This document shows, piece after piece, positions 1-64,000 of a stretch of DNA of 64,000 bases. The first letter of the stretch is position 1. Every line of letters begins with the position of its first letter. The stretch comes from a virus. A model generated the notes under the pieces. That model did no database searches and had not been told where the DNA came from. It saw only the letters and a list, made by a program, of their open reading frames with translations. The DNA is taken from positions 60,323-124,322 of the IMG/VR virus record IMGVR_UViG_3300035698_018475; one strand, given 5' to 3'. The position numbers were made by a program, and so were the translations under genes.

Positions 1-2
1 TT

Positions 3-812
3 ATAGATATTCCTAAAGGTGTTTATAAAAGAACTGAATTTCATAAAGAACGTATGAGATCAGGAAAAGTCCTTATAACAAGGGTTTGTCCTATATGTGG
101 GGATACTTTTGAATGTGGGGATTGGGCATATAAGTATACTTATTGTAGTATTCGATGTTCTGGTATTTCACAAAGAGGTAAAGTGATTTCACAAGAACAG
201 CGAGATAAAATAAGTACGACTCTACGAACTGTTAAAAGAGAAAGAAGGAAGTGCCTGGAGTGTGGAGAAATATTTGAGATTAAGGTGAATGTTACTAAGA
301 AATTTTGTAATAGAACTTGTTACTTTTCTTATAAAAAACGTGGTATGTATAAACATTCAGAGGAGACAAAGAAGAAGATAGGAGATAGACATAGAAGAGA
401 GAAGTTGAAGAAAGTCTGTCTTTCTTGTGGGAAGGAATTTTATGTATGTAAGTGTTTCAAATCCACTAAGTATTGTTCTATGAAGTGTTTTGGTTTGGAT
501 CATAGAGGGGATGGAGCAGCTGCTTGGAATGGTGGCACATCAAACTTTCCATATCCATTTGATTTTGATAAAGAACTGAAGGAGTTAATTCGTAAGAGAG
601 ATAGTTATGAATGTAGATTTTGTGGTATGTCACAAGAAGAACACTCGGAAGTTCTGGGAGAGCAGTTAAGTATACATCATATTGATTATGATAAGGAAAA
701 TTCTGATCCAAACAATCTTATTTCCTTATGTAGAGGATGTCATCTCAGGACTAATGTTAATAGAGAAAGTTGGAAGAAGATTTTTAGATTAAAGTTAAAA
801 ATGGCGATTTAG
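3..812 (+). CDS. HNH homing endonuclease with CxxC zinc-finger repeats and NUMOD3-like motifs; 5' partial (frame open to the window edge)
   Basis: C-terminal IHHIDYDKENSDPNNLISLCRGCH HNH motif; KHSEETKKKIG NUMOD3-like motif; no stop in frame from position 3 to the ATG at 54. Confidence 0.85.
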   Translation: MDIPKGVYKRTEFHKERMRSGKVLITRVCPICGDTFECGDWAYKYTYCSIRCSGISQRGKVISQEQRDKISTTLRTVKRERRKCLECGEIFEIKVNVTKKFCNRTCYFSYKKRGMYKHSEETKKKIGDRHRREKLKKVCLSCGKEFYVCKCFKSTKYCSMKCFGLDHRGDGAAAWNGGTSNFPYPFDFDKELKELIRKRDSYECRFCGMSQEEHSEVLGEQLSIHHIDYDKENSDPNNLISLCRGCHLRTNVNRESWKKIFRLKLKMAI

Positions 813-835
813 GGAACTATATAAGGAGAATAATT

Positions 836-1354
836 ATGAGTCCGACTATGGGAGTGGACAATCTTCGGGATAACTTAACTAATCCACAACGTACTTATAT
901 GTGGGAATTCCAATGTGTGAATCCCATAGGAGGTGGTGATGGGGAGACCCTACTCCTTCGTTGTCAGACTATGGTTTGGCCGGGAGAAGCTTTCGGTGAA
1001 ATACTTATTCCCTACAAGCAGACTGCCGGTCTGAAGGTTCCCGGTAAACGTAGCTATACTCATACTTTGGATACTACAATGATCGAGGGGGAAGATGGGG
1101 TAGTACATGATATAATCCACGCTTGGATGCAACTTATTGTGGATAATAAAACTGGGATAGGAGTGGGGGATAATGCGGTGAAAACTGATATTTATCTTCG
1201 ATTACTTTCTACTAAGGGGGAACAAACCAAGAGGATCCGGGTGATAGGTTGTTATCCACAGGCCAGAGATGAAATACCCCTATCCTATGATGATGAGGGT
1301 AATACATTGTTCCCCGTAACTTGGAGTTATGATCGTTGGGAAGAGGTTGTGTAG
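836..1354 (+). CDS. T4 gp19-like tail tube protein
   Basis: 172 aa; NPQRTYMWEF start, PGKRSY, GCYP and VTWSYDRWE end are typical of gp19; AAGGAG RBS. Confidence 0.85.
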   Translation: MSPTMGVDNLRDNLTNPQRTYMWEFQCVNPIGGGDGETLLLRCQTMVWPGEAFGEILIPYKQTAGLKVPGKRSYTHTLDTTMIEGEDGVVHDIIHAWMQLIVDNKTGIGVGDNAVKTDIYLRLLSTKGEQTKRIRVIGCYPQARDEIPLSYDDEGNTLFPVTWSYDRWEEVV

Positions 1355-1357
1355 TAT

Positions 1358-1927
1358 ATGGCTAAGTTCTCAGATTTAGTTTCTGGAGTTATGGGACCAC
1401 AATCCCTTTTGTCCTATCATAGGACTTATAATTGGGATATATATTTCTTCTTCTCCATGGGTGGTATAAGGGGAGAACTATTATCTAAGTTCTGTCAAGA
1501 CATTACATTTGGTGGTTATTCCATATCCGATCTGGTAGAATTACGTAAAGGAGGAAGACAAGAGTTTTATCCCGGGATGATGAATGTTAATACTGTTACT
1601 ATGACCTTTGTCATTCCGTCTCCTGATATAGTGGGTAAATTCTTTCAATCTTGGAGGGAGCTAATAGTTGATCGTCAAGGTTTTTATGGAGTGAAGAATG
1701 ACTATTCTAACAATATTTACATTTGGTTGGAGGGCAATAATTACTTTCCTAGTTCCAGATATGTATTAAAAAGAGCATTTCCTCTGGATGTACCTTTGTT
1801 CAATTTATCTTATGGAGATGAAGATGTAGTGAGATATCCAATAAACTTTAAGGTGGATGATGTACAATTGGCAGGAGTTGCTGATACTGCAATAGATTTT
1901 GCCACTGGTCTTTTTAAGTGGTTTTAA
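1358..1927 (+). CDS. Tail-tube paralog (gp54/gp48-like baseplate-tube junction protein)
   Basis: RTYNWDIY, FYPG, RAFPLDV, LSYGDEDVVRYPINFKVD parallel the gp19 motifs; adjacent to the tube gene. Confidence 0.65.
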   Translation: MAKFSDLVSGVMGPQSLLSYHRTYNWDIYFFFSMGGIRGELLSKFCQDITFGGYSISDLVELRKGGRQEFYPGMMNVNTVTMTFVIPSPDIVGKFFQSWRELIVDRQGFYGVKNDYSNNIYIWLEGNNYFPSSRYVLKRAFPLDVPLFNLSYGDEDVVRYPINFKVDDVQLAGVADTAIDFATGLFKWF

Positions 1928-1948
1928 GGAGATACATTTACAGAAGGG

Positions 1949-2710
1949 TTGGTAGATACAATGGGAAAGGATTTTAGAAGCGTTAAATTACCGTCTAAAT
2001 GTTTGGTATATCCCGGGGTAAGTCCAGAGGATATATCTATCTGTCAATTAACTGGGGAGGAAGAAAGGTTATTATCGGAGGTCAATACTTCTAATTTGGA
2101 TAGGAAGGTTCTTGAGGTCCTAAAGAATGTAGTACGAGGTGTAGACGTTTCTGTACTAACCGCAGGGGATCGATTGTTTCTCCTGATATGGGAGATTATG
2201 AATTCCTTTTCTGATGAGATTCCTGTAAGTTATCTATGTTACAATTGTAACAAGAAAGTGGATATTACTGGGAAGTTCTCTACTATGGAGGTTATAGAAC
2301 TTCCAGATGATTTCAAACAACCATATCCAGTGACTCTGTCAGATGAAAAAGTAGTAAATCTCCGTTTACTCACAGCGGGTGATGAAGTTCTGATCTCTGA
2401 TTATGAAAGTAGTGGTAAAGATGCTTGGTGTTATAGGTATGCATTAAGTATAGTTTCTGATGATGATATTTTGAGAAGGATTAAGTTCTATCAGGATCTT
2501 CCAGTAAAAGATACTGCTAAAATCAGAGCTTTCCAAGAGAAGTTTTTCCATGGACCCAGTATGGAATTTCCCTGTAAATGTCCATACTGTGGGGAGGAGG
2601 AACTTGTTTCCATACCCTTTCGTATTGAGTTCCTTTTTCCGTCTGGCGAGGGGCTTGTCAGAAATCATGGAATTGGAGTTTCATCTGATGTGGTACCTAA
2701 GGATGAGTAA
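1949..2710 (+). CDS. Baseplate hub assembly / tail assembly chaperone (T4 gp26/gp51-like); alternative ATG at 1961
   Basis: VKLPSK start, LTAGDRLFLL, two CxxC pairs (CYNC, CPYC); position before the tape measure gene. Confidence 0.65.
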   Translation: MVDTMGKDFRSVKLPSKCLVYPGVSPEDISICQLTGEEERLLSEVNTSNLDRKVLEVLKNVVRGVDVSVLTAGDRLFLLIWEIMNSFSDEIPVSYLCYNCNKKVDITGKFSTMEVIELPDDFKQPYPVTLSDEKVVNLRLLTAGDEVLISDYESSGKDAWCYRYALSIVSDDDILRRIKFYQDLPVKDTAKIRAFQEKFFHGPSMEFPCKCPYCGEEELVSIPFRIEFLFPSGEGLVRNHGIGVSSDVVPKDE

Positions 2711-2798
2711 ATCTGATCTTCTGCAGTGTTCTCTGAAAGAAAGAGATTGGTTATATAACAGATTGATACAGGTGATTAGTAGGAAGAAAGATGGCTAA
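2667..2798 (+). CDS. Small tail-chaperone partner ORF (43 aa), possibly a frameshift extension of the upstream gene
   Basis: MELEFHLMWYLRMSKSDLLQCSLKERDWLYNRL; frame open from 2550; overlaps the chaperone end in the +1 frame. Confidence 0.55.
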   Translation: MELEFHLMWYLRMSKSDLLQCSLKERDWLYNRLIQVISRKKDG

Positions 2799-4311
2799 GA
2801 GACCTACTTGGATTAGATCTTATATGAAGCTTGGGAGGTAGGCTTTTGATGATTACACCCTTTCTGTACTTCGCCTAATAGAGAAGAAGTACTCTGAGGA
2901 CTATGTAGTATTTCTTAAACAACTTAGATCTCATTTTTCTCCCGGCACTTCTATAGGAGAAAAGGCACGTATTTTAGAAAAACAGGTTCATCAGTCTATT
3001 AAGACCATCAGGAATCTCCGTGGTTGGTATGGTGGGAAAGCCACGAGAAAAGAAATATCTGAATTGTATGTGACCTTGGAAGCAATAGAATTGGGGATAA
3101 AAGATATTGCTGAGATGTCGGGAGCTTCCCAGGAGTTGAAAAGTGTACTGGTTTCTATACAGGAGCAGGTTAATGTTTCAGTAGAAGAAATCCAGAAAGC
3201 AGGAAAAGCGATTAAGAAAGGAGTATCTTCTGCAAGAGTAAAAGGAAAAGGTAGAAAAAGGCAGAGAAGGGATTCTTCTTTCCAAAGGGATATTTTAAGA
3301 GGCTTTCTTGGGGAAATGGTGGTGGGGAGAGGAGATGGACGTAGGACTAAAGGTAAGGCAGAGGGTCGTGGAAGAACCAGGTTAATGCGGGCTCTGACTC
3401 CAGTTTCTACCCCTGAGATAGGTGGAGAGAGGCCCAGAACCAGGGCAACCACAGTAGGAGGAGTATCTGCAGGAGGTTTATATGAATTCTTTGACCAAGG
3501 TGCTTATAAAGCCACATGGACCAGAGATGTTATTAGTGAGTTGAGGGAGATTAGAACCAAATTAACCATTGGTACAAAAGGTAAGGGAGTGGGTGGTTTA
3601 CTGGGTAAGTTGGCTTTAGTTCTTGGTGGTGGGGCGGGAGTGGTGGCACTTATGGGTGGTTTGGTCGTTACTCTAGGATTATTGGCAGGTGCTGTTGTAA
3701 CTTCTATCGGTGCTTATAATAAGTTCAAGAATATGATAGTAGGAACAAAAGAGGTGGGTAGGAGAGCGGGGGAGGCTGTGTCAGAAAGAGCTTCTGCAGA
3801 TAGGATAAGACAAAGTCTTGGTTTACCATCTGTTGCAAAAGCATTTGGAGAATCTCCAGAAGTACAGAGAGATCTTAGGAGAGCCAAAGCACAGGAGAAG
3901 TTATGGTCTTCAAAGACTAAGATCAAAGAAAGATCTAAGTCACTGGTACAATGGTTGTTCCCCGGAATTAGGACAGATCCTTATCAACCTCATAAGGGGA
4001 CAGAGATAGGTATGACAGCATCAATAGAAAGTATTCTGAAAAGTAGAGAAGCCACGGCAGCAGAAGCCAAGAGAATTACAGAGATGTTAGGAATATCTGG
4101 GGCTGGGGGAAGACCAAGAGGAGGACTTCCTCCCCCAAAATCAGATGTGTTTACCCAGCAGTTTATGACAGAACATGGGAATACCATGAAGAAGGTAGAT
4201 AGTTCTTTGAATCAATTAGTTAAGCAAAGAGGTAAGAAAGATCCCACTCCTATTACTAAAGATAGGCAGTTTGAGGTGGATACTACTCATAATTGGATGA
4301 ATACAAATTAA
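2791..4311 (+). CDS. Putative tape measure protein with an in-frame TAG at codon 17 (2839-2841)
   Basis: ATG 2791 overlaps the upstream stop and is in frame with ORF 3064-4311; 74 sense codons with no start codon lie between the TAG and TTG 3064; helical, basic, with a Gly/Ala hydrophobic segment; canonical position. Confidence 0.55.
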
Positions 4312-4321
4312 GGAATAGGAT

Positions 4322-5248
4322 GTGACCATAACGGCGGAACCAACTACTGGGGAACAGTATATAAAAACTTTGGGTAAGACTGCCAGGAATCCAAATAATA
4401 TCCGTGTCCGTTTTCGAGAAGTTCCACAGGTGACACAGAATCAATATTCCCGAGTAGGTTATCTTCCCGAAACGTCTGGAACTCCCGATGCTTATATAAC
4501 TACTATTATTAGTAGGACTTTACAATGTAAGATATATGCAATTATTCCGGAAGAGATAAGATTTGTGGTAAATAGTGTGTGGGAACCTTTTCCAGGATTA
4601 GGTATGTTTAGTGATTTGGCAGAACTAATTCCACAAGCACTGTTTGGGGTAACTTTGGTTCAGCCTTGGATGAAGAGGAGGATGTGGCGGGGTTCAACTC
4701 CTATTCAGATACAGGTTCGGATGCAATTTGTAGCTTATGATAATGCGATGAATAATGTGGTTACTCCTTGTATGTACCTCCAGCAGATGACTTTACCTCA
4801 TGAGAGTTTTAACCTAGATTATGTGGAAAATGAGGGGGCTAAAAATGAGAGTTCTGAGAGATTGTTCACCGCTTACAGTCCACCGGGACCAAGTCCGTTC
4901 ACTGTATTTGAGGATGTAGGAAAGGGGGATAAGATAGACCTAACCTTTGGTACCTTCTTACAGTTTGAGAATGTTATTATCACTGAAGCCGAGATTACTT
5001 TTGATAGTCGGTTTACTCCTGAGGGATTTCCAGTATCTGCTGCAGCAAATATTACCTTTGAAACATTTGAGATGGTAACAAAAGAGAAGTTAAGAGCAGC
5101 CTATGAGTTTAATACTTCGATTCCCAAATTAGATGAGGGGCAAATGCAATCAATTACCTTAAATCAACTTGGAAAAGGTTTGGGGGATACCGTACAAGAT
5201 ACAGTGAATAAAACTTCTAGTTTTGCCAAGAAATTTTTACCAGGATAA
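4322..5248 (+). CDS. Baseplate tube-cap / tube initiator protein (gp48-like or CIS tube-like)
   Basis: WRGSTPIQIQVRMQFVA and FENVIITEAEITF segments; lies between tape measure and gp53-like genes. Confidence 0.5.
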   Translation: MTITAEPTTGEQYIKTLGKTARNPNNIRVRFREVPQVTQNQYSRVGYLPETSGTPDAYITTIISRTLQCKIYAIIPEEIRFVVNSVWEPFPGLGMFSDLAELIPQALFGVTLVQPWMKRRMWRGSTPIQIQVRMQFVAYDNAMNNVVTPCMYLQQMTLPHESFNLDYVENEGAKNESSERLFTAYSPPGPSPFTVFEDVGKGDKIDLTFGTFLQFENVIITEAEITFDSRFTPEGFPVSAAANITFETFEMVTKEKLRAAYEFNTSIPKLDEGQMQSITLNQLGKGLGDTVQDTVNKTSSFAKKFLPG

Positions 5249-5255
5249 ATAAACC

Positions 5256-5561
5256 ATGGATAGGACTAAGTTTTTCAAGAGAACTACCGTTGCCGGGGTA
5301 CGGGAATTGGATTTTCTATACAATACTATATCCAATTTGGTTCCTAGACATAAAAGTACATTCTATCGTCTATCCATACTGGACAGAAAGAGACCAGATA
5401 TTACCAGTTTCAGGAATTATGGTACCCCCAGCTGGTGGTGGATAGTTTTAGCATTTAATGGTATACAAGATCCCTTTTTTGAAACTAAGGTGGGAAGGAT
5501 GTTGGAAATACCAAACGTTTTGGATATTTATGAGTTTGCCAAGGATTTTAAGTTAAGATAG
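5256..5561 (+). CDS. T4 gp53-like (LysM-like) baseplate wedge protein
   Basis: RPDITSFRNYGTPSWWWIVLAFNGIQDPF motif. Confidence 0.8.
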   Translation: MDRTKFFKRTTVAGVRELDFLYNTISNLVPRHKSTFYRLSILDRKRPDITSFRNYGTPSWWWIVLAFNGIQDPFFETKVGRMLEIPNVLDIYEFAKDFKLR

Positions 5562-5565
5562 TAAT

Positions 5566-6852
5566 ATGTTAACAAGAACTACTGATTATTCTGTACGCTT
5601 GAAGTTTGGGGATGTTGAAGCCACAGTGGACCCTCATACTATGAGGGAATTCACAGTTACCCAGGATATCAATAGTTTCCTTCCATCTTTTAAGATTCGG
5701 ACCGTGGATCGTCAGGGATTATTGACCCATGTAGTTCCTTTTGATAGAAGAGTGAGTAGAATCTTTGTTCAGTTCAGTGGTTTTGAAGATATTCAAAATG
5801 GGGAGAATCATAACTTTTTTAATTTCATAGTGCATAGGAAATTCCCGGATAGTGATGGTTTGTTCCATATTGAAGGATTGTTGGATGTAGATGGTCTGTT
5901 CTATCCAAAGAGAACCATTGGCAGACAAGGAATGGTATCTTCAATCATAAAAGAGATATCTGAGAATGAACTACGGGTGGTAGAAACAGATATAAGTCCA
6001 TCTCTTGCAGGAACAATGACTACGGTTCAGGGGGATTCTAGTAATGCTGAGTTTCTCAAGTGGTTAAAAGATCAGTCTACTGGATCCAATAATGAGGGAT
6101 GTTTCTTTTGTTTTGTCCGAGTTAGAAGAGGAATAAGAGAATTGGTTTTTCGAAGTTTGCATGATTTTGTCAGGTTAGAACCAGTGAACAACTTTGCTTT
6201 CTTTAGGGAAAAGGTGGAAGATTATTATCCTATCTTAGATTATCAAATAGTAGATACTTTTACGTCTCATAGAATGGGTGGATATAAGACTCAAACCTAT
6301 TCTTACTTTGATTATTATCAAGGAAAGTATGTAAACCAATCTTTGGATACCACGGAGTACTTTGCACTGGCAGAGAAGTTTCTAATAGATTCGAATAGAC
6401 CGGATGAAGATGTTAATGAGATATCGAATCTTGGGAGAAACAAGGAAGATGATAGGACCTACACCGGTAAAATAAAAGGACTGTACTATAAAGCACTTAC
6501 TTCTCTATCAAAGATGTGGATTACTACCAGAGGTATGCAGAATATATGTCCGGGAGATATAGTGTTATTGGCCTTCCCTGGTCCTGCAATAGATGGTAAG
6601 ATCCTGGATTATCAATATTCCGGTTTTTGGTTGGTGGAAAGGATTGTCCATTCCTTTGGTACAAGTTATATTAGTAAAATACTTCTTACTAGGAATGGAG
6701 TGGATTCTACTATTGAGTCCACCTTATTACCAGCTAGTATCAAGAAGACCAGATCCAGAGAGTTTGGTAGAAGAAGAACTTTCGAAACTCCTTCGGTTCG
6801 GAAGGAGATAGGAGAGACTGGGAGAGATGGAGAATCTATTACAACCAGTTAG
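5566..6852 (+). CDS. Baseplate hub protein (gp27 / late control D-like)
   Basis: 428 aa between gp53-like and spike genes; C-terminal PGDIV...SGFWLVERIVHSF motif. Confidence 0.65.
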   Translation: MLTRTTDYSVRLKFGDVEATVDPHTMREFTVTQDINSFLPSFKIRTVDRQGLLTHVVPFDRRVSRIFVQFSGFEDIQNGENHNFFNFIVHRKFPDSDGLFHIEGLLDVDGLFYPKRTIGRQGMVSSIIKEISENELRVVETDISPSLAGTMTTVQGDSSNAEFLKWLKDQSTGSNNEGCFFCFVRVRRGIRELVFRSLHDFVRLEPVNNFAFFREKVEDYYPILDYQIVDTFTSHRMGGYKTQTYSYFDYYQGKYVNQSLDTTEYFALAEKFLIDSNRPDEDVNEISNLGRNKEDDRTYTGKIKGLYYKALTSLSKMWITTRGMQNICPGDIVLLAFPGPAIDGKILDYQYSGFWLVERIVHSFGTSYISKILLTRNGVDSTIESTLLPASIKKTRSREFGRRRTFETPSVRKEIGETGRDGESITTS

Positions 6853-6858
6853 GAATAA

Positions 6859-7362
6859 ATGGAAGAGAAAGATAAAATTCTAGGTAATTATAGAGGAAAA
6901 GTTCTTTCCACAGACGATCCGGATCAAAAGGGTAGGATCAAGGTTGAGATCTATCCTTGGTTTATTGGAGTTCAAGCAAAGTTTCTCCCGTGGGCAGTTC
7001 CTTGCCGATCCATGTTTTGTGGAGCTGGAGATGGTATAGGTTCTTTTTGTATACCCAGTGTAGGTAGTTATGTTTGGTGTTTCTTTGAAGCAGGAGACAG
7101 GCATCAACCAGTCTACTTCGGGGAAGCCCCTGATTTTGTACATGGTATAGTCCAAGAGGCACTTGATAGTTATCCTAATGTTCGTGCTTGGAAGACTCCA
7201 TCTGGGATAGTTATACAAATAGATGATTCTGCTCCAAGTATAACAATCACTCATCCACAGGGAGCTAGTATTGAGATAGATAGTACAGGTGCTTTAACAG
7301 TATCTTCTGAAGGAATTATAACATTACAAGGGCAAGAAGTTAATATCAATCCGGAAATATAA
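6859..7362 (+). CDS. Baseplate central spike (gp5/Vgr OB-fold plus short beta-helix)
   Basis: YRGKVLSTDDPDQKGRIKV, PWAVP, PSVGSYVWCFFEAGD motifs. Confidence 0.85.
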   Translation: MEEKDKILGNYRGKVLSTDDPDQKGRIKVEIYPWFIGVQAKFLPWAVPCRSMFCGAGDGIGSFCIPSVGSYVWCFFEAGDRHQPVYFGEAPDFVHGIVQEALDSYPNVRAWKTPSGIVIQIDDSAPSITITHPQGASIEIDSTGALTVSSEGIITLQGQEVNINPEI

Positions 7363-7661
7363 TGGCTAAGAGAAGAATAGCTTGTTTGGGGGATCCTATG
7401 ATGACTCCTGCAGGTGCGTCCAGAGGTACTATAATAGAGTCAGGACAAGAATCTTGGGCAAATAAGTTTAAGGTGAATGGTTTGGAAGTAGCGGTAGAAG
7501 GTGCTAAATCCAAGTATGCTGCTAATCCTAAGAGGAACCTGGTTCCTACTGTACTTAAAACTTTTTCAAATGGTAAGAAGATAATAGTGGCAGGGGATCC
7601 ACATGATGGTCCTGGTACTGCTGTTGCCACTCCTCCAGATCGTTCAGTATATGTGGAATAA
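7362..7661 (+). CDS. PAAR-like spike tip protein
   Basis: IACLGDP, VAVEG and AGDPHDG repeats; follows the spike gene. Confidence 0.7.
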   Translation: MAKRRIACLGDPMMTPAGASRGTIIESGQESWANKFKVNGLEVAVEGAKSKYAANPKRNLVPTVLKTFSNGKKIIVAGDPHDGPGTAVATPPDRSVYVE

Positions 7662-7664
7662 ATT

Positions 7665-8087
7665 ATGGCCAGTAAAATTTTAGTTGAAGAGACTTCTCTG
7701 ATAAATCCGGGAGAAGTTTGGAGTGAGATCCATCAAGAGATTATCTTGGATTCCCGTGGGACCGTAAAGAGGGTTGTCAATGAAGCAGCTGTGGTGGCTT
7801 CCATAGATAATATACTTCGTACCTCAGTTTATGAGAGAGTGATGTTGCCCAGTTTTGGGGCAGGGATTGATAAACTTCTGTTCGATCCTATATCTCAATC
7901 TTTAGCCACTGAAATATCTACTAAGATAAAAGAGAACATTAGTAGATGGGATGATAGAGTTATAATTAACTCTATAGATTTTACACAACAACCGGATTCT
8001 AATTTTATGGGTTTGAGGATGGTCTTTTCTATTGCGGGATATGAGAATGTATTTGAATATCAAGCAGATATACCTGTTGGAGATTAG
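7665..8087 (+). CDS. gp25-like baseplate wedge / sheath initiator
   Basis: SIDNILRTSVYERVMLPSFG...LLFDP...WDDRV motif. Confidence 0.85.
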   Translation: MASKILVEETSLINPGEVWSEIHQEIILDSRGTVKRVVNEAAVVASIDNILRTSVYERVMLPSFGAGIDKLLFDPISQSLATEISTKIKENISRWDDRVIINSIDFTQQPDSNFMGLRMVFSIAGYENVFEYQADIPVGD

Positions 8088-9889
8088 TGATGCCGAACCT
8101 TTTGGACTACGTAAATTATGACTTTGATAATCTAGTGGCTCAGCTCCAAGAACGGTTGAGGGAGAACGATGCTTGGAAAGATGCTTATAGATCTGGCACA
8201 GGGCAGATGCTGATTGAATTCTATGCTTATGTGGGGAATTTAGTTCTTTACTATGTGGAAAGAAGAGCAGAAGAGGGTTATATAGGTACTGCACAGAATA
8301 GATCCAGTGTGGTGAATTTAGTTAAACTACTTAACTATTCTCCGAAGAGAAAAACTTCTTCCACCGGGTTATTAACATTTTCTCTAGCATCAGCGAATGC
8401 TTTTGATATCTATATAGAGAAGTTTGTACGAATCAGTACTTCTGCTGGATTAAAATTTGTTGTAGGAGAGAAAGAACTGGACGAGGATGGAGAATATACC
8501 GGCAATATAGTTGGTGGTGGGGTATTAAGAGCAGGTTCTACCAGTATAGACCTGACAGCTATACAGGGAGAATTGGTACAGAAAGAAATAACCTCCCCCG
8601 GAACTGCGGATCAGACTTACATAATAGAGGATACTAATGTAGAGAACTACACTTTGTCCGTAACAGTAGATGGAATAATTTGGACCAGAGTCACTTCTTT
8701 TGCTGCATCCGAATCTAGTGATGCTCATTATGTGGTCAGGGAGGAATTGGATGGTACTCTGAAGATATTATTTGGGGATAATGAGAAAGGATATATTCCC
8801 CCAATACTGAGTACTATATTTATTCAATATATACTGTCTGATGGGTTGGATGGTAATGTGTTTCAGGGAGATCAAATAACCACTATAGATTCTGATATCT
8901 TCGATGTAGAGGCAAATTCTATAACTTTGACTGTCACTAATTCAAGTGCAATTGATCCTGATACGGGAGATACCATTGGTGCTTTTGTGGGTGGGGATAA
9001 TGAAGAAGATATTGAAGAAATCCGATATGAAGCACCCAGAGTGTTCAGAACAGGAGAAAGGGCGGTCACTAGGAATGATTTTATTGCTATACTTGAGAAT
9101 TATGCCGGAATTGCAACTGCCAATGCCTGGGGAGAAAATGAAGAGACCCCACCAGATTATGATATGTTCAATACGGTAAATCTTTGCTTCCTTTTGTATG
9201 GATGGGCACAACCAACTACTACCTTTAAGTCAGTATTGTCTGATTATTTGTATGGTAGATCCCTGATAACCGTAAAGTATGAGTATGTAGATGTGGAAAT
9301 AGTTTATGTCATTCCTGTTATTGATGTTATTACTACCAAGAACTATTCTTTATCCCAGGCAAGGTTAGATGTGGAAGGAGTATTTGAAGATCAGTTCGTA
9401 CTAGGAAGTACCACAAAATTGGGAGAGGCTAAAAATTATTCTAATCTTGTCAGTATGGTTGATGAATTAACTGGAGTATCTTACCATCATTTGGTATTGG
9501 AATTACATCAAGAAATACAGGATGAAGAGGAGTCATCCTTAGGTTCTGGTGGTACTTATTCTGGAACTTTATTATTGATTCCTGTAAAAGCAGAAGCAGA
9601 ATCGGTTAAGGTCTATCTGGGTTCTGGAAGTACTGCAACTCAGATTGGGGAAGATGATGGTTCTGGAGTATTAGCTTCTACTGGAGTCACATATACAGTT
9701 ACGGGAACTATCAATTATACTACTGGAGTATTTTCTGTGACAGTAAGTCCGGAACCAACTTCAGGGACTGTGATAGCCATAAGATATCAGCAGGATTATA
9801 CTGATCGTGAGCAGGATGTAGTAGTAGATTACAATCAGATATGTCGATTACAAGACGTGGATATAACCAGTATTTCAAGCGAGAACTAA
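8087..9889 (+). CDS. gp6-like (baseplate J-like) wedge protein
   Basis: YVNYDFDNL, AQNRSSV, ILFGDNEKGYIP, GGDNEEDIEEIR, RAVTRNDF motifs. Confidence 0.85.
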   Translation: MMPNLLDYVNYDFDNLVAQLQERLRENDAWKDAYRSGTGQMLIEFYAYVGNLVLYYVERRAEEGYIGTAQNRSSVVNLVKLLNYSPKRKTSSTGLLTFSLASANAFDIYIEKFVRISTSAGLKFVVGEKELDEDGEYTGNIVGGGVLRAGSTSIDLTAIQGELVQKEITSPGTADQTYIIEDTNVENYTLSVTVDGIIWTRVTSFAASESSDAHYVVREELDGTLKILFGDNEKGYIPPILSTIFIQYILSDGLDGNVFQGDQITTIDSDIFDVEANSITLTVTNSSAIDPDTGDTIGAFVGGDNEEDIEEIRYEAPRVFRTGERAVTRNDFIAILENYAGIATANAWGENEETPPDYDMFNTVNLCFLLYGWAQPTTTFKSVLSDYLYGRSLITVKYEYVDVEIVYVIPVIDVITTKNYSLSQARLDVEGVFEDQFVLGSTTKLGEAKNYSNLVSMVDELTGVSYHHLVLELHQEIQDEEESSLGSGGTYSGTLLLIPVKAEAESVKVYLGSGSTATQIGEDDGSGVLASTGVTYTVTGTINYTTGVFSVTVSPEPTSGTVIAIRYQQDYTDREQDVVVDYNQICRLQDVDITSISSEN

Positions 9890-9891
9890 TT

Positions 9892-10386
9892 ATGGGTAGA
9901 CATCAACTTTATGTATGTGAGTGGACCTTCACTCATAGGGATCTAAATGGAATACTCTCCAAGAAGACCATAAGGAATGCTTTGGTAGATCAAGGAGAGA
10001 GACTGATACTGGAAACCTTCTTCCGTGGACAGAATACTCCTACGGATTTCTTTGTAGGTCTTGCCTATGGATCTATGTCAGAATCCAGTACTCTGGATAC
10101 CATTCCTGGAGAGCCCTCCGGTAATGGTTATGCCAGAGTTACTTTGAGTAGGAATACCACGGACTTTCCTGAGATGGAACAGGATGAAGGGGATTGGGTG
10201 GTTTATACGCTGGCGAAGGTTTTCACGGCAAGTGGGGGAAGTATTGGTCCAGTTAATCTGGCTTTCATGGGGGCGAATATAGGAGATGGTACTTCCAGAC
10301 TAGTCAGTTATTTATCATTGCCGGTGGAAACTACTTTACAAGATGGGGAGACTCTTACCTTTACACTGAAGATGAAAGCGATGTAA
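9892..10386 (+). CDS. Putative baseplate / tail-fibre attachment protein
   Basis: NALVDQGE...GEPSGNGYARV...LQDGETLTFT pattern; structural context. Confidence 0.5.
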   Translation: MGRHQLYVCEWTFTHRDLNGILSKKTIRNALVDQGERLILETFFRGQNTPTDFFVGLAYGSMSESSTLDTIPGEPSGNGYARVTLSRNTTDFPEMEQDEGDWVVYTLAKVFTASGGSIGPVNLAFMGANIGDGTSRLVSYLSLPVETTLQDGETLTFTLKMKAM

Positions 10387-11697
10387 ATGAGAATAGAATT
10401 TGAGATACAGGTAGAACGGTCCAGGCAACTTGATCTATTACAACTTATTCCTGATAAGTTCCATGGTTCTGTGGTATTAAAAGATCTTATCAGAGAAGTG
10501 GGTTATCTTGTGGGAACCTGGTTGGAGAAGATAGAAGATCTTATTAAGTTGCAAGACCCTGATATAATTCAACTACGGTATCTTTATGAGTTGGGTAATC
10601 TACTGGGAGTGGAATTTCCTTATGTTAGTTCCAAATTTGAAGTCAGGGTAAGAAAAGAATTAAGGAATGTTATTGATTGGTATAGAGTAAAAGGTACATA
10701 TTCTGCACTTACCATTATTGCTAATTTGTTAGGAGTAGATGCAAATATATATGATTTTTACACCAACGATTATACAAACTTTTACGCCTCAGAATGGTTT
10801 GTGGGAGAAGCGGGGGAAAACCCTCCCGATTTTGATTCCACCTATTATAAATCTCCTCACTTTGGGTTCGAAGTCATATTGTTATATAAATTAGATACCG
10901 AGGGAGAAGGTTCCTCCGAGGGAGTCGGGCATTTGTGGACTTTTGGCAACTTCTCTGATCTAATAAGGTATTTGGATCAGGTAAGACCTGTAAATACAGT
11001 GCCTCATTTTATACTCCTCTTAGATATCGATCTGGATGAGACCACTGAATATGATTGGCCCTCTGATTGGTATGAACTATGGGCGGACGATTCCTTTGGG
11101 ACCGGTGGACCACCGGTGGTTATAGGGGATATTGTTGGTAGAACCCTGGTGGATCGTCCTGATGCTAAGATCTTTTTTGATGAAAGATTTATGGTAGAAG
11201 GGAGGAATATTAGATTCGATCAAGATGATGGTGAAGGTACGGGAGATAATCATCGGTTTGATGATTATGATACTACCTTTATGTTATCCATCAATAGTTG
11301 GACTATTGGTCAAGGAAATAAAAATGCTACTATATTAGAAAAAGCTGCGGCTTTGTTAGAAACAGATTTTGATATCGAAACTCCATATCTGTCAGGCACA
11401 AGAGCATCTTATACCACTGAGTCAGATCCTATTACTGGGAGAGCGAGATATATTTGGGTGGATGCATTGGGGGTAGATATTTTAACCCTCTCCGATTTGG
11501 AAGATAGTTGGGAGTTTGAGATTATATTAGATCCCGAAGATAGGATAGCGGGACTATCAGAGGCTGTTTTGTACATAGATGGAGAGCCTGCGGCGGGGGC
11601 ACTCTTTCCTGATATTGATAAAGATGGGGAAGGTATATATGATTGGTATACCTTTACTGGAGTACAATTACGTATTGTTTTTAGACTATATAAATAA
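10387..11697 (+). CDS. Baseplate wedge protein (P2 gpI / T4 gp7-like N-terminus)
   Basis: LYELGNLLGV...VIDWYRVKGT motif, RPVNT; acidic C-terminal region. Confidence 0.65.
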   Translation: MRIEFEIQVERSRQLDLLQLIPDKFHGSVVLKDLIREVGYLVGTWLEKIEDLIKLQDPDIIQLRYLYELGNLLGVEFPYVSSKFEVRVRKELRNVIDWYRVKGTYSALTIIANLLGVDANIYDFYTNDYTNFYASEWFVGEAGENPPDFDSTYYKSPHFGFEVILLYKLDTEGEGSSEGVGHLWTFGNFSDLIRYLDQVRPVNTVPHFILLLDIDLDETTEYDWPSDWYELWADDSFGTGGPPVVIGDIVGRTLVDRPDAKIFFDERFMVEGRNIRFDQDDGEGTGDNHRFDDYDTTFMLSINSWTIGQGNKNATILEKAAALLETDFDIETPYLSGTRASYTTESDPITGRARYIWVDALGVDILTLSDLEDSWEFEIILDPEDRIAGLSEAVLYIDGEPAAGALFPDIDKDGEGIYDWYTFTGVQLRIVFRLYK

Positions 11698-11712
11698 GTG
11701 AGGAACTAAACA

Positions 11713-12861
11713 ATGGCTGTTCCAGATCAATTATTGTCGGTGGAGTATCAGGATTATGCAGATTCTCCAGTAGTGAATAGGAGATTCCGAAACATAAGAC
11801 CTCTAGGGATTTACCATGGGGGATATATTACTTTAGAATCTGCAACCAGTATAAAAATAGGAACCCTGGATTGTGAAGTATCGTCTACTTATCTGAGTAC
11901 TATACATCAGATAAAATTAGAGACCACTACTGATACTACCATGACCGGACTTGTATCTACCCAGAGATATGTGGTTATACGATGGCAGTATGCTCCAGTC
12001 AGGGGAAGTAATGATGCTCAGATATTAGTGGTAGCCTTGGGAAATATACAGACCTATGATTTGGTAGTAGGTATACTTACTTGGAATGCAGGTGGTACTG
12101 CTATTATTGCAGTGGGTTATTATGATTCTAGTAATAAGGTAAGGCGGGACACGCCGGAACATCCTGAACAATTACTGAAAGTGGTTCCCCATCCCAGTGG
12201 TGCAAGAAATGTGATGGTCAAGTATGGTCGGGCCACTGTTGGTTCTGTCTTATACACTGTAGATGAGCAAGCAGTAGTTTGTACATCTGCCCCTGGATTT
12301 ATCTATGTAAATAGTTCCGGAAGTTTGGTATTTGAAGTTGGGGGTACTTATACTGGAAAATTAGTTCTAGCTGCAATCAGTAATGATCTTATAATTGTAT
12401 CATCTTCCATAACTGATTTGCGGAGCTTCATTTCCTTACCCAGTTCTTCCAGTAACTATGCATCAGCAACCAGTATAACTGCATTTAGTATAGCAAAAGA
12501 TACTGGTACTGGTCCGGATGGTCAGGGCTCTTTCTATGACATCCCAGTAATGTCTGTAGATATAACAACTACTGGTGGACCTTTATTAGTCATGTTTAAT
12601 GCTTCTATGGGTCAGAAGGTTAATGTTTCTAATTATGTTAGATTATTGGTCGAACGTACTTTAATAGCCAAAAAGATTTTGCGTACGGGAGAAGGATTTT
12701 CTCATCCAGATGCCAGTTTAATGGGAGTATTAGCAGTGGCTGCAGGGACTCATACAGTAAAAGCACAGGTATGGCCCAGAAATTCAGCAGTGAATAATAT
12801 TTGGGATGCTACATGGGATTATGAGAACAGGAGAAATCTTGTTGCTGTAGAGTTAGGTTAA
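11713..12861 (+). CDS. Putative tail fibre / baseplate-associated protein
   Basis: Beta-rich and Ser/Thr-rich; GIYHGG N-terminus; context. Confidence 0.5.
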   Translation: MAVPDQLLSVEYQDYADSPVVNRRFRNIRPLGIYHGGYITLESATSIKIGTLDCEVSSTYLSTIHQIKLETTTDTTMTGLVSTQRYVVIRWQYAPVRGSNDAQILVVALGNIQTYDLVVGILTWNAGGTAIIAVGYYDSSNKVRRDTPEHPEQLLKVVPHPSGARNVMVKYGRATVGSVLYTVDEQAVVCTSAPGFIYVNSSGSLVFEVGGTYTGKLVLAAISNDLIIVSSSITDLRSFISLPSSSSNYASATSITAFSIAKDTGTGPDGQGSFYDIPVMSVDITTTGGPLLVMFNASMGQKVNVSNYVRLLVERTLIAKKILRTGEGFSHPDASLMGVLAVAAGTHTVKAQVWPRNSAVNNIWDATWDYENRRNLVAVELG

Positions 12862-12863
12862 GT

Positions 12864-14027
12864 ATGGCTAATAAGAGAATGGAACTAGTGGATGAAGAGT
12901 CGTTTCCTCCCGATGGGTTTGTGGTAGGTCCCAGTCCTGGTTTAAGGTTTGATCTAGAAGATGAATTTACCATTGGTGATGAGTATATCCGTATTTATAC
13001 TGATATACTTTCAGGTCATGGTAAATATGCTATTCCTCCTTATGCAGGTAATCTCAGTATTCATGCTCTTGATGGTTCATATACAGGTCCTATCAATCAT
13101 GATGGAAGTAATACAGTAGATGTAATTGTGGTGGACTATCTTGGAAGTTTCTACGTTGGGATTACTGGTCCAGGAGCTGAAGTTTCAAAATATAATAGTG
13201 CAGGAGTTAAAGTCGCATCTTGGGGAGTTGGTGGGGATATTGCTCTTAGTAGTACAGGAATATATGTAAATCCAGATCGTTCATTGTATATTACTACATC
13301 TATTGCAGGTAGAGGAATAGAGAAGTATGATAAAGATGGCATTTTAGAATGGTCAAACGGTCTTTCATTTCCTGGATATCCAACTTCTATAGATGTGGAT
13401 GATGATCTGAATATTATAGTAGGTCTTACTACTTCAGGTGCTTCTGGTGTTCCTCTTATCAGTAAATACAGTGCAGCAGATGGATCTTTACTAGAAGTTA
13501 TAATGCTTGGGGCCTCAAGAAGTCGTATATATTGGATAAAGTATGAACTTGATGATGATAGAATGTATTGTATATTTAATCGTTATACTACTGGAGCACA
13601 TGCTTTTTGGATAAGAAGTTTGAGTGGTGGTACTAATTTGGATACCTTATCATTTGATGATATGAAACAGTGTGTGTATTTTGAAGGTTTCTTCTATGTT
13701 ACCGCTGGTAATCCTCAGACTGTACAAGGATTTTATGGTACTATATTTAAGTTAAAGGTTACGGGTGATGTTATAACCGTAGTAGCTACTTATGATACCA
13801 ATGCTTACTCCAGATCTATATGTATAGATCAGTATAAAAGAGTTTGGGTGGGGGGAAACATAGGGACTAATCCAGATGCAACAGATGCTATATTTTGGGT
13901 ATTAGATATAGATCTTAACTTTTTGTATGCAGGGTATCCTCCACTGAAGAATAATACATTCATTTCTCAGTGGCTTGCATCTATACCAACAGGAAGAGAT
14001 TATGATATAGGATTTTTACCTGGATAA
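12864..14027 (+). CDS. Beta-propeller-like virion protein (possible receptor-binding protein)
   Basis: Repeated blade-like units (VSKYNSAG, IEKYDKDG, ISKYSAADG, IDVDDD, ICIDQY). Confidence 0.5.
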   Translation: MANKRMELVDEESFPPDGFVVGPSPGLRFDLEDEFTIGDEYIRIYTDILSGHGKYAIPPYAGNLSIHALDGSYTGPINHDGSNTVDVIVVDYLGSFYVGITGPGAEVSKYNSAGVKVASWGVGGDIALSSTGIYVNPDRSLYITTSIAGRGIEKYDKDGILEWSNGLSFPGYPTSIDVDDDLNIIVGLTTSGASGVPLISKYSAADGSLLEVIMLGASRSRIYWIKYELDDDRMYCIFNRYTTGAHAFWIRSLSGGTNLDTLSFDDMKQCVYFEGFFYVTAGNPQTVQGFYGTIFKLKVTGDVITVVATYDTNAYSRSICIDQYKRVWVGGNIGTNPDATDAIFWVLDIDLNFLYAGYPPLKNNTFISQWLASIPTGRDYDIGFLPG

Positions 14028-14037
14028 GGATTGATCA

Positions 14038-14679
14038 GTGGGTGGAGCCAAAGTATTTGTAATCGGGGGTGGTCCTTCTTTAGAGCAGTTTGATCTATCT
14101 CTCCTGGAGCAGGAAGATACTATCTGTGTGAACCAGGCAGTATTTGATGTTCCTAACCCCACTTACCTTATAACCTGTGATTATACTTTCCTGCATAAGG
14201 TAGGGAGACAAAAAGTAGCTAATTCCCCTGCTAGGAAGATATTTGTAGCTCAGTTTATAGGTGATACTTTACAAGATATTGATTCTCGTATAGTGGACAC
14301 CCAGCACAATATTGTTTATGATCTATCACTTTTTGATCAGATTATAAGAGCATATACCAGATCTGGTTTGGGCCTTACCTTTAATGATTTTCGGAGTGGT
14401 GGTAATAGTGGCTATTGTGGTCTGCAATTGGCAGTACTTCTGGGTTATAGGGAAATAAGACTCCTGGGGTTCGATCTGGGTGTAAGAGGTAGGAGAACTC
14501 ATTATCATAATGTTTATAGATCTAGTCCTGAAAAATTTCAGAAAAAACTTGATGCTTATTTGAAAGAGTTTATAATTGGGATCGAACAGTTGCGGAAGGA
14601 GATGCCAGATAGAGAAGTATATTCCTCCAGTCCTTTTAGCAGATTGAATGATTATATCCCCATGAAGGAGGGCGTATAG
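14038..14679 (+). CDS. Maf/DUF115-like (MptE-like fold) putative glycosyltransferase
   Basis: VIGGGPSL, GGNSG, LLGFD motifs. Confidence 0.65.
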   Translation: MGGAKVFVIGGGPSLEQFDLSLLEQEDTICVNQAVFDVPNPTYLITCDYTFLHKVGRQKVANSPARKIFVAQFIGDTLQDIDSRIVDTQHNIVYDLSLFDQIIRAYTRSGLGLTFNDFRSGGNSGYCGLQLAVLLGYREIRLLGFDLGVRGRRTHYHNVYRSSPEKFQKKLDAYLKEFIIGIEQLRKEMPDREVYSSSPFSRLNDYIPMKEGV

Positions 14680-14691
14680 TGTTATTTAGAC

Positions 14692-14703
14692 CTCCCAGGA
14701 TCT
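14692..14703 (+). repeat. Dispersed 12-bp motif CTCCCAGGATCT, copy 1 (others at 38838-38849 on + and 59297-59308 on -)
   Basis: Three exact intergenic copies. Confidence 0.8.
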
Positions 14704-14720
14704 CCCCTAAGAGGGGATTT
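14703..14720 (+). terminator. Possible intrinsic terminator
   Basis: TCCCCT-AAG-AGGGGA hairpin followed by a short TTT. Confidence 0.35.
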
Positions 14721-14772
14721 CCCCGATTATGGAGTGCAACCCATGTATTTGCTATTATGAAGGGAATGGCTT

Positions 14773-14852
14773 ATAACTCCTTATGTTATAAGGGTTTAGA
14801 GATTGTTTTTATTATATGTTCCATAACTCGTTATTTTATAAAGGGTTAGAGA
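14773..14852 (+). repeat. Two copies of a 30-bp imperfect palindrome (ATAACTCCTTATnTTATAAGGGTTTAGAGA)
   Basis: 14773-14802 and 14823-14852; same family at 50953-50982 and 51041-51070. Confidence 0.75.
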
Positions 14853-14904
14853 AACTTTTTGATACCAAGGATTCTACTTCTGTATTGGAGTATATTATAT
14901 ACGT

Positions 14905-15585
14905 ATGGATAGTATTACCATAGTTATACCAACAAGGAATAGATATGAGAAGTTGATCAAAACTTTAGAGTCTATTCCCGATCTTTCTTATGTGAAAATC
15001 ATTGTAATTTGTGATGGTGAGGATGAGACAAGAAGATTATTGGAAAAAGAGTACATAAGATTTGCGAGAAATATGGACGTTTGGGATTTTGCTATTCAGG
15101 CAGGTGCAGTACGTTGTAGGAATCATGTTATACAACGTATAAGTGATGGAGTATTATATGCAACTGATGATATAACATTCCAGGAGGGAGCAATAGAATC
15201 TGCTTTTCACACTTTTAATAAGAACTTCCCCGATGATGATGGAGTAGTGGGATTTGTACAAATTCCAGGTTCTTTTGATCCAACAGGAGTGGCCCTAGTG
15301 GGTCAAAAGTTTCTCCACAGATACCCGGAGAAAAAGTTGTTCTTCCCTGGATATTTTCATTTTAGTTCTCAAGAAGTTCATAGATTATGCGAAAGAATTG
15401 AATATGTTCATCATGGTATAACTACTTTTGTTCAGGATAAGAATGCGGTGGTGGAGCACCTTCATCCTGGTAAGTTCAAGGATCAGATGGATCAAACTCA
15501 TTTAGATGCAAGGATCTTCCGAAGTAGAGATCTTGAATTGTCCAGAAGAAGGAAAAAGGATGCATTAGTTTGGGGTAATGTTTAA
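14905..15585 (+). CDS. GT-A fold (GT2-like) glycosyltransferase
   Basis: IVIPTRNR, ICDG, YATDD motifs. Confidence 0.8.
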   Translation: MDSITIVIPTRNRYEKLIKTLESIPDLSYVKIIVICDGEDETRRLLEKEYIRFARNMDVWDFAIQAGAVRCRNHVIQRISDGVLYATDDITFQEGAIESAFHTFNKNFPDDDGVVGFVQIPGSFDPTGVALVGQKFLHRYPEKKLFFPGYFHFSSQEVHRLCERIEYVHHGITTFVQDKNAVVEHLHPGKFKDQMDQTHLDARIFRSRDLELSRRRKKDALVWGNV

Positions 15586-15597
15586 GGAGTTTTAGTA

Positions 15598-16482
15598 GTG
15601 GGAAAACCATGTTTCTTTGCTGATGTGGGAGAATTGGGTTGGAGTCTTGACCTTTCCGCTCATATGAGATATCGAAAGTGTTTGGGTGAAGAAAGTCATG
15701 TTATGACTTACCCAGAGAGGTTCTGCCTATATGAGGGTCTTTGTGGATATTCACAAGTACCTGATTCTTTCTACTCAAATTTTAGTGAGTTGTTTCCAGA
15801 TGGCTTTGGTTTTTATGACGAGTTTGGTAGAAGAGTAAAGTTATGGGATTACTTCTCTAAATTAGTACCAGAGGGTTTTGAGATGTATCCTGGTATGAGG
15901 TTTAAGTGTGATAAGTTTTGGGTAGGGAGTTGTATATATCAATCTTATCCAGTTAAGAATCAAATAGAAGGTAAGTATATTCTGGTCTTTCCAAGGTATA
16001 GGAAGGAAGCACCTTATAATAGGCGTAATTTATCACAACAATTTTATGTAGATTTAGTGAGAGAATTATGCAGAACTTTTTCTAATACGAGAATTATTAT
16101 GGTAGGGGATAGTAGATCTTCCTATTCCTTAGGATTAGTTGGTATATGCCATAATTATGTTGATTATACAAGTGTTCGACCAGATCTGCAGAAGATGATA
16201 GATCTTTGTGGATCTGCAGTTGCAGCTATTGGTGGACAATCAGCTTTACCAAAACTATCATTGCTTCAGAAAGTCCCAACTTTTATGATAGGTCATGAAC
16301 GGGAAAGACATATAAAGGAACAAAATTGGACGAATACCGAGGTTGGTTTTTATGAAGTGGAGGAAGATGGTTATTCTGATCTTACTTTAGACAGTCATTT
16401 GTTCCATCCTGGAGTGGATCAGACTATAAGTTGTGGGGAATCTATCATCTCTTTTGTGAGGAGTTGTTTATGTCCATCTTAG
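15598..16482 (+). CDS. GT-B fold (GT9/heptosyltransferase-like) glycosyltransferase
   Basis: C-terminal ILVFPR...IIMVGD...AAIGGQSALPKLSLLQKVPT resembles the GT9 C-domain. Confidence 0.55.
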   Translation: MGKPCFFADVGELGWSLDLSAHMRYRKCLGEESHVMTYPERFCLYEGLCGYSQVPDSFYSNFSELFPDGFGFYDEFGRRVKLWDYFSKLVPEGFEMYPGMRFKCDKFWVGSCIYQSYPVKNQIEGKYILVFPRYRKEAPYNRRNLSQQFYVDLVRELCRTFSNTRIIMVGDSRSSYSLGLVGICHNYVDYTSVRPDLQKMIDLCGSAVAAIGGQSALPKLSLLQKVPTFMIGHERERHIKEQNWTNTEVGFYEVEEDGYSDLTLDSHLFHPGVDQTISCGESIISFVRSCLCPS

Positions 16483-17285
16483 GGGTATGTATTGTTACTT
16501 GTGATAGACCAAATCATCTTGAGAGTTGTATTAAGTCTATACGTAAAGGTAATTATCCTTGTAAAATTGTTGTAGTGGATAATGGGGATGTGAAGAAGGA
16601 GCAAACTTATCGTATTGTTGAAGAACTCTGTTGTACTTATCTGGAAGGGAGAAATGGAAATTCCCCTGAAGGACAGAATATAGGTTTCAATTACTTACAA
16701 ACAAATGTTGATTTTATACTTAAGTCCGATGATGATATTGAGTACAGTGGAGACTATATCAATAAGTTAATGGAACATATTTTGTTTGATCAGGGTATAT
16801 GTGCTGTGGGAGGGACTTGTTACTCAAGGCACAGGAAAGAGCGGGTGGAACTTAAAAATGGGAAGTGGTTTTGTGGGGATAAAGATGTATCTTCCCGGTT
16901 TATGTTATGGAGGGTGAGGCGGCCTCCAAATCTGGTAGATATGAGGTTCTTACATGGTGGATTTATTTATAGAGTAAAAGATGCTCTGACTTTGAGAAAA
17001 CATACCCAAAAGGTAAGGGGAGAAGGACCTTTTGGAGACTACTTTTCCAGGGTGGCTTATAGGGAGGAAACTGAATTTAGTTTTTTACTAAGAGAAATGA
17101 CTGGACAAAGATTAGTGTTAGATACTTCTGCAGAATCTTTCCACTACTATGCCAAAGGTGGAATAAGAAGATTTGATGTTAAGGCCTGTTCAAGATCAGA
17201 CGAGAAAAATATGATGAATGTTTTTGAGAGGTTAGGTAAAGTCCCAACCATATTACCACCTTTTATTGGAGTTCTAGATGAATAG
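16470..17285 (+). CDS. GT2-like glycosyltransferase
   Basis: VCIVTCDRP, VVVDNG, KSDDD, REET motifs; GAGGAG RBS before ATG 16470. Confidence 0.8.
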   Translation: MSILGVCIVTCDRPNHLESCIKSIRKGNYPCKIVVVDNGDVKKEQTYRIVEELCCTYLEGRNGNSPEGQNIGFNYLQTNVDFILKSDDDIEYSGDYINKLMEHILFDQGICAVGGTCYSRHRKERVELKNGKWFCGDKDVSSRFMLWRVRRPPNLVDMRFLHGGFIYRVKDALTLRKHTQKVRGEGPFGDYFSRVAYREETEFSFLLREMTGQRLVLDTSAESFHYYAKGGIRRFDVKACSRSDEKNMMNVFERLGKVPTILPPFIGVLDE

Positions 17286-18207
17286 AACAGTAATAGTTAG
17301 TTACGGGATTTACCCGGATAATAAAGGTGGAGCTTGTTTGTACAATCATTATCTACAAAGGATGTTCCCAGATATTAAGATATATGGATGGAATAATTTT
17401 ATTCTTAGTACGAAATATCCGGATGTTTCAGAAGTGGAAAAGGCAGCTCTTTTGAATGCTTTTTTGTGTGCTAAAGGGTATATCAGAGAAGGAGATACAA
17501 TTCTGGGAGACGGTATCTGGGGGAATTTTGGTTTAGATCTTAATAAGTATAATTTAATAAGTGTATGTCACGGGCCATGGAGTTCTGTTTGTTCCCCCAG
17601 TGATCCCAGGATAGAAAAGCAAAGATTTGGTTATATCCGATCCAAAAGAGTTATAGCTGTATCTTCCAGTGCTGTGCAGGAATGTAAAGAATCTTATGGA
17701 GTAAAAGCTCATGAGATTTTGACTGGGTTGGATACTGATTTTTGGAAACCTATTTGTGGCAAGGAGAGGAACACTGTTATCTGGGAGGCCGGGAAGTGGA
17801 ACAGTCTGAATACTTTAAGAGATGAGTGTCAAGCAAGACTAAGAGAGTTTTCTCATGTTGAAATAAGAACTTTTGATGATAAAGAAGTTCGAGAACTTTA
17901 TAGTACTGGATTTGTATATGTTCATCTTACCAAGTGGGAAGCAAATAGTTTTGCTATCTTAAAAGCACTGTCTTGTGATAGACCAGTGATTGGAAGTAAT
18001 ACTGGTTTACTGTTGTGTAAGAGTATTATGGGGAAGAACAAGTTGGGAATTCCAGTTTCTTCACCTGTGCAGAATGTAGTATTAGCTATAGAGAAGATAC
18101 ATCAGTTACAAGATACATACCATCCAAGAGATTGGATTCTTCGTAATTGTACCTTAGAGAAGTTCAAAGAGCAATGGTTACCCATACTAGACCAAGACGT
18201 GCAGTAA
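17278..18207 (+). CDS. GT4-like (GT-B) glycosyltransferase
   Basis: WEANSFAILKALSCDRPVIGSNTG resembles the GT4 signature. Confidence 0.7.
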   Translation: MNRTVIVSYGIYPDNKGGACLYNHYLQRMFPDIKIYGWNNFILSTKYPDVSEVEKAALLNAFLCAKGYIREGDTILGDGIWGNFGLDLNKYNLISVCHGPWSSVCSPSDPRIEKQRFGYIRSKRVIAVSSSAVQECKESYGVKAHEILTGLDTDFWKPICGKERNTVIWEAGKWNSLNTLRDECQARLREFSHVEIRTFDDKEVRELYSTGFVYVHLTKWEANSFAILKALSCDRPVIGSNTGLLLCKSIMGKNKLGIPVSSPVQNVVLAIEKIHQLQDTYHPRDWILRNCTLEKFKEQWLPILDQDVQ

Positions 18208-18974
18208 GAAGAAAGCAGAGAAGATCTGTTAAGAACCTCTGTTCTACCAGATCCAGATCTTCACTACTCCAGGATATGTCCAAAGTAGGAATAGGTATTT
18301 GTACTTATAACAGATTAGGACCATTGGTCAAACTGATAGATATGGTTCAATCTACCACTAAGGCCAGATTGGTTGTGGCAGATGATGGTAGTCAGGATGG
18401 GACTTCTGTTTTTCTGGGAGCCAGAAATATAGAGCACGTTACTGGGGAGAACCTGGGAGTTGCAGGTAATAAAAATAGGTTGTTCCAAGCATTGAAGAAT
18501 CACGATTTCATTTTTATATTGGAAGATGATGTTACAATTAAAATGAAAGGTTGGATAGAACCATATCTGGAGGCTCATCAAAAGACTGGTATTCATCATT
18601 TTATATTCTGTCCACCAAGAAAATATGGATCTACTGGTCAAGTTTCAGAGATAAATAATGTGCGTATAGATCATCCTAGTCAAGATGGAGGGGTATTCAG
18701 TTTTTATACTAAGCAAGTGATTGAAACTTGTGGTGGAATGGATCCTAGGTTTGTAGGTTATAGTTTTGAACATTGTGATTTCACTGAGAGAATCCACCGT
18801 GCGGGGCTTTCGGGAAGTTATGTACATAATCATCTTCCGGAGAGTGAGAGGTATATAAATTTTAATAAACTGCCTTCCACTCTGGATAAGGGGAAGAAGA
18901 AGGAGTTCCAGGATCATAACCTTGGTCTTTGGATGGACAATAGGAATAGAGGAGTAGTGAAGACCTTACTTTAA
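18174..18974 (+). CDS. GT2-like glycosyltransferase with Arg-rich N-terminal extension (alternative start ATG 18276)
   Basis: IGICTYNR, VADDGS, ILEDD, MDPRF..Y.FEHCD motifs. Confidence 0.8.
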   Translation: MVTHTRPRRAVRRKQRRSVKNLCSTRSRSSLLQDMSKVGIGICTYNRLGPLVKLIDMVQSTTKARLVVADDGSQDGTSVFLGARNIEHVTGENLGVAGNKNRLFQALKNHDFIFILEDDVTIKMKGWIEPYLEAHQKTGIHHFIFCPPRKYGSTGQVSEINNVRIDHPSQDGGVFSFYTKQVIETCGGMDPRFVGYSFEHCDFTERIHRAGLSGSYVHNHLPESERYINFNKLPSTLDKGKKKEFQDHNLGLWMDNRNRGVVKTLL

Positions 18975-18989
18975 GATGGGAGAACCAAT

Positions 18990-19283
18990 ATGTGGGAAAA
19001 GATTTGGGATACCTTAGAAGAGTTTAAGAAGGTAGTATGGTTACTATATGTGATATCTTTTGTATCTGTAATGATATTTGCATTTAAGTGTGATGGTTAT
19101 TTGCCTCTTGGTATTGTGGTATTTCTTGGTGGTTTAATATTTTGTCTTTTATTTTCTTGCCATATACTATCAGGTGATTTAGGTTATGAGGAATTCTGTA
19201 TAAAATTGGTATTATTATTTCTTTGTGCAATTGCTACTGCGGTCATTGCAGTGGTACTCGCAAGTAAGGGTAATGGGAGTTAA
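18990..19283 (+). CDS. Small membrane protein (about 3 TM segments)
   Basis: Three hydrophobic stretches in 97 aa. Confidence 0.6.
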   Translation: MWEKIWDTLEEFKKVVWLLYVISFVSVMIFAFKCDGYLPLGIVVFLGGLIFCLLFSCHILSGDLGYEEFCIKLVLLFLCAIATAVIAVVLASKGNGS

Positions 19284-19285
19284 AT

Positions 19286-20287
19286 ATGAAAGTACTTATA
19301 ACAGGAATAACCGGGTTTGTAGGAAGTCACTTGTTGGACTACCTTCTAACTATGCCATATATGGAGATTCATGGTTTTAGCCGTTGGAGGTCTCCTTTAG
19401 ACAATATCTGGCATTGTAAAGATCAGATAATGTGTAACCTTCATATGGGGGACTTACTGGATATTTGTTCTATAGAGAAGTGTATTGAGGAGGTAAAACC
19501 AGATATCATATTTCATCTGGCTGCACAGTCTTATGTTCCCTACAGTTTCACAGCACCAATATCCACCATGGAAGTTAATAGTGAGGGAACTTTTAATCTT
19601 CTTGAAGTGGTGAGACGTATTAGAGATAGATCAAATGGTAAATTTGATCCTGTGATTCATATATGTTCATCTTCTGAAGTATATGGACAGGTCAAAGAAG
19701 AAGATATTCCTATAACAGAGGACCAACTATTTAATCCTGCTTCTCCCTACGGAGTGTCCAAAGTGGCACAAGATATGTGGGCATTACAATTCTTTACTTC
19801 TTATGGGTTGAAAACTATGAGGACCAGGATGTTTACTCACACCGGTCCCAGGAGAGGTTCAGTATTTGTCTTATCTGATTTTGCTATGCAGTTGGTTCGT
19901 ATTGAAAAGCAATTACAAAAGAGAAAAGTTTATGTGGGTAATTTAGATAGCTTACGAACTTTTGCTGATGTGAGAGATGCAGTGAAGGCCTATTGGTTGT
20001 TAGTCACCAAGTGTCAGTATGGGGAAGCATATAATATAGGAGGAGAAACTACAATAACTGTAAGAGAGATGCTTATGTGGTTGATAGATGTATCTGGTCT
20101 TGTAAATATTCATATAGTAAAAGAACAAAAAAGACTCCGTCCCTCTGATGTTACTAATCAAGTTCCTTGTTCAGATAAGTTCAAAGAAGCGACTGGGTGG
20201 GAACCAGAAATTCCATTTGAAACAACTTTAATAGATACTCTTGACTATTGGAGAAAGTTATATGATGCAAAATCAGGTCCAGTGTGA
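19286..20287 (+). CDS. gmd: GDP-mannose 4,6-dehydratase family NDP-sugar dehydratase/reductase
   Basis: TGITGFVG, HLAAQSYV, SSSEVYG, YGVSK, GNLDSLRTF motifs. Confidence 0.8.
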   Translation: MKVLITGITGFVGSHLLDYLLTMPYMEIHGFSRWRSPLDNIWHCKDQIMCNLHMGDLLDICSIEKCIEEVKPDIIFHLAAQSYVPYSFTAPISTMEVNSEGTFNLLEVVRRIRDRSNGKFDPVIHICSSSEVYGQVKEEDIPITEDQLFNPASPYGVSKVAQDMWALQFFTSYGLKTMRTRMFTHTGPRRGSVFVLSDFAMQLVRIEKQLQKRKVYVGNLDSLRTFADVRDAVKAYWLLVTKCQYGEAYNIGGETTITVREMLMWLIDVSGLVNIHIVKEQKRLRPSDVTNQVPCSDKFKEATGWEPEIPFETTLIDTLDYWRKLYDAKSGPV

Positions 20288-21230
20288 TTTATACACGAAG
20301 ATGTTTCTTTGTCGGTATGTGGAAGAAGTTATCCAGAGGGAGTACTTTGATGATGAAATGAAAACCCCTATGCATATGTCGATGGGGAGTGAGCATATAG
20401 CTGCCGGGTTGTGTCAAGCTCTGGGAGATAGAGGGAGAGTGTTTGGTACTTACCGCTCTCATGCTTTGTACCTCGCTCGTACTGGAGATACTGATGGGTT
20501 CTTCGCTGAGATGTATGGTAAGCAAACTGGGTGCTGCAGGGGAAAAGCTGGGTCCATGCACTTAAATAATCCTAGGTTAGGTTTCATGGGAGCCTCGGCA
20601 ATTGTTGGTAGTATTATTCCAGTAGCAGTGGGGTATGCATATAGTAACTTAAAACAAGGTATAAATGACATCACTGCAGTTTGCTTCGGGGATGGTGCTA
20701 CAAACGAAGGTACTTTCTGGGAGAGTTTGAATCTTGCCTGTGTTAAGAAACTTCCAATTCTGTTTGTTTTGGAAGATAATGATTTAGCAGTTCATACTTC
20801 TAAATGTGAGAGAGATGGGTATGATTTAAGAGATGTAATTAAAGGATTTAACTGTGTATCTAATCAATCTAGCTGGACAGGAGTTGATAGAGTATATGAT
20901 ATTGTTTGTTCTTGTTTATCTGAGATGAAAGAAAAAGGTGAACCTGGATTTTTAGATTTTAAGTACTATCGTTATTTGGAGCATGTTGGGGTCAAAACCG
21001 ATTTTGATAAGGGGTATCGTTCAGAAAATGGGTATAAGAAATGGTTGGAGAGAGATCCACTTATGCTATGGAGAAAAAAATTACAGGAAGATTTTGGTTT
21101 TCACCCTGACCACTTATTAGCAATCGAACTAGAAGTTACAAATAAGGTGGAAGTGAGTTTACAAAAGGCAAAGGAAGCCCCTTTTAGTCCTGTACAAGAA
21201 CTTTATGCTGGAGTATATTATGACGAGTAA
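20262..21230 (+). CDS. TPP-dependent dehydrogenase E1 alpha-like subunit
   Basis: GKAGSMH and GDGATNEG...EDN TPP-binding motif. Confidence 0.85.
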   Translation: MMQNQVQCDLYTKMFLCRYVEEVIQREYFDDEMKTPMHMSMGSEHIAAGLCQALGDRGRVFGTYRSHALYLARTGDTDGFFAEMYGKQTGCCRGKAGSMHLNNPRLGFMGASAIVGSIIPVAVGYAYSNLKQGINDITAVCFGDGATNEGTFWESLNLACVKKLPILFVLEDNDLAVHTSKCERDGYDLRDVIKGFNCVSNQSSWTGVDRVYDIVCSCLSEMKEKGEPGFLDFKYYRYLEHVGVKTDFDKGYRSENGYKKWLERDPLMLWRKKLQEDFGFHPDHLLAIELEVTNKVEVSLQKAKEAPFSPVQELYAGVYYDE

Positions 21231-22269
21231 TAGATCAATTACTTACTGTCAAGCAATAAGTGAAGCCACTCATCAGGCAATGGAGAGAGATCCCAAGGTA
21301 TTTCTATATGGTATAGGAGTACCGGATCATACTCAAATATATGATAGTATAAAAGGTGTGGTAGATACCTTTGGGGAGGAACGATGTATGGATGTTCCTC
21401 TTTGTGAAGATACCTTGGCCGGGTTTGGTTTAGGTGCCGCTCTTGGTGGACTTAAGCCTGTGTTTATCAACATAAGAGTCGATTTTCTTCTTCTGGCTAT
21501 GAATCAGTTGGCCAAAACAATATCCAGTTATAGGTACAATTCTGGGGAAGAATTAGAAGTACCACTTGTTATTCGTGTTCTTATAGGGAGGGGATGGGGA
21601 CAGGGATGTCAGCATTCTAAGAGTTGCCAATCTTTGTTTGCACATATACCGGGATTGAAAGTGGTAATGCCCACTACTCCAAGAGATGCCAAAGGATTGT
21701 TCCTAGCGGCACTGGAAGATAAAAATCCTGTCATTATCCTGGAACACCGGTGGTTGTATTGGCAAGAGGGTATGGTCGAGGAAGAACCATTTATTACTCC
21801 GATAGGACAGGGGGAGGTCCTAAAGGAAGGGATTGATATTACAGTAGTAGCTACTTCATGGATGAATGTGGAGGCAATTCATGCGGCTAACATTTTGGAG
21901 AAGCATAATGTTAGTGTGGAAGTGGTGGATCCTAAATCGGTATATCCTTTGGATGAAGATATTATTTGTAATTCAGTTAATAAAACCAAGCATTGTATTG
22001 TGGCAGATTATGATTGGCACTTTTGTGGTTTTAGTGCAGAAATAGCTTCTGTGGTTAATAAGCAATGTTTTCATCGGTTGGAAAAACCAGTTACCAGGAT
22101 AGGTTTTGCACCTACTCCTTGTCCTACTGCAAGACATTTGGAGAATGAGTTTTATCCAAATGCGATTACCATAATACAAGCAGTAGAAACTATGTTAGGA
22201 CTTATTGAGATAGATCTGTCGAGTGAAGAATTCTATAGTCATGAGAAGAAGTTCAAAGGACCATTTTAA
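21220..22269 (+). CDS. TPP-dependent dehydrogenase E1 beta-like (transketolase pyrimidine-binding + C-terminal) subunit
   Basis: DVPLCED, QHS, IPGLKVVMP, PVIILEH, EVVDP motifs. Confidence 0.85.
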   Translation: MTSNRSITYCQAISEATHQAMERDPKVFLYGIGVPDHTQIYDSIKGVVDTFGEERCMDVPLCEDTLAGFGLGAALGGLKPVFINIRVDFLLLAMNQLAKTISSYRYNSGEELEVPLVIRVLIGRGWGQGCQHSKSCQSLFAHIPGLKVVMPTTPRDAKGLFLAALEDKNPVIILEHRWLYWQEGMVEEEPFITPIGQGEVLKEGIDITVVATSWMNVEAIHAANILEKHNVSVEVVDPKSVYPLDEDIICNSVNKTKHCIVADYDWHFCGFSAEIASVVNKQCFHRLEKPVTRIGFAPTPCPTARHLENEFYPNAITIIQAVETMLGLIEIDLSSEEFYSHEKKFKGPF

Positions 22270-22284
22270 TTGAGGTGATTAGAG

Positions 22285-22992
22285 ATGTGTTGGCATGACA
22301 GAATAGCATATGAACAGATTCATCAAATAGCTTATGACTTTGGGATCTCTGTTTTTATTGAAACCGGTACCTTCAAAGGAGTGAATGCTAAGTTTCAATC
22401 AAAGAATTTTAAGACTGTAATATCTTGTGAGATCAATAAGACTTATTTTGAAGCAGCAAAAGAGCGGACAAAGAATTGTCAAAACGTACATCTACTTAAT
22501 GACAGTAGTGTACAGTTCCTTGCAATGTTTACAGCTTTATATAATGCGGCTGAGAGAGAAGATATTGTATTTATTTATCTGGATGCACACTTTTATGATC
22601 CTAACCTCCCGAAGGAGAAGAGATGGGTTGTTATTGAAGAGTTGAAGGCCCTACAAGGATTTCACAATTGTATTATCTGCATTCATGACTTTCATTGCAA
22701 CGGATTAGGAGGTTTAACTTATGATAATATTCCTCTTGATTTTGATCTGATAAAGGACTATATTTATAAAGTTAATGAAAACTTTTGGTTGTATTGTAAT
22801 ACAAAAGAGAGTTGTGAGATACACACTGAACAATCAATCATAGGAGTTCCGGGACTAGAGGCTGATGAAGAGACCGTGGATAATATAAGGTTCTCCCATA
22901 CTACTGAAGCCAGGAAGTATCGTGGTATGCTATATTGTGTACCATCTTCATTAGATCTTTCAAGATATCAATTAAGGAGTTTTAGAGAATGA
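22285..22992 (+). CDS. Class I SAM-dependent methyltransferase-like protein
   Basis: IETGTFKG and YLDAH motifs. Confidence 0.65.
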   Translation: MCWHDRIAYEQIHQIAYDFGISVFIETGTFKGVNAKFQSKNFKTVISCEINKTYFEAAKERTKNCQNVHLLNDSSVQFLAMFTALYNAAEREDIVFIYLDAHFYDPNLPKEKRWVVIEELKALQGFHNCIICIHDFHCNGLGGLTYDNIPLDFDLIKDYIYKVNENFWLYCNTKESCEIHTEQSIIGVPGLEADEETVDNIRFSHTTEARKYRGMLYCVPSSLDLSRYQLRSFRE

Positions 22993-23705
22993 GTGATCCA
23001 GTGATTAGTTTAATAGCAACAGCTATACACACAGAGTTTTGGCAGCAACTTCATGCAGATTTAAGTAATGGTAATACTATACCGTTTGAAATGGTATTTG
23101 TAGGGCATACTCCACCAACCTTTCCTCTACCGGAAAACTTTATTTACATTCATAGTGAGGCCAAACCAGTTCAATGCCTGGAGACAGCCTGTAGGAATGC
23201 TAAAGGTGAGTATGTTATGATGGTTATGGATGATCAAACTCTACCTCCACAGATGTTGAATACTATGTATTCTTATGTTAAGCGTATGATTAGTGATAAA
23301 GCTAATGTTATGGCCAGGTTTGCTGATTCAGTGGAAGGTCCTCCAAGGGATCTTCTATTAGTGTATGATGTGTATAATCCTGATTCTCCGGTTCTGGGTG
23401 TTAATTTTATTATCAGACGTAATCTTTGGCAAGAACTAGGAGGTTTGGATCGGCGATTTTATGCGTTCAAAGCAGATCTTGATCTGCAGATGAGAGTATA
23501 TGAGGCTGGGGGGCATCCTTTTTTGGTTCCAAATTGTCTCGCCAGAGAAAAACCACGACCAGGTTCTCGATTGACCAATACTTATAGTGCATCGGATAGT
23601 GCTACATTATACTCATTTTGGACACTTCCGGATGGGTCTGTCAGTAGGAAGCGTTTAGATGAAGTTCAAACTTTTACTGCTGAGGAGATTTCAATAGTAA
23701 GGTAG
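22989..23705 (+). CDS. GT-A-like paralog family member 1
   Basis: PVISLIA, KPVQCLE, MDD, LGGLDRRF, D.D.QMR.YEAGG. Confidence 0.7.
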   Translation: MSDPVISLIATAIHTEFWQQLHADLSNGNTIPFEMVFVGHTPPTFPLPENFIYIHSEAKPVQCLETACRNAKGEYVMMVMDDQTLPPQMLNTMYSYVKRMISDKANVMARFADSVEGPPRDLLLVYDVYNPDSPVLGVNFIIRRNLWQELGGLDRRFYAFKADLDLQMRVYEAGGHPFLVPNCLAREKPRPGSRLTNTYSASDSATLYSFWTLPDGSVSRKRLDEVQTFTAEEISIVR

Positions 23706-23717
23706 AAAGGTTTTATT

Positions 23718-24455
23718 ATGAGTGATCCTATTATTAGTGTAATAGCTACCGCAGTTCATACTGAGTTTTGGCAGCAATTACATGCAAATTTAAGTAATGG
23801 TAATACCATACCATTTGAAATAGTATTTGTGGGGAATGTAAGACCAACCTTTGATCTACCAGAAAACTTCATATACATCTGTAGTGGAGCCAAACCGGTT
23901 CAATGTTTGGAAACCGCTTGTAGGAATGCCAGGGGTGAGTTTGTTATGATCATAGCGGACGATCACTTACCTCCTCCACAGATGTTGAATACTATGTATT
24001 CCTACGTACGTAGGATGATAAATAGCAAATGTGTTGTTGTGGCAAGATACATGGATGATATAGAGGACTGGATTCGTGATGAATTACTAAGTTTTTATGT
24101 ACATGGTGCCACTTTTATAGAGGTTAGTCCGGTTGTTGGAGTAAATACAGTCCTTCGGAGAAGTGTTTGGACTGAATTGGGTGGTTTAGATAAAAGGTTT
24201 ATATCGGTAAAATCTGATCTTGACATGCAGATGAGGTTCTATGAAGCTGGGGGACATCCTTTTATTGTTCCCACCTGTATAGTACGGGAAAGATCACATG
24301 ATACACGTGATAGATTATTAGATGCAAGTGGGGATACAGATCTAGAGACTCTACGTACTCTTTGGATAAAGGATGATATAATAAGTAGACAACGTTTAGG
24401 TAGTGTTCAATCTTTTACAAGTGATGAGATACCTATTGTTAGGGAGAGAAATTGA
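23718..24455 (+). CDS. GT-A-like paralog family member 2
   Basis: Close paralog of member 1; IADD. Confidence 0.7.
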   Translation: MSDPIISVIATAVHTEFWQQLHANLSNGNTIPFEIVFVGNVRPTFDLPENFIYICSGAKPVQCLETACRNARGEFVMIIADDHLPPPQMLNTMYSYVRRMINSKCVVVARYMDDIEDWIRDELLSFYVHGATFIEVSPVVGVNTVLRRSVWTELGGLDKRFISVKSDLDMQMRFYEAGGHPFIVPTCIVRERSHDTRDRLLDASGDTDLETLRTLWIKDDIISRQRLGSVQSFTSDEIPIVRERN

Positions 24456-25174
24456 TGAGTACTCCAGTTATTAGTGTCATAGCTTCAGCAATTTTTACAC
24501 AATACTGGGAAGAACTATATGAGCAATTATCTCATAAGAACAAAATACCTTTTGAGATAGTATTTGTGGGAAATGTAAGACCAATCTTTCCTCTACCAGA
24601 AAACTTCATTCATATCTATAGCGAAACCAAACCGGTTCAGTGTTATGAGATAGCTGCTAGGAATGCTAAAGGGAAATTCTTAATGACTTGTCAAGACGAT
24701 TTAGTGTTTCCCGAAAAGTTTCTGAATGTCATGTATATGTATCTAGTTCGTATGCCTAATCCAGCGAAGATAGTTCTAACGCCAAGATTTAGTGATCGTT
24801 TGGATGGTCCACCACAAGATCAGTTGTTGAGTATATATCCAAACGATCTTGAATCGCCTATAGCAGGCGTTGGGACAATTTATAATCGACAATTATGGTA
24901 TGATCTGGGAGGGTTGGATAGAAGATTTAACTTATTATTCTACGACCTTGATATGATGATGAGGATATATGAAGCTGGGGGACATCCTTTTATTGTTCCC
25001 AGTTGTATTGTTCGAGAACGACTACGTGGTGATCGGCCAAGGTTGATTGATGACTATCATCCGGATAGAAAATTATTGTATGCACTTTGGTTATTACCCA
25101 GCGATAAGCTTAGTAAGACACGATTACTACCTCTTGAACCCTTTGGAAAAAATGAGATTTCAATAGTGAGGTAG
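24455..25174 (+). CDS. GT-A-like paralog family member 3
   Basis: Same motifs; CQDD. Confidence 0.7.
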   Translation: MSTPVISVIASAIFTQYWEELYEQLSHKNKIPFEIVFVGNVRPIFPLPENFIHIYSETKPVQCYEIAARNAKGKFLMTCQDDLVFPEKFLNVMYMYLVRMPNPAKIVLTPRFSDRLDGPPQDQLLSIYPNDLESPIAGVGTIYNRQLWYDLGGLDRRFNLLFYDLDMMMRIYEAGGHPFIVPSCIVRERLRGDRPRLIDDYHPDRKLLYALWLLPSDKLSKTRLLPLEPFGKNEISIVR

Positions 25175-25176
25175 AT

Positions 25177-25965
25177 ATGGATTTAGATCTAGAAGGTAAG
25201 AGAGCAATAGTTACTGGTGGAAGTCATGGTATTGGCAGGGCCATATGTATAGCTCTGGCGGAAGAAGGATGTAATGTGGTTGTATGGGGAAAAACAGCAG
25301 AGCATGTTAAGGAAGTGGGAGATAGTTTACATAAGAAGTTAAGTGTAGATGTGGATCATCTGGGAATAGTTTGTGATGTTATGGATCGGATGGATGTTGA
25401 TTCTAAAATTGATGCGATTAAAAGAAAATGGCAGGGAGTAGATATAGTTATAAATAATGTAGGTGGTGGAGGTAGGTGGGGATCCCCACTCTATGAAGAA
25501 ACTCCCGTACATATATGGGAAGAAGTTTATAAGAAGAACGTGCTAACAGCAGTTAAATTTACTAATACCTTTCTTCCTGGGATGATAGAAAACAAGTGGG
25601 GAAGAATTATAAATATAGCTTCTATGTATGGAAAAGAGGGAGGAGGAAGACCCTGGTTTTGTTGTGCAAAGAGTACAATGATAGCTATGATGAAAAGTAT
25701 GTCCAAAGAGAAGGAATATGCTAAGAGGAATATAACCTTTAATAGTGTAGCTCCCGGAAATATCTTGATTCCTGATACTGGATGGGATAAAATACAAAAA
25801 GATGACAAAAAGTTATTTGAAGAAGAAGTGAGTAAAATACCTATTGGTAGAATGGGTACTGTAGAAGAAGTAGCGTCAATTGTTACTTTCTTATGTTCTG
25901 ATAGAGCTTCATTTATAAATGGAGCTTGTATTAGTGTAGATGGTGGACAGAGTAACAGTTTTTGA
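25177..25965 (+). CDS. Short-chain dehydrogenase/reductase (FabG-like fold) with FxxxK instead of YxxxK
   Basis: TGGSHGIG, NNVG, NIAS, PWFCCAK, VAPG. Confidence 0.8.
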   Translation: MDLDLEGKRAIVTGGSHGIGRAICIALAEEGCNVVVWGKTAEHVKEVGDSLHKKLSVDVDHLGIVCDVMDRMDVDSKIDAIKRKWQGVDIVINNVGGGGRWGSPLYEETPVHIWEEVYKKNVLTAVKFTNTFLPGMIENKWGRIINIASMYGKEGGGRPWFCCAKSTMIAMMKSMSKEKEYAKRNITFNSVAPGNILIPDTGWDKIQKDDKKLFEEEVSKIPIGRMGTVEEVASIVTFLCSDRASFINGACISVDGGQSNSF

Positions 25966-25979
25966 TAAGGAGTAATACA

Positions 25980-27005
25980 ATGAGTAAGTTTAGGAGTAAA
26001 AGAGAATCTTCAGAGGAAGTACCGAAAGAGAAAATAGTTCCAAGAAAAGTTGTAAAATCTTCAAAAAAGGTTAATGATAAGATTCAACTTTTTCATGTTG
26101 GAGGCGTTGGTAGTATAGGTCCAGCTGATGTACTTTTTGGTTTAGGACCAGATGGTATTCATCAGACTGTATTTGAAGCCAATAGTGAAGCACCACCTTC
26201 AAGTTCTCCCGTTCCCATTACACTTATTCCCAAGTGTTTGTGGAGTACTGAGAAAGAAATCGATTTTCATACCATGTGGAAACCCTTGGCTAGTAGTGTG
26301 TTTCGTGGAAGTAGGAAGAATAGAAAACTTCAACGAATGGATGTTGATAAGAGGTTAGTTGTGGAAGAAATGTGTCATGTGGTAAAAACAGAGAGGTTGG
26401 CAGCAACTACTCTTGATAAACTAATTGAAGATAAAGAAGTACCCATCCCTGACTTTTTGAGTATGGATGTTCAAGGAGCTGAGTTGGATATTATGAAGGG
26501 TGCAACAAAAGCTTTTGAAACAGACTTATTGGGTGTTTGTACAGAGATGGAGTTTCAAGAGTTGTATGAAGGCCAACCTTTATTTGCTGATCAGGATGCT
26601 TTTCTGAGAGCAAATCAGTTTACTTTATGGAGTTTCTTTAATGAAGAGTATTGGTATCCTGGTATTGTAATGGCACAAGGAGCTCTTACGGTAGTTGAAG
26701 GCGTTTATTTCCGGGATATGAGTTGGTTTATCAAGAGGTATAAGGATGATAAGTGGTCTCTTCTTGAAAGACTACTTAAACTGGCTCTGGTAACCAAGCA
26801 GTTTGGTTTTATCTCTTATGCAGTCTCGATACTGGATTGGATTTCTTACCAGATCAATGATACATATGCAGAGTTTCAAGCAGATTATAGGTACGCTTGG
26901 TTTGCAAATTCTATAATTGCATACCATACTTCTATGTGTAATGAGAGAATACCTTTTGAACAGATTCCCTCATGGATGCAAGTACTGGGTAGGCCTTCCA
27001 AATAA
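25980..27005 (+). CDS. FkbM-family methyltransferase
   Basis: HVGG, FEAN, MDVQGAE, YEGQPLF motifs; AAGGAG RBS. Confidence 0.8.
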   Translation: MSKFRSKRESSEEVPKEKIVPRKVVKSSKKVNDKIQLFHVGGVGSIGPADVLFGLGPDGIHQTVFEANSEAPPSSSPVPITLIPKCLWSTEKEIDFHTMWKPLASSVFRGSRKNRKLQRMDVDKRLVVEEMCHVVKTERLAATTLDKLIEDKEVPIPDFLSMDVQGAELDIMKGATKAFETDLLGVCTEMEFQELYEGQPLFADQDAFLRANQFTLWSFFNEEYWYPGIVMAQGALTVVEGVYFRDMSWFIKRYKDDKWSLLERLLKLALVTKQFGFISYAVSILDWISYQINDTYAEFQADYRYAWFANSIIAYHTSMCNERIPFEQIPSWMQVLGRPSK

Positions 27006-27035
27006 AAAGTAATTGGAAGTAAGGAGTAAAATATA

Positions 27036-28022
27036 GTGTTAAATGCAGAGATATGTAATTATCTTAAGGGTAAGAATTGTTTGGTCACTGGTGGGACTGG
27101 TTTGATCGGCCGGCAGGTGGTGGAGTTGCTTGTTGGTTGTGGAGCAGAAGTTACTTCGGTTTCTTTGGATGATCTAAAACTGAATGATAAGGTAACCTAT
27201 GCTAAAATGGATCTATCTGGTTTTGAGGATTGTCTAGCTCTAACTTATAAGAAGGAGTGTGTATTTCATGTTGCTGGTATAAAGGGTTCTGTCCAGGTAA
27301 CCAAGGAAAAACCAGCAAGTTTCTTCGTACCACTTCTAATGATGAATACAAACATATTAGAAGCTTGTAGGATAAACGAAGTTTCGAAAGTGGTTTATAC
27401 TAGTTCTGTAGGAGCTTATTCCAGTGCTGAAGTGTTTCAGGAAGTATATGCTTATGATGGGGTTCCTATGGATGAGTACCCCGGTTGGGCCAAGAGGATG
27501 GCTGAACTACAAATACAGACTTATATGAAACAATATGGAATATGTAACTTTGCAATAGTTCGTCCGGCCAACATCTATGGACCGGGGGATAACTTTGATC
27601 CTGATAATGCAATGGTGATTCCATCTCTTATAGCTAAGATAGTGCGGGGGGACGATCCTATTAAAATCTGGGGAGATGGGAAGGCCATAAGAGATTTTGC
27701 TTACAGTTTGGATGTGGCAGAAGGAATTATTCAAGCTTTGTATTATGGCACATTTGGTTCACCTATCAACCTTGGGAGTGGAGTAGGTGTAACTATAAGA
27801 ACCTTGGTGGGAACTCTCCGTGAGATTGTGGAGTTTAATTATGAATTTGATGAAACAAAACCATCGGGTTATCCCAAGAGAGTTGTGGATATTTCTCATG
27901 CGAGAAGAAGATTAGATTATAATCCTTCTGTAAGTTTAAGGGAAGGTCTACAGGAAACTTACAATTGGTACAAAGAGTTTGGTAATCAAGAAGCAGATAA
28001 GAGAAAGAATTATTTCAAGTGA
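27036..28022 (+). CDS. GDP-L-fucose synthase-like extended SDR (epimerase/reductase), copy 1
   Basis: TGGTGLIG, RPANIYGPGDNF, WGDGKAIRDF. Confidence 0.8.
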   Translation: MLNAEICNYLKGKNCLVTGGTGLIGRQVVELLVGCGAEVTSVSLDDLKLNDKVTYAKMDLSGFEDCLALTYKKECVFHVAGIKGSVQVTKEKPASFFVPLLMMNTNILEACRINEVSKVVYTSSVGAYSSAEVFQEVYAYDGVPMDEYPGWAKRMAELQIQTYMKQYGICNFAIVRPANIYGPGDNFDPDNAMVIPSLIAKIVRGDDPIKIWGDGKAIRDFAYSLDVAEGIIQALYYGTFGSPINLGSGVGVTIRTLVGTLREIVEFNYEFDETKPSGYPKRVVDISHARRRLDYNPSVSLREGLQETYNWYKEFGNQEADKRKNYFK

Positions 28023-28807
28023 GCAAACCATTGGTTAGTATATATGCTGCGGCAATACGTCCTCAATTGTGGATGAGATTGTATGAATCATTACAGAAGA
28101 ATAATACTGTTGATTTTGAACTTGTACTTGTAGGTCATATACCCCCAACTTTTAATCTACCGGGTAATATGATACATATCAATTCTGGAGTTAAGCCTAT
28201 ACAATGTGCTGAAATAGGATTTAGAGCTTGTAAGGGGGATTTCTGTATCTTAGGATTCGATGACCTCATTTTTTGGGATGGGTGTTTAGATATTTTATAT
28301 GAAAAGTTTATGGCAGTGGGTAGCGATTGGTTTCTCCCATGCTGTACACAGTGTAATCCGTGGGATGTTCCACTTACTCCTCTCGATATGAGATTTTGGG
28401 CTGGTATTGAATCCTCACCTATACTTCCCATTTGTGGTATGTATAAAAGGAGTATACTCGAAAGTATAGGTCCTAGAGATCGAAACTTTGTCCGCTCTTA
28501 TGCTGATGTGGATCTGGCTATGAGATTTTATGGACAGGGTGGGAGAGCCGAGATTTTTGAAGTTGCTAAAGTAACTGAAAGACCTATAGATGCTACATTT
28601 GATTCTGGTTTGAATTGGTTGGGATCACAGAGAGATGGACCATATTTGAGAGATCTTTGGACTGTGATTAACCCTGAAAAGGATTGGCCTATTTATTGTT
28701 CTAATGGTGAGTCACATATTTCTAAAGTAAGATTACGTCCAGTTGAACCTTTTGAAGGGGATTTGTTACTTAAATCACAAGGAGTAAATGATGGTGATTG
28801 GCAGTGA
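28019..28807 (+). CDS. GT-A-like paralog family member 4
   Basis: KPLVSIY, KPIQCAEIGFRACKG, FDD, RDRNF, SQG. Confidence 0.7.
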   Translation: MSKPLVSIYAAAIRPQLWMRLYESLQKNNTVDFELVLVGHIPPTFNLPGNMIHINSGVKPIQCAEIGFRACKGDFCILGFDDLIFWDGCLDILYEKFMAVGSDWFLPCCTQCNPWDVPLTPLDMRFWAGIESSPILPICGMYKRSILESIGPRDRNFVRSYADVDLAMRFYGQGGRAEIFEVAKVTERPIDATFDSGLNWLGSQRDGPYLRDLWTVINPEKDWPIYCSNGESHISKVRLRPVEPFEGDLLLKSQGVNDGDWQ

Positions 28808-29558
28808 AAAACCTTTAGTCAGCGTTTATCTACCGGCAATTAGACCACACTGGTGGATGCGTATGCATGAATCATTGCAGAGTAATAAGGATGTGGATTT
28901 TGAACTTATTTTTGTGGGTCATGTTCCTCCAGACTATGTTCTACCAGGTAATTGGACTTATATCAATTCTTCTGTCAAACCGGCCCAATGTGCAGAGATA
29001 GGTTTTAGAGCCTGTAAAGGTGAGTTTTGTATGGCACTTGCTGATGATATTGTATTTGGTGAGAGGTGTTTGGACATATTGTATAATAAGTTTATGTCTC
29101 TCAATAATGATTTGCTAGTGGTATCTTGCATACATCATGCCGGAGGGAAGGCTCTACCAAAAGAAACCAGTACTTTCATTCCCGGCAGAGCGGATACTCC
29201 TAATCATCCAATCGGAGGTATGCTTAAGACTGAGGTATGTAGATCTTTAGGACCTAGAGATAGGAATTTTGTTTGTACCTATTCCGATGCTGATATAATC
29301 TTTCGATTGTATGCTTTAGGAGGTCAAAGTGTGATTTGTGATGAAGCTCATGTTCATGAAGTAAATCCTCCCGATACAAAATTTGACTCAGGATTGAACT
29401 GGATAGGTAAAGATATAGATTGGCCACTGATGTTAAGTTTGTGGTTTGATGGGAATACCTATATAGTTAATAGGAAACGTCCTGTTGAACCTTTTGTAGA
29501 TCAAGATCTTTTAACTATCTCTCAAGGTCCTAAAGGACCAGAAGGAAGGTGGGTATGA
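28788..29558 (+). CDS. GT-A-like paralog family member 5
   Basis: Same motifs; LADD; ends SQGPKGPEGRWV. Confidence 0.7.
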   Translation: MMVIGSEKPLVSVYLPAIRPHWWMRMHESLQSNKDVDFELIFVGHVPPDYVLPGNWTYINSSVKPAQCAEIGFRACKGEFCMALADDIVFGERCLDILYNKFMSLNNDLLVVSCIHHAGGKALPKETSTFIPGRADTPNHPIGGMLKTEVCRSLGPRDRNFVCTYSDADIIFRLYALGGQSVICDEAHVHEVNPPDTKFDSGLNWIGKDIDWPLMLSLWFDGNTYIVNRKRPVEPFVDQDLLTISQGPKGPEGRWV

Positions 29559-30367
29559 TGAAACCCGTAATAAGCCTATATGTTCCAAGTATACGTCCGG
29601 AGAATTGGTTAGCTCAATATACATCTATTAAAGAAACTAATGTAGTACCTTTTGAGATTATTTATGTAGGACATGTTCCTCCACAACCAGTGGGCTTACC
29701 TCCTGAAATCATCTATATTCACTCTCCTGTTAAACCTTCTCAGTGTGCGGAGATTGGTCGTAGAGCGTGTGAAGGTGAATTCTGTATATTTGCTCAGGAT
29801 GATATCGGGTTTGGTCCAGGTACTCTGGATATCTTACTTGCTAAATTCCAAGAAATGGGGAATGATAAGGTTGTTATATCTTGTATGCCTTACTTGAATA
29901 ATGTTCCATTAGAGACTGCAAGATATAGATTTTGGGATAGTGAGAGGGGTAGTCCTATGACTCCTTTGTGTGGTCTTTATAAGAAGAGTGTTCTTGAGCA
30001 GTTGGGTGGTATTGATAAAAACTTTATCTGTACAGCTTGGGATATTGATATAGCCATGCGGCTATTTGAAATAGGAGGGTATGGTATATTCTGTGAGGGA
30101 ACTATTGCTAATGAGGTTGTCCTTCCGAACATTCCAAGATTATGTTCTTATGGGGAAAATACAGATCGTCCATATATGCAAAATTTGTGGTCCATGACTC
30201 ATGAAGAATATGCTAAAGTGGATAAGAGTACATTTAAGATACATTATACTAATCCTTTACGAGTTCCTGATGGTGTTATATGTAAGAACAGAAGAAAACC
30301 TGTTGAGAGTTTCTCTCCCATAGACATACTCGTTGTATCACAGGGGCCAAAAGATAAATGGGTATAG
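29555..30367 (+). CDS. GT-A-like paralog family member 6
   Basis: Same motifs; AQDD. Confidence 0.7.
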   Translation: MMKPVISLYVPSIRPENWLAQYTSIKETNVVPFEIIYVGHVPPQPVGLPPEIIYIHSPVKPSQCAEIGRRACEGEFCIFAQDDIGFGPGTLDILLAKFQEMGNDKVVISCMPYLNNVPLETARYRFWDSERGSPMTPLCGLYKKSVLEQLGGIDKNFICTAWDIDIAMRLFEIGGYGIFCEGTIANEVVLPNIPRLCSYGENTDRPYMQNLWSMTHEEYAKVDKSTFKIHYTNPLRVPDGVICKNRRKPVESFSPIDILVVSQGPKDKWV

Positions 30368-30368
30368 T

Positions 30369-31379
30369 ATGGGTTATATTAGAAGACATGTTAGGAGGAA
30401 TCGTCGTACGGCTGGTCGTGGTAGTAGTACCACCGCTCGTACTCATAAGTCTTCTGTGGAGTCATCAGTAAGTGTAAAGAAAGAAGAATCAGTTATTTTG
30501 GATAGTTATATGGGAGAAGCTTTTGTAAATAAAGAAGATATAAAAATGAGTTGTAAAAAACCAGTTATCAGTATTTATACACCAAGTATACGACCTTGGT
30601 TTTGGGCAAGGATGTATAATTCCCTACTTTCAAGTTCCATACCATTTGAAATTATTTTTGTTGGTCCTAAAAGATCTTGTTATAAAATACCACCAAACAT
30701 ACATCATATTCGTTCTAATGTCAAACCAGCTCAATGTGCTGAGATTGGTTTGCGAGCTTGTAAAGGTGAATATTGTATGTTTGCCCAGGATGATATAGTT
30801 TTTAGTAAGAACGCTTTAGATATTTTATATGAAACTGCAGTTTCAGAAGGTGATGATGTTGTAGTGTCTTGTATTCCTTTTGTTAATGGGAAGAGGTATA
30901 ATACTTCCTACTACAGATTTTTTCCGGTAGAAGATAAGAATAAAATTCATAAGAAAAATAGTCCTATTATTCCTCTTTGTGGTATATATAATCTAGATGT
31001 TGTACGAGAATTGGGTGGAGTAGATAGGAATTTTATCAGTTCTTTTTGGGACATTGATTTAGTTATGAGGTTCTATGAAGCTGGTGGAAGAGCAATTTTC
31101 TCTGAATCTGCAGGAGCCAATGAAATTATTATTTCCCCATTAGGGAGATTAGGATGTGAAGGATTAAAAGATCGAACTTTAATAGAGGCATTATGGACCT
31201 TGAAGCATAAAGAGTATAATGCTTTAAGTCATACTACTAGAGAGAGTATAGAGATTATACATTTTGATCCAAACATACATGTTGGAATTATTCTCAAGCA
31301 TAGGACTCATCCAGTCGGATCTTTTAGAGATCATAATCTTTTAACGGTTTCTCAAGGTCCAAAAGGTAGATGGGTATGA
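30369..31379 (+). CDS. GT-A-like paralog family member 7 with Arg-rich N-terminal extension (alternative start 30546)
   Basis: Same motifs; MGYIRRHVRRNRR leader. Confidence 0.7.
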   Translation: MGYIRRHVRRNRRTAGRGSSTTARTHKSSVESSVSVKKEESVILDSYMGEAFVNKEDIKMSCKKPVISIYTPSIRPWFWARMYNSLLSSSIPFEIIFVGPKRSCYKIPPNIHHIRSNVKPAQCAEIGLRACKGEYCMFAQDDIVFSKNALDILYETAVSEGDDVVVSCIPFVNGKRYNTSYYRFFPVEDKNKIHKKNSPIIPLCGIYNLDVVRELGGVDRNFISSFWDIDLVMRFYEAGGRAIFSESAGANEIIISPLGRLGCEGLKDRTLIEALWTLKHKEYNALSHTTRESIEIIHFDPNIHVGIILKHRTHPVGSFRDHNLLTVSQGPKGRWV

Positions 31380-32218
31380 AACCAGTTATTAGTATATACA
31401 CACCAAGTATTCACCCAGAGTTTTGGATGAATATGTACAATTCTTTACTGGGTAATTCTATCTCCTTCGAGTTGATATTTGTTGGTCCAATTTCTCCTGA
31501 TTACGATCTCCCTGCAAACATCCATCATATATATACTGAAGTCAAACCAGCTCAATGTGCAGAAATAGGTTTTAGAGCCTGTAAAGGTGAGTTCTGTATG
31601 TTTATAGCTGATGATATAACTTTTAGTGAAAATGCTTTAGGTATTTTATATGAAATCTCAGTTTCAGAAGGTGAAGATGTTGTAGTATCTTGTGTACCAT
31701 CTGTAAATGGTACACTTATTGATACTTCTTACTACAGATTCTTCCCAATAGGACCAGAATCGGTTACTCGCAAAAAAGATAGTCCCATAACTCCTTTAGG
31801 AGGATTATATAGGAAGGATACCATAAAAGAGTTAGGAGGAATTGATAAGAACTTTGTCTCTGTTATTTGGGATTTTGATATAGTTATGAGATTTTATGAA
31901 CAGGGTGGAAGAGCAATGTTTTGTCCTCAAGCGATTGCTGATGAGACTGTCGTATGTGAGAGAAGTAGACTAATTGCCGAAGCAGCAGTAGATCGTACTT
32001 TACTGAACCATTTATGGTTGATCAATTATCACGATTATATGAGTATGAGCGAAGAGCAGATAAATGAACTTGAAGTTTGTTACGTAGATGATTACCAGAT
32101 AGTGGATTCTATAGGTCATGCGGGAGTTATTCTCAAACATAGAACCCGTCCTGTTGAACCTTTTGAAGATAAAGATTTACTAACTATATCTCAAGGACCT
32201 AAAGGAAGATGGGTATGA
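31370..32218 (+). CDS. GT-A-like paralog family member 8
   Basis: Same motifs; IADD. Confidence 0.7.
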   Translation: MGMKPVISIYTPSIHPEFWMNMYNSLLGNSISFELIFVGPISPDYDLPANIHHIYTEVKPAQCAEIGFRACKGEFCMFIADDITFSENALGILYEISVSEGEDVVVSCVPSVNGTLIDTSYYRFFPIGPESVTRKKDSPITPLGGLYRKDTIKELGGIDKNFVSVIWDFDIVMRFYEQGGRAMFCPQAIADETVVCERSRLIAEAAVDRTLLNHLWLINYHDYMSMSEEQINELEVCYVDDYQIVDSIGHAGVILKHRTRPVEPFEDKDLLTISQGPKGRWV

Positions 32219-33051
32219 AACCTGTAATAAGTATATATGCGCCCAGTATTCACCCAGAGTTTTGGATGAATATGTACAATTCTTTACTGGGTAATTCTAT
32301 TTCGTTTGAGTTGATATTTGTTGGTCCAGCCCCTCCTGATTATACTTTGCCTCCAAATACCCATCATATTAACAGTCCTGTTAAGCCTGTACAGTGTGCA
32401 GAGATTGGTCTTAGGGCCTGTCAAGGCGAATTTTGTATGTTCATGGCTGATGATATTGTTTTCAGTGAGAAGGCTTTGGACATTTTATATGAGTTTAGTA
32501 TATCATATGGTGAAGATGTAGTTGTATCTTGTGTACCGTCCCTTAATGGTAGACTTATTGATACTTCTTATTATCGTTTCTTCCCGGTTGATAATACTGG
32601 TATTCCCATCCATAGGAGAGATAGTCCTATAACTCCCATAGGAGGATTGTATAGAAAAAGTACTATAATAGAATTGGGTGGAGTAGATAGGAATTTTATC
32701 AGTTCTTTTTGGGATGTTGATTTATCTATGAGGTTTTATGAAGCTGGTGGGAAAGCACTATTTTGTCCTGCGGCGGTTGCTGATGAGATTATTCTGACTG
32801 AAAGGGGAAGATTAGCTTTACTGGGAGCAACAGATCGTCTTTTACTGGAAGAATTATGGACCATGCTTTATGATGATTATATGGATATGAGTGAAGAAGA
32901 GAGAAGTAAAATTGAGGTTTGTCATGTTGATGAGCATTTATCAGTAGGAGTTATTCTCAAACATAGAACTCATCCAGTTGAACCTTTTGAGGATTATAAT
33001 CTAATGACTGTATCACAGGGTCCTAAGGGATTAGAATGTAGATGGCCATGA
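32209..33051 (+). CDS. GT-A-like paralog family member 9
   Basis: Same motifs; MADD. Confidence 0.7.
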   Translation: MGMKPVISIYAPSIHPEFWMNMYNSLLGNSISFELIFVGPAPPDYTLPPNTHHINSPVKPVQCAEIGLRACQGEFCMFMADDIVFSEKALDILYEFSISYGEDVVVSCVPSLNGRLIDTSYYRFFPVDNTGIPIHRRDSPITPIGGLYRKSTIIELGGVDRNFISSFWDVDLSMRFYEAGGKALFCPAAVADEIILTERGRLALLGATDRLLLEELWTMLYDDYMDMSEEERSKIEVCHVDEHLSVGVILKHRTHPVEPFEDYNLMTVSQGPKGLECRWP

Positions 33052-34469
33052 GAGTTCTTTTTGTTGTAGCACAATTAGATTTTGCCGATCATATAGCAGT
33101 GGCTTATCTGTCTGCAGTGGCGAAGCAATTAGAATGGGATACCTCTTTTTGTAACTTAGCAACTGATGATCTTAATTGGATGTTAGCTTATTTTGCTCCA
33201 GCAGTTGTGGCTTATTCAGCAAATATCATGGGATTTAGAAAGTTGGTAGAAGCACACGAACTTGTTGCTAAATTACGGGTCCAAACAGTTTCTATCATGG
33301 GTGGTCCTCATCCAACAGTATCTCCTGAGACTTTTCTTGAGAGTGGGATGGATGCTTATTGTATAGGAGAAGGAGAAGGTGCTTTCAAAGATTTTCTTAT
33401 AGCAGTAGAAAGTGGTCAACCCTTTTATGATATTCCAAATCTCATAACCAAATGTACTGCTCACCCTGGTTGGCAACAAAATGAAGTTCGTCCTACAATA
33501 AAAAATTTGGATTCCTTACCAATGCCAGATAGGGATCTAACTATTGCTAATTCTTTTCTTCGGGATGTACCTAAAAAGACTTTTTACGCAACTCGTGGTT
33601 GTCCTTTCCAATGTAATTACTGTTGCAATAATCACTATCATAAATTATACAAAGGGAAGGGACCATTGGTTAGAAGATTTTCAGTGGATCGTCTTATTGA
33701 TGAGATCCTAGATGTTAAGTCCAAATATAGAATGGACTTCGTCAAGTTCGGGGATGATCTTTTTGCTACAAAAGCAGATGAGTGGATGTATAAATTTGCC
33801 ATTGCTTATAGTACAGAAGTGAGTATCCCTTTTAATTGCTATCTGCGTTTTGATAGGGTGGATAAAGATCTGTTAAGGTTGTTGAAGGAAGCGGGTTGCT
33901 ATTCTGTTCACTTATCTGTTGATAGTACTTCTCAATATATTCGAGAAACTGTATTGAATAGGCAGATGAAGGACGTTAATATAGTTGGTACTTTGAAGAT
34001 GATACAAGATATGGGTCTGAGGAGTTGGGTGAATTTCATGCTTGCCCTTCCTGAATCTACCCTACAAAATGATTTAGATGCTATCAAAGTTTGTAGAGAA
34101 GCAAAAGTTACTTATGCATCCTATACTACTACTGATCCCATGAGAGGTACTAAATTGTTTGATTCGTGTGTAGAGAAGGGATATATAGATAAGGATTATG
34201 AAGGGGATATGACTAAGTTATGGGAGAGGTCTCCTTTATCTTGTTTCAGTAAGAAAGAGAAGAATATAAGATACAATATATATTTTCTCGGTTCTTTCAT
34301 TACTAAACTACCCCTATCACTATATAAGTTTGGGCTGTTTCTAATAAAACATGTTCCTCCAAATCCATTATTCAGATGGATTCATAATTGGTATTATCGT
34401 TACAGTATCACACATACAATCTTTCAATTACCGAAAGGAGAGATATGGAAACTGAAGAATCAAAGTTAG
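33042..34469 (+). CDS. Cobalamin-binding radical SAM enzyme (class B methyltransferase-like)
   Basis: GGPHPT...GEGE B12 domain; RGCPFQCNYC CxxxCxxC motif. Confidence 0.85.
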   Translation: MAMRVLFVVAQLDFADHIAVAYLSAVAKQLEWDTSFCNLATDDLNWMLAYFAPAVVAYSANIMGFRKLVEAHELVAKLRVQTVSIMGGPHPTVSPETFLESGMDAYCIGEGEGAFKDFLIAVESGQPFYDIPNLITKCTAHPGWQQNEVRPTIKNLDSLPMPDRDLTIANSFLRDVPKKTFYATRGCPFQCNYCCNNHYHKLYKGKGPLVRRFSVDRLIDEILDVKSKYRMDFVKFGDDLFATKADEWMYKFAIAYSTEVSIPFNCYLRFDRVDKDLLRLLKEAGCYSVHLSVDSTSQYIRETVLNRQMKDVNIVGTLKMIQDMGLRSWVNFMLALPESTLQNDLDAIKVCREAKVTYASYTTTDPMRGTKLFDSCVEKGYIDKDYEGDMTKLWERSPLSCFSKKEKNIRYNIYFLGSFITKLPLSLYKFGLFLIKHVPPNPLFRWIHNWYYRYSITHTIFQLPKGEIWKLKNQS

Positions 34470-34996
34470 TGGTACAGGGAACAAAATTACCCGGAGTCCT
34501 TCTATTTAAGAGAGAGGCGTTTGAAGACCATCGTGGGAGTTATGAACCATTGTGGAATCTACCGGTATATGAAGATATAATTCAAAAGATGTGTCATGTA
34601 AGACTATCTTTTAAGGAGGACGACATTGCAGTATCTACTAGAGGGGTTCTGCGTGGTTTACATGGGGATGATAGGACTTGGAAACTAGTAACTTGTTTGA
34701 AGGGGAAGTATTACATAATTGTTGCTTGTTATGATCAGGCATCTCCTAACTGTTTTGATTGGGAATCTTTTGTTCTATCAGATAGTAATAAGTTACAACT
34801 ATTGATTCCTCCTCATTATGGTCATGGTTATTGTGTTATGAGTGAGGAAGCTATTTTCCACTACAAGCAATCCTGTATTTACCAGGGTATGAGTGAGCAG
34901 TTTACAATAAGATATGATGATTCCAGATTTGGTTTTTGGTGGCCTATACAAAATCCTATTTTGTCCTTAAGAGATTCGAAAGGTGAAACAGTATGA
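34445..34996 (+). CDS. dTDP-4-dehydrorhamnose 3,5-epimerase (RmlC-like cupin)
   Basis: FEDHRG, STRGVLRGLH, LLIPPHYGHG, LSLRD. Confidence 0.85.
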   Translation: METEESKLVVQGTKLPGVLLFKREAFEDHRGSYEPLWNLPVYEDIIQKMCHVRLSFKEDDIAVSTRGVLRGLHGDDRTWKLVTCLKGKYYIIVACYDQASPNCFDWESFVLSDSNKLQLLIPPHYGHGYCVMSEEAIFHYKQSCIYQGMSEQFTIRYDDSRFGFWWPIQNPILSLRDSKGETV

Positions 34997-35958
34997 ACAA
35001 GTTTTATGAGGGAAAGAGAGTCCTAGTTACCGGAGCATCTGGATTGAGTGGATCGCATCTTATGTATTCCCTTCTAAAAGCAGGTGCTCACGTAAGAGTT
35101 GTTGAACATGTTAAACTTATTGAAGATACTGCTCCTAATCTAGAAATCTTCAAAGGTGGATTGTGCAATATAGATAGTTGTAAAGATGCTGTGAAAGACA
35201 TTGATTTTGTGTTCCACTGTGCTGCAGTAACTTCTGGTGCTATGGATATAGTTAATAATCCGGCTAAACATATAACTCCCAATCTTATTATGTGCTCCAG
35301 GATGTTGGAATGTGCTGCTGCAGTGGGGGTCAAACGCTTTTTGTTCATGAGTAGTTCCACAGTGTATCCTGATTGTACTGATGCAATGAGAGAACCAGAT
35401 GCTTGGACTGAGGATGTTCATCCCGCTTACCAGGCTGTGGGATGGATGAAGAGATATGTGGAAAAGTTGTGTGAGTTCTATCATGATAGAACTGATATGA
35501 AGGTCTGTATAGTCCGTCCTGCAAACATATATGGTCCGGGAGATGATTTCGATCTGGAGACTGCACATGTACTTCCTGCACTCATTCATAAAGTAGTAAG
35601 AGGGGATAATCCTTTGGAAGTTTGGGGCACTGGGGATGATATAAGAGAATTCATTTATGTGGGAGATATAGTACGGGGAATGATACTTGCTTTGGAAAAG
35701 TATTGTTGTGGGAAACCAATCAATCTAGGTTCGGAAGAAACTACTTCTATCAGAGAAATTGTTCGTTTCATAGTTTCTTTTTGCGAAACTAATACTAAAA
35801 TTGTATTTGATCCTTCCAAACCCAGTACTATACCAATAAGAAGATTGGATTCTTCTCTGGCAAAAGCGGTTCTGGGTTTTGAACCAATTACAAGTTTGCA
35901 TAATAATCTGATGCAAACTATTAACTGGTATAAAGAACATAAGGAGAGTCACGGATGA
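34993..35958 (+). CDS. GDP-L-fucose synthase-like extended SDR, copy 2
   Basis: TGASGLSG, RPANIYGPGDDF, HVLPALI, WGTGDDIREF. Confidence 0.8.
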   Translation: MNKFYEGKRVLVTGASGLSGSHLMYSLLKAGAHVRVVEHVKLIEDTAPNLEIFKGGLCNIDSCKDAVKDIDFVFHCAAVTSGAMDIVNNPAKHITPNLIMCSRMLECAAAVGVKRFLFMSSSTVYPDCTDAMREPDAWTEDVHPAYQAVGWMKRYVEKLCEFYHDRTDMKVCIVRPANIYGPGDDFDLETAHVLPALIHKVVRGDNPLEVWGTGDDIREFIYVGDIVRGMILALEKYCCGKPINLGSEETTSIREIVRFIVSFCETNTKIVFDPSKPSTIPIRRLDSSLAKAVLGFEPITSLHNNLMQTINWYKEHKESHG

Positions 35959-36419
35959 TAAGTAAAGAAAGACTATGGTTACCACATTTTGGAGAGTTAA
36001 TTGATAGGTTATGTATTCATCAACTAAAAGAAGTGAATATCCCGGAGCATAAAGATAGGTATTCTGTTGAGATGGTGCAGATAATGAATGATATTGATCT
36101 GCTTATCAAAGAGATGGATGTTCAAACTTCTGCAGAACTAATAAGAGCTATAATAGTTCTCGCCCAGATAAATACGCATATTTGGAATAATGAGAGTAAT
36201 GCAAGAAAAGGGGGAACCCAAGATCTAAAACTTCTTGAACTCACTCATGGGTTAAACGGCATACGAAATAGCACACAAAACTTTATCCTGGAACTTATAG
36301 GACAGTTGGATAGAAAAGATTACAAAACTGATTGTCTGGCAGCGGAATTCAAAGACTGGGAGATTAGTTTAGACCGATATGGAGAAGAGAGTACAAATGA
36401 AGATATCTCTGCTGGTTAA
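35955..36419 (+). CDS. Hypothetical helical protein within the sugar cluster
   Basis: ORF coupled to both neighbours; ELIDRL.I..LK motif. Confidence 0.5.
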   Translation: MISKERLWLPHFGELIDRLCIHQLKEVNIPEHKDRYSVEMVQIMNDIDLLIKEMDVQTSAELIRAIIVLAQINTHIWNNESNARKGGTQDLKLLELTHGLNGIRNSTQNFILELIGQLDRKDYKTDCLAAEFKDWEISLDRYGEESTNEDISAG

Positions 36420-37113
36420 TTCTCGAAAAAGATGTGAATCTCTAAAGCGTATGTGGGATTCAGCCTTAGGAACTGCTTCTTACCCTAAGAGGTTAGAGTT
36501 GATTCTTTATGTGGATGATGATGATGTTGATACTCAAATGTTCTACAGTTGTAATATAAGGGATGTGAAAACTAAACTTCTTACTGGTCCTAGGAAACCG
36601 ATTATAGCGGAGTGTACAAATCTTGCTTATCAGCATAGTAGTGGTGAAATAGTTATGCTATGTACTGATGATGTTATATTCCACACTCATGGATGGGATC
36701 GATTAGTGTTTGAAGCTTTCCTGGAGTATCCAGACAGAATAGTTATGGTTTATGGGGAGGATGATATTCAGCATGGTAGCATAGCTACTCTTCCATTTGT
36801 GCATCGGAATTGGGTGGATACTGTAGGTTACTTTATACCACCACACTTTGTGAATGAGTTTGGGGATATGTGGGTATCTGATGTGGCGAAGATGATTGGT
36901 AGGAAGAAGTACATTCCTCATATGAGAATACAACACTTGTCTCCCCATAAAGGGACCATGGAAGCCGATCAAACTTTTACCGAGAGAGCAGCTATGAGTG
37001 CTGCAGTAAGACCCTGGAAGAAGTGGATGGAGTATTATCACTCTCTTCTTCCTAAACGGAAGCAGGATGCTGAGAAGTTGCAAAGTTTTATATCAGGTTT
37101 TCCAAAGAGTTAA
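36397..37113 (+). CDS. GT2-like glycosyltransferase
   Basis: LLVNSRKR, YVDDDD, CTDD, GDMW motifs. Confidence 0.8.
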   Translation: MKISLLVNSRKRCESLKRMWDSALGTASYPKRLELILYVDDDDVDTQMFYSCNIRDVKTKLLTGPRKPIIAECTNLAYQHSSGEIVMLCTDDVIFHTHGWDRLVFEAFLEYPDRIVMVYGEDDIQHGSIATLPFVHRNWVDTVGYFIPPHFVNEFGDMWVSDVAKMIGRKKYIPHMRIQHLSPHKGTMEADQTFTERAAMSAAVRPWKKWMEYYHSLLPKRKQDAEKLQSFISGFPKS

Positions 37114-37116
37114 GTT

Positions 37117-38556
37117 ATGGGATATCTTACAACTCATGCAAAAAGAAACCACGCTTCTGTAACCAGAAGAAATAAGATTAGAACTAATCCTACCCATATA
37201 GACTCCCAGAGTAGTAAAGATATATCAGAGATACTTCATGCGGGAGATTGGGCGGGAAAGAGATGTTTTCTGTTAGGTGGGGGAGACAGTTTACGTGGTT
37301 TTGATTATACTTTCTTATCCGGAGAATTAACTATAGGAGTAAATAGGATTTTTGAAGTTTGGGATAGTACTATTAACTTTTCCATGGATATAGGTTTTTG
37401 TGAATGGTTGAATCATCATAAGACAAATCAAGAAGAGTTGGACAGGAGATTACAAAGGTGGAGAGAATTTACCGGGATAAGGTTATTCCTGGAATCCACT
37501 ACAAGAAATTATGGTCCAAATACTTATATAATCAAAAAAATGGCTGAGAGGGCAATAAGTCTTAGTCCCAAGAGGGGAATATACGGTGGGACGAATTCTG
37601 GTTTTGGTGCTCTTATGCTGGCAGTGGCTCTGGGAAGTAAAGAGATATATCTCCTTGGGTATGATATGAAAGTCCAAGGTGAATCTACTCATTGGCATGA
37701 GGGATATCCCGGTCAGTCTGCACAAAGAACCGCAAAAGTTTTAGGTAGATTTACCAAAATTTTTGAAGAGTTTAGTCCTTCTTTGGAGAGAATGGGTATA
37801 GAAGTCATTAACTTAAATCCAGATAGTGCACTAGATTGTTTTGTAAAACAAGATCTTACTTCTGTACTTACCACTAAAAGTCCTTCTTCTTCTCCTACTC
37901 ATAGTTTGACAGATACTATGGTACACCTAAGTAGTGGGGGTAATGCTAAATTCCCAGTTATAGTTTCTTTCTACACTAAAGATACCGGGTATCAGGAAGA
38001 AGCAAAGAGGTTGGCGGGTTCCCTTCGGGGACTAAACCTTGACTTTGAAATAGTGGCCATAAATGATAGAAGAAACTGGCAGGCAAATGTTCGGTATAAA
38101 CCAGTATTGATGAAGAAGATGCTAAAAAGACATCATCCAAGACCAATAGTATATGTGGATGCTGATGCTATTTTTGTACGTCATCCAGAATTGTTTCTAA
38201 ATTTAGAGACCGATCTGGCTATGCACAAAGTGAAGTGGAGTGAATATGGGAGGAATAAACCGGATGAACTTTTGGGTGGTACAATATACATGGCTAATAG
38301 TAGTCGAATAGATTCTATTCTGGATAAGTGGATACATGAGTGTGAGACTCAACCGATGTCGATATGGGATCAAAAGATACTGTATAAAATAGTGGGGGAG
38401 AATTTTTATAAGCTTCCTGCAGAATATTGTACTATATTTGATTCAATGGGAGTTAATGTACAAAATCCTGTTATATTGCATAATCAGGCAAGTAGAAGAC
38501 TAAGACATTCTCATAGGAGGATACGAAGGCCGGGAAGGAAAGTTCGTACCAGATAG
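37117..38556 (+). CDS. Fusion: Maf/DUF115-like domain plus DxD nucleotide-diphospho-sugar transferase domain
   Basis: LLGGGDSL, GGTNSG, LLGYDM then VSFYT, YVDADA, WDQ, HNQASR. Confidence 0.7.
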   Translation: MGYLTTHAKRNHASVTRRNKIRTNPTHIDSQSSKDISEILHAGDWAGKRCFLLGGGDSLRGFDYTFLSGELTIGVNRIFEVWDSTINFSMDIGFCEWLNHHKTNQEELDRRLQRWREFTGIRLFLESTTRNYGPNTYIIKKMAERAISLSPKRGIYGGTNSGFGALMLAVALGSKEIYLLGYDMKVQGESTHWHEGYPGQSAQRTAKVLGRFTKIFEEFSPSLERMGIEVINLNPDSALDCFVKQDLTSVLTTKSPSSSPTHSLTDTMVHLSSGGNAKFPVIVSFYTKDTGYQEEAKRLAGSLRGLNLDFEIVAINDRRNWQANVRYKPVLMKKMLKRHHPRPIVYVDADAIFVRHPELFLNLETDLAMHKVKWSEYGRNKPDELLGGTIYMANSSRIDSILDKWIHECETQPMSIWDQKILYKIVGENFYKLPAEYCTIFDSMGVNVQNPVILHNQASRRLRHSHRRIRRPGRKVRTR

Positions 38557-38618
38557 GAATTCATTTAGGTATCTCCACCCCGACGGCTCGGATGTGGGGT
38601 ATAGGAAGAAATTCTTAT

Positions 38619-38644
38619 GCCCCCCTCCGGGCTTTCTTATTTTT
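38619..38644 (+). terminator. Possible terminator at the convergence of the + and - blocks
   Basis: GCCC-6nt-GGGC followed by TTTCTTATTTTT; a further hairpin lies at 38576-38600. Confidence 0.4.
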
Positions 38645-38801
38645 GAATAAGAGTACACTGATCTTCATCAACTACAATTGGATCACTATATAAAGGTTCG
38701 AATTGTATTGCTAATTTCCTGCTAGGAGAATCAGAATTTATTTCCACTACTTTTCCTTTGACGTTTACACCATCTCCAATCTTTATACATTCTTTACTCA
38801 T
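38637..38801 (-). CDS. Small beta-rich protein (54 aa), missed by the ORF track
   Basis: MSKECIKIGDGVNVKGKVVEINSD...; AAGGAGAAG RBS. Confidence 0.65.
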   Translation of the reverse strand: MSKECIKIGDGVNVKGKVVEINSDSPSRKLAIQFEPLYSDPIVVDEDQCTLIQK

Positions 38802-38875
38802 TTCTTCTCCTTTACTGGTGCCAGGCTTACTTGATCCCTCCCAGGATCTGATTTAAGCGTGTTTTTCCATTGATT

Positions 38876-39397
38876 TTACTCATGACACCCTGTTTTGATA
38901 ATAGTCCTTAATTTCCGTTCTATTTCGATTCCTTCCCGGGAATTCAATTGTAGGACCTCTCTTATATAGGATCTGATTTTTTTGAAGTTACTACCCACTA
39001 ATTCAGAGATTGGCATTGGTGGTTTTATAAGAAATAGTAGATAAGTCATTTCCAGGGAAGTCACTTGTTTGTTGAAATCTATCAATACATCAAAAGCACT
39101 TGGTTGTACTATATTTGAAAGTGAAGTTGTGTTGTTCTCAATATTTACACATTTATAAGATTTTCTTACTATTATACTATATTTATTTTTCAAACTTCTT
39201 TTTAATAAAGCAGGAAAAGGACCTATTTCTTTTTTATACTTATCTCGAGTAGAGAGAAATACTACTATTCCTTCGTTTATAAGATCTTGAATTTCATAAT
39301 GAATGGTGGGTTTTTTTAGTTTGATTAAACAGACACGAGCATATTGTTCTATAATATCAATATAGTCACTCAGTGCTATTCTTTCTTCTTGGTGCAT
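38876..39397 (-). CDS. Phage sigma70-family factor (region 2-like)
   Basis: EIQDLINEGIVVFL...KY...FPALL resembles the DLxQEG region 2 motif. Confidence 0.55.
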   Translation of the reverse strand: MHQEERIALSDYIDIIEQYARVCLIKLKKPTIHYEIQDLINEGIVVFLSTRDKYKKEIGPFPALLKRSLKNKYSIIVRKSYKCVNIENNTTSLSNIVQPSAFDVLIDFNKQVTSLEMTYLLFLIKPPMPISELVGSNFKKIRSYIREVLQLNSREGIEIERKLRTIIKTGCHE

Positions 39398-39623
39398 TGG
39401 TGTTTCCTTTGTCTGGATTGTGTATGAAGATTCTACCCATGAAATTCTTGGCCACTAGTTTACCTTGACCAATTCTATTATATATAGTAGCTACTGATAC
39501 CTTCTCTTGTTTAGCTACGAGTGCTGCAGGTACCCACATGGGAGTACCATAGATATTAGATTCAGCCAGATCTGCTTGTTCTAGAACTGGTAGAGTATCA
39601 ACCAAACGTTTTTTTCTTGCCAT
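39366..39623 (-). CDS. Excisionase/MerR-like HTH DNA-binding protein
   Basis: VAKQEKVSVATIYNRIGQGKL. Confidence 0.65.
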   Translation of the reverse strand: MARKKRLVDTLPVLEQADLAESNIYGTPMWVPAALVAKQEKVSVATIYNRIGQGKLVAKNFMGRIFIHNPDKGNTNAPRRKNSTE

Positions 39624-39646
39624 TACTTATTCCTTTCGATTCTTGT

Positions 39647-39675
39647 ATAATAAATTAGACTTTTATAAAAATCAA
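39647..39675 (-). promoter_or_regulatory. sigma70-type promoter with internal palindrome
   Basis: TTGATT-17-TATTAT; spacer carries ACTTTTATAAAAAT (13/14 palindrome). Confidence 0.6.
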
Positions 39676-39695
39676 ACATAAAATTTATTTTTTAT

Positions 39696-40178
39696 TCAAT
39701 AGGTGGGGGAACTTAATATTAGGTTTTTAGATATTACTTCTTTTGAAATAAAGAATTCATATAGTTCATACGATTCAGCAGAGTTCAAGTAAATCACTTC
39801 CTTAGTATGATCTGGCATCCAATCAATGATGTATCCCGGACTATGTAAGAAGTGGAATCTAATCTTTTCACAAGATACCATCCCTCGGTTTTTCTTCGAT
39901 CTTTTGATTAGAGTCAGTATTTTATCTATATCTTGTTGATCTCTAAAGGTTTTGTACATAGTCCATTGGTTGATGTCAAAGTCGTCCGGAGTACATATAT
40001 CAATCCGGGTGACTCTTGAAGTCTCATATTTGGACATAAGTTGTTGTAAAGATACTTCAGTATCCCATCTAGTATTACCCACTGGTGTGCCATCACAAGA
40101 GAATAATATGATACAAATTACAAGGATTGATCCTACCACTACTGCCACTGATATAAATCCTAAAATACGCCACAACAT
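39696..40178 (-). CDS. Membrane-anchored / lipoprotein-like hypothetical protein
   Basis: N-terminal hydrophobic helix ending in FSCDG. Confidence 0.55.
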   Translation of the reverse strand: MLWRILGFISVAVVVGSILVICIILFSCDGTPVGNTRWDTEVSLQQLMSKYETSRVTRIDICTPDDFDINQWTMYKTFRDQQDIDKILTLIKRSKKNRGMVSCEKIRFHFLHSPGYIIDWMPDHTKEVIYLNSAESYELYEFFISKEVISKNLILSSPTY

Positions 40179-40188
40179 AATTAGCTCC

Positions 40189-40464
40189 TTAACTGATTTT
40201 TATACCAAGTTCTTTGGCTTGTTTCTTAATTTCCGTCCAACCACAATCACATCGCTCGTCTACGTAACTGCCACTTCCTGATATCTCCGCATTGCATACG
40301 GGTCCGTGACCGCCCCGTTCTATCACCTCACTCAGTAGCTTGAGGGCGGCGTCGTTTTCATGTATAACTCTATCAGCTTCTGTTAGTATCCTATCCACAA
40401 AATTCCAAACTTTGTCATCGACTACATAAAATTTACCATCAATCGTTAAATAACTACTCATCAC
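40189..40464 (-). CDS. Hypothetical protein
   Basis: ORF with RBS in an operon. Confidence 0.5.
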   Translation of the reverse strand: MMSSYLTIDGKFYVVDDKVWNFVDRILTEADRVIHENDAALKLLSEVIERGGHGPVCNAEISGSGSYVDERCDCGWTEIKKQAKELGIKIS

Positions 40465-40471
40465 TCGTCCC

Positions 40472-42013
40472 TTACTTTGTTATACGTATTAGTTTTGAAT
40501 GTATTCCATAAGTACGAAATTTGTTTCCCGTTATATACCCATTTACTATATTTGTTGTTGCATAAGAGAATGCATTAAATACTGTATGAGCTTTCATCAA
40601 ATCGAAATAATACAAATATAACCACTGGGTCGATCCTTCCATGAAGTTACCGGGATATACCGGCTCCTTCCAGCCAATAAAGATCCCCCACTGGGTATCC
40701 CATAATCCAAGTGCATAAGCATAGTCAGTGTGAAGAGCAGAGTTACAGGCATCTATTTGAACATATTTGAATTTCTGTGTTTTCCAAATATCAAGAGAGG
40801 TCAAGAAGTAACCTTTATCCTCCCACTTTCCGGGGAGGTCGTCCCCTCCTGGTGGAGTCATGCTACCTGGGTGAGAGAATAGTCTTCCATCTTCTACTTC
40901 AATATAAGTTCTTTGAATATCTTGTACATGATAACTCCCATGTCCATGATGTATCCAAACTTTTGTCTTCGGACCAGATAAACAAGATAAAAGATTATCC
41001 CCTGTCAAGTGTTCATCATATAGTGTTATAAGATCATAGCCAAAACTTTTTAAGAGTGCTCTCTCTTTGAGTATAGTCTTAAATCTTGCTCTACCTACTT
41101 TGCTATTTTGTACACTCATAACTGCTTCTAAACTATTCATCTTACTTGCAGTTAGATTAGGTTTCTCCGAGCATACCTTTTCCCAATATTCTAACAAAAT
41201 ATCATTAGAACACATGGGTATATTAGGATCAGGTACATTAGGATCAGGTACATTAGGATCTACAACTTCAAAAAATTGTATTCGATAAAACCCTTCCATT
41301 GGAATACATGGATCTGAGATAGTTATTTCTATATCACCGCTATCATATTCTTGAGATTCCCAAAGGATAATATCATTTTCCCACTCATCCATATCTACTA
41401 TACGAAACTTTGCTTTATTATTTCCTATATAAGTAGTTATTATCTCAAAGTATTCTTCATAAGTATTACTAACGACGGTCTGATGAAATTTGTTATTGAA
41501 GTGGACAAATATAGATTGGGTTGCTATTACTCTGTCAAAAGTATTATAACAAATGACAGTTAAAATATGTTCTCCATTAGTATATAGGACAGATTCTAAT
41601 ATGCAAGAACTATCTATACCATCTCCTATATGAAGAGGTATATTATCTACGTGTATTTCATCTAATAGAAGATGGACGGTATCTACTCTTTCCTGATCAA
41701 TATCTTCAATCCAAATCTGTACATCTCCACTTATTGTATCAATAGGCTGATTAAGTTTGATATTAAATGGTAGGTTTATATTTAGATCTAAAAGATTCAC
41801 TATGCCATCTTCATTAAGATCATATATAGCACAGGTCGGACTATTCGGATCCAGGTAAATAGGTTGTTCTCTATCTTGAAGCCAACATCTTGAAAAAGGT
41901 AAGAAATCTTCAAAAGTAAGATTTTGTCCTTCTACTAGATTACAGGCAAAGAGTAGATAAAAGGCTAGGACTAAGAACAAAATTCTTTTTCTCTGTCTTT
42001 TATTAACCATCAT
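40472..42013 (-). CDS. Secreted multidomain protein: signal peptide, dockerin/EF-hand-like motif, Ig-like domain, DPN repeats, caspase/gingipain-like C-terminal domain
   Basis: FEDFLPFSRCWL...DLNEDGIVNLLDL; DPNVPDPNVPDPN; HGHG and DAC putative His/Cys dyad. Confidence 0.55.
   Translation of the reverse strand: MMVNKRQRKRILFLVLAFYLLFACNLVEGQNLTFEDFLPFSRCWLQDREQPIYLDPNSPTCAIYDLNEDGIVNLLDLNINLPFNIKLNQPIDTISGDVQIWIEDIDQERVDTVHLLLDEIHVDNIPLHIGDGIDSSCILESVLYTNGEHILTVICYNTFDRVIATQSIFVHFNNKFHQTVVSNTYEEYFEIITTYIGNNKAKFRIVDMDEWENDIILWESQEYDSGDIEITISDPCIPMEGFYRIQFFEVVDPNVPDPNVPDPNIPMCSNDILLEYWEKVCSEKPNLTASKMNSLEAVMSVQNSKVGRARFKTILKERALLKSFGYDLITLYDEHLTGDNLLSCLSGPKTKVWIHHGHGSYHVQDIQRTYIEVEDGRLFSHPGSMTPPGGDDLPGKWEDKGYFLTSLDIWKTQKFKYVQIDACNSALHTDYAYALGLWDTQWGIFIGWKEPVYPGNFMEGSTQWLYLYYFDLMKAHTVFNAFSYATTNIVNGYITGNKFRTYGIHSKLIRITK
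41222..41260. repeat. 15-bp tandem repeat x2.6 encoding DPNVP
   Basis: ATTAGGATCAGGTAC units. Confidence 0.9.
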
Positions 42014-42036
42014 TTGATCTCCTATCTATGTAGTAT

Positions 42037-42064
42037 ATTATAGCTCTAATTTTATAAAAGTCAA
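42037..42064 (-). promoter_or_regulatory. sigma70-type promoter with internal palindrome
   Basis: TTGACT-16-TATAAT; AATTTTATAAAAGT. Confidence 0.7.
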
Positions 42065-42070
42065 GTCTGG

Positions 42071-43849
42071 TTAGTGGATAATTCTTCGTCTTTTTGGTCT
42101 TTTTTCCTCTTTATTATCTCTTGCTACCTTTCTTTTAATCATACGTACTGCCTTTGCATCGTCTTCACTTAAAGATCTGTTCCATTTATTTTTTAACTTC
42201 CACCATTCAACAGCGGACCAAATCTTATCTTTGTCTACCTTTAATTGATCCGATATGAGTCTTACTAACCCTTTTTCTCTCTCTAACTCTTCTAGTCTCA
42301 TCCTTTTTATATTCTTTAATATAGAAAGAACCTCTAAATAATTTCCCCTATCTATCCTACTATTGACATAGTAATCTATATCCTCTAACTCTATCTGATC
42401 ATAATTAAGAACAAACCAGTAATCGGCCCCTATCCAAAACGTCACCCTCTTCTTCCTATCATAACTATCATCATAACGACGCCAAACTGAATCACCTGGC
42501 ATGTATAAAAAGCCAAACTTATCATCTTCTTGCTTCGAGATAGTATATATCCCTTTACCAGGAGAGGAAAGGAATCTATATTGATAGGCTACATAAGAGC
42601 CTATTGATCCAGATCTTAATTCATCACACCAACCATAAGGCAAACCACAAAAGTAGATCCTAGAACCTATCTTGATCTTACTATTGGTCTTCTCGTGCCA
42701 ATCCTTATATAGTAACGTCCCATCAGATAAACTTGGCTCATCATCCCTAATCAATTTTATACGATCCTGATAAGTAGAAGGATCCGCTAACTGAATTCCG
42801 AAAGGTTTAGGATCTAAAATAGCTGTTCTATCTAACAGACCCTGCAACATTATCATCTGCTTCTTATACTCCATCTCCTCTTCTTCAACACGTTCTAGAC
42901 CACCAAACCTATCACTTTTTATCTTTTCAAATTCATCATTAGAAGGGAATAATCTATGACCTATAGATATGTCACTCCATATACGATACACATTATTACC
43001 ATTTCTTATCAAAATATATGTACAATGATTCTCCATATTATTAAAGCAATTGAGAATAGCTTCCCCATAATCTTTATCCTTCCTCCTTATCCTCATACAT
43101 ACAATCCCTTTCTTCTCAGGGAGGATCTTTCCCATATTCTCCCCTGATAATAACCATTCATCAAACTTATGCACCCCCCTAAAATCTAAACCTTGATCTT
43201 CAACAACACCTACCTCCTCATCCATATATAGTCTCTGCTGATGTATACAAATAGGCTCTGACTCTTCACATGCAACCCCTTCTTGTATTTGAACAATCTC
43301 TTCCTCTATTCCTAAATACAATTCTATAATGCCTATAACTTTACATACCTTCTCCATCTTCTCCTTCTGCTCATGCAAGACAGAAAGCAAAGCATTACTC
43401 TTCCTTTCTAATAATGCTCTCATGATATTATACCGATCCATCCTACTTTGTATATCACCTTTTACTCTTTCCAATTGACCAGGATCGGCTCGTACAGCTA
43501 ATGCCGTTTCATCTACTTCCTCTTCTACACTCTCCTCTTCTTCATCAAACTCACCAATCTTTTGGAAAGTAGATTTTTCAAATTGGTCTACAAAAGAGTC
43601 GAAGTCCTCTTTCTTTTTTATATGACCTATAACAACAAATCTTTCCTGAAATTCCTCAAATTCAATCTTACCATAGGTACTCCAACCTTCTTCATACTCA
43701 ACTATCAGATGTATAGTTTTTCTTACACTTTTAACCAAAAAGATACTTCCCCTTGATATTTCTATAACCACATCATTAGACTTAGGAAGATTACTCTTGT
43801 CTATTGATAACGAAGACTTAGCTTTACTTATTTTAGTCTTACCTGACAT
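42071..43849 (-). CDS. Large hypothetical protein with acidic linker and coiled coil
   Basis: 592-aa ORF; no recognised motif. Confidence 0.6.
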   Translation of the reverse strand: MSGKTKISKAKSSLSIDKSNLPKSNDVVIEISRGSIFLVKSVRKTIHLIVEYEEGWSTYGKIEFEEFQERFVVIGHIKKKEDFDSFVDQFEKSTFQKIGEFDEEEESVEEEVDETALAVRADPGQLERVKGDIQSRMDRYNIMRALLERKSNALLSVLHEQKEKMEKVCKVIGIIELYLGIEEEIVQIQEGVACEESEPICIHQQRLYMDEEVGVVEDQGLDFRGVHKFDEWLLSGENMGKILPEKKGIVCMRIRRKDKDYGEAILNCFNNMENHCTYILIRNGNNVYRIWSDISIGHRLFPSNDEFEKIKSDRFGGLERVEEEEMEYKKQMIMLQGLLDRTAILDPKPFGIQLADPSTYQDRIKLIRDDEPSLSDGTLLYKDWHEKTNSKIKIGSRIYFCGLPYGWCDELRSGSIGSYVAYQYRFLSSPGKGIYTISKQEDDKFGFLYMPGDSVWRRYDDSYDRKKRVTFWIGADYWFVLNYDQIELEDIDYYVNSRIDRGNYLEVLSILKNIKRMRLEELEREKGLVRLISDQLKVDKDKIWSAVEWWKLKNKWNRSLSEDDAKAVRMIKRKVARDNKEEKRPKRRRIIH

Positions 43850-43867
43850 TACTTTTCTCTATCTTAT

Positions 43868-44062
43868 TTACAATACAGCTCCTGTATTTTTATCTACAAT
43901 GGTATAACCTAATTGGTTAATAATCTTTAAGTGTTCTGGGGTAAACTCTTCCTTTCCAATTAAGTTCGATAGTAATTGGGATTGTTTACAGACGGGAGTT
44001 ACCAAATATATTCCAAACTCTCTTCTGGCATGAACTTTGATTTTCATATCATTTTGGGGCAT
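43868..44062 (-). CDS. Hypothetical protein
   Basis: GAGGAG RBS; ...IYLVTPVCKQSQLLSNLIG. Confidence 0.55.
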   Translation of the reverse strand: MPQNDMKIKVHARREFGIYLVTPVCKQSQLLSNLIGKEEFTPEHLKIINQLGYTIVDKNTGAVL

Positions 44063-44489
44063 TCTTTCTTCTCCTCTTTTTTTGTACATATCGGGTAAAG
44101 GAAATCCTACAGTGGGGTTTTCTATCTTTCATGAAATGGTTAAGATGATTCCACAGATCTTCCACATATCCTATCCAACCATCTACCTCATAAGGGGCTA
44201 GTAAAGGTTGGGCAACCTCCTTCTTTTCACCCACCGTTGAGAAGTCAGGAGGCAGTTCTATGAGTTCTTCTTTGTTCTCATATTGAGTGCCTACCAGATC
44301 TAAACCCCTGACTTCTAGTACGACATCCATATAACCTGTTCCGGTTAAGCACTTCATTAGATCTTCATGGGAAAGTTTGACCTGTACAAATTCTATATGA
44401 GCATCAGTATCTTCAATTCGTATCATCATATAGTTGGGTTCAGTATTACTTTGCACATTCCTAATTGTTAACTTACCTTTTAAGTCCAT
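44049..44489 (-). CDS. Hypothetical protein
   Basis: ORF with RBS. Confidence 0.55.
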   Translation of the reverse strand: MDLKGKLTIRNVQSNTEPNYMMIRIEDTDAHIEFVQVKLSHEDLMKCLTGTGYMDVVLEVRGLDLVGTQYENKEELIELPPDFSTVGEKKEVAQPLLAPYEVDGWIGYVEDLWNHLNHFMKDRKPHCRISFTRYVQKKRRRKNAPK

Positions 44490-44499
44490 GGTAACTCCT

Positions 44500-45060
44500 T
44501 TACTCTGTTCTATCCTCTAATCTAGCCAGGTCCTTTTTTACTCTTTTTTCCATAGTTGCGAGTTCATCTGCTCTTTGATCCAATTGTTTGAAGGTCCTAC
44601 TATCTCCAGACTCTCTTATTTCGACTCCCATGGATAGACCAATCACTTTACTTTCAAGTTGTTGTACTCCAAGAAGTTCATTAAGTCCCCTAGCAAAGTG
44701 ATAGCGTATTCTTGCAATAACTTTATCTGCCTCTATCAGACCAATATCGTACAGTATATATAATTGTTCATCTCCACCGGTTCTTACAAAGAGATGGTCC
44801 ATTCCATGCCGAACACAGTTCTTGGCTGTTGTCGCAGCTAATAAAAGAACAGCATCTCCTTTATGGTGCCCAAGAGTGTCATTAACAATTTTGAGATTGT
44901 CAACATCTACTCTAATGAAAGCCATGGGCACCTTTTGTTCATCCGCTTTGACAAACAGATGATGAACTAGACTCTTTGCATGGGATGGTACGGTCAATCC
45001 AGTAGTATCATCAGTAGTTAGTTTTTGCCATTGTTCTTCAGTTATTGTTTTTGTCTTCAT
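44500..45060 (-). CDS. Stand-alone GGDEF-domain protein (diguanylate cyclase-like)
   Basis: DDTTGL, DVDNLKIVNDTLGHHKGDAVL, RTGGDEQ, LSMG, RAD. Confidence 0.85.
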   Translation of the reverse strand: MKTKTITEEQWQKLTTDDTTGLTVPSHAKSLVHHLFVKADEQKVPMAFIRVDVDNLKIVNDTLGHHKGDAVLLLAATTAKNCVRHGMDHLFVRTGGDEQLYILYDIGLIEADKVIARIRYHFARGLNELLGVQQLESKVIGLSMGVEIRESGDSRTFKQLDQRADELATMEKRVKKDLARLEDRTE

Positions 45061-45085
45061 TACTTTTCTCCTTACTTCATATCTA

Positions 45086-45352
45086 TTATATCCTATGATT
45101 TTTTGGTAATGGTTGACTTTTTTTTATTCCATTTATCCACAACCAAGTTTTTATCTTGAAGATCCACCTGATAATTCTGGTTTTTGTGGTTCTTCTTAGT
45201 ACATAATACCTTTTACAGGTAGAACATCTTTTTATGGTATACAGATTTGAATAACTTTTTCCTTCTTGAAGTCCAGATCGCAAAACTTCTGCAATTTGCC
45301 TTGTATTAAAACTTACCCCATGCTTGCATTTTTTTACTAATCTAAAATTCAT
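45086..45352 (-). CDS. Hypothetical protein (CKH / CxxC motifs)
   Basis: ORF with RBS. Confidence 0.5.
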   Translation of the reverse strand: MNFRLVKKCKHGVSFNTRQIAEVLRSGLQEGKSYSNLYTIKRCSTCKRYYVLRRTTKTRIIRWIFKIKTWLWINGIKKSQPLPKNHRI

Positions 45353-45391
45353 ATCTATATCTCCTTATCCTTTAACCTTTCTACTTTCTCC

Positions 45392-45432
45392 TAAAATAAA
45401 TAACACCCACCCGGGCCGGAGGTGCCCGGGTG
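45392..45432 (-). terminator. Intrinsic terminator after the DUF932 gene
   Basis: Perfect 9-bp stem CACCCGGGC/GCCCGGGTG (45408-45432) followed on - by a T-rich tract. Confidence 0.75.
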
Positions 45433-45451
45433 AGCATTGGAGAAAAGAATA

Positions 45452-46432
45452 CTACCCACTGGTGGCAGTGAGTAGATTGTAAGCTTTTTGTCTCAACATC
45501 GCTCCACCTTTATACAGTATGGAGCCAAAACGAATATCCTCTGCTTTCTTACCTTTTTGTACCCGCGAACCACGGTTGTGGTCCACCCAGGTGGTCACAG
45601 CATTGAATGCAGCCCACTTTGTACCACGGAAAGCCTTTGTGGTTTTGTCTCCATGGTAGATATCCAAGATGTGCTGTCGGGTGTTCTTCCTCTTGGTGGA
45701 CTCTTCTTTACCCTCTTTATTGGGCATTAAGGTTATAGCAAACTTTTCCATCTCCTTATCGGTGAACTTGACTTCCAACAGTAACTTGTTGTACTGCTCT
45801 TCCATGTACTTATAGTACGCGTCGACCAATTTCAGGGCTTTCCTACACTCTTCCATCCGTTGGTCATAACTACCGGTATGACGAATGGTGAAGGTACCTG
45901 ATCGGTCCCGTAATGCGGCGGACATGGTATTATTGCATACCACTCGGATGGGAGTAATCTTGGTGTGAATCGCCATGCTACCATCATGCCCGGCGGCAAG
46001 GAGGAGGTACTTATTGATCTGATCATCTCCCACCATCATATCACCTTTCAACTTGATGGTGATGAAAACCTTCTCACCATCGAACAGTTGTCCTGCGGTA
46101 TGGTAGATTGCCTGGCCCTCGGCGATAACTCCATCGAGGAAATCAAAGAGTTTCTCATTCGGCACCGGATGATAATTGGGACCCACTACGCCCAGGATTT
46201 TGTTATCCGTGTCCCTTACCACTGCCTGCCTGCTGGTTACCTGCTGACCAACAACCTTGATCTTATCTACTTCCTTCTTTCCGGCGAGATACATTGGTTC
46301 GGTGTGGAGAGTCCAGTCCAGTCCTGCCAGTTTAATAGCAGCGGCTGCTGTCACTTCCTTTTCCACCTTGATTCCAATTCCATGCCAGGGTACTTCCCCA
46401 GCATACATCATGCTTTTCACATTCGCGGCCAT
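45452..46432 (-). CDS. DUF932/DUF945 family (TIGR03299-like) protein
   Basis: PWHGIG, AGLDW, TPIRVVCNNT, IRHT, WAAFNAVT motifs. Confidence 0.85.
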   Translation of the reverse strand: MAANVKSMMYAGEVPWHGIGIKVEKEVTAAAAIKLAGLDWTLHTEPMYLAGKKEVDKIKVVGQQVTSRQAVVRDTDNKILGVVGPNYHPVPNEKLFDFLDGVIAEGQAIYHTAGQLFDGEKVFITIKLKGDMMVGDDQINKYLLLAAGHDGSMAIHTKITPIRVVCNNTMSAALRDRSGTFTIRHTGSYDQRMEECRKALKLVDAYYKYMEEQYNKLLLEVKFTDKEMEKFAITLMPNKEGKEESTKRKNTRQHILDIYHGDKTTKAFRGTKWAAFNAVTTWVDHNRGSRVQKGKKAEDIRFGSILYKGGAMLRQKAYNLLTATSG

Positions 46433-46445
46433 TGTCTTTTTCTCC

Positions 46446-46538
46446 TTACTTTTTGAGTTTTGAATTTATTATTAAGGTTACGTTGACTATAATACATCCT
46501 GCAAATAGTCCAATAATAGCACATCAAAAGTCGCTCAT
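46446..46538 (-). pseudogene. 30-codon membrane micro-gene with an internal TGA at codon 5
   Basis: AAAGGAG RBS, MSDF*CAIIGLFAGCIIVNVTLIINSKLKK, stop overlaps the next RBS. Confidence 0.55.
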
Positions 46539-46593
46539 CCTTTTCTCCTTTACTTAGTCTGAGGTTTTAGTATTAGTATTAGTCTTCTTCTTA

Positions 46594-46830
46594 TTACTTA
46601 AGTATATTTTGAAAATCATCGGAAAAATATTGAAATTTACGTACCTTTTCCACATCTTGATCTGTACATTGGTAAGTACTGGGGTGGTTGGGAAAGTCCA
46701 CCATATAGAAGTGAACATTATTATTCACAATTATTATTTCCCCGATGGTTCCTTTAGGTATAGGCGTGGATTTCCCTAATAGAGGAAGATCTTTTACCAA
46801 CCTAACCTTGTCATGTTCCTTTAATTTCAT
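46594..46830 (-). CDS. DUF4926-like small SH3-fold protein
   Basis: KEHDKVRLVKDLP...PKGTIGEI...YMVDF. Confidence 0.6.
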   Translation of the reverse strand: MKLKEHDKVRLVKDLPLLGKSTPIPKGTIGEIIIVNNNVHFYMVDFPNHPSTYQCTDQDVEKVRKFQYFSDDFQNILK

Positions 46831-46877
46831 TTCTTTTCTCCTTACTTGTTTGAACTAATAACTTTTTCCATACCTTG

Positions 46878-46906
46878 ATTATAACCTATACTTTTATAAA
46901 AGTCAA
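46878..46906 (-). promoter_or_regulatory. sigma70-type promoter with perfect 14-bp palindrome
   Basis: TTGACT-17-TATAAT; ACTTTTATAAAAGT at 46890-46903. Confidence 0.8.
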
Positions 46907-46944
46907 GGTTATTTTTCCACTAAAATTATAAACTATAACTCCTT

Positions 46945-47160
46945 CTATCTATTGGTTTTAGATTGTTTTACCTCGTTTTTTGATTCTAGGTGATCAAATA
47001 ATTCTCCTATTGCCCATATATTATAAATAGGATGCACTTCTTTTACTTCATGAATTTCATCTATACCAAATTTCAAAACTTTTGCTACATTTAGGATAGC
47101 TGATTTTGTACCTTGTACATAATATGAACTTTTACCTACTCGTATTCTACAGGCTTCCAT
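46945..47160 (-). CDS. Hypothetical protein
   Basis: ORF with RBS. Confidence 0.5.
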   Translation of the reverse strand: MEACRIRVGKSSYYVQGTKSAILNVAKVLKFGIDEIHEVKEVHPIYNIWAIGELFDHLESKNEVKQSKTNR

Positions 47161-47176
47161 TTTTTGTCACCTTTCT

Positions 47177-47443
47177 TTAAGTACCTATCTTTACTTCATG
47201 TATTACCACTTCGCGTCCACAGAGATCGCATTTACCATCCTCATTCTTCTTACGGGAGGCTCCACAATATTTACACTCTCCCCACTCTTTTGCCCATTCT
47301 ATAGCTTCTTCTTTTGTTGTGAATCCGGTTGTTAAGTGGTCATCATAGGCTAGGAGTGTACCACGGGGGAAATCTGTTAGTTTCCCTTCTTGTAGGTAAC
47401 TGAATACTTCTCCGGTTTTTGCATTATGACACCATTTTTTCAT
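47177..47443 (-). CDS. Hypothetical protein with C-terminal CxxC...CxxC
   Basis: CKYC, CDLC. Confidence 0.55.
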   Translation of the reverse strand: MKKWCHNAKTGEVFSYLQEGKLTDFPRGTLLAYDDHLTTGFTTKEEAIEWAKEWGECKYCGASRKKNEDGKCDLCGREVVIHEVKIGT

Positions 47444-47456
47444 CTGCTATTTCTCC

Positions 47457-47600
47457 TCATTTACAATAGGGACAATGTTTATGGGGGCTAAATTTTTTAC
47501 AATCATCACAATAGGTCCAGTTCTTTGTGAAGAAAAGATCTATCCATTTTACAATGGAGTAAAGGAGGTACTGTAATCTTTTGAGCTTTTGGTATTTCAT
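47457..47600 (-). CDS. Small zinc-finger protein (47 aa), missed by the ORF track
   Basis: MKYQKLKRLQ...YCDDCKKFSPHKHCPYCK; AAGGA RBS. Confidence 0.55.
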   Translation of the reverse strand: MKYQKLKRLQYLLYSIVKWIDLFFTKNWTYCDDCKKFSPHKHCPYCK

Positions 47601-47609
47601 TTTGTTCCT

Positions 47610-47852
47610 TTAATCCAATTGTATCAACTCATCAAATTCAGGAGTACCTCGGTAGGCTTCACCGTCTTCTAGAACCATAAGACATTGTCTTAGAGAGTCC
47701 ACTGCTTTCCCTTTAAGTTCTTGTACAAATACCTTCTTAACTGCACACTCATAAGCATCGTAAGCGGACATGTTTTCTTCCATGCGGTGTAAAGTATTAT
47801 CATCAAAACCTAATTCCATAAACATTTGCTTTTCTTTCTCGAAAAACTTCAT
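47610..47852 (-). CDS. Hypothetical protein
   Basis: ORF with RBS. Confidence 0.5.
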   Translation of the reverse strand: MKFFEKEKQMFMELGFDDNTLHRMEENMSAYDAYECAVKKVFVQELKGKAVDSLRQCLMVLEDGEAYRGTPEFDELIQLD

Positions 47853-47863
47853 TCTTAGCTCCC

Positions 47864-48100
47864 TTAGAAGATTAGTTTGAATAATCCTTTAACAGTCCAC
47901 CACAGAAGTTTGAAGGATGTTTTTATCACCCAACTCGAGAGCTTCCATACTTGGTACAATAGGAATAAGAATATACCCAGGAGTACACCCTCATAGATCC
48001 TATCATGTCTTCTTATATCCTCTCTAAACCTCTCTTGGGTTTGATACTGTTTGTATCTAAACCAATCCCGGTCCGACATGTTTGCTGTTGGTACGTTCAT
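47864..48100 (-). CDS. Small membrane protein
   Basis: C-terminal hydrophobic/aromatic helix. Confidence 0.5.
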   Translation of the reverse strand: MNVPTANMSDRDWFRYKQYQTQERFREDIRRHDRIYEGVLLGIFLFLLYQVWKLSSWVIKTSFKLLWWTVKGLFKLIF

Positions 48101-48140
48101 TTCTTTTCTCCTTTTTACTCTTCTTTATAACCACTTAGTT

Positions 48141-48839
48141 CTATTGCGATTTTCCTTTACTTATTTGTTTAATTGTCCAGGAAATTCCTCTTATTTGTTC
48201 AAAGGAGAGTGGGTCTAGCGAGACAGCAAGAGCCGAACAATCCTCAACATTTAATATGGTGTTGATGTGTAATAAATCTGTTTTTTCTGTGTGTGTGAAA
48301 TGTACTTTTGTATTACCCATCGCTTCCTTACTTACAGTTTTTACTTCTCTGTTGGTCTTAATAGGAAGGGTAACCACTGTTTCATGCTTCCCATCAGGCC
48401 AGATCACTATGACATCCCTCCTGATTCTCACGGCGTAACGAATGGTGGCCCATGTACCACTCCTAGTCTCTTCATTAAACCCCGCAGGACACGCTATAAG
48501 GAGCTGACAGCAGTCAACAATATCCTTATTACGTTCAAGATAAGGCTTGCTTAGCCAGGCTCCGGAAGAGTTTACTCTTAATCGGCATTTTCCCCAGAAA
48601 GATCCTTGAGAGAAGTCACAGAAGAAAGGTTTTGCCTCTTTAGGATGCCCAGGATGCTCCACTATACGAAATTCTAACTCACTGGCAATATTATGTGCTT
48701 CTATATCAGCACCCTCACAGCACCCATGATGAAAGATGGTACCCTTCCCTTCCTTCTCCATCAACATTTGGAGAGTGAGTTTTTGTTGGGTGGCTAATCC
48801 TTTTCTTGTCCCGGTGAATCCCAATATTTTATACTGCAT
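48141..48839 (-). CDS. SLOG-superfamily (YspA/DprA-like Rossmann) protein
   Basis: GFTGTR, HGCCEGAD, RNKDIVD, SGTWATIRYA. Confidence 0.75.
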   Translation of the reverse strand: MQYKILGFTGTRKGLATQQKLTLQMLMEKEGKGTIFHHGCCEGADIEAHNIASELEFRIVEHPGHPKEAKPFFCDFSQGSFWGKCRLRVNSSGAWLSKPYLERNKDIVDCCQLLIACPAGFNEETRSGTWATIRYAVRIRRDVIVIWPDGKHETVVTLPIKTNREVKTVSKEAMGNTKVHFTHTEKTDLLHINTILNVEDCSALAVSLDPLSFEQIRGISWTIKQISKGKSQ

Positions 48840-48854
48840 ACTTTTCTCCTTATA

Positions 48855-49379
48855 CTAATCATTCCAATACTTGGCTAATTCCTCAATCAATTGTTCTATT
48901 TCCGTCTGTAACTTTGGTTTGTATTTAATCCTGGCCTTACAGGCGGCCACTCGATTTTGTGCGTCAATCTCTCCAGGACGGTTTCTCCACTTCCTGTTCT
49001 TGTCTTTGAAATTCTCACCCAGTTGATACTGACGGATATGACCAAATTCATGTAGTATGGTGTCAAAGAAGATTGTCACATTTTCCTGGGGAGATTTCCA
49101 GTGGTACTTCCGGGGTTTCATTTCGACCCAACCATTGCAAAACACATGACCCTTTTTATCTGTACCATCCTTGTTTGAACGTTTCTTGGATAATACCCAT
49201 CTTGCCACCCACCTACAATTATGTGCAAAACTTATAACAGTTCGTCCACCTTTTGAAATAGTTACCAGAGTGGGATAATCCTCAGGTTCAATCAAATTCA
49301 AGTTGTACGCAATTAGTAGTAACCTTTTCAGTGGTTTGTCCGGGAGATTACTTTTTTTATTGTATACTCTTATTTTCAC
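48855..49379 (-). CDS. Zincin-like (HExxH) metallopeptidase-like protein
   Basis: TILHEFGHIRQY...EIDA; GTG start with AAGGAG RBS. Confidence 0.6.
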   Translation of the reverse strand: MKIRVYNKKSNLPDKPLKRLLLIAYNLNLIEPEDYPTLVTISKGGRTVISFAHNCRWVARWVLSKKRSNKDGTDKKGHVFCNGWVEMKPRKYHWKSPQENVTIFFDTILHEFGHIRQYQLGENFKDKNRKWRNRPGEIDAQNRVAACKARIKYKPKLQTEIEQLIEELAKYWND

Positions 49380-49396
49380 TCTTTTCTCCTTACTTA

Positions 49397-49618
49397 TTAG
49401 TATTTCTGTGAAAGATAATCCAATACGGCAAATTCCATTGTACCACCAAAGTAGTGTAAACAGTTGGCAATAAACTGATAAATTTGTTCGTCCGTTACCC
49501 GAGCATCGTAGTCCACATAATAAGATCGTGCACATCTACGCAAGGTTTCACGATCGTGTCCCCCTAGCTCGTTAACATAATTTCTAATAGTATCATCTAC
49601 TATTCCTTTATCTTTCAT
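49397..49618 (-). CDS. Hypothetical protein
   Basis: ORF with RBS. Confidence 0.5.
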   Translation of the reverse strand: MKDKGIVDDTIRNYVNELGGHDRETLRRCARSYYVDYDARVTDEQIYQFIANCLHYFGGTMEFAVLDYLSQKY

Positions 49619-49633
49619 TCTTTTCTCCTTTAC

Positions 49634-49885
49634 TTAATAAGAGGAAGATCTCGGGGAGAAGCATTCTCCTTCACACCCATTAAGATCATGCCCAATGGTA
49701 GAAGCGATCTCATCATCGGTCATATTGTTCTTCTCTCCAAACTCGATGAATCGTAACAGAGCTTTTACTGCAGGTTCTCCCAGTGCTTTCTTGAATCTCA
49801 TTATGGCAGACCAAATCATTTGTTGATCCCAATCATAAAGTTTAAGATATTTGTAGATTCTTAGAGTCACTTCTAGCTGGTTCAT
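49634..49885 (-). CDS. Hypothetical protein
   Basis: ATG 49885 with AAGGAG RBS. Confidence 0.55.
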   Translation of the reverse strand: MNQLEVTLRIYKYLKLYDWDQQMIWSAIMRFKKALGEPAVKALLRFIEFGEKNNMTDDEIASTIGHDLNGCEGECFSPRSSSY

Positions 49886-49899
49886 ACGTTTCTCCTTAC

Positions 49900-49950
49900 T
49901 TACCATAGTGCCAGGGTTACTAATACTGCTAACCAAAATATTCTTTTCAT
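49900..49950 (-). CDS. 16-aa hydrophobic micropeptide MKRIFWLAVLVTLALW
   Basis: AAGGAAG RBS; stop abuts the next RBS. Confidence 0.45.
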   Translation of the reverse strand: MKRIFWLAVLVTLALW

Positions 49951-49961
49951 TTTGTTCTTCC

Positions 49962-50087
49962 TTACTTACTCTTCCTCTTCATTTCGAACCCACAGCAATA
50001 TAGTTTTGGTGGATTCCCTTCAGTTCCTTTTGTTGTTCTTGTTTTGCGACATTTTGTACATTTAAGTACCATTACTTTTTGTTTCAC
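49962..50087 (-). CDS. 41-aa zinc-ribbon microprotein
   Basis: GTG start with AAGGAG RBS; CTKC...CCG. Confidence 0.55.
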   Translation of the reverse strand: MKQKVMVLKCTKCRKTRTTKGTEGNPPKLYCCGFEMKRKSK

Positions 50088-50157
50088 TGTTTTCTCCTTT
50101 AATTAACTACTAATTTTTGAAGTACCACTCTTTCCAGTAACTCACCCATTACCATTT

Positions 50158-50583
50158 TTAACCATTAAAGTTGGCCTTCTCAAAAGGTTTCAGTAATTTG
50201 ATAACTTCTTCCGGAAGTTTGGCTAACCAATTCTCTTCCAGGAATTTCTTATACTTGTCCAGCTCCGAAAGTTTATACCTTGGTGTTTTGTCGCAGGATT
50301 TTGATTCCACATAACCATCCACCTCGGCAATGCTTACTGTTCCAGTCCGCATCCCAGCCTGACTAGTAGTGTGGCAAAGGATAACCTCTTTCTCCCCATC
50401 AAAAAGACTGACAATAGTTGTATAACAAGTTCTGGTTATACAACCTTCGAACTCTTCTTCTCTCAGTTCGTTTCTTTTCTCCGGGGTATCAAACTTGGGA
50501 TTTATCCTGGAGTGAATCTGAATAACTCTTTCGACCATTTCGTCCGTTCTCGAATGAGTAAATTGTTGTGTTTTCATTTCCAT
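50158..50583 (-). CDS. Hypothetical protein
   Basis: ORF with AAGGAG RBS; first gene of an early operon. Confidence 0.55.
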   Translation of the reverse strand: MEMKTQQFTHSRTDEMVERVIQIHSRINPKFDTPEKRNELREEEFEGCITRTCYTTIVSLFDGEKEVILCHTTSQAGMRTGTVSIAEVDGYVESKSCDKTPRYKLSELDKYKKFLEENWLAKLPEEVIKLLKPFEKANFNG

Positions 50584-50599
50584 ACTTTTTCTCCTTACC

Positions 50600-50900
50600 T
50601 AAAATTTTGAAATTATAGGCAAGCTACTGGAAAGAGTAATACTTCTGATTCATATAAAATAGTTACCTGCTTCCTAGAGTGGTAACTAATTTTATCAGAT
50701 CTGATTGATATTACTTTGCTTTTCCCTGCGGGTGAACTCCTCAACCTCCAGGCCCGTAATAGACTTATTGGTCTTGCTATTAGACCACCTGGCTAGCTAC
50801 TGGCTTTTAACCCAGTTCCCGCTTCTCATCCACCGAATGGTATTTGGGTGTTTTGCACCATCCGGGAACTCTATTTAGTTGTCAAAGAGCAATTAGCGTT
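50600..50900 (-). ncRNA. Putative structured leader RNA (about 300 nt)
   Basis: ORF-free; several helices (50814-50821/50863-50870, 50769-50787, 50660-50667/50681-50688). Confidence 0.45.
50879..50891 (-). promoter_or_regulatory. boxA-like antitermination element
   Basis: TGCTCTTTGACAA versus rrn boxA consensus TGCTCTTTAACA, just downstream of the promoter. Confidence 0.6.
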
Positions 50901-50908
50901 ACACCTTA

Positions 50909-50937
50909 ATTATAGCATATACTTTTATAAAAGTCAA
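50909..50937 (-). promoter_or_regulatory. sigma70-type promoter (extended -10) with perfect 14-bp palindrome
   Basis: TTGACT-17-TATAAT with TGn; ACTTTTATAAAAGT at 50921-50934. Confidence 0.85.
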
Positions 50938-50952
50938 GGAAAAAATGGGTTT

Positions 50953-51070
50953 TTAACTCCTTATATAGCAAGGGTTTAGAGAAAATGATGAATTTTTCTT
51001 ACCTACTTTTACCGGGTATTTTGAAGGAATAACGGGGTTTATAACTCCTTATTTTATAAGGGGTTATAAG
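50953..51070 (+). repeat. Two further copies of the 30-bp imperfect palindrome
   Basis: 50953-50982 and 51041-51070. Confidence 0.7.
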
Positions 51071-51615
51071 GACAGGAATTCATTTCTCACTTTGGGGTCG
51101 TCCCGGAATACTCCTAACAAACAACTTGTTGTGGTTATGGAGCCCGGTTTTTGCACTCCTCTTATGGCCATGCAGAGATGTTCTGCTTCGAGAATTACTC
51201 CCACTCCAAGAGGGCATAACTCATTTTGAATAGCTTCAGCCACCTTATAGGTCAGTCTCTCTTGTATTTGTAATCTCTTTGCAAAGCAATCCAATACCCG
51301 GGCCAGTTTGGACAATCCAATTAGGGTGCCACCCGGGATGTACCCGATCTTGGCTGTTCCTCTGAAAGGCAGCAAGTGGTGGGAACATAGGGAAGTAAAT
51401 GTTATATCCTTAATTACCACCATTTCATCACAGGGATCCTTAAATTTAGTACTCATAATATCAGATAGGTTCATGCTATACCCGGATAAAAAGGATTCTG
51501 TCCAGGCTTTGACCACTCTTGCCGGAGTATTTTTCAGGTGTTGATCTTCCATATTAAACAGTCCGGTTTCACATAGAAAATTCCTAATCGCGTTTTCCAT
51601 TCTTTGCTTGTTCAT
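51064..51615 (-). CDS. folE: GTP cyclohydrolase I
   Basis: TPARV, SLCSHHLLPF, GLSKLAR, RLQIQERLT, HLCMAIRGV. Confidence 0.95.
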   Translation of the reverse strand: MNKQRMENAIRNFLCETGLFNMEDQHLKNTPARVVKAWTESFLSGYSMNLSDIMSTKFKDPCDEMVVIKDITFTSLCSHHLLPFRGTAKIGYIPGGTLIGLSKLARVLDCFAKRLQIQERLTYKVAEAIQNELCPLGVGVILEAEHLCMAIRGVQKPGSITTTSCLLGVFRDDPKVRNEFLSL

Positions 51616-52012
51616 TTGTTACTCCTTTCAGTAACCAACTTAAATCTACGGGTTTATAGGTATCAGGTTTTAGTACTTTTCCACCAGCATCCTTATGTAT
51701 CTTCCCATCGGGGAAGATCTTGGTCATATTGGATATATGTATTTGTCTAAATATCTCTTGTATGGGTAAACCCATTTCTGTAGCCATTCCAAAGGTTACA
51801 TATAGAAGATCCCCCAGTGCGTCTGCAATTCCAATCAAATCCTTCTCTCTTACAGCATCAGCCAGTTCCCCTGCTTCAGACATTATAAGAGATAGTCTTC
51901 GTATCATATCTTCTGCAGGAATGAGAGTAGGTTTACTCGCTATTGGAACTTCAAAGTGTTTGTGAAATTCTAACATCTTAACTTCAAAACTAGTTACGAA
52001 TCTACCTTTCAT
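51584..52012 (-). CDS. MazG-like / all-alpha NTP pyrophosphohydrolase
   Basis: SEAGEL...DALGDLLYV...SNMTK...GKVLKP. Confidence 0.85.
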   Translation of the reverse strand: MKGRFVTSFEVKMLEFHKHFEVPIASKPTLIPAEDMIRRLSLIMSEAGELADAVREKDLIGIADALGDLLYVTFGMATEMGLPIQEIFRQIHISNMTKIFPDGKIHKDAGGKVLKPDTYKPVDLSWLLKGVTNEQAKNGKRD

Positions 52013-52953
52013 AATCTCTCCGTGCTTTCTATAAGGCCCATCAACTTATTTCTACCATAGTCCTTACCATAACTATCAGGATCGTGCCCCGTTGGAAAGT
52101 GAACTACCTTTATAATATCTACGAAAGGTTGAAACATTTTAGCCATCTTTCGGGCTTTGAAATAAGCATCCGAATCCCAGGCAAGTACAAGTTCTTCCGG
52201 GTTGTAATCCAGAATAAGTCTTTTCTGTACTTTTGTAATGTGGATCCCAAAGGTACAAACTGCATCCTTTCCTATCCTCCATGCATCAAATACTCCTTCG
52301 GTTATAATTATTCTGTCATTTTTTAGAGAGTCAAAGTTGTATAGATATTGGTTAATCCCGGATGAAAGATGTTTATGTTTTACTCTTGCAGTTCCTGTCA
52401 TATCTGTTCCAGTGAATGATACCAGTTTATATTTATAAATAACCGGGATTATCATTCGGTTCATCCACTTCCCGGCCCTACAGTAATGGCATAGATAGTA
52501 TTCACATTTTGTTAAAGTGAAGTCCCTTTCAGATAGGAACTTGTCTAGCAGAGGAAGTGATGTATCTTCTGTTATAGGATAGCAAAATTTAGGCATATTT
52601 ATTGGTTCAAATTTCTCTCTCCCCTCTTGCGTATCCTCCTCCTCGGTTATTCCCCGTATTCTATCAAGAGCGGGTATACCACTTACAGTTTTTGCTCCTA
52701 CTGCCTGGACATATTCCTCCCAGGATATACCCATCACTTCCTGTAATAGATCGAATAGTTCTCCATTCGCATCGCACTTCCAGCAAGTGTAGTATCCCCT
52801 TTTCCTATGAATTCCCAGGTGGTTGGAATCATCACTACAGAATGGGCAGGTCATTCCATAGAATTTGTCACCTATGTTCTTCCCACGTTCCAGGTATGGG
52901 ATTTCATAAAAGTCCAACAGTTCTTTTACTTTATCTTCGTTAAGTGGTTCCAT
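52009..52953 (-). CDS. DNA primase (Zn finger + TOPRIM)
   Basis: CPFC...CWKC; ITEGVFD; AWDSD; DPD. Confidence 0.85.
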   Translation of the reverse strand: MEPLNEDKVKELLDFYEIPYLERGKNIGDKFYGMTCPFCSDDSNHLGIHRKRGYYTCWKCDANGELFDLLQEVMGISWEEYVQAVGAKTVSGIPALDRIRGITEEEDTQEGREKFEPINMPKFCYPITEDTSLPLLDKFLSERDFTLTKCEYYLCHYCRAGKWMNRMIIPVIYKYKLVSFTGTDMTGTARVKHKHLSSGINQYLYNFDSLKNDRIIITEGVFDAWRIGKDAVCTFGIHITKVQKRLILDYNPEELVLAWDSDAYFKARKMAKMFQPFVDIIKVVHFPTGHDPDSYGKDYGRNKLMGLIESTERL

Positions 52954-52961
52954 TTCGTTTC

Positions 52962-53168
52962 TTAACTCTTAAGTTTATCTCTTATCTCTGCTGTCTTCTT
53001 TGTCACCTTAAAACCACACCTTACACATTTTTTTCTATGTCCCTTAGGTACTCTAAATGCTCTACCACTTGGAGTATATCTAACCATGTAAATTTCACTC
53101 CAATCAGAGAATTCATGTTGACAGGTTTTTTTGTTAATAAATAATTGTTTCACAGTTAAGAAATTCAT
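52962..53168 (-). CDS. Small Cys/His protein
   Basis: CQH...CVRC. Confidence 0.5.
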   Translation of the reverse strand: MNFLTVKQLFINKKTCQHEFSDWSEIYMVRYTPSGRAFRVPKGHRKKCVRCGFKVTKKTAEIRDKLKS

Positions 53169-53193
53169 TTTTTACCCTTTCATTCACTTTAAT

Positions 53194-53604
53194 TTATTTT
53201 ATGCCTAACAATTCATATATTTGTTGAATACTTCCTTCTGGATCATCCTGATTAAACCTGAACCCCTTATTATCCACATACAATTCAGCCACAGGCTTAA
53301 AGTTGTTGGAATAATCAGGATTGTGCTTAGTGCTATTCACAGAATCAAACTCAAACCCATTTACTTTCAACCACATGATTATATTTGCATCAACCTCTCT
53401 ACAAGTATAGAGAAATACTTTATAACCATTTTCCCTCAAAAGTCGAGTACATTTGGCCACTCCCGGAACTAGGGGCCCAAAAGTGTTGAGTTTTAACTCT
53501 TGATCAAATTTACAACAAACTCCATCAAAATCAAATCCCACCCACTTATCTTCCTTTTCATGTATAAGTCTGTAGGGTATATTTTTATCTAAGAGCATTT
53601 TCAT
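53194..53604 (-). CDS. HAD-superfamily phosphatase
   Basis: FDFDG, YTCR, YVDNK. Confidence 0.75.
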   Translation of the reverse strand: MKMLLDKNIPYRLIHEKEDKWVGFDFDGVCCKFDQELKLNTFGPLVPGVAKCTRLLRENGYKVFLYTCREVDANIIMWLKVNGFEFDSVNSTKHNPDYSNNFKPVAELYVDNKGFRFNQDDPEGSIQQIYELLGIK

Positions 53605-53619
53605 TTTCTCTTTTTGTTA

Positions 53620-53937
53620 CTATTGGTCTCTAGGAGGTAAAACTCCAGTCAGGTCCACATAGCCTAGAAATATAATTTCACAGATAATTTCCCAAAACTG
53701 TTTTGTAATATTCAATCCACCAGCACCATCTTCTATATGTCCGGCCTTTCTCCATTTTTCTAGTACGTTGCGGTCGTCCTGATTCAAGTGTTGTGGATTT
53801 ATTCGTTGTTCATTCGTCATCGTGTACTGAATATATGGCATCAACCGCAGTTCAGTTTGGTCAATTTCATAACCTAATAGTAATTTTGATGCTTTTTTAA
53901 TTCTTTTTGTTAACTGTCCTCTTTTTTGTTCACTCAT
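53620..53937 (-). CDS. Hypothetical protein
   Basis: ORF in operon. Confidence 0.55.
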   Translation of the reverse strand: MSEQKRGQLTKRIKKASKLLLGYEIDQTELRLMPYIQYTMTNEQRINPQHLNQDDRNVLEKWRKAGHIEDGAGGLNITKQFWEIICEIIFLGYVDLTGVLPPRDQ

Positions 53938-53949
53938 TATTATCTCCTT

Positions 53950-54240
53950 CTACTTCCTCCTATGCCTATGCCGTATGTATTCAATCCAATCACCTTTGTG
54001 ACCTATTCGATCCAAGTACTCTTCCCATATAGTCCTACTGTATGCTATTTGTTCCATTCGTAGTATTTGTTCTTTACTCCATCCTCTTTGTAACAATCTT
54101 CTCTTAAAGTCACCCAGTAGTTCCAGAGGATTCTGTTTTAAGAGATGTCCAATATTTGCCAAATCTCTGAGATGTTGTATAACTGCTTTCATATCTCTTA
54201 GGTTAACATAACATACTGGCTTCTTCCTACGGACTATCAA
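53950..54240 (-). CDS. Hypothetical protein
   Basis: ORF in operon. Confidence 0.5.
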   Translation of the reverse strand: MIVRRKKPVCYVNLRDMKAVIQHLRDLANIGHLLKQNPLELLGDFKRRLLQRGWSKEQILRMEQIAYSRTIWEEYLDRIGHKGDWIEYIRHRHRRK

Positions 54241-55945
54241 TTACGCCCCCTTTCTGTTTTATGTAATCCAGAACGATCTTAGCTGCGTGAATTTCATTTT
54301 CCCTCTGTTTGGGAGCCTGCTCCTCCAGAGAACCTTTAGTTATCAGATCTATTATAAGACAAGTCTTCTCCTGTTTGGCCCTAATTATTCTTCCCTCACA
54401 TTGATCCCTCACAAGACCATTGCTTGTCTGATGGAAGAATATAATGGTAGAAGCTACTATTAACTCCCAACTCTCAGAGGCACAAGAGTCTTGTCCCAGT
54501 AAGATATTGGTCTTTTTATTATCCTTAAACCTCTTGAAGTTCTCGGATCGGTCTGTTTTTGAATCACTTCCCCTTATTGTGGTATATGGTATTTTACTTT
54601 TCTTCAACCACTCTTCCAGCATATCTCCCTCCTCAAGGTAAGAGAAGAATATGATGGCCTTTCCTTCCACTTCTTGTAGTATATATCCCAACTCCTGTAA
54701 CTTATTTGATTTCATCCTAATTGCCGTTCGTTCTTCATTAGGTGGTGAAGTATATATAAATCCACTGGCCAGTTGTTTTAGTTTATGGGTTTTTGTCAAT
54801 ACATTCCCTATATTTACCACCAGGTTATCTATAAGTTTTTGTTCCCATTTTATCTGTTCTTTCGTCATCATTACTGTTTTAGTCTGTCTGATCACTGGAG
54901 GAAGATCTATACATTCTCCCTTCTCATAACTTATACAGGAGGTAGATATTCTTCCCAGTATTTTCTCTTCATTCTTCTTACTCTTCAACTTCCAGTCAAA
55001 CCCATATTTCCTGAAGTAAGCATTTCTGAATTGAAAGAAATTGTTGCCCAAAGATGCTCCCAAATCTATCACCCTCATTATATTCCATAATTGTAACAGA
55101 TTATTATCCACACTCTTTTTCCTACAGGGGGATCCAGTGAGTCCTATAACTTTCTGGGCTCTCCAGGATAATTCATAGGCCAGTTTGGATTGTACTGTAT
55201 CACTACTTGATACTCTATGGATCTCATCAAATATGATACAATCAAAACGATCGGTTATAGAAGAGTGATTGATCTTCCACTTTTTTAGTAGGTGAAAATC
55301 TTGTAGAGAAATGGTTACCTCTTCCTTTTCCTCCTCTATGGTTAGTATAACAATTACAGAATCCTTATCGGGGAAATTTTTAACTATCCCTTTTTTACCA
55401 TTATATTTCTTATACTGTTCTCCAACGATCTTACCTTCTTTACCAATGTCTTCTTTAAGTCCTTTGGATGGACCTCCCACTTCTTGCTGCCCGAATAATA
55501 CTTTCAAGCCCTCGTAGTTGACTATGTAATAGTCATAGTCCTCTTCCATCAGTTGTTTTCTATCTGATGCCGATCCTGTTAAAGTCACGTAAGAGAAGTC
55601 TGTATATTTCTCCAAGTCTCGGATCCATCCATCAAAGGATGCATAAGGACCTACCACCAGGGTTCTTAATGGTTCCCATATCCAGGAAGTCCATATCCCG
55701 GCCAGAGTCTTACCAGTACCAATTCCATGGGGGAATAACACCCGGTTCTTCTCTGATGCAAAAGCTATGGAGGTATATTGATGAAGCATGGGTTTTGTGT
55801 ATTTGAATAGTGTGGGAGATACATCTTGGAATAGATCTTCCAATTCTGGGAGAGATAGTAGTTTGTAGTCAAACTTTTTTGGTATCTTTCTTGTGGTATG
55901 TCGAGTCCTTCGGACCTTACCACTTTTATCCCTGGTTATTCCCAT
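54227..55945 (-). CDS. SNF2-family (SF2) helicase/ATPase with a KOW-like insertion
   Basis: GIGTGKT, VNYE, FDEIH, LTGSP, QCEGRIIR. Confidence 0.85.
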   Translation of the reverse strand: MGITRDKSGKVRRTRHTTRKIPKKFDYKLLSLPELEDLFQDVSPTLFKYTKPMLHQYTSIAFASEKNRVLFPHGIGTGKTLAGIWTSWIWEPLRTLVVGPYASFDGWIRDLEKYTDFSYVTLTGSASDRKQLMEEDYDYYIVNYEGLKVLFGQQEVGGPSKGLKEDIGKEGKIVGEQYKKYNGKKGIVKNFPDKDSVIVILTIEEEKEEVTISLQDFHLLKKWKINHSSITDRFDCIIFDEIHRVSSSDTVQSKLAYELSWRAQKVIGLTGSPCRKKSVDNNLLQLWNIMRVIDLGASLGNNFFQFRNAYFRKYGFDWKLKSKKNEEKILGRISTSCISYEKGECIDLPPVIRQTKTVMMTKEQIKWEQKLIDNLVVNIGNVLTKTHKLKQLASGFIYTSPPNEERTAIRMKSNKLQELGYILQEVEGKAIIFFSYLEEGDMLEEWLKKSKIPYTTIRGSDSKTDRSENFKRFKDNKKTNILLGQDSCASESWELIVASTIIFFHQTSNGLVRDQCEGRIIRAKQEKTCLIIDLITKGSLEEQAPKQRENEIHAAKIVLDYIKQKGGVIDSP

Positions 55946-56235
55946 CTATGGGTACTCCTATTTTTTATGTTCAGTTGAAGTGAGGTACGTTGTTGTTTTT
56001 CATTATTTAATGTTATGTACATTACTATCTGTTTTATTAGTCGTTTCTGTGTCAGTTCTTTTAATGCTCTATAGTAAGTTCTTTCAGCCATACCTATTTT
56101 TCTTTTTATAATTTTACTGTGGGTTGTGATTATAGTACTTCTACCATGCGCTTGTGCGTAAATCCAACCATAGAGTATCTTACTACAAGTTCTTAAATCG
56201 GTTCTTCTTAAAATCCAATCTGGTATCATAACCAT
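55936..56235 (-). CDS. Winged HTH protein (replication-initiator-type N-domain)
   Basis: IPDWILRRTDL...KILYG...ERTYYRALKEL. Confidence 0.65.
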   Translation of the reverse strand: MVMIPDWILRRTDLRTCSKILYGWIYAQAHGRSTIITTHSKIIKRKIGMAERTYYRALKELTQKRLIKQIVMYITLNNEKQQRTSLQLNIKNRSTHRWE

Positions 56236-56248
56236 ATTATTTTATTCC

Positions 56249-56491
56249 TTATTTCATTCCTGATAATTTAGACACTACTCCTTGTAACGTACTTTGTGCT
56301 TCAAGCAAACTCTGTATCTTATCATGGGCATAAGTTACTGACTTTTTAAGCTTTTTCTGTTCAATAAGTAGATTCCACAAACAGATTCTTTGATCAGTGT
56401 GGCATCTAACATTATTTGTACCTTGTAAAGTAATAACACTGATCGATTCATTACTAAAAAATTCTTGTCCACAAATAGCACATTCATTCAT
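56249..56491 (-). CDS. Hypothetical zinc-finger + coiled-coil protein
   Basis: CAIC...CH...C. Confidence 0.5.
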   Translation of the reverse strand: MNECAICGQEFFSNESISVITLQGTNNVRCHTDQRICLWNLLIEQKKLKKSVTYAHDKIQSLLEAQSTLQGVVSKLSGMK

Positions 56492-56493
56492 AA

Positions 56494-57897
56494 CTAATCT
56501 CCATCATCTTGATCATCATCTTCATTTTTCTTCTTCTTCTTCCCATCTTGGGGAAACCACGAATCGGTACAGAATTGTCCAATATCCAGATTCTGTTTAA
56601 TCATACATCCTCTACCTTGTTGAACGGATCTACCACCCAGGATCCAGACTCTCATCTCTTCTTGCCGTTCTTGATGTTCGGTGTTAGATATTGCCAGGAC
56701 CATATCCACATTTCCCAGTTTTCTTATATCTTCGGCAAAGTCCGATTGTTTTAACACAGCTTTTTGTAAGGCACTTCTTGTAGCTTGACTGACGCAGACT
56801 GTTAGTATATTTCTTTCGTCTGCTATTTTCTTATGATCTATGTATATTTTGTTGATCTCTTCTCTTCTGTTTGAGGTGGATATGGACATGATATCCGGGT
56901 AATCATTGATAAGCATATCTGGGATAAAGTTATGGTAAGTCTCCAGATAATTCAAATACCTTTCAATTTCCATCATAGTACAAGTACCCATAGGATACTT
57001 CTTAATTATTAGTCTTCCACCAAACCTTTTCCAAGTCTTTCTCACTCTTTTCACTTCTTGGGCATTATATATGGATTTAACTTTTATTGTTTTTTGTCTA
57101 CAGATGGATCCTTTGTCCGTCATTTCTGTTATTTTAATAGAATTAACACCTTCGTTGTCCACCAGTCCACCTAACATCCTGTCATATCTTTCCTCAACCT
57201 CTTCTTGTTTCATTTCATGGGATATATGAAGAACATTCATACTTCTAAGTAGAGTGTGTTTTGCCAAGTGACCTACACACCAACTCTTTTTACCCTTGTA
57301 TCCCCCTAACACACAAATAAACCAACCTCTTTTCAATCCTCCCCTTAGAAGTAGATCTATCTTTTCTATCCCAGTGGGGAATAATACTTCCCCCAAATCA
57401 GTGTGGTAATAGGTTGGAGTATCATTCTCAAAGTACTCCAACCCCAGATTTTCTTGTTCTACCCCTGCACGAAGTGCTTCATGCATTAAGTACCGGGCTT
57501 CCTGGAACTTCCCTTTATCAACCAGTTTCACAAAATCTACCGCAGCCTCTTCAAAAGTCCTGGCCCGGACAAAATCTGATATTGTGTGTAGTACATAGTC
57601 AACATTTGGTGGATCCAGGGAAGCTATTTTCTTGATATAATCTGTATAGAGTTTGCGGTCTTCCGGGTCTTTACTTTTTATTCTCCGGAATAGTTCATCA
57701 TGAAGATGATTCTCCGGGGCTTTCTCAAACTGGTCAAAATAGTTATAGCACAGAGTAACAATAGTTGCAGTTACTTCAGAAGTAAAGTAATTGCTGGGTA
57801 CCGAACCCCTGACCAGTTTCAGGAATTCCTTGCTCATTACTGCCAGGTGTACAAAGCAGTCTTGAATATGTTGGTTAATTACTGATTGTTGTGCCAT
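56494..57897 (-). CDS. Replicative SF4 helicase (DnaB / T4 gp41-like) with atypical Walker A
   Basis: FPTGIEKID, LGGYKGKKS, ISHEM, INDYPD, SQATR. Confidence 0.75.
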   Translation of the reverse strand: MAQQSVINQHIQDCFVHLAVMSKEFLKLVRGSVPSNYFTSEVTATIVTLCYNYFDQFEKAPENHLHDELFRRIKSKDPEDRKLYTDYIKKIASLDPPNVDYVLHTISDFVRARTFEEAAVDFVKLVDKGKFQEARYLMHEALRAGVEQENLGLEYFENDTPTYYHTDLGEVLFPTGIEKIDLLLRGGLKRGWFICVLGGYKGKKSWCVGHLAKHTLLRSMNVLHISHEMKQEEVEERYDRMLGGLVDNEGVNSIKITEMTDKGSICRQKTIKVKSIYNAQEVKRVRKTWKRFGGRLIIKKYPMGTCTMMEIERYLNYLETYHNFIPDMLINDYPDIMSISTSNRREEINKIYIDHKKIADERNILTVCVSQATRSALQKAVLKQSDFAEDIRKLGNVDMVLAISNTEHQERQEEMRVWILGGRSVQQGRGCMIKQNLDIGQFCTDSWFPQDGKKKKKNEDDDQDDGD

Positions 57898-57902
57898 TAG
57901 AG

Positions 57903-58481
57903 TTATGTTCCTCTATTTATTTGGAACTTACTTTTATCTCGTACTAATGTATAATAAGTTATACTTCTTCCACCCCCAAAACTTTCGATATCATGCAGAT
58001 ATTTTTCTTCTTTAAGAACTATAGTAAATCCTTCTTTCAATAACCGGTTAGTAATATATTGGTGATGTTCTTCGTTCGATACTTTTAAGAAGTTACAATT
58101 GTCAGATATTTCTTTTCCCGATCTTTGCTTTATCTCAGTTTGGTATACTACAAAGCGAAGCAGATCTTTTTTCTTGCGGTGGTAGAAGAAAACAATTCTT
58201 TTACCTATTTTTTTCTTTTGTGTGGTAGTTCCATCATAAGTTGAAAATTTATCTGTATCTTTGTATTCTTCATCACTTTCTTCCAAGTAAAAGGTTGTGG
58301 TAACTATATAATTACCATTACATACTTCTCTTCCAATTCTGGAGAAACATTTTTGTATGTTTTCTATAGTATGGTGTTTCTGACTCGTAAAAAGTTTACC
58401 TAACCAACTTCTTGGATCTTTCATAGTTTGTAGTTCTTGTAGTAGTTTCTTATTATCAGCAAAGCATCTATCTGTTATCAT
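57903..58481 (-). CDS. Hypothetical protein
   Basis: ORF in operon. Confidence 0.55.
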   Translation of the reverse strand: MITDRCFADNKKLLQELQTMKDPRSWLGKLFTSQKHHTIENIQKCFSRIGREVCNGNYIVTTTFYLEESDEEYKDTDKFSTYDGTTTQKKKIGKRIVFFYHRKKKDLLRFVVYQTEIKQRSGKEISDNCNFLKVSNEEHHQYITNRLLKEGFTIVLKEEKYLHDIESFGGGRSITYYTLVRDKSKFQINRGT

Positions 58482-58482
58482 A

Positions 58483-59136
58483 TTATTCTCCTTTATCTAA
58501 AGTAACTGCCAAACTCAGTAATTCATCTTTTACTAATTTACTGAGAGTATAGTCCATTAAATACTTGAGAGTGTACTTCTTACCCTCCGGGCGTGGACTT
58601 TTAGAGAATAAGATTTCTATATCTTCCCTTGTAGTATACCAATTACAGCAGTTTATTACTGTTACATGATGAACATTTAGTAACATTCCTATTTTGGGGT
58701 AAGATAAGTTGTAGTAATTTCTTAGTATGTAGCATAGTATGGATCTTAAAGCGACCACTTTATCAGACTTTATTGTGTGTCTAGTGTAGGTGGGTGGGAC
58801 AATATGGTCTTCCGGTACTCCAGTAAGTTGATTGAGATAGGAAAGTACATGTTTTATTATCTTCTGATACTTTTTAGAATGTGCATATCTAAATATCTCA
58901 TTAGGTATTCTACTTTGCATGTTGTTCACAACTTCTTCTAATTTGGGATCTTCATTTAATACAACCTTTTTTTCTGGTAGTAGTATTTTGCTAAGTTTTG
59001 GGACTTCTTCCTCAGGGAGAACTATTGATAAGTGCTCATTTTGATACTCAAGAAATAGCTGTAACTTTTCATTTTTAAGTCTCCGTACTCTTAGAGTAGC
59101 CCCACTGGTAAAATTATATTCCAAAATAGAAGACAT
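58483..59136 (-). CDS. Protein with a DnaA C-terminal-like HTH domain
   Basis: VALRSILCYILRNYYNLSYPKIGMLLNVHHVTVIN matches the DnaA domain IV pattern. Confidence 0.65.
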   Translation of the reverse strand: MSSILEYNFTSGATLRVRRLKNEKLQLFLEYQNEHLSIVLPEEEVPKLSKILLPEKKVVLNEDPKLEEVVNNMQSRIPNEIFRYAHSKKYQKIIKHVLSYLNQLTGVPEDHIVPPTYTRHTIKSDKVVALRSILCYILRNYYNLSYPKIGMLLNVHHVTVINCCNWYTTREDIEILFSKSPRPEGKKYTLKYLMDYTLSKLVKDELLSLAVTLDKGE

Positions 59137-59332
59137 AACTACACTCTCCTCTGAATTCCTTATTTTTCAGTAAAATCCAATTTGAGTTATGAAACCCTTC
59201 CTGCATACCTAAATTTCTCTCTTATTCCGTTCTATTTCTCTCTATCTCGGTCATACAATATATATTCATCCTATTTAGGCCAGAATCTCTTATGCAAGAT
59301 CCTGGGAGATCCTTGGCGTTTTCCTTATTTTC

Positions 59333-60730
59333 TTAAAAATAATTTTCATCCACATATTTGGAGAATAAATTTCTCCATGTGCCTTTCGAACTTATGTGTG
59401 TTGTGTCTACTACCCTAGCATGATCCTCAATTTTACGCGACTCTAGGTAATCGAGGAATAAATCTATGGTCTTGCCCATAGAAACTGTATTTGGTTTCAT
59501 CTTCTTGTCGTAGTATATTTGGATTTTATCTGCAGCTTCTACTAATGCTTGATCTCTGTTTGAGTCTTCCCCAGGAATGTACTTCCCACTTCTTGTGAAT
59601 CTTTCGGAAAATGCGGCTCCCAGTCTTTGTGCTAATTTACTACTCTTGAATTTTCTGGTATAAGTGACTCCTGTCGATTCATCCATTCTTATCGCTAATT
59701 GATCAAATTGTTGTCTCAACTTATTAGTGGAGAGAATATTACCACGCCAAAAGTTGTCTTTTTGGCACCACTCTATTACATCAAGGATTTCCATTGGGTC
59801 CCTCTTATCTACTCTAAGCATAAGATCCACTGCTTCACTCCACTTTTGTAAATCGGGGAATTTGGTGTTTGGTCGATTTTTCTTAATCAAATGGAACAAA
59901 TGTTCAGCAAGTTGATACTCATCGTCTTTACGGGAAAACTTCTTCCCTCCCGAGGATTTTCCTCCTAAAGTATCATAATCTCCCAAAACCAAAATTCTTG
60001 TTCCAAATAACTCATAAAACTTCTGGAACCTAATAGCTCTATTATCATTATTATTATCTATATCAATATATAACTCTATTGGAACAAAAAGATAATATAA
60101 TATATAAACATCGTCGGATTTTAGATTCTGGAATAGATTCTTAAATCTGTTGCAAAAGTCTTGGTTTTTGAACTGTAATAAGGGTGGAAGTGGATTTTCG
60201 CTGAAGTAAGAGTTTTCTGGAGATTCCAGTTTCTTACTAGGGTTTTCACCCTCGGATTCCAGATTCTGGAAAGGGACTTCTAATAATGCCCGTAGTTCTG
60301 GAGGTATTTCTCCACCCACACAAACTATATTTTCCTCACTTTTTATTTTTGTAACAGTCACTTTTTGGAGACTTTCAAAGAAGGTTTTCATGTCTTCTTG
60401 TAGTTCTAATCTTTCAGAATTTTTGTAGGAGAATATACTATAAAAAAGGTTTTGTTTCTCATACTGATTTTTAGTAATGAAGCATAGTTTATATTTTACC
60501 CTGCTTATAGGAATTGCTATTGGTATAAGATATTCTATCTTTATCAGTTTACGTATACCTTTATATATAGTAGTCAAACATTCTTTAGTAAATATACTAA
60601 GTTCTTTAGTAGTTATTGATTCTTTTCTTTTATGGTTTAAGAGGTATTCTATTAGTTGAATCAACTTAAGTTCTAAGCTGTTAATCTTATTATTTAGTAC
60701 TAGTTGTCGTATAGTTTTAAGATTTTCCAT
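59333..60730 (-). CDS. Replication initiator (lambda O-like C-terminal domain, N-terminal HTH)
   Basis: PDLQKWSEAVDLM...WCQKDNFWRGNILSTNKLRQQFDQL. Confidence 0.7.
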   Translation of the reverse strand: MENLKTIRQLVLNNKINSLELKLIQLIEYLLNHKRKESITTKELSIFTKECLTTIYKGIRKLIKIEYLIPIAIPISRVKYKLCFITKNQYEKQNLFYSIFSYKNSERLELQEDMKTFFESLQKVTVTKIKSEENIVCVGGEIPPELRALLEVPFQNLESEGENPSKKLESPENSYFSENPLPPLLQFKNQDFCNRFKNLFQNLKSDDVYILYYLFVPIELYIDIDNNNDNRAIRFQKFYELFGTRILVLGDYDTLGGKSSGGKKFSRKDDEYQLAEHLFHLIKKNRPNTKFPDLQKWSEAVDLMLRVDKRDPMEILDVIEWCQKDNFWRGNILSTNKLRQQFDQLAIRMDESTGVTYTRKFKSSKLAQRLGAAFSERFTRSGKYIPGEDSNRDQALVEAADKIQIYYDKKMKPNTVSMGKTIDLFLDYLESRKIEDHARVVDTTHISSKGTWRNLFSKYVDENYF

Positions 60731-60885
60731 CTTTTACTTATACTTAAACCTTTCATATATATAATATACTCCGATCAAGAAGTAAATTTTCGGAATTTTC
60801 CATATTTTCCTGGGAATTTATTTTACAAGAGAGTATATTATAAATGTAAGGTTACCAGTACCTTATTTATAAGGAGTATAGTTAT

Positions 60886-61650
60886 ATGGAACCCACTCTC
60901 AATATCTACAGTATCTATAACTCTATAGATGGGGAGGTCAACGGTTTTGGTGGTATAGGGGAATTAACTACTTTCATCCGTTTTCAGGGGTGTAATTGTC
61001 GATGTGCCTATTGCGACACCAAGTATGCACAAGAAGTAGAAGCAGATTCTCCTGAATCTTTAGGGTGGAAGAGTATTCCAGACATTATAAGTATGGTTAC
61101 TTTACCAAAAGTAACTATCACTGGGGGTGAACCTTTGATGCAGATGGAAGGTTTTACTCTTCTGGTCAAGGAGTTACTTAAGAGAGAGAAGAGGGTAACA
61201 GTAGAGACCAATGGTACTTATAGGTTTCCTTTCGATCCTCTCAAGCACTCTTTAGGGTATGCTCTAAGATATGTGGTGGATTATAAACTACCAGAAGAAG
61301 GTAAAGAATCTAATTTTAATTTTCAGAATTTACTTTTTATGAGGGAAATGCAGGATGTATTAAAGTTTGTCATTCGGGATAGAGAGGACTATGATACAGC
61401 AGTGGAGATAGTTCAGCAGTATGAGCTTAGTTGTAAGGTGGCGTTTAGTCCCATGTTTTCTATGCATAATGTGGATTCCAATATTTATGATCATGTACAA
61501 GGATTGGATGTAACTCCTGTTGCTTATTGTGTCCCTCAACTGGCAAATTGGATTATTGAAGATAGTTCTAAGGAAGCGTTTCCCAAAAATATTTGTTTTA
61601 GTTTACAGTTACATAAGATATTGTGGCCCGATTCGGGGGAAGAACATTAG
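60886..61650 (+). CDS. queE: 7-carboxy-7-deazaguanine synthase (radical SAM)
   Basis: SIDGE, FIRFQGCNCRCAYCDT, ITGGEP, VETNG, QLHK. Confidence 0.9.
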   Translation: MEPTLNIYSIYNSIDGEVNGFGGIGELTTFIRFQGCNCRCAYCDTKYAQEVEADSPESLGWKSIPDIISMVTLPKVTITGGEPLMQMEGFTLLVKELLKREKRVTVETNGTYRFPFDPLKHSLGYALRYVVDYKLPEEGKESNFNFQNLLFMREMQDVLKFVIRDREDYDTAVEIVQQYELSCKVAFSPMFSMHNVDSNIYDHVQGLDVTPVAYCVPQLANWIIEDSSKEAFPKNICFSLQLHKILWPDSGEEH

Positions 61651-61668
61651 TCGAAAGGAGATTCAGTC

Positions 61669-62250
61669 ATGGGTAAGAAACCAGTAACAAACGATGCCGG
61701 GAAAGATGATGACAAATGTGATGTTTTTGGTGAAGAGTTCGATCCAAAATCAAAGGAGTGTCAGGATTGTAAGAAGGAGTATCCCAAGGAGTACGAACAG
61801 TGTGAGAAACTAACTGTTCAGAAGAAAAAGGAAGCTGACGAGAAGAAGAAGGTCGACGAGAAGAAAAAGGCTGGCAAGAAGAAAGCGGCTACCAAAAAGT
61901 CTGGGGATAATAAAGGGGAGGACAAACCAGAGGAAGCTCCTACAGAAGAGCCACCGAAGGATGAAACAAAGGAGCCGGAAGAGGGGAAGCCGGAAGAGGG
62001 GAAAAAGGTCAAGAAAAAGAATGCCCCTAAGATTCGTGATTACTGTAGGAAGTTGATCAAGGACGGTAAGAGTAAGGAAGAGGTACTTACAGCACTTGTT
62101 GTTGAGTATATTGCTATTGGTAGGGATGAAAAGTATGCCGCTGCCCGATCCAAGGTGATATATAGTTCTGTGGCCGAACCGGAAGCTCCTCCCCCAGAAG
62201 AGTCGAAAGGCAGGAGGGAAGGGTCAGAGGATCCCGAGAAGACTGACTAA
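61669..62250 (+). CDS. Lys/Glu-rich low-complexity protein with an N-terminal Cys cluster
   Basis: CDVFGEEFD...CQDC...C; KE-rich linker; AAAGGAG RBS. Confidence 0.6.
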   Translation: MGKKPVTNDAGKDDDKCDVFGEEFDPKSKECQDCKKEYPKEYEQCEKLTVQKKKEADEKKKVDEKKKAGKKKAATKKSGDNKGEDKPEEAPTEEPPKDETKEPEEGKPEEGKKVKKKNAPKIRDYCRKLIKDGKSKEEVLTALVVEYIAIGRDEKYAAARSKVIYSSVAEPEAPPPEESKGRREGSEDPEKTD

Positions 62251-62270
62251 GTAAGTAAAAGAAAGTTCTA

Positions 62271-63422
62271 ATGAAATTTTTGAAGTGCATATACATAGCC
62301 TCTCTGCACTCTTTGTACAACAGAGAAGAGTGGAAGGAGTGGTTACAGGATCTTAATAGTACCGGGACTTCCAAAATAGTAGCTTTAGAATCATTTTGGA
62401 ATTCTGGGTTGGACAAACTATTAGATGCTAATCCTGATATATCTTTGTTTCTTGATTCTGGTGCTTTTGGTTTATTGAATGCACAGACAAAACCTCAATC
62501 AAAAAAGGGTGGTGATAAGACTGTAGAGATAGGTAGAGAAGATTATCTGGCATTGGATTCAAATACCAGGATAGCCCATGCATCAAAGAAGTTCTGGAGG
62601 AGTGGTGCAAAGGCAGATAAGCGGGGTGCAGAGAGAAGTGGGTTGTCCCGATTGGTTAAGTCTGTGGATTTCTCACAGAAGAAAGAAGTTAAAGACTATC
62701 TTGAGCGTTATATCACCTTTTGTCATAAGTATAAGAAGCAGTTGATTACCTATGTCAATCTGGATATCATATTTAACGCCAAGGCAACTTGGGAAAATCA
62801 GAAGTATATGGAGTCCTGTGGGTTACATCCACTACCGGTATTTCACTTTGGGGAAGACTTTAAGTGGTTGAAGAAGTATGTGGATAATTATGAGCATATT
62901 GGTGTAGGTGGGTTAGGATCAAGTGTTACAAAGAAACAATACTTTGAAGCCTTTGGAGATCAATGCTTCCAGATAATTTGTAGTGGTGGTCCAATCCCGA
63001 AGGTTCATGGTTTTGCAACTACTTCTTTTGATCTGATGAGGCGTTACCCATTTTTCAGTGTCGATTCGGCGACGTGGGCAAAAGCTGCGGCTTATGGTAG
63101 GGTCATGGTTCCCAACTATAATGATTTTACGGGGGAGTTTATTTTTAAGCAACCAGTGACTTTAGAAATATCTGGGATGTCCAAAAGTGGTGTAGTGAAG
63201 TTTGAGACCGGGGATAACAAACTAAGAGCTAGGTTGAAAAGTAAGACGGCATTGGATTATCTAGATAAGTATTTCAAGTTGGTGGGGGTGGATAAGCAGA
63301 AGTTGGTTGAGGGATACTTGGAGAGAAGGAAGTTGAATGTCTATTTCTTCAAGAGATGTCAAGAGGAGAGTTTTGATATAGATACTAATGTTTTTATGTC
63401 ACGTTCAGGGAGTTTCTTTTAG
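62271..63422 (+). CDS. dpdA: DpdA-like DNA 7-deazaguanine transglycosylase (TGT fold)
   Basis: LFLDSGAF, NLD, PLPVFH, GVGG, VHGF, SVDSATW. Confidence 0.8.
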   Translation: MKFLKCIYIASLHSLYNREEWKEWLQDLNSTGTSKIVALESFWNSGLDKLLDANPDISLFLDSGAFGLLNAQTKPQSKKGGDKTVEIGREDYLALDSNTRIAHASKKFWRSGAKADKRGAERSGLSRLVKSVDFSQKKEVKDYLERYITFCHKYKKQLITYVNLDIIFNAKATWENQKYMESCGLHPLPVFHFGEDFKWLKKYVDNYEHIGVGGLGSSVTKKQYFEAFGDQCFQIICSGGPIPKVHGFATTSFDLMRRYPFFSVDSATWAKAAAYGRVMVPNYNDFTGEFIFKQPVTLEISGMSKSGVVKFETGDNKLRARLKSKTALDYLDKYFKLVGVDKQKLVEGYLERRKLNVYFFKRCQEESFDIDTNVFMSRSGSFF

Positions 63423-63850
63423 TGGTGTATGTGAAAGTAAAGATTAGAGATTCTAGTGGAGTATGGGAAGAGGAATTGCCCGTATCTTCTGTTGAGAGTG
63501 CCGAAAAAGAAGTAAGAGAACTACTTAAGAGGTTTAATGAAGAAGAGGTATGTCGTTATGGAGAAGAAAAAGCTAAGGGACGTTTACGTAGTTTTATAGG
63601 TATTGTAGGTAATAATGAAAGTAAACCTCACAATTGGTATAGAACAAATTCTTTTTGTGATAAGAATAGTAACAATACTTATATTTGTACTGTTTGTGGT
63701 TTGATGTGTAAACAGATTGGTCCTCCGAGTTTGGGTAAGTGTTTTCCTAAACGAACTTGTAAAATATGTAATAAGGTTCTTACAAGTGAAAGAAAATATG
63801 AACGTCATTTGGAATCAAAAAGTCATAAACAGAAGAGGGATGGTATATGA
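63422..63850 (+). CDS. Hypothetical protein with a C-terminal C2H2 (U1/matrin-like) zinc finger
   Basis: CTVC and CKICNKVLTSERKYERHLESKSH. Confidence 0.55.
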   Translation: MVYVKVKIRDSSGVWEEELPVSSVESAEKEVRELLKRFNEEEVCRYGEEKAKGRLRSFIGIVGNNESKPHNWYRTNSFCDKNSNNTYICTVCGLMCKQIGPPSLGKCFPKRTCKICNKVLTSERKYERHLESKSHKQKRDGI

Positions 63851-63861
63851 TGATTAAATAT

Positions 63862-63968
63862 GGCCCCGTGGCGGAATAGGTAGATGCTTGGTAACTTTAC
63901 GGCCTCCTCCCCAAAAGGGAAGGTAAGTCCTTAATGTGATGTTGCAGGTTCGAATCCTGCCGGGGCCT
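63862..63968 (+). tRNA. Non-canonical tRNA-Leu(CAA)-like gene (107 nt)
   Basis: Perfect acceptor GGCCCCG/CGGGGCC, T arm GCAGG-TTCGAAT-CCTGC, class II D arm GCGGAATAGGTAGATGC; 56 nt between D and T arms. Confidence 0.6.
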
Positions 63969-64000
63969 TTGGCTGCTGGGAAAATCAAGCCAATGTTGAC

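Follow-up and report, generated by a model that had tools for sequence, protein, structure and literature searches.

A gene island at positions 14038–38556 of the window (the whole 64,000-nt stretch of viral DNA that was analyzed) is a genuine phage module, neither host DNA nor an assembly chimera, and is best explained as a phage-owned cytoplasmic glycan factory. We assign a probability of roughly one half to the reading that its acceptor is the phage's own particle, namely the tail-fiber or other exposed virion proteins. Within a group of ~125-kb contractile-tailed salt-lake phages, the island is conserved and subject to purifying selection, and it closes the series of virion-morphogenesis genes. 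Individual genes are named here by their start positions (Table 1).

Gene organization and phage ownership

All 29 ORFs listed across the island lie on the + strand and 26 of their 28 junctions are overlaps or gaps of at most 15 nt, which agrees with a preliminary description of about 29 co-oriented, mostly coupled genes. Only two junctions are wider, with 225 nt of spacing after 14679 and 30 nt ahead of 27036. A 35-nt element of the larger gap recurs at genome positions 23068 and 53474; this gap may separate two transcripts and contain a promoter, and scans for promoters and terminators returned nothing exceeding chance. The window's GC content is flat (0.35–0.41). The gene order on the genome is portal, capsid, sheath, baseplate, fibers and island, and nearly all of the first 99 kb is encoded on one strand, so the shared orientation of the island and tail genes is weak as evidence for their timing.

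The source contig (~124 kb), from an uncultured phage, is circular-complete, with a 127-bp terminal overlap and no N. The island is syntenic, at 45–72% identity, in two independent phage assemblies, G001 and G002, the first of which is complete with direct terminal repeats. In four salt-lake runs, identical short contigs cover tail as well as island parts, and their depth is low and similar for the two. Among the island's paralogous transferases, dN/dS is 0.23 for 31370 versus 32209 and 0.18–0.24 for recent paralogs. Ortholog dN (0.20–0.31) is comparable to that of the baseplate wedge (0.23). The terminal overlap, the synteny with two independent phage assemblies and the purifying selection together establish phage ownership. 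The preliminary description had named two ways in which its account could fail. A chimeric assembly is countered by the circular-complete contig and the synteny; as for an ordinary bacterial locus without selection in the phage, bacterial relatives do exist, but the paralogs' dN/dS of ~0.2 indicates purifying selection.

Table 1. Features of the island and its flank, in window coordinates
Feature	Coordinates	Strand	Evidence or content
Three fiber/receptor-binding candidates (436, 382, 387 aa)	10387..14027	+	upstream of island; possible acceptors, outside the enzyme set
Maf/sialyltransferase-like transferase, single domain, 213 aa	14038..14679	+	phrog_4603 at 5.6e-18
Intergenic gap, 225 nt	14680..14904	+	repeated hairpin element and two ~30-nt direct repeats
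GT2/GT-A glycosyltransferase	14905..15585	+	PF00535 24.5 bits, PF09258; phrog_14945
3.7-kb block lacking in both relatives	15598..19283	+	GT9-like 15598, GT2 16431, GT4-like 17278, GT2 18147, 97-aa 3-TM 18990
NDP-hexose 4,6-dehydratase	19286..20287	+	PF16363 at 2.1e-72
Thiamine-diphosphate-dependent PDH-E1-like alpha (20241) and beta (21205)	20241..22269	+	PF00676, PF02779, PF02780
Conserved 235-aa protein, possibly methyltransferase	22285..22992	+	sole match Erm-like, weak, E 2.4e-4
Paralog clade A, three tandem GT-A glycosyltransferases	22989..25174	+	phage-only clade, support 99/92
FabG-like SDR 25177, FkbM methyltransferase 25962, GDP-fucose-synthase-like SDR 27036	25177..28022	+	profile matches
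Paralog clade B, six tandem GT-A glycosyltransferases	28019..33051	+	phage-only clade, support 100/99
B12-binding radical-SAM enzyme	33042..34469	+	PF02310, PF04055
RmlC-like 3,5-epimerase 34388 and second GDP-fucose-synthase-like reductase 34993	34388..35958	+	profile matches
154-aa protein, virus-dominated family without known function	35955..36419	+	nearest Atlas clusters 72–100% viral
GT-A glycosyltransferase	36379..37113	+	phrog_14945 at 1.9e-36; PF00535 weak
Two-domain transferase	37117..38556	+	Maf-like N-domain 29–258; GT8/GT77-like GT-A C-domain 278–464

Sugar-synthesis enzymes

Profile searches of the island genes matched the dehydratase, epimerase, reductases, TPP-dependent pair and B12 radical-SAM enzyme that had first been proposed. 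The best match of dehydratase 19286 is Gmd-like (TIGR01472 gmd, 170 bits against a cut-off of 415), with LegB and RmlB models close behind. The E1-like pair scored below the cut-offs of all NCBIfam PDH E1 alpha/beta models, and none of the scanned ORFs was recognized as an E2 or E3. There are three reductases, the SDR 25177 and the GDP-fucose-synthase-like 27036 and 34993. The NCBIfam models matched by 33042, none of them at its cut-off, describe B12 radical-SAM methylases and suggest that it is probably a C-methyltransferase. One of the two methyltransferases initially described, FkbM 25962, stands; the other, 22285, has a single weak match. The latter gene is retained at 67% identity in G001 and 48% in a jumbo-phage fragment (G003). 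Among the island's most conserved genes is 35955, with 71–72% identity in G001 and G002; its top three Atlas clusters are 100% viral, and its DUF4254 signal is weak.

Every NCBIfam match of a sugar enzyme fell below its curated cut-off, and so we infer the sugar route only from enzyme families. A host-supplied NDP-hexose would be converted by the 4,6-dehydratase into a 4-keto-6-deoxy sugar, which the RmlC-like enzyme would then epimerize. The E1 alpha/beta pair would add a two-carbon branch, with pyruvate as donor, after which the SDR and both fucose-synthase-like enzymes would act on the branched sugar as reductases. The last steps would be C-methylation by the B12 radical-SAM enzyme and O-methylation by FkbM. 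No nucleotidyltransferase is present in the complete genome, and consequently the NDP-hexose must come from the host; contrary to the preliminary description, the island is not self-contained. A nonulosonic-acid route was not seen in the genome.

Glycosyltransferases and Maf-like transferases

Pfam, NCBIfam and PHROG searches identified 15 glycosyltransferase-like proteins in the island, and a language model alone contributed one further, GT9-like lead (15598), close to the 16 or so GT-like genes of the earlier count and with nine paralogs among them. Genes 14905, 16431, 18147 and 36379 are GT2-type, and 17278 is GT4/GT1-type by weak matches below the Pfam cut-offs. The nine paralogs (22989, 23718, 24452, 28019, 28788, 29549, 30333, 31370 and 32209) have pairwise identities of 27–68% and 36 invariant columns, including a DD motif; a structure model of the family has a GT-A fold (pLDDT 92), and 30333 carries an extra ~75 aa at its N-terminus. 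The members of clades A and B appear to retain one-to-one orthologs. The family had no match in 50,697 GenBank phage records. The block 15598..19283 is missing from both G001 and G002, whose 14905-like and 19286-like genes directly adjoin each other.

The Maf-like type named in the preliminary description is borne out by predicted structure, as 14038 and the N-domain of 37117 have a Maf-like fold. They share 30% identity and both belong to phrog_4603. The first starts 10 nt downstream of a fiber-like gene, carries a GGGPS motif at residues 10–14 and matches PF01973 weakly (23.8 bits, cut-off 34.6). The two domains of 37117 are joined by a Ser/Thr-rich linker. In comparisons of its AF2 model (pLDDT 87) with PDB structures, the N-domain aligned with Maf 5mu5 (Z 16.3, rmsd 3.7, 198 residues) and the C-domain with PBCV-1 A64R 2p6w (Z 17.6, rmsd 2.9, 179 residues), which was also the top Foldseek hit; glycogenin, Skp1 galactosyltransferase and GlyE were the next structural matches of the C-domain. 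The DAD at residues 348–350 is invariant. Structural likeness at 11–14% identity leaves the acceptor type unfixed, and A64R domain 1 and sialyltransferases extend glycans, not proteins.

A comparison with 78 other IMG/VR loci found 34 with the gene order TerL, portal-like, head decoration, capsid (PF25209), Maf-GT77, GT2 with other sugar genes, and adaptor, so that the Maf-GT77 gene, the counterpart of 37117, lies directly 3′ of the capsid gene; a 14905 homolog lies beside the Maf-GT77 gene in 28 of the 78. The cultured Caulobacter phage CcrColossus has Maf-like gp126 right behind the 1665-aa tail protein gp125, followed by two GTs, and in Pseudomonas phage PAJU2 the Maf-like ORF010, annotated 'structural protein', lies behind the head-tail adaptor. 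Some other phages with a Maf-like gene also encode a CMP-sugar cytidylyltransferase. The GT array lies beside the tail module here, as first described, but in three other phage lineages (L007, L009 and L010) the Maf-like and paralog cluster instead adjoins DNA polymerase, RNR, exonuclease or primase genes.

Acceptor of the glycan

The ~15 soluble transferases, including the two phage-specific GT-A clades, would build a heteroglycan. If the acceptor is the phage particle, Maf-like 14038 and 37117 would start or cap its chains on protein before or during cytoplasmic assembly. The glycan coat would hide the particle surface or tune it, varying among relatives because their transferase sets differ. 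In favor of this reading are the protein-type folds of the Maf-like enzymes, the neighborhood of their genes with virion genes in this and other phages, a genome with neither exporter nor integrase, and the precedent of glycans on mycobacteriophage virions. The three fiber candidates lie behind the baseplate wedge gene (8087–9889, phrog_219) and have no family matches; the identities of their G001 orthologs are 72%, 60% and only 28%. The protein at 12864–14027 reads like a beta-propeller, and 11713–12861 contains the genome's only Ser/Thr-rich patch (15 of 30 residues). A poly-Ser/Thr tag, as in other candidate virion-glycosylation phages, was found in none of the ORFs.

Remodeling of the host envelope is a possible but more doubtful reading. 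Here, the phage enzymes would build or extend a polysaccharide on a host undecaprenyl-linked primer at the inner membrane face, and a host ABC or Wzx system would export it; the infected cell's surface would be altered, for example to stop superinfection or the sticking of progeny to debris. By sequence, the sugar cassette and the paralog family are most closely related to bacterial surface-polysaccharide genes. Both occur in bacteria of many phyla, where chromosomal loci (Omnitrophota, Pelagibacter, Methylophilaceae, Dehalococcoidia, Nealsonbacteria and others; sugar cassette 51–62% identity) combine them with ABC-2/Wzt-like, fused ABC or Wzx exporter genes. Soluble GTs commonly use lipid-linked acceptors. 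The lack of TM segments in the island's GTs, originally an argument for a cytoplasmic acceptor, is compatible with a lipid-linked one, since exporter-bearing bacterial loci contain this cassette and GT family too. The small 3-TM protein of the 3.7-kb block, the early-type genes that adjoin the cluster in other phages and the similar interpretation of cyanophage 'LPS' clusters (PMC1079782, PMC12801897) are also consistent with remodeling.

However, the absence of Wzx, Wzy, ABC exporter and initiating phosphoglycosyl transferase genes, first noted for the island, holds throughout the complete genome, which also encodes no Bac_transf family member, other exporter, polymerase, flippase or ligase and, over its 124 kb, no integrase. 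A hydropathy scan of all its ORFs found one polytopic protein, the 97-aa product of 18990–19283 with ~3 TM segments, in line with the single small membrane protein first described. The bacterial GT copies fall outside the phage paralog clades. Maf-like genes, although present in the head or tail modules of many phages, were not found in 17 bacterial cassette loci, and a whole-genome search of five cassette genomes, which had no positive control, gave 0 matches. A chain made by ~15 transferases would also need to match the specificity of the host exporter.

It is unlikely that the island makes another cytoplasmic or secreted product, such as a glycolipid, a free oligosaccharide or a glycosylated host protein (receptor, flagellin or pilin), for takeover or disarming of the host. 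Bacterial Maf enzymes modify flagellin (PDB 5mu5 family), and the conserved 35955 and 22285 have no assigned role; but nothing points specifically to such a product, and the transferases are so many and so diverse that a surface polymer is a better fit than one host target.

Phage DNA, the other acceptor put forward in the preliminary description, is highly improbable: glycans on a modified base, blocking restriction, would fit the genome's investment in base modification (a DpdA-like gene at 62271–63422) and the replication genes next to the related cluster in L007, L009 and L010, but the genome has no thymidylate-synthase homolog for 5hmC, 5hmU or 5hoC (control search positive in 10 of 14 genomes), deazaguanine is not known to be glycosylated, and no known DNA glycan comes near to requiring ~15 transferases and a pathway for a branched, methylated deoxyhexose. 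A Tet/JBP search gave 0 matches, but its control was silent too, so that it carries no weight. DNA glycosylation does occur in phages, with oligo-arabinosyl chains among the examples (PMC13326640; bioRxiv 10.1101/2023.12.21.572611); every DNA-glycosylation route described starts from a hydroxyl or hydroxymethyl pyrimidine (PMC13326640).

Comparison with known systems

The island's scale, once described as far beyond that of characterized phages, was overstated: cyanophage P-SSM2 carries 24 'LPS' genes (PMC1079782), and in S-SCSM2R GTs make up 13 of the 22 cell-wall genes (PMC12801897). These cyanomyovirus clusters resemble the island in belonging to virulent contractile-tailed phages, in scale and in having no reported exporter, and their acceptor was never determined (PMC1079782, PMC12801897). 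The island differs from them in its nine-paralog family without a GenBank phage match, its branched-sugar route with the E1 pair and B12 radical-SAM enzyme, its Maf-like enzymes and its location directly behind tail fibers.

The bacterial ABC/Wzx loci (in MAGs from Omnitrophota, Pelagibacter HIMB1412, Dehalococcoidia, Nealsonbacteria and others) share with the island the dehydratase, E1 alpha/beta, SDR, fucose-synthase-like, RmlC-like and B12 radical-SAM genes (40–62%) and the same GT-A family (26–40% identity). In contrast to the island, they have exporters, no Maf-like gene was found in them, and their GTs lie outside the phage clades. In actinomycete antibiotic synthesis, the PDH-E1-like pairs AviB1/AviB2 (avilamycin) and AlmDI/DII (aldgamycin) belong to two-carbon branched-sugar pathways. 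These are comparable to the island in combining a dehydratase with E1 alpha/beta, with no known E2/E3, and an adjoining ketoreductase.

Protein glycosylation, which we favor as the island's role with virion proteins as acceptors, has several counterparts. The Maf flagellin glycosyltransferases (Magnetospirillum Maf, PDB 5mu5; DUF115/PF01973) share their fold and GGGPS-type motif with 14038 and the 37117 N-domain, whereas the island's Pfam score is below cut-off, no flagellin is present and the Maf-like domain of 37117 is fused to a GT-A domain. Chlorovirus PBCV-1 glycosylates its capsid independently of the host, with machinery that it encodes itself, sugar-nucleotide enzymes included, and with deoxyhexoses and methylation. 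Among known structures, its capsid-glycan transferase A64R (PDB 2p6w, 2p72) matches the 37117 C-domain best, although PBCV-1 is a eukaryotic virus and the likeness, at only 11–14% identity, is at the level of fold. In mycobacteriophages (Che8, Corndog, Myrna), virion glycosylation has been shown by experiment, whereas the island's role is predicted from its genes; they have few transferases, no sugar-synthesis pathway and C-terminal tag acceptors, compared to ~15 transferases, a full deoxy-sugar pathway and no tag found here. Work by Freeman et al. (2023), as summarized in PMC12619734, places mycobacteriophage glycans on capsid and tail-tube proteins, where they are thought to shield the particle. 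Soluble phage GTs, cytoplasmic synthesis and shielding of the particle are the features that these phages would share with the proposed role of the island.

Genomic context of the glycan island

The window forms the final 64 kb of a single virus record, whose first 127 bases are repeated at its end and whose 124,322 bp contain no N; the assembly therefore closes on itself. GC across the window is flat (0.35-0.41). The island (14038-38556) holds 29 + strand ORFs, named here by start coordinate, and 26 of its 28 junctions overlap or are at most 15 nt apart, which bears out the co-oriented, tightly packed arrangement of the preliminary description. With morphogenesis genes upstream and replication genes downstream, the island therefore ends the morphogenesis block and adjoins the replication block. 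From genome position 287 to 98,878, one strand carries nearly every gene, with one 61-aa ORF on the other, so that orientation tells little about timing. Scans for sigma-70 consensus promoters and terminators returned counts at or below shuffled expectation; consequently, no transcript map can be drawn.

A 35-nt element (CCTCCCAGGATCTCCCCTAAGAGGGGAT...) occurs in three intergenic gaps, one copy following the Maf-like gene 14038 and another a 490-aa ORF (genome 51988-53460). A hairpin stem of up to 14 bp is possible in it, yet its folding is no better than that of shuffled sequences; the element may mark transcript ends or act in RNA stability. Two direct repeats (TAACTC.TTAT.TTATAA.GGGTT.AGAGA) sit in the island's only long gap, just upstream of 14905, and are candidate phage promoters for the remainder of the island. 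Within the portal ORF, HNH endonuclease families match residues 409-549 and portal families match residues 589-766, and the gene could carry an inserted homing endonuclease or intein-like element.

Table. Positions of genes and elements in the phage genome. Coordinates are those of the window unless marked genome; L-numbers denote loci or stretches.
Feature	Position	Strand	Remark
Portal	genome 27.0 kb (27007-29643; L116:7-2643)	same as island	878 aa; upstream of island
Protease fusion	genome 42.8 kb	same as island	upstream of island
Major head protein	genome 45.9 kb (45882-47357)	same as island	upstream of island
Tail sheath	genome 58.7 kb	same as island	upstream of island
HNH endonuclease	54-812		
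Baseplate hub	1949	same as island	upstream of island
Baseplate wedge	8087	same as island	upstream of island
Three fibre-like ORFs	10387-14027	same as island	upstream of island
Maf/sialyltransferase-like	14038, 37117	+	
35-nt element	14692-14726; genome 23068; genome 53474 (L117:8474)	+	partial copy at 38838
Direct repeats, ~30 nt	14786-14802, 14836-14852		
GT2-type transferases, four	14905, 16431, 18147, 36379	+	
GT9-like lead	15598	+	
GT4-type, weak	17278	+	
Membrane protein	18990-19283	+	97 aa
Paralog transferases, clade A	22989, 23718, 24452	+	weak GT2 signals only
Paralog transferases, clade B	28019, 28788, 29549, 30333, 31370, 32209	+	weak GT2 signals only
Sugar enzymes			4,6-dehydratase (Gmd-like by best score); PDH-E1 alpha/beta pair; FabG-like SDR; FkbM methyltransferase; two GDP-fucose-synthase-like SDRs; B12 radical-SAM enzyme; RmlC-like epimerase
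Conserved protein	35955-36419	+	154 aa
Helicases, DnaB, DnaD-like loader		opposite	downstream of island
DpdA-like tRNA-guanine transglycosylase homologue	62271-63422		phrog_887, 9.8e-43

Transferases and sugar enzymes

We assigned the island genes by Pfam, NCBIfam and PHROGs. Phage-encoded glycosyltransferases are present in series, together with genes for NDP-sugar modification; all NCBIfam scores lie under curated cut-offs, so that we can only infer exact substrates. The nine paralog transferases share 27-68% mutual identity and 36 invariant columns, including a DD motif that is invariant in 44 sequences of the family. A Pfam cut-off is passed by two of the nine (23718, PF13632, 42.4 bits; 30333, PF00535, 30.2 bits), and three have no match at all. 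The structural model, built from 44 family members (pLDDT 92), has a GT-A fold, and its best Foldseek matches are the WrtF fucosyltransferase and polypeptide GalNAc-transferases at a TM of ~0.6, which is generic for the fold. An exhaustive profile search among 1.84 billion found 431 representative clusters at E 1e-30. By sequence comparison, the paralogs are a small, distinct subfamily that has no Pfam model of its own.

Searching PDB sequences gave weak glycosyltransferase matches for this family and no significant match for 37117, 35955, 15598 or 22285 (the sole match of 22285 has E 0.89). Against GenBank phages, neither megablast of the island nor tblastn of one paralog produced a match. 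The 35955 product is among the island's best-conserved (71-72% identity in the relatives G001 and G002, 60% in the jumbo-phage fragment G003, 37% in a Dehalococcoidia locus) and falls in clusters that are 72-100% viral.

Ownership by the phage

The same island occupies the same place in two relatives, with genes 45-72% identical: G001, a complete phage of 126.6 kb that has direct terminal repeats and a 71% identical baseplate wedge, and G002, a 56-kb fragment. Both lack 15598-19283, which encodes the GT9-like, GT2, GT4-like and second GT2 proteins and the 97-aa membrane protein, and their paralog counts differ (2+5 in G001, 4+4 in G002). Consequently, the transferase set varies among close relatives while the sugar pathway is fixed. 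In a maximum-likelihood tree, the phage paralogs form two phage-only clades (support 99/92 and 100/99), and the bacterial copies fall outside both. Orthologues pair one-to-one among the three phages, with a recent triplication in the present one. The dN/dS of recent paralogs is 0.18-0.24, and the dN of island orthologues (0.20-0.31) is on par with that of the baseplate wedge (0.23).

In four salt-lake metagenome runs of DNA type, from four studies, the tail and island parts are both covered at a like depth of 2-5 by short contigs whose sequence is identical to the window; none of these contigs crosses the 14027/14038 junction. The preliminary description had named two findings that would speak against a phage system, a chimera with host DNA and a lack of selection in the phage. 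Terminal closure, synteny in both relatives, even depth and the dN/dS values rule out a chimeric assembly, and the same substitution rates show the island genes under selection in the phage. The island is thus a real, conserved and phage-owned glycan factory.

The jumbo-phage fragment G003 contains the whole sugar cassette and two paralog transferases. Its dehydratase homologue lies in two pieces ~940 bp apart (L018:4495-6489), which could reflect an intron, a homing-endonuclease insertion or a broken gene.

Bacterial loci with the same cassette

MAGs from many phyla also encode the paralog family, in some cases on contigs of 0.9-1.3 Mb (Omnitrophota, Methylophilaceae, Pelagibacter HIMB1412). 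Bacterial loci share the sugar-synthesis cassette with the island, with identities to the phage gene of up to 58% for the dehydratase, 60-61% for E1 beta, up to 50% for the SDR, 59-62% for the fucose-synthase-like protein, 44-58% for the RmlC-like protein and 59-60% for the B12 radical-SAM enzyme. These loci also encode exporters, namely an ABC-2 permease with its ATPase (L023), fused ABC exporters (L030, L035) and Wzx fragments (L029); in bacteria the cassette is therefore a surface-polysaccharide module, and the phage holds its cytoplasmic half only. Relatives of 14038 or 37117 occur within 10 kb of a paralog in 0/17 bacterial loci, and a search for 37117 homologues in five whole cassette-bearing bacterial genomes, a weak negative run with no positive control, gave no match.

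Absence of initiation and export steps

A hydropathy scan of every ORF of at least 50 aa across the 124-kb genome found no polytopic membrane protein, with the single exception of the 97-aa ORF 18990-19283 (~three TM segments); even at E 1, a Pfam search of this ORF gave no match to GtrA, SMR or any flippase family. No other ORF has at least four TM segments; neither a flippase or ABC exporter, nor a polymerase, nor a ligase was found, and there is no polytopic protein that might serve as a WecA-type enzyme. In whole-genome family searches, the Bac_transf initiating transferase (PF02397; control positive in 10/14 genomes), NTP_transferase (control positive) and tyrosine integrase (control positive) were all absent. 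Without an initiating transferase or an exporter, the phage has no means of its own to begin a chain on a lipid carrier or to send one out of the cell, and without an NTP_transferase it must take NDP-hexose from the host. The earlier observation that exporter, flippase and initiating transferase are lacking thus extends to the complete genome.

The phage is probably virulent. The genome lacks the marks of a lysogenic-conversion gtrABC system (no GtrA match of the 97-aa ORF at E 1, no polytopic protein, no integrase) and the initiation and export genes of a Wzx/Wzy- or ABC-dependent O-antigen or capsule locus (no initiating phosphoglycosyl transferase, flippase or exporter, polymerase or ligase).

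Maf-like enzymes beside virion genes

The predicted structure of 37117 (pLDDT 87) has two domains. Residues 29-258 match the Magnetospirillum flagellin glycosyltransferase Maf (5mu5; Z 16.3, rmsd 3.7, 198 residues), which ranks ahead of MptE kinase and sialyltransferases, and residues 278-464 match the PBCV-1 capsid-glycan transferase A64R (2p6w; Z 17.6, rmsd 2.9, 179 residues), followed by glycogenin, Skp1 galactosyltransferase, GlyE and UGGT; A64R is likewise the top Foldseek match. We refer to this combination of a Maf-like and a GT8/GT77-like GT-A domain as Maf-GT77. 37117 carries a GGGDS motif and, in the C-domain, an invariant DAD; 14038 consists of one Maf-like domain, whose motif is GGGPS. 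Neither protein reaches the PF01973 gathering score (14038, 23.8 bits against a cut-off of 34.6; 37117, no match at E 0.01), and some Maf-like homologues carry PF01973 in precomputed tables. Likeness of modelled folds at 11-14% identity cannot fix the acceptor.

Relatives of 37117 are encoded in 242 IMG/VR stretches, and neighbours were clustered in 78 of them (L038-L115). The order terminase, portal-like protein, 387-aa protein, head decoration (phrog_122), capsid (PF25209, 34.5 bits), Maf-GT77 recurs in 34 of the 78 loci, and a 14905-like GT2 occurs together with the Maf-GT77 gene in 28. Many continue with LicD, radical SAM, Gmd, rhamnosyltransferase, DegT aminotransferase, CMP-sugar cytidylyltransferase and O-methyltransferases, with adaptor and minor head genes downstream of the sugar genes. 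Maf-GT77 with variable sugar genes between capsid and adaptor has the look of an independent and widespread phage module. In Caulobacter phage CcrColossus (L119), the Maf-like gp126 begins where the reading frame of the 1665-aa tail protein gp125 stops, and the genes after it encode a nucleotide-sugar transferase and a GT9; gp129 and gp131 have no detectable similarity to the island transferases, leaving the Maf-like gene alone in common. In Pseudomonas phage PAJU2 (L118, AP009624.1 7780-8349), the Maf-like gene is ORF010, which lies next after the head-tail adaptor and bears the annotation 'structural protein'.

That the Maf-like family serves the particle is argued most strongly by this recurrent position immediately after a major virion gene. 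Counter-evidence comes from three other viral loci (L007, L009, L010), in which the Maf-like genes and the paralogs are accompanied by genes for an aminotransferase and a methyltransferase and adjoin those for DNA polymerase, ribonucleotide reductase, exonuclease or primase-helicase.

Candidate acceptors among the virion proteins

No ORF of the genome contains a Ser/Thr tract, the kind of acceptor tag seen in other candidate systems. The genome maximum is 15 Ser/Thr in 30 residues, in the fibre-like ORF 11713-12861, and this Ser-rich patch is only moderately conserved. The neighbouring ORF 12864-14027 reads like a beta-propeller and is probably the receptor-binding tip; it is 28% identical to its G001 counterpart, against 60-72% for its neighbours, and its divergence goes together with that of the transferase set.

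Destination of the glycan

We put the probability that the glycan product ends on the virion at about 0.5. Somewhat short of even odds, in our estimate, is a fuller mechanism in which the phage would run a complete protein glycosylation of its own, in the manner of chloroviruses and mimiviruses. It would make a 6-deoxyhexose that is branched and both C- and O-methylated, a sugar that the host may not make, and ~15 dedicated transferases would lay a strain-specific heteroglycan on fibres or capsid. Maf-GT77, whose gene follows that of the capsid in dozens of unrelated phages, would then be the signature of a widespread, as yet undescribed phage machinery for virion glycosylation.

With a glycan on the particle, no larger virion-glycosylation system would have been seen in a phage, and none before it would have had a rare-sugar pathway of its own; the reach of virion glycosylation would extend far past the phages of Actinobacteria. 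A coat of this kind would matter for debris sticking, recognition evasion, the tuning of host range and the immune view of therapeutic phages. The Maf-GT77 gene is a simple marker for finding such phages, and Caulobacter phiCbK-like phages and Pseudomonas phage PAJU2 are cultured systems in which the idea is directly testable. The island also offers, in compact and soluble form, the predicted enzymes for making a two-carbon-branched, methylated deoxyhexose.

Remodeling of the host envelope by the phage enzymes, working through host exporters, is a serious though less probable rival. The cassette's bacterial role in surface polysaccharides is consistent with it, and the position of Maf-like genes behind virion genes points instead to the particle. 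Were the envelope the target, virulent phages would borrow host exporters to repaint the cell surface, an idea reportedly proposed for cyanophages in 2005; we know of no test of it since, nor of any determination of the acceptor for the glycan clusters of phages P-SSM2 and S-SCSM2R. Transfer to DNA is highly improbable, the thymidylate-synthase homologue (PF00303) that opens the route to 5hmC, 5hmU or 5hoC being absent by whole-genome family search (control positive in 10/14 genomes); a Tet/JBP (PF12851) search gave zero matches, but its control also matched nowhere. Other acceptors take up the remainder.

Comparison with known systems

The preliminary description placed the island far beyond characterised phages, a claim that the literature does not sustain. 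P-SSM2 has 24 'LPS' genes in two clusters (PMC1079782), and S-SCSM2R has 22 cell-wall genes with 13 transferases, a count described as perhaps unsurpassed among marine phages (PMC12801897). Large glycan clusters of virulent, contractile-tailed phages are therefore on record, and in scale the island reaches the upper end of what is known without exceeding it.

The DNA glycosylation routes set out in PMC13326640 begin at a hydroxyl or hydroxymethyl pyrimidine made by a thymidylate-synthase homologue, an enzyme absent from this phage. Compared with O-antigen and capsule loci, the sugar-modification genes and serial transferases are alike, whereas the initiating transferase and exporter are absent here. 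The catalytic-domain fold of 37117 resembles that of Maf/DUF115 enzymes (5mu5), although the PF01973 score remains under the gathering cut-off. Going by the summary given in PMC12619734, virion glycosylation has been demonstrated for mycobacteriophages only; phage-encoded glycosyltransferases are common to them and to this phage, but the Ser/Thr-rich acceptor tags were not found in this genome. New features are a predicted branched-sugar pathway belonging to the phage itself, the expansion of a transferase family into two clades specific to phages, and the association of Maf-GT77 enzymes with virion genes in many phages.
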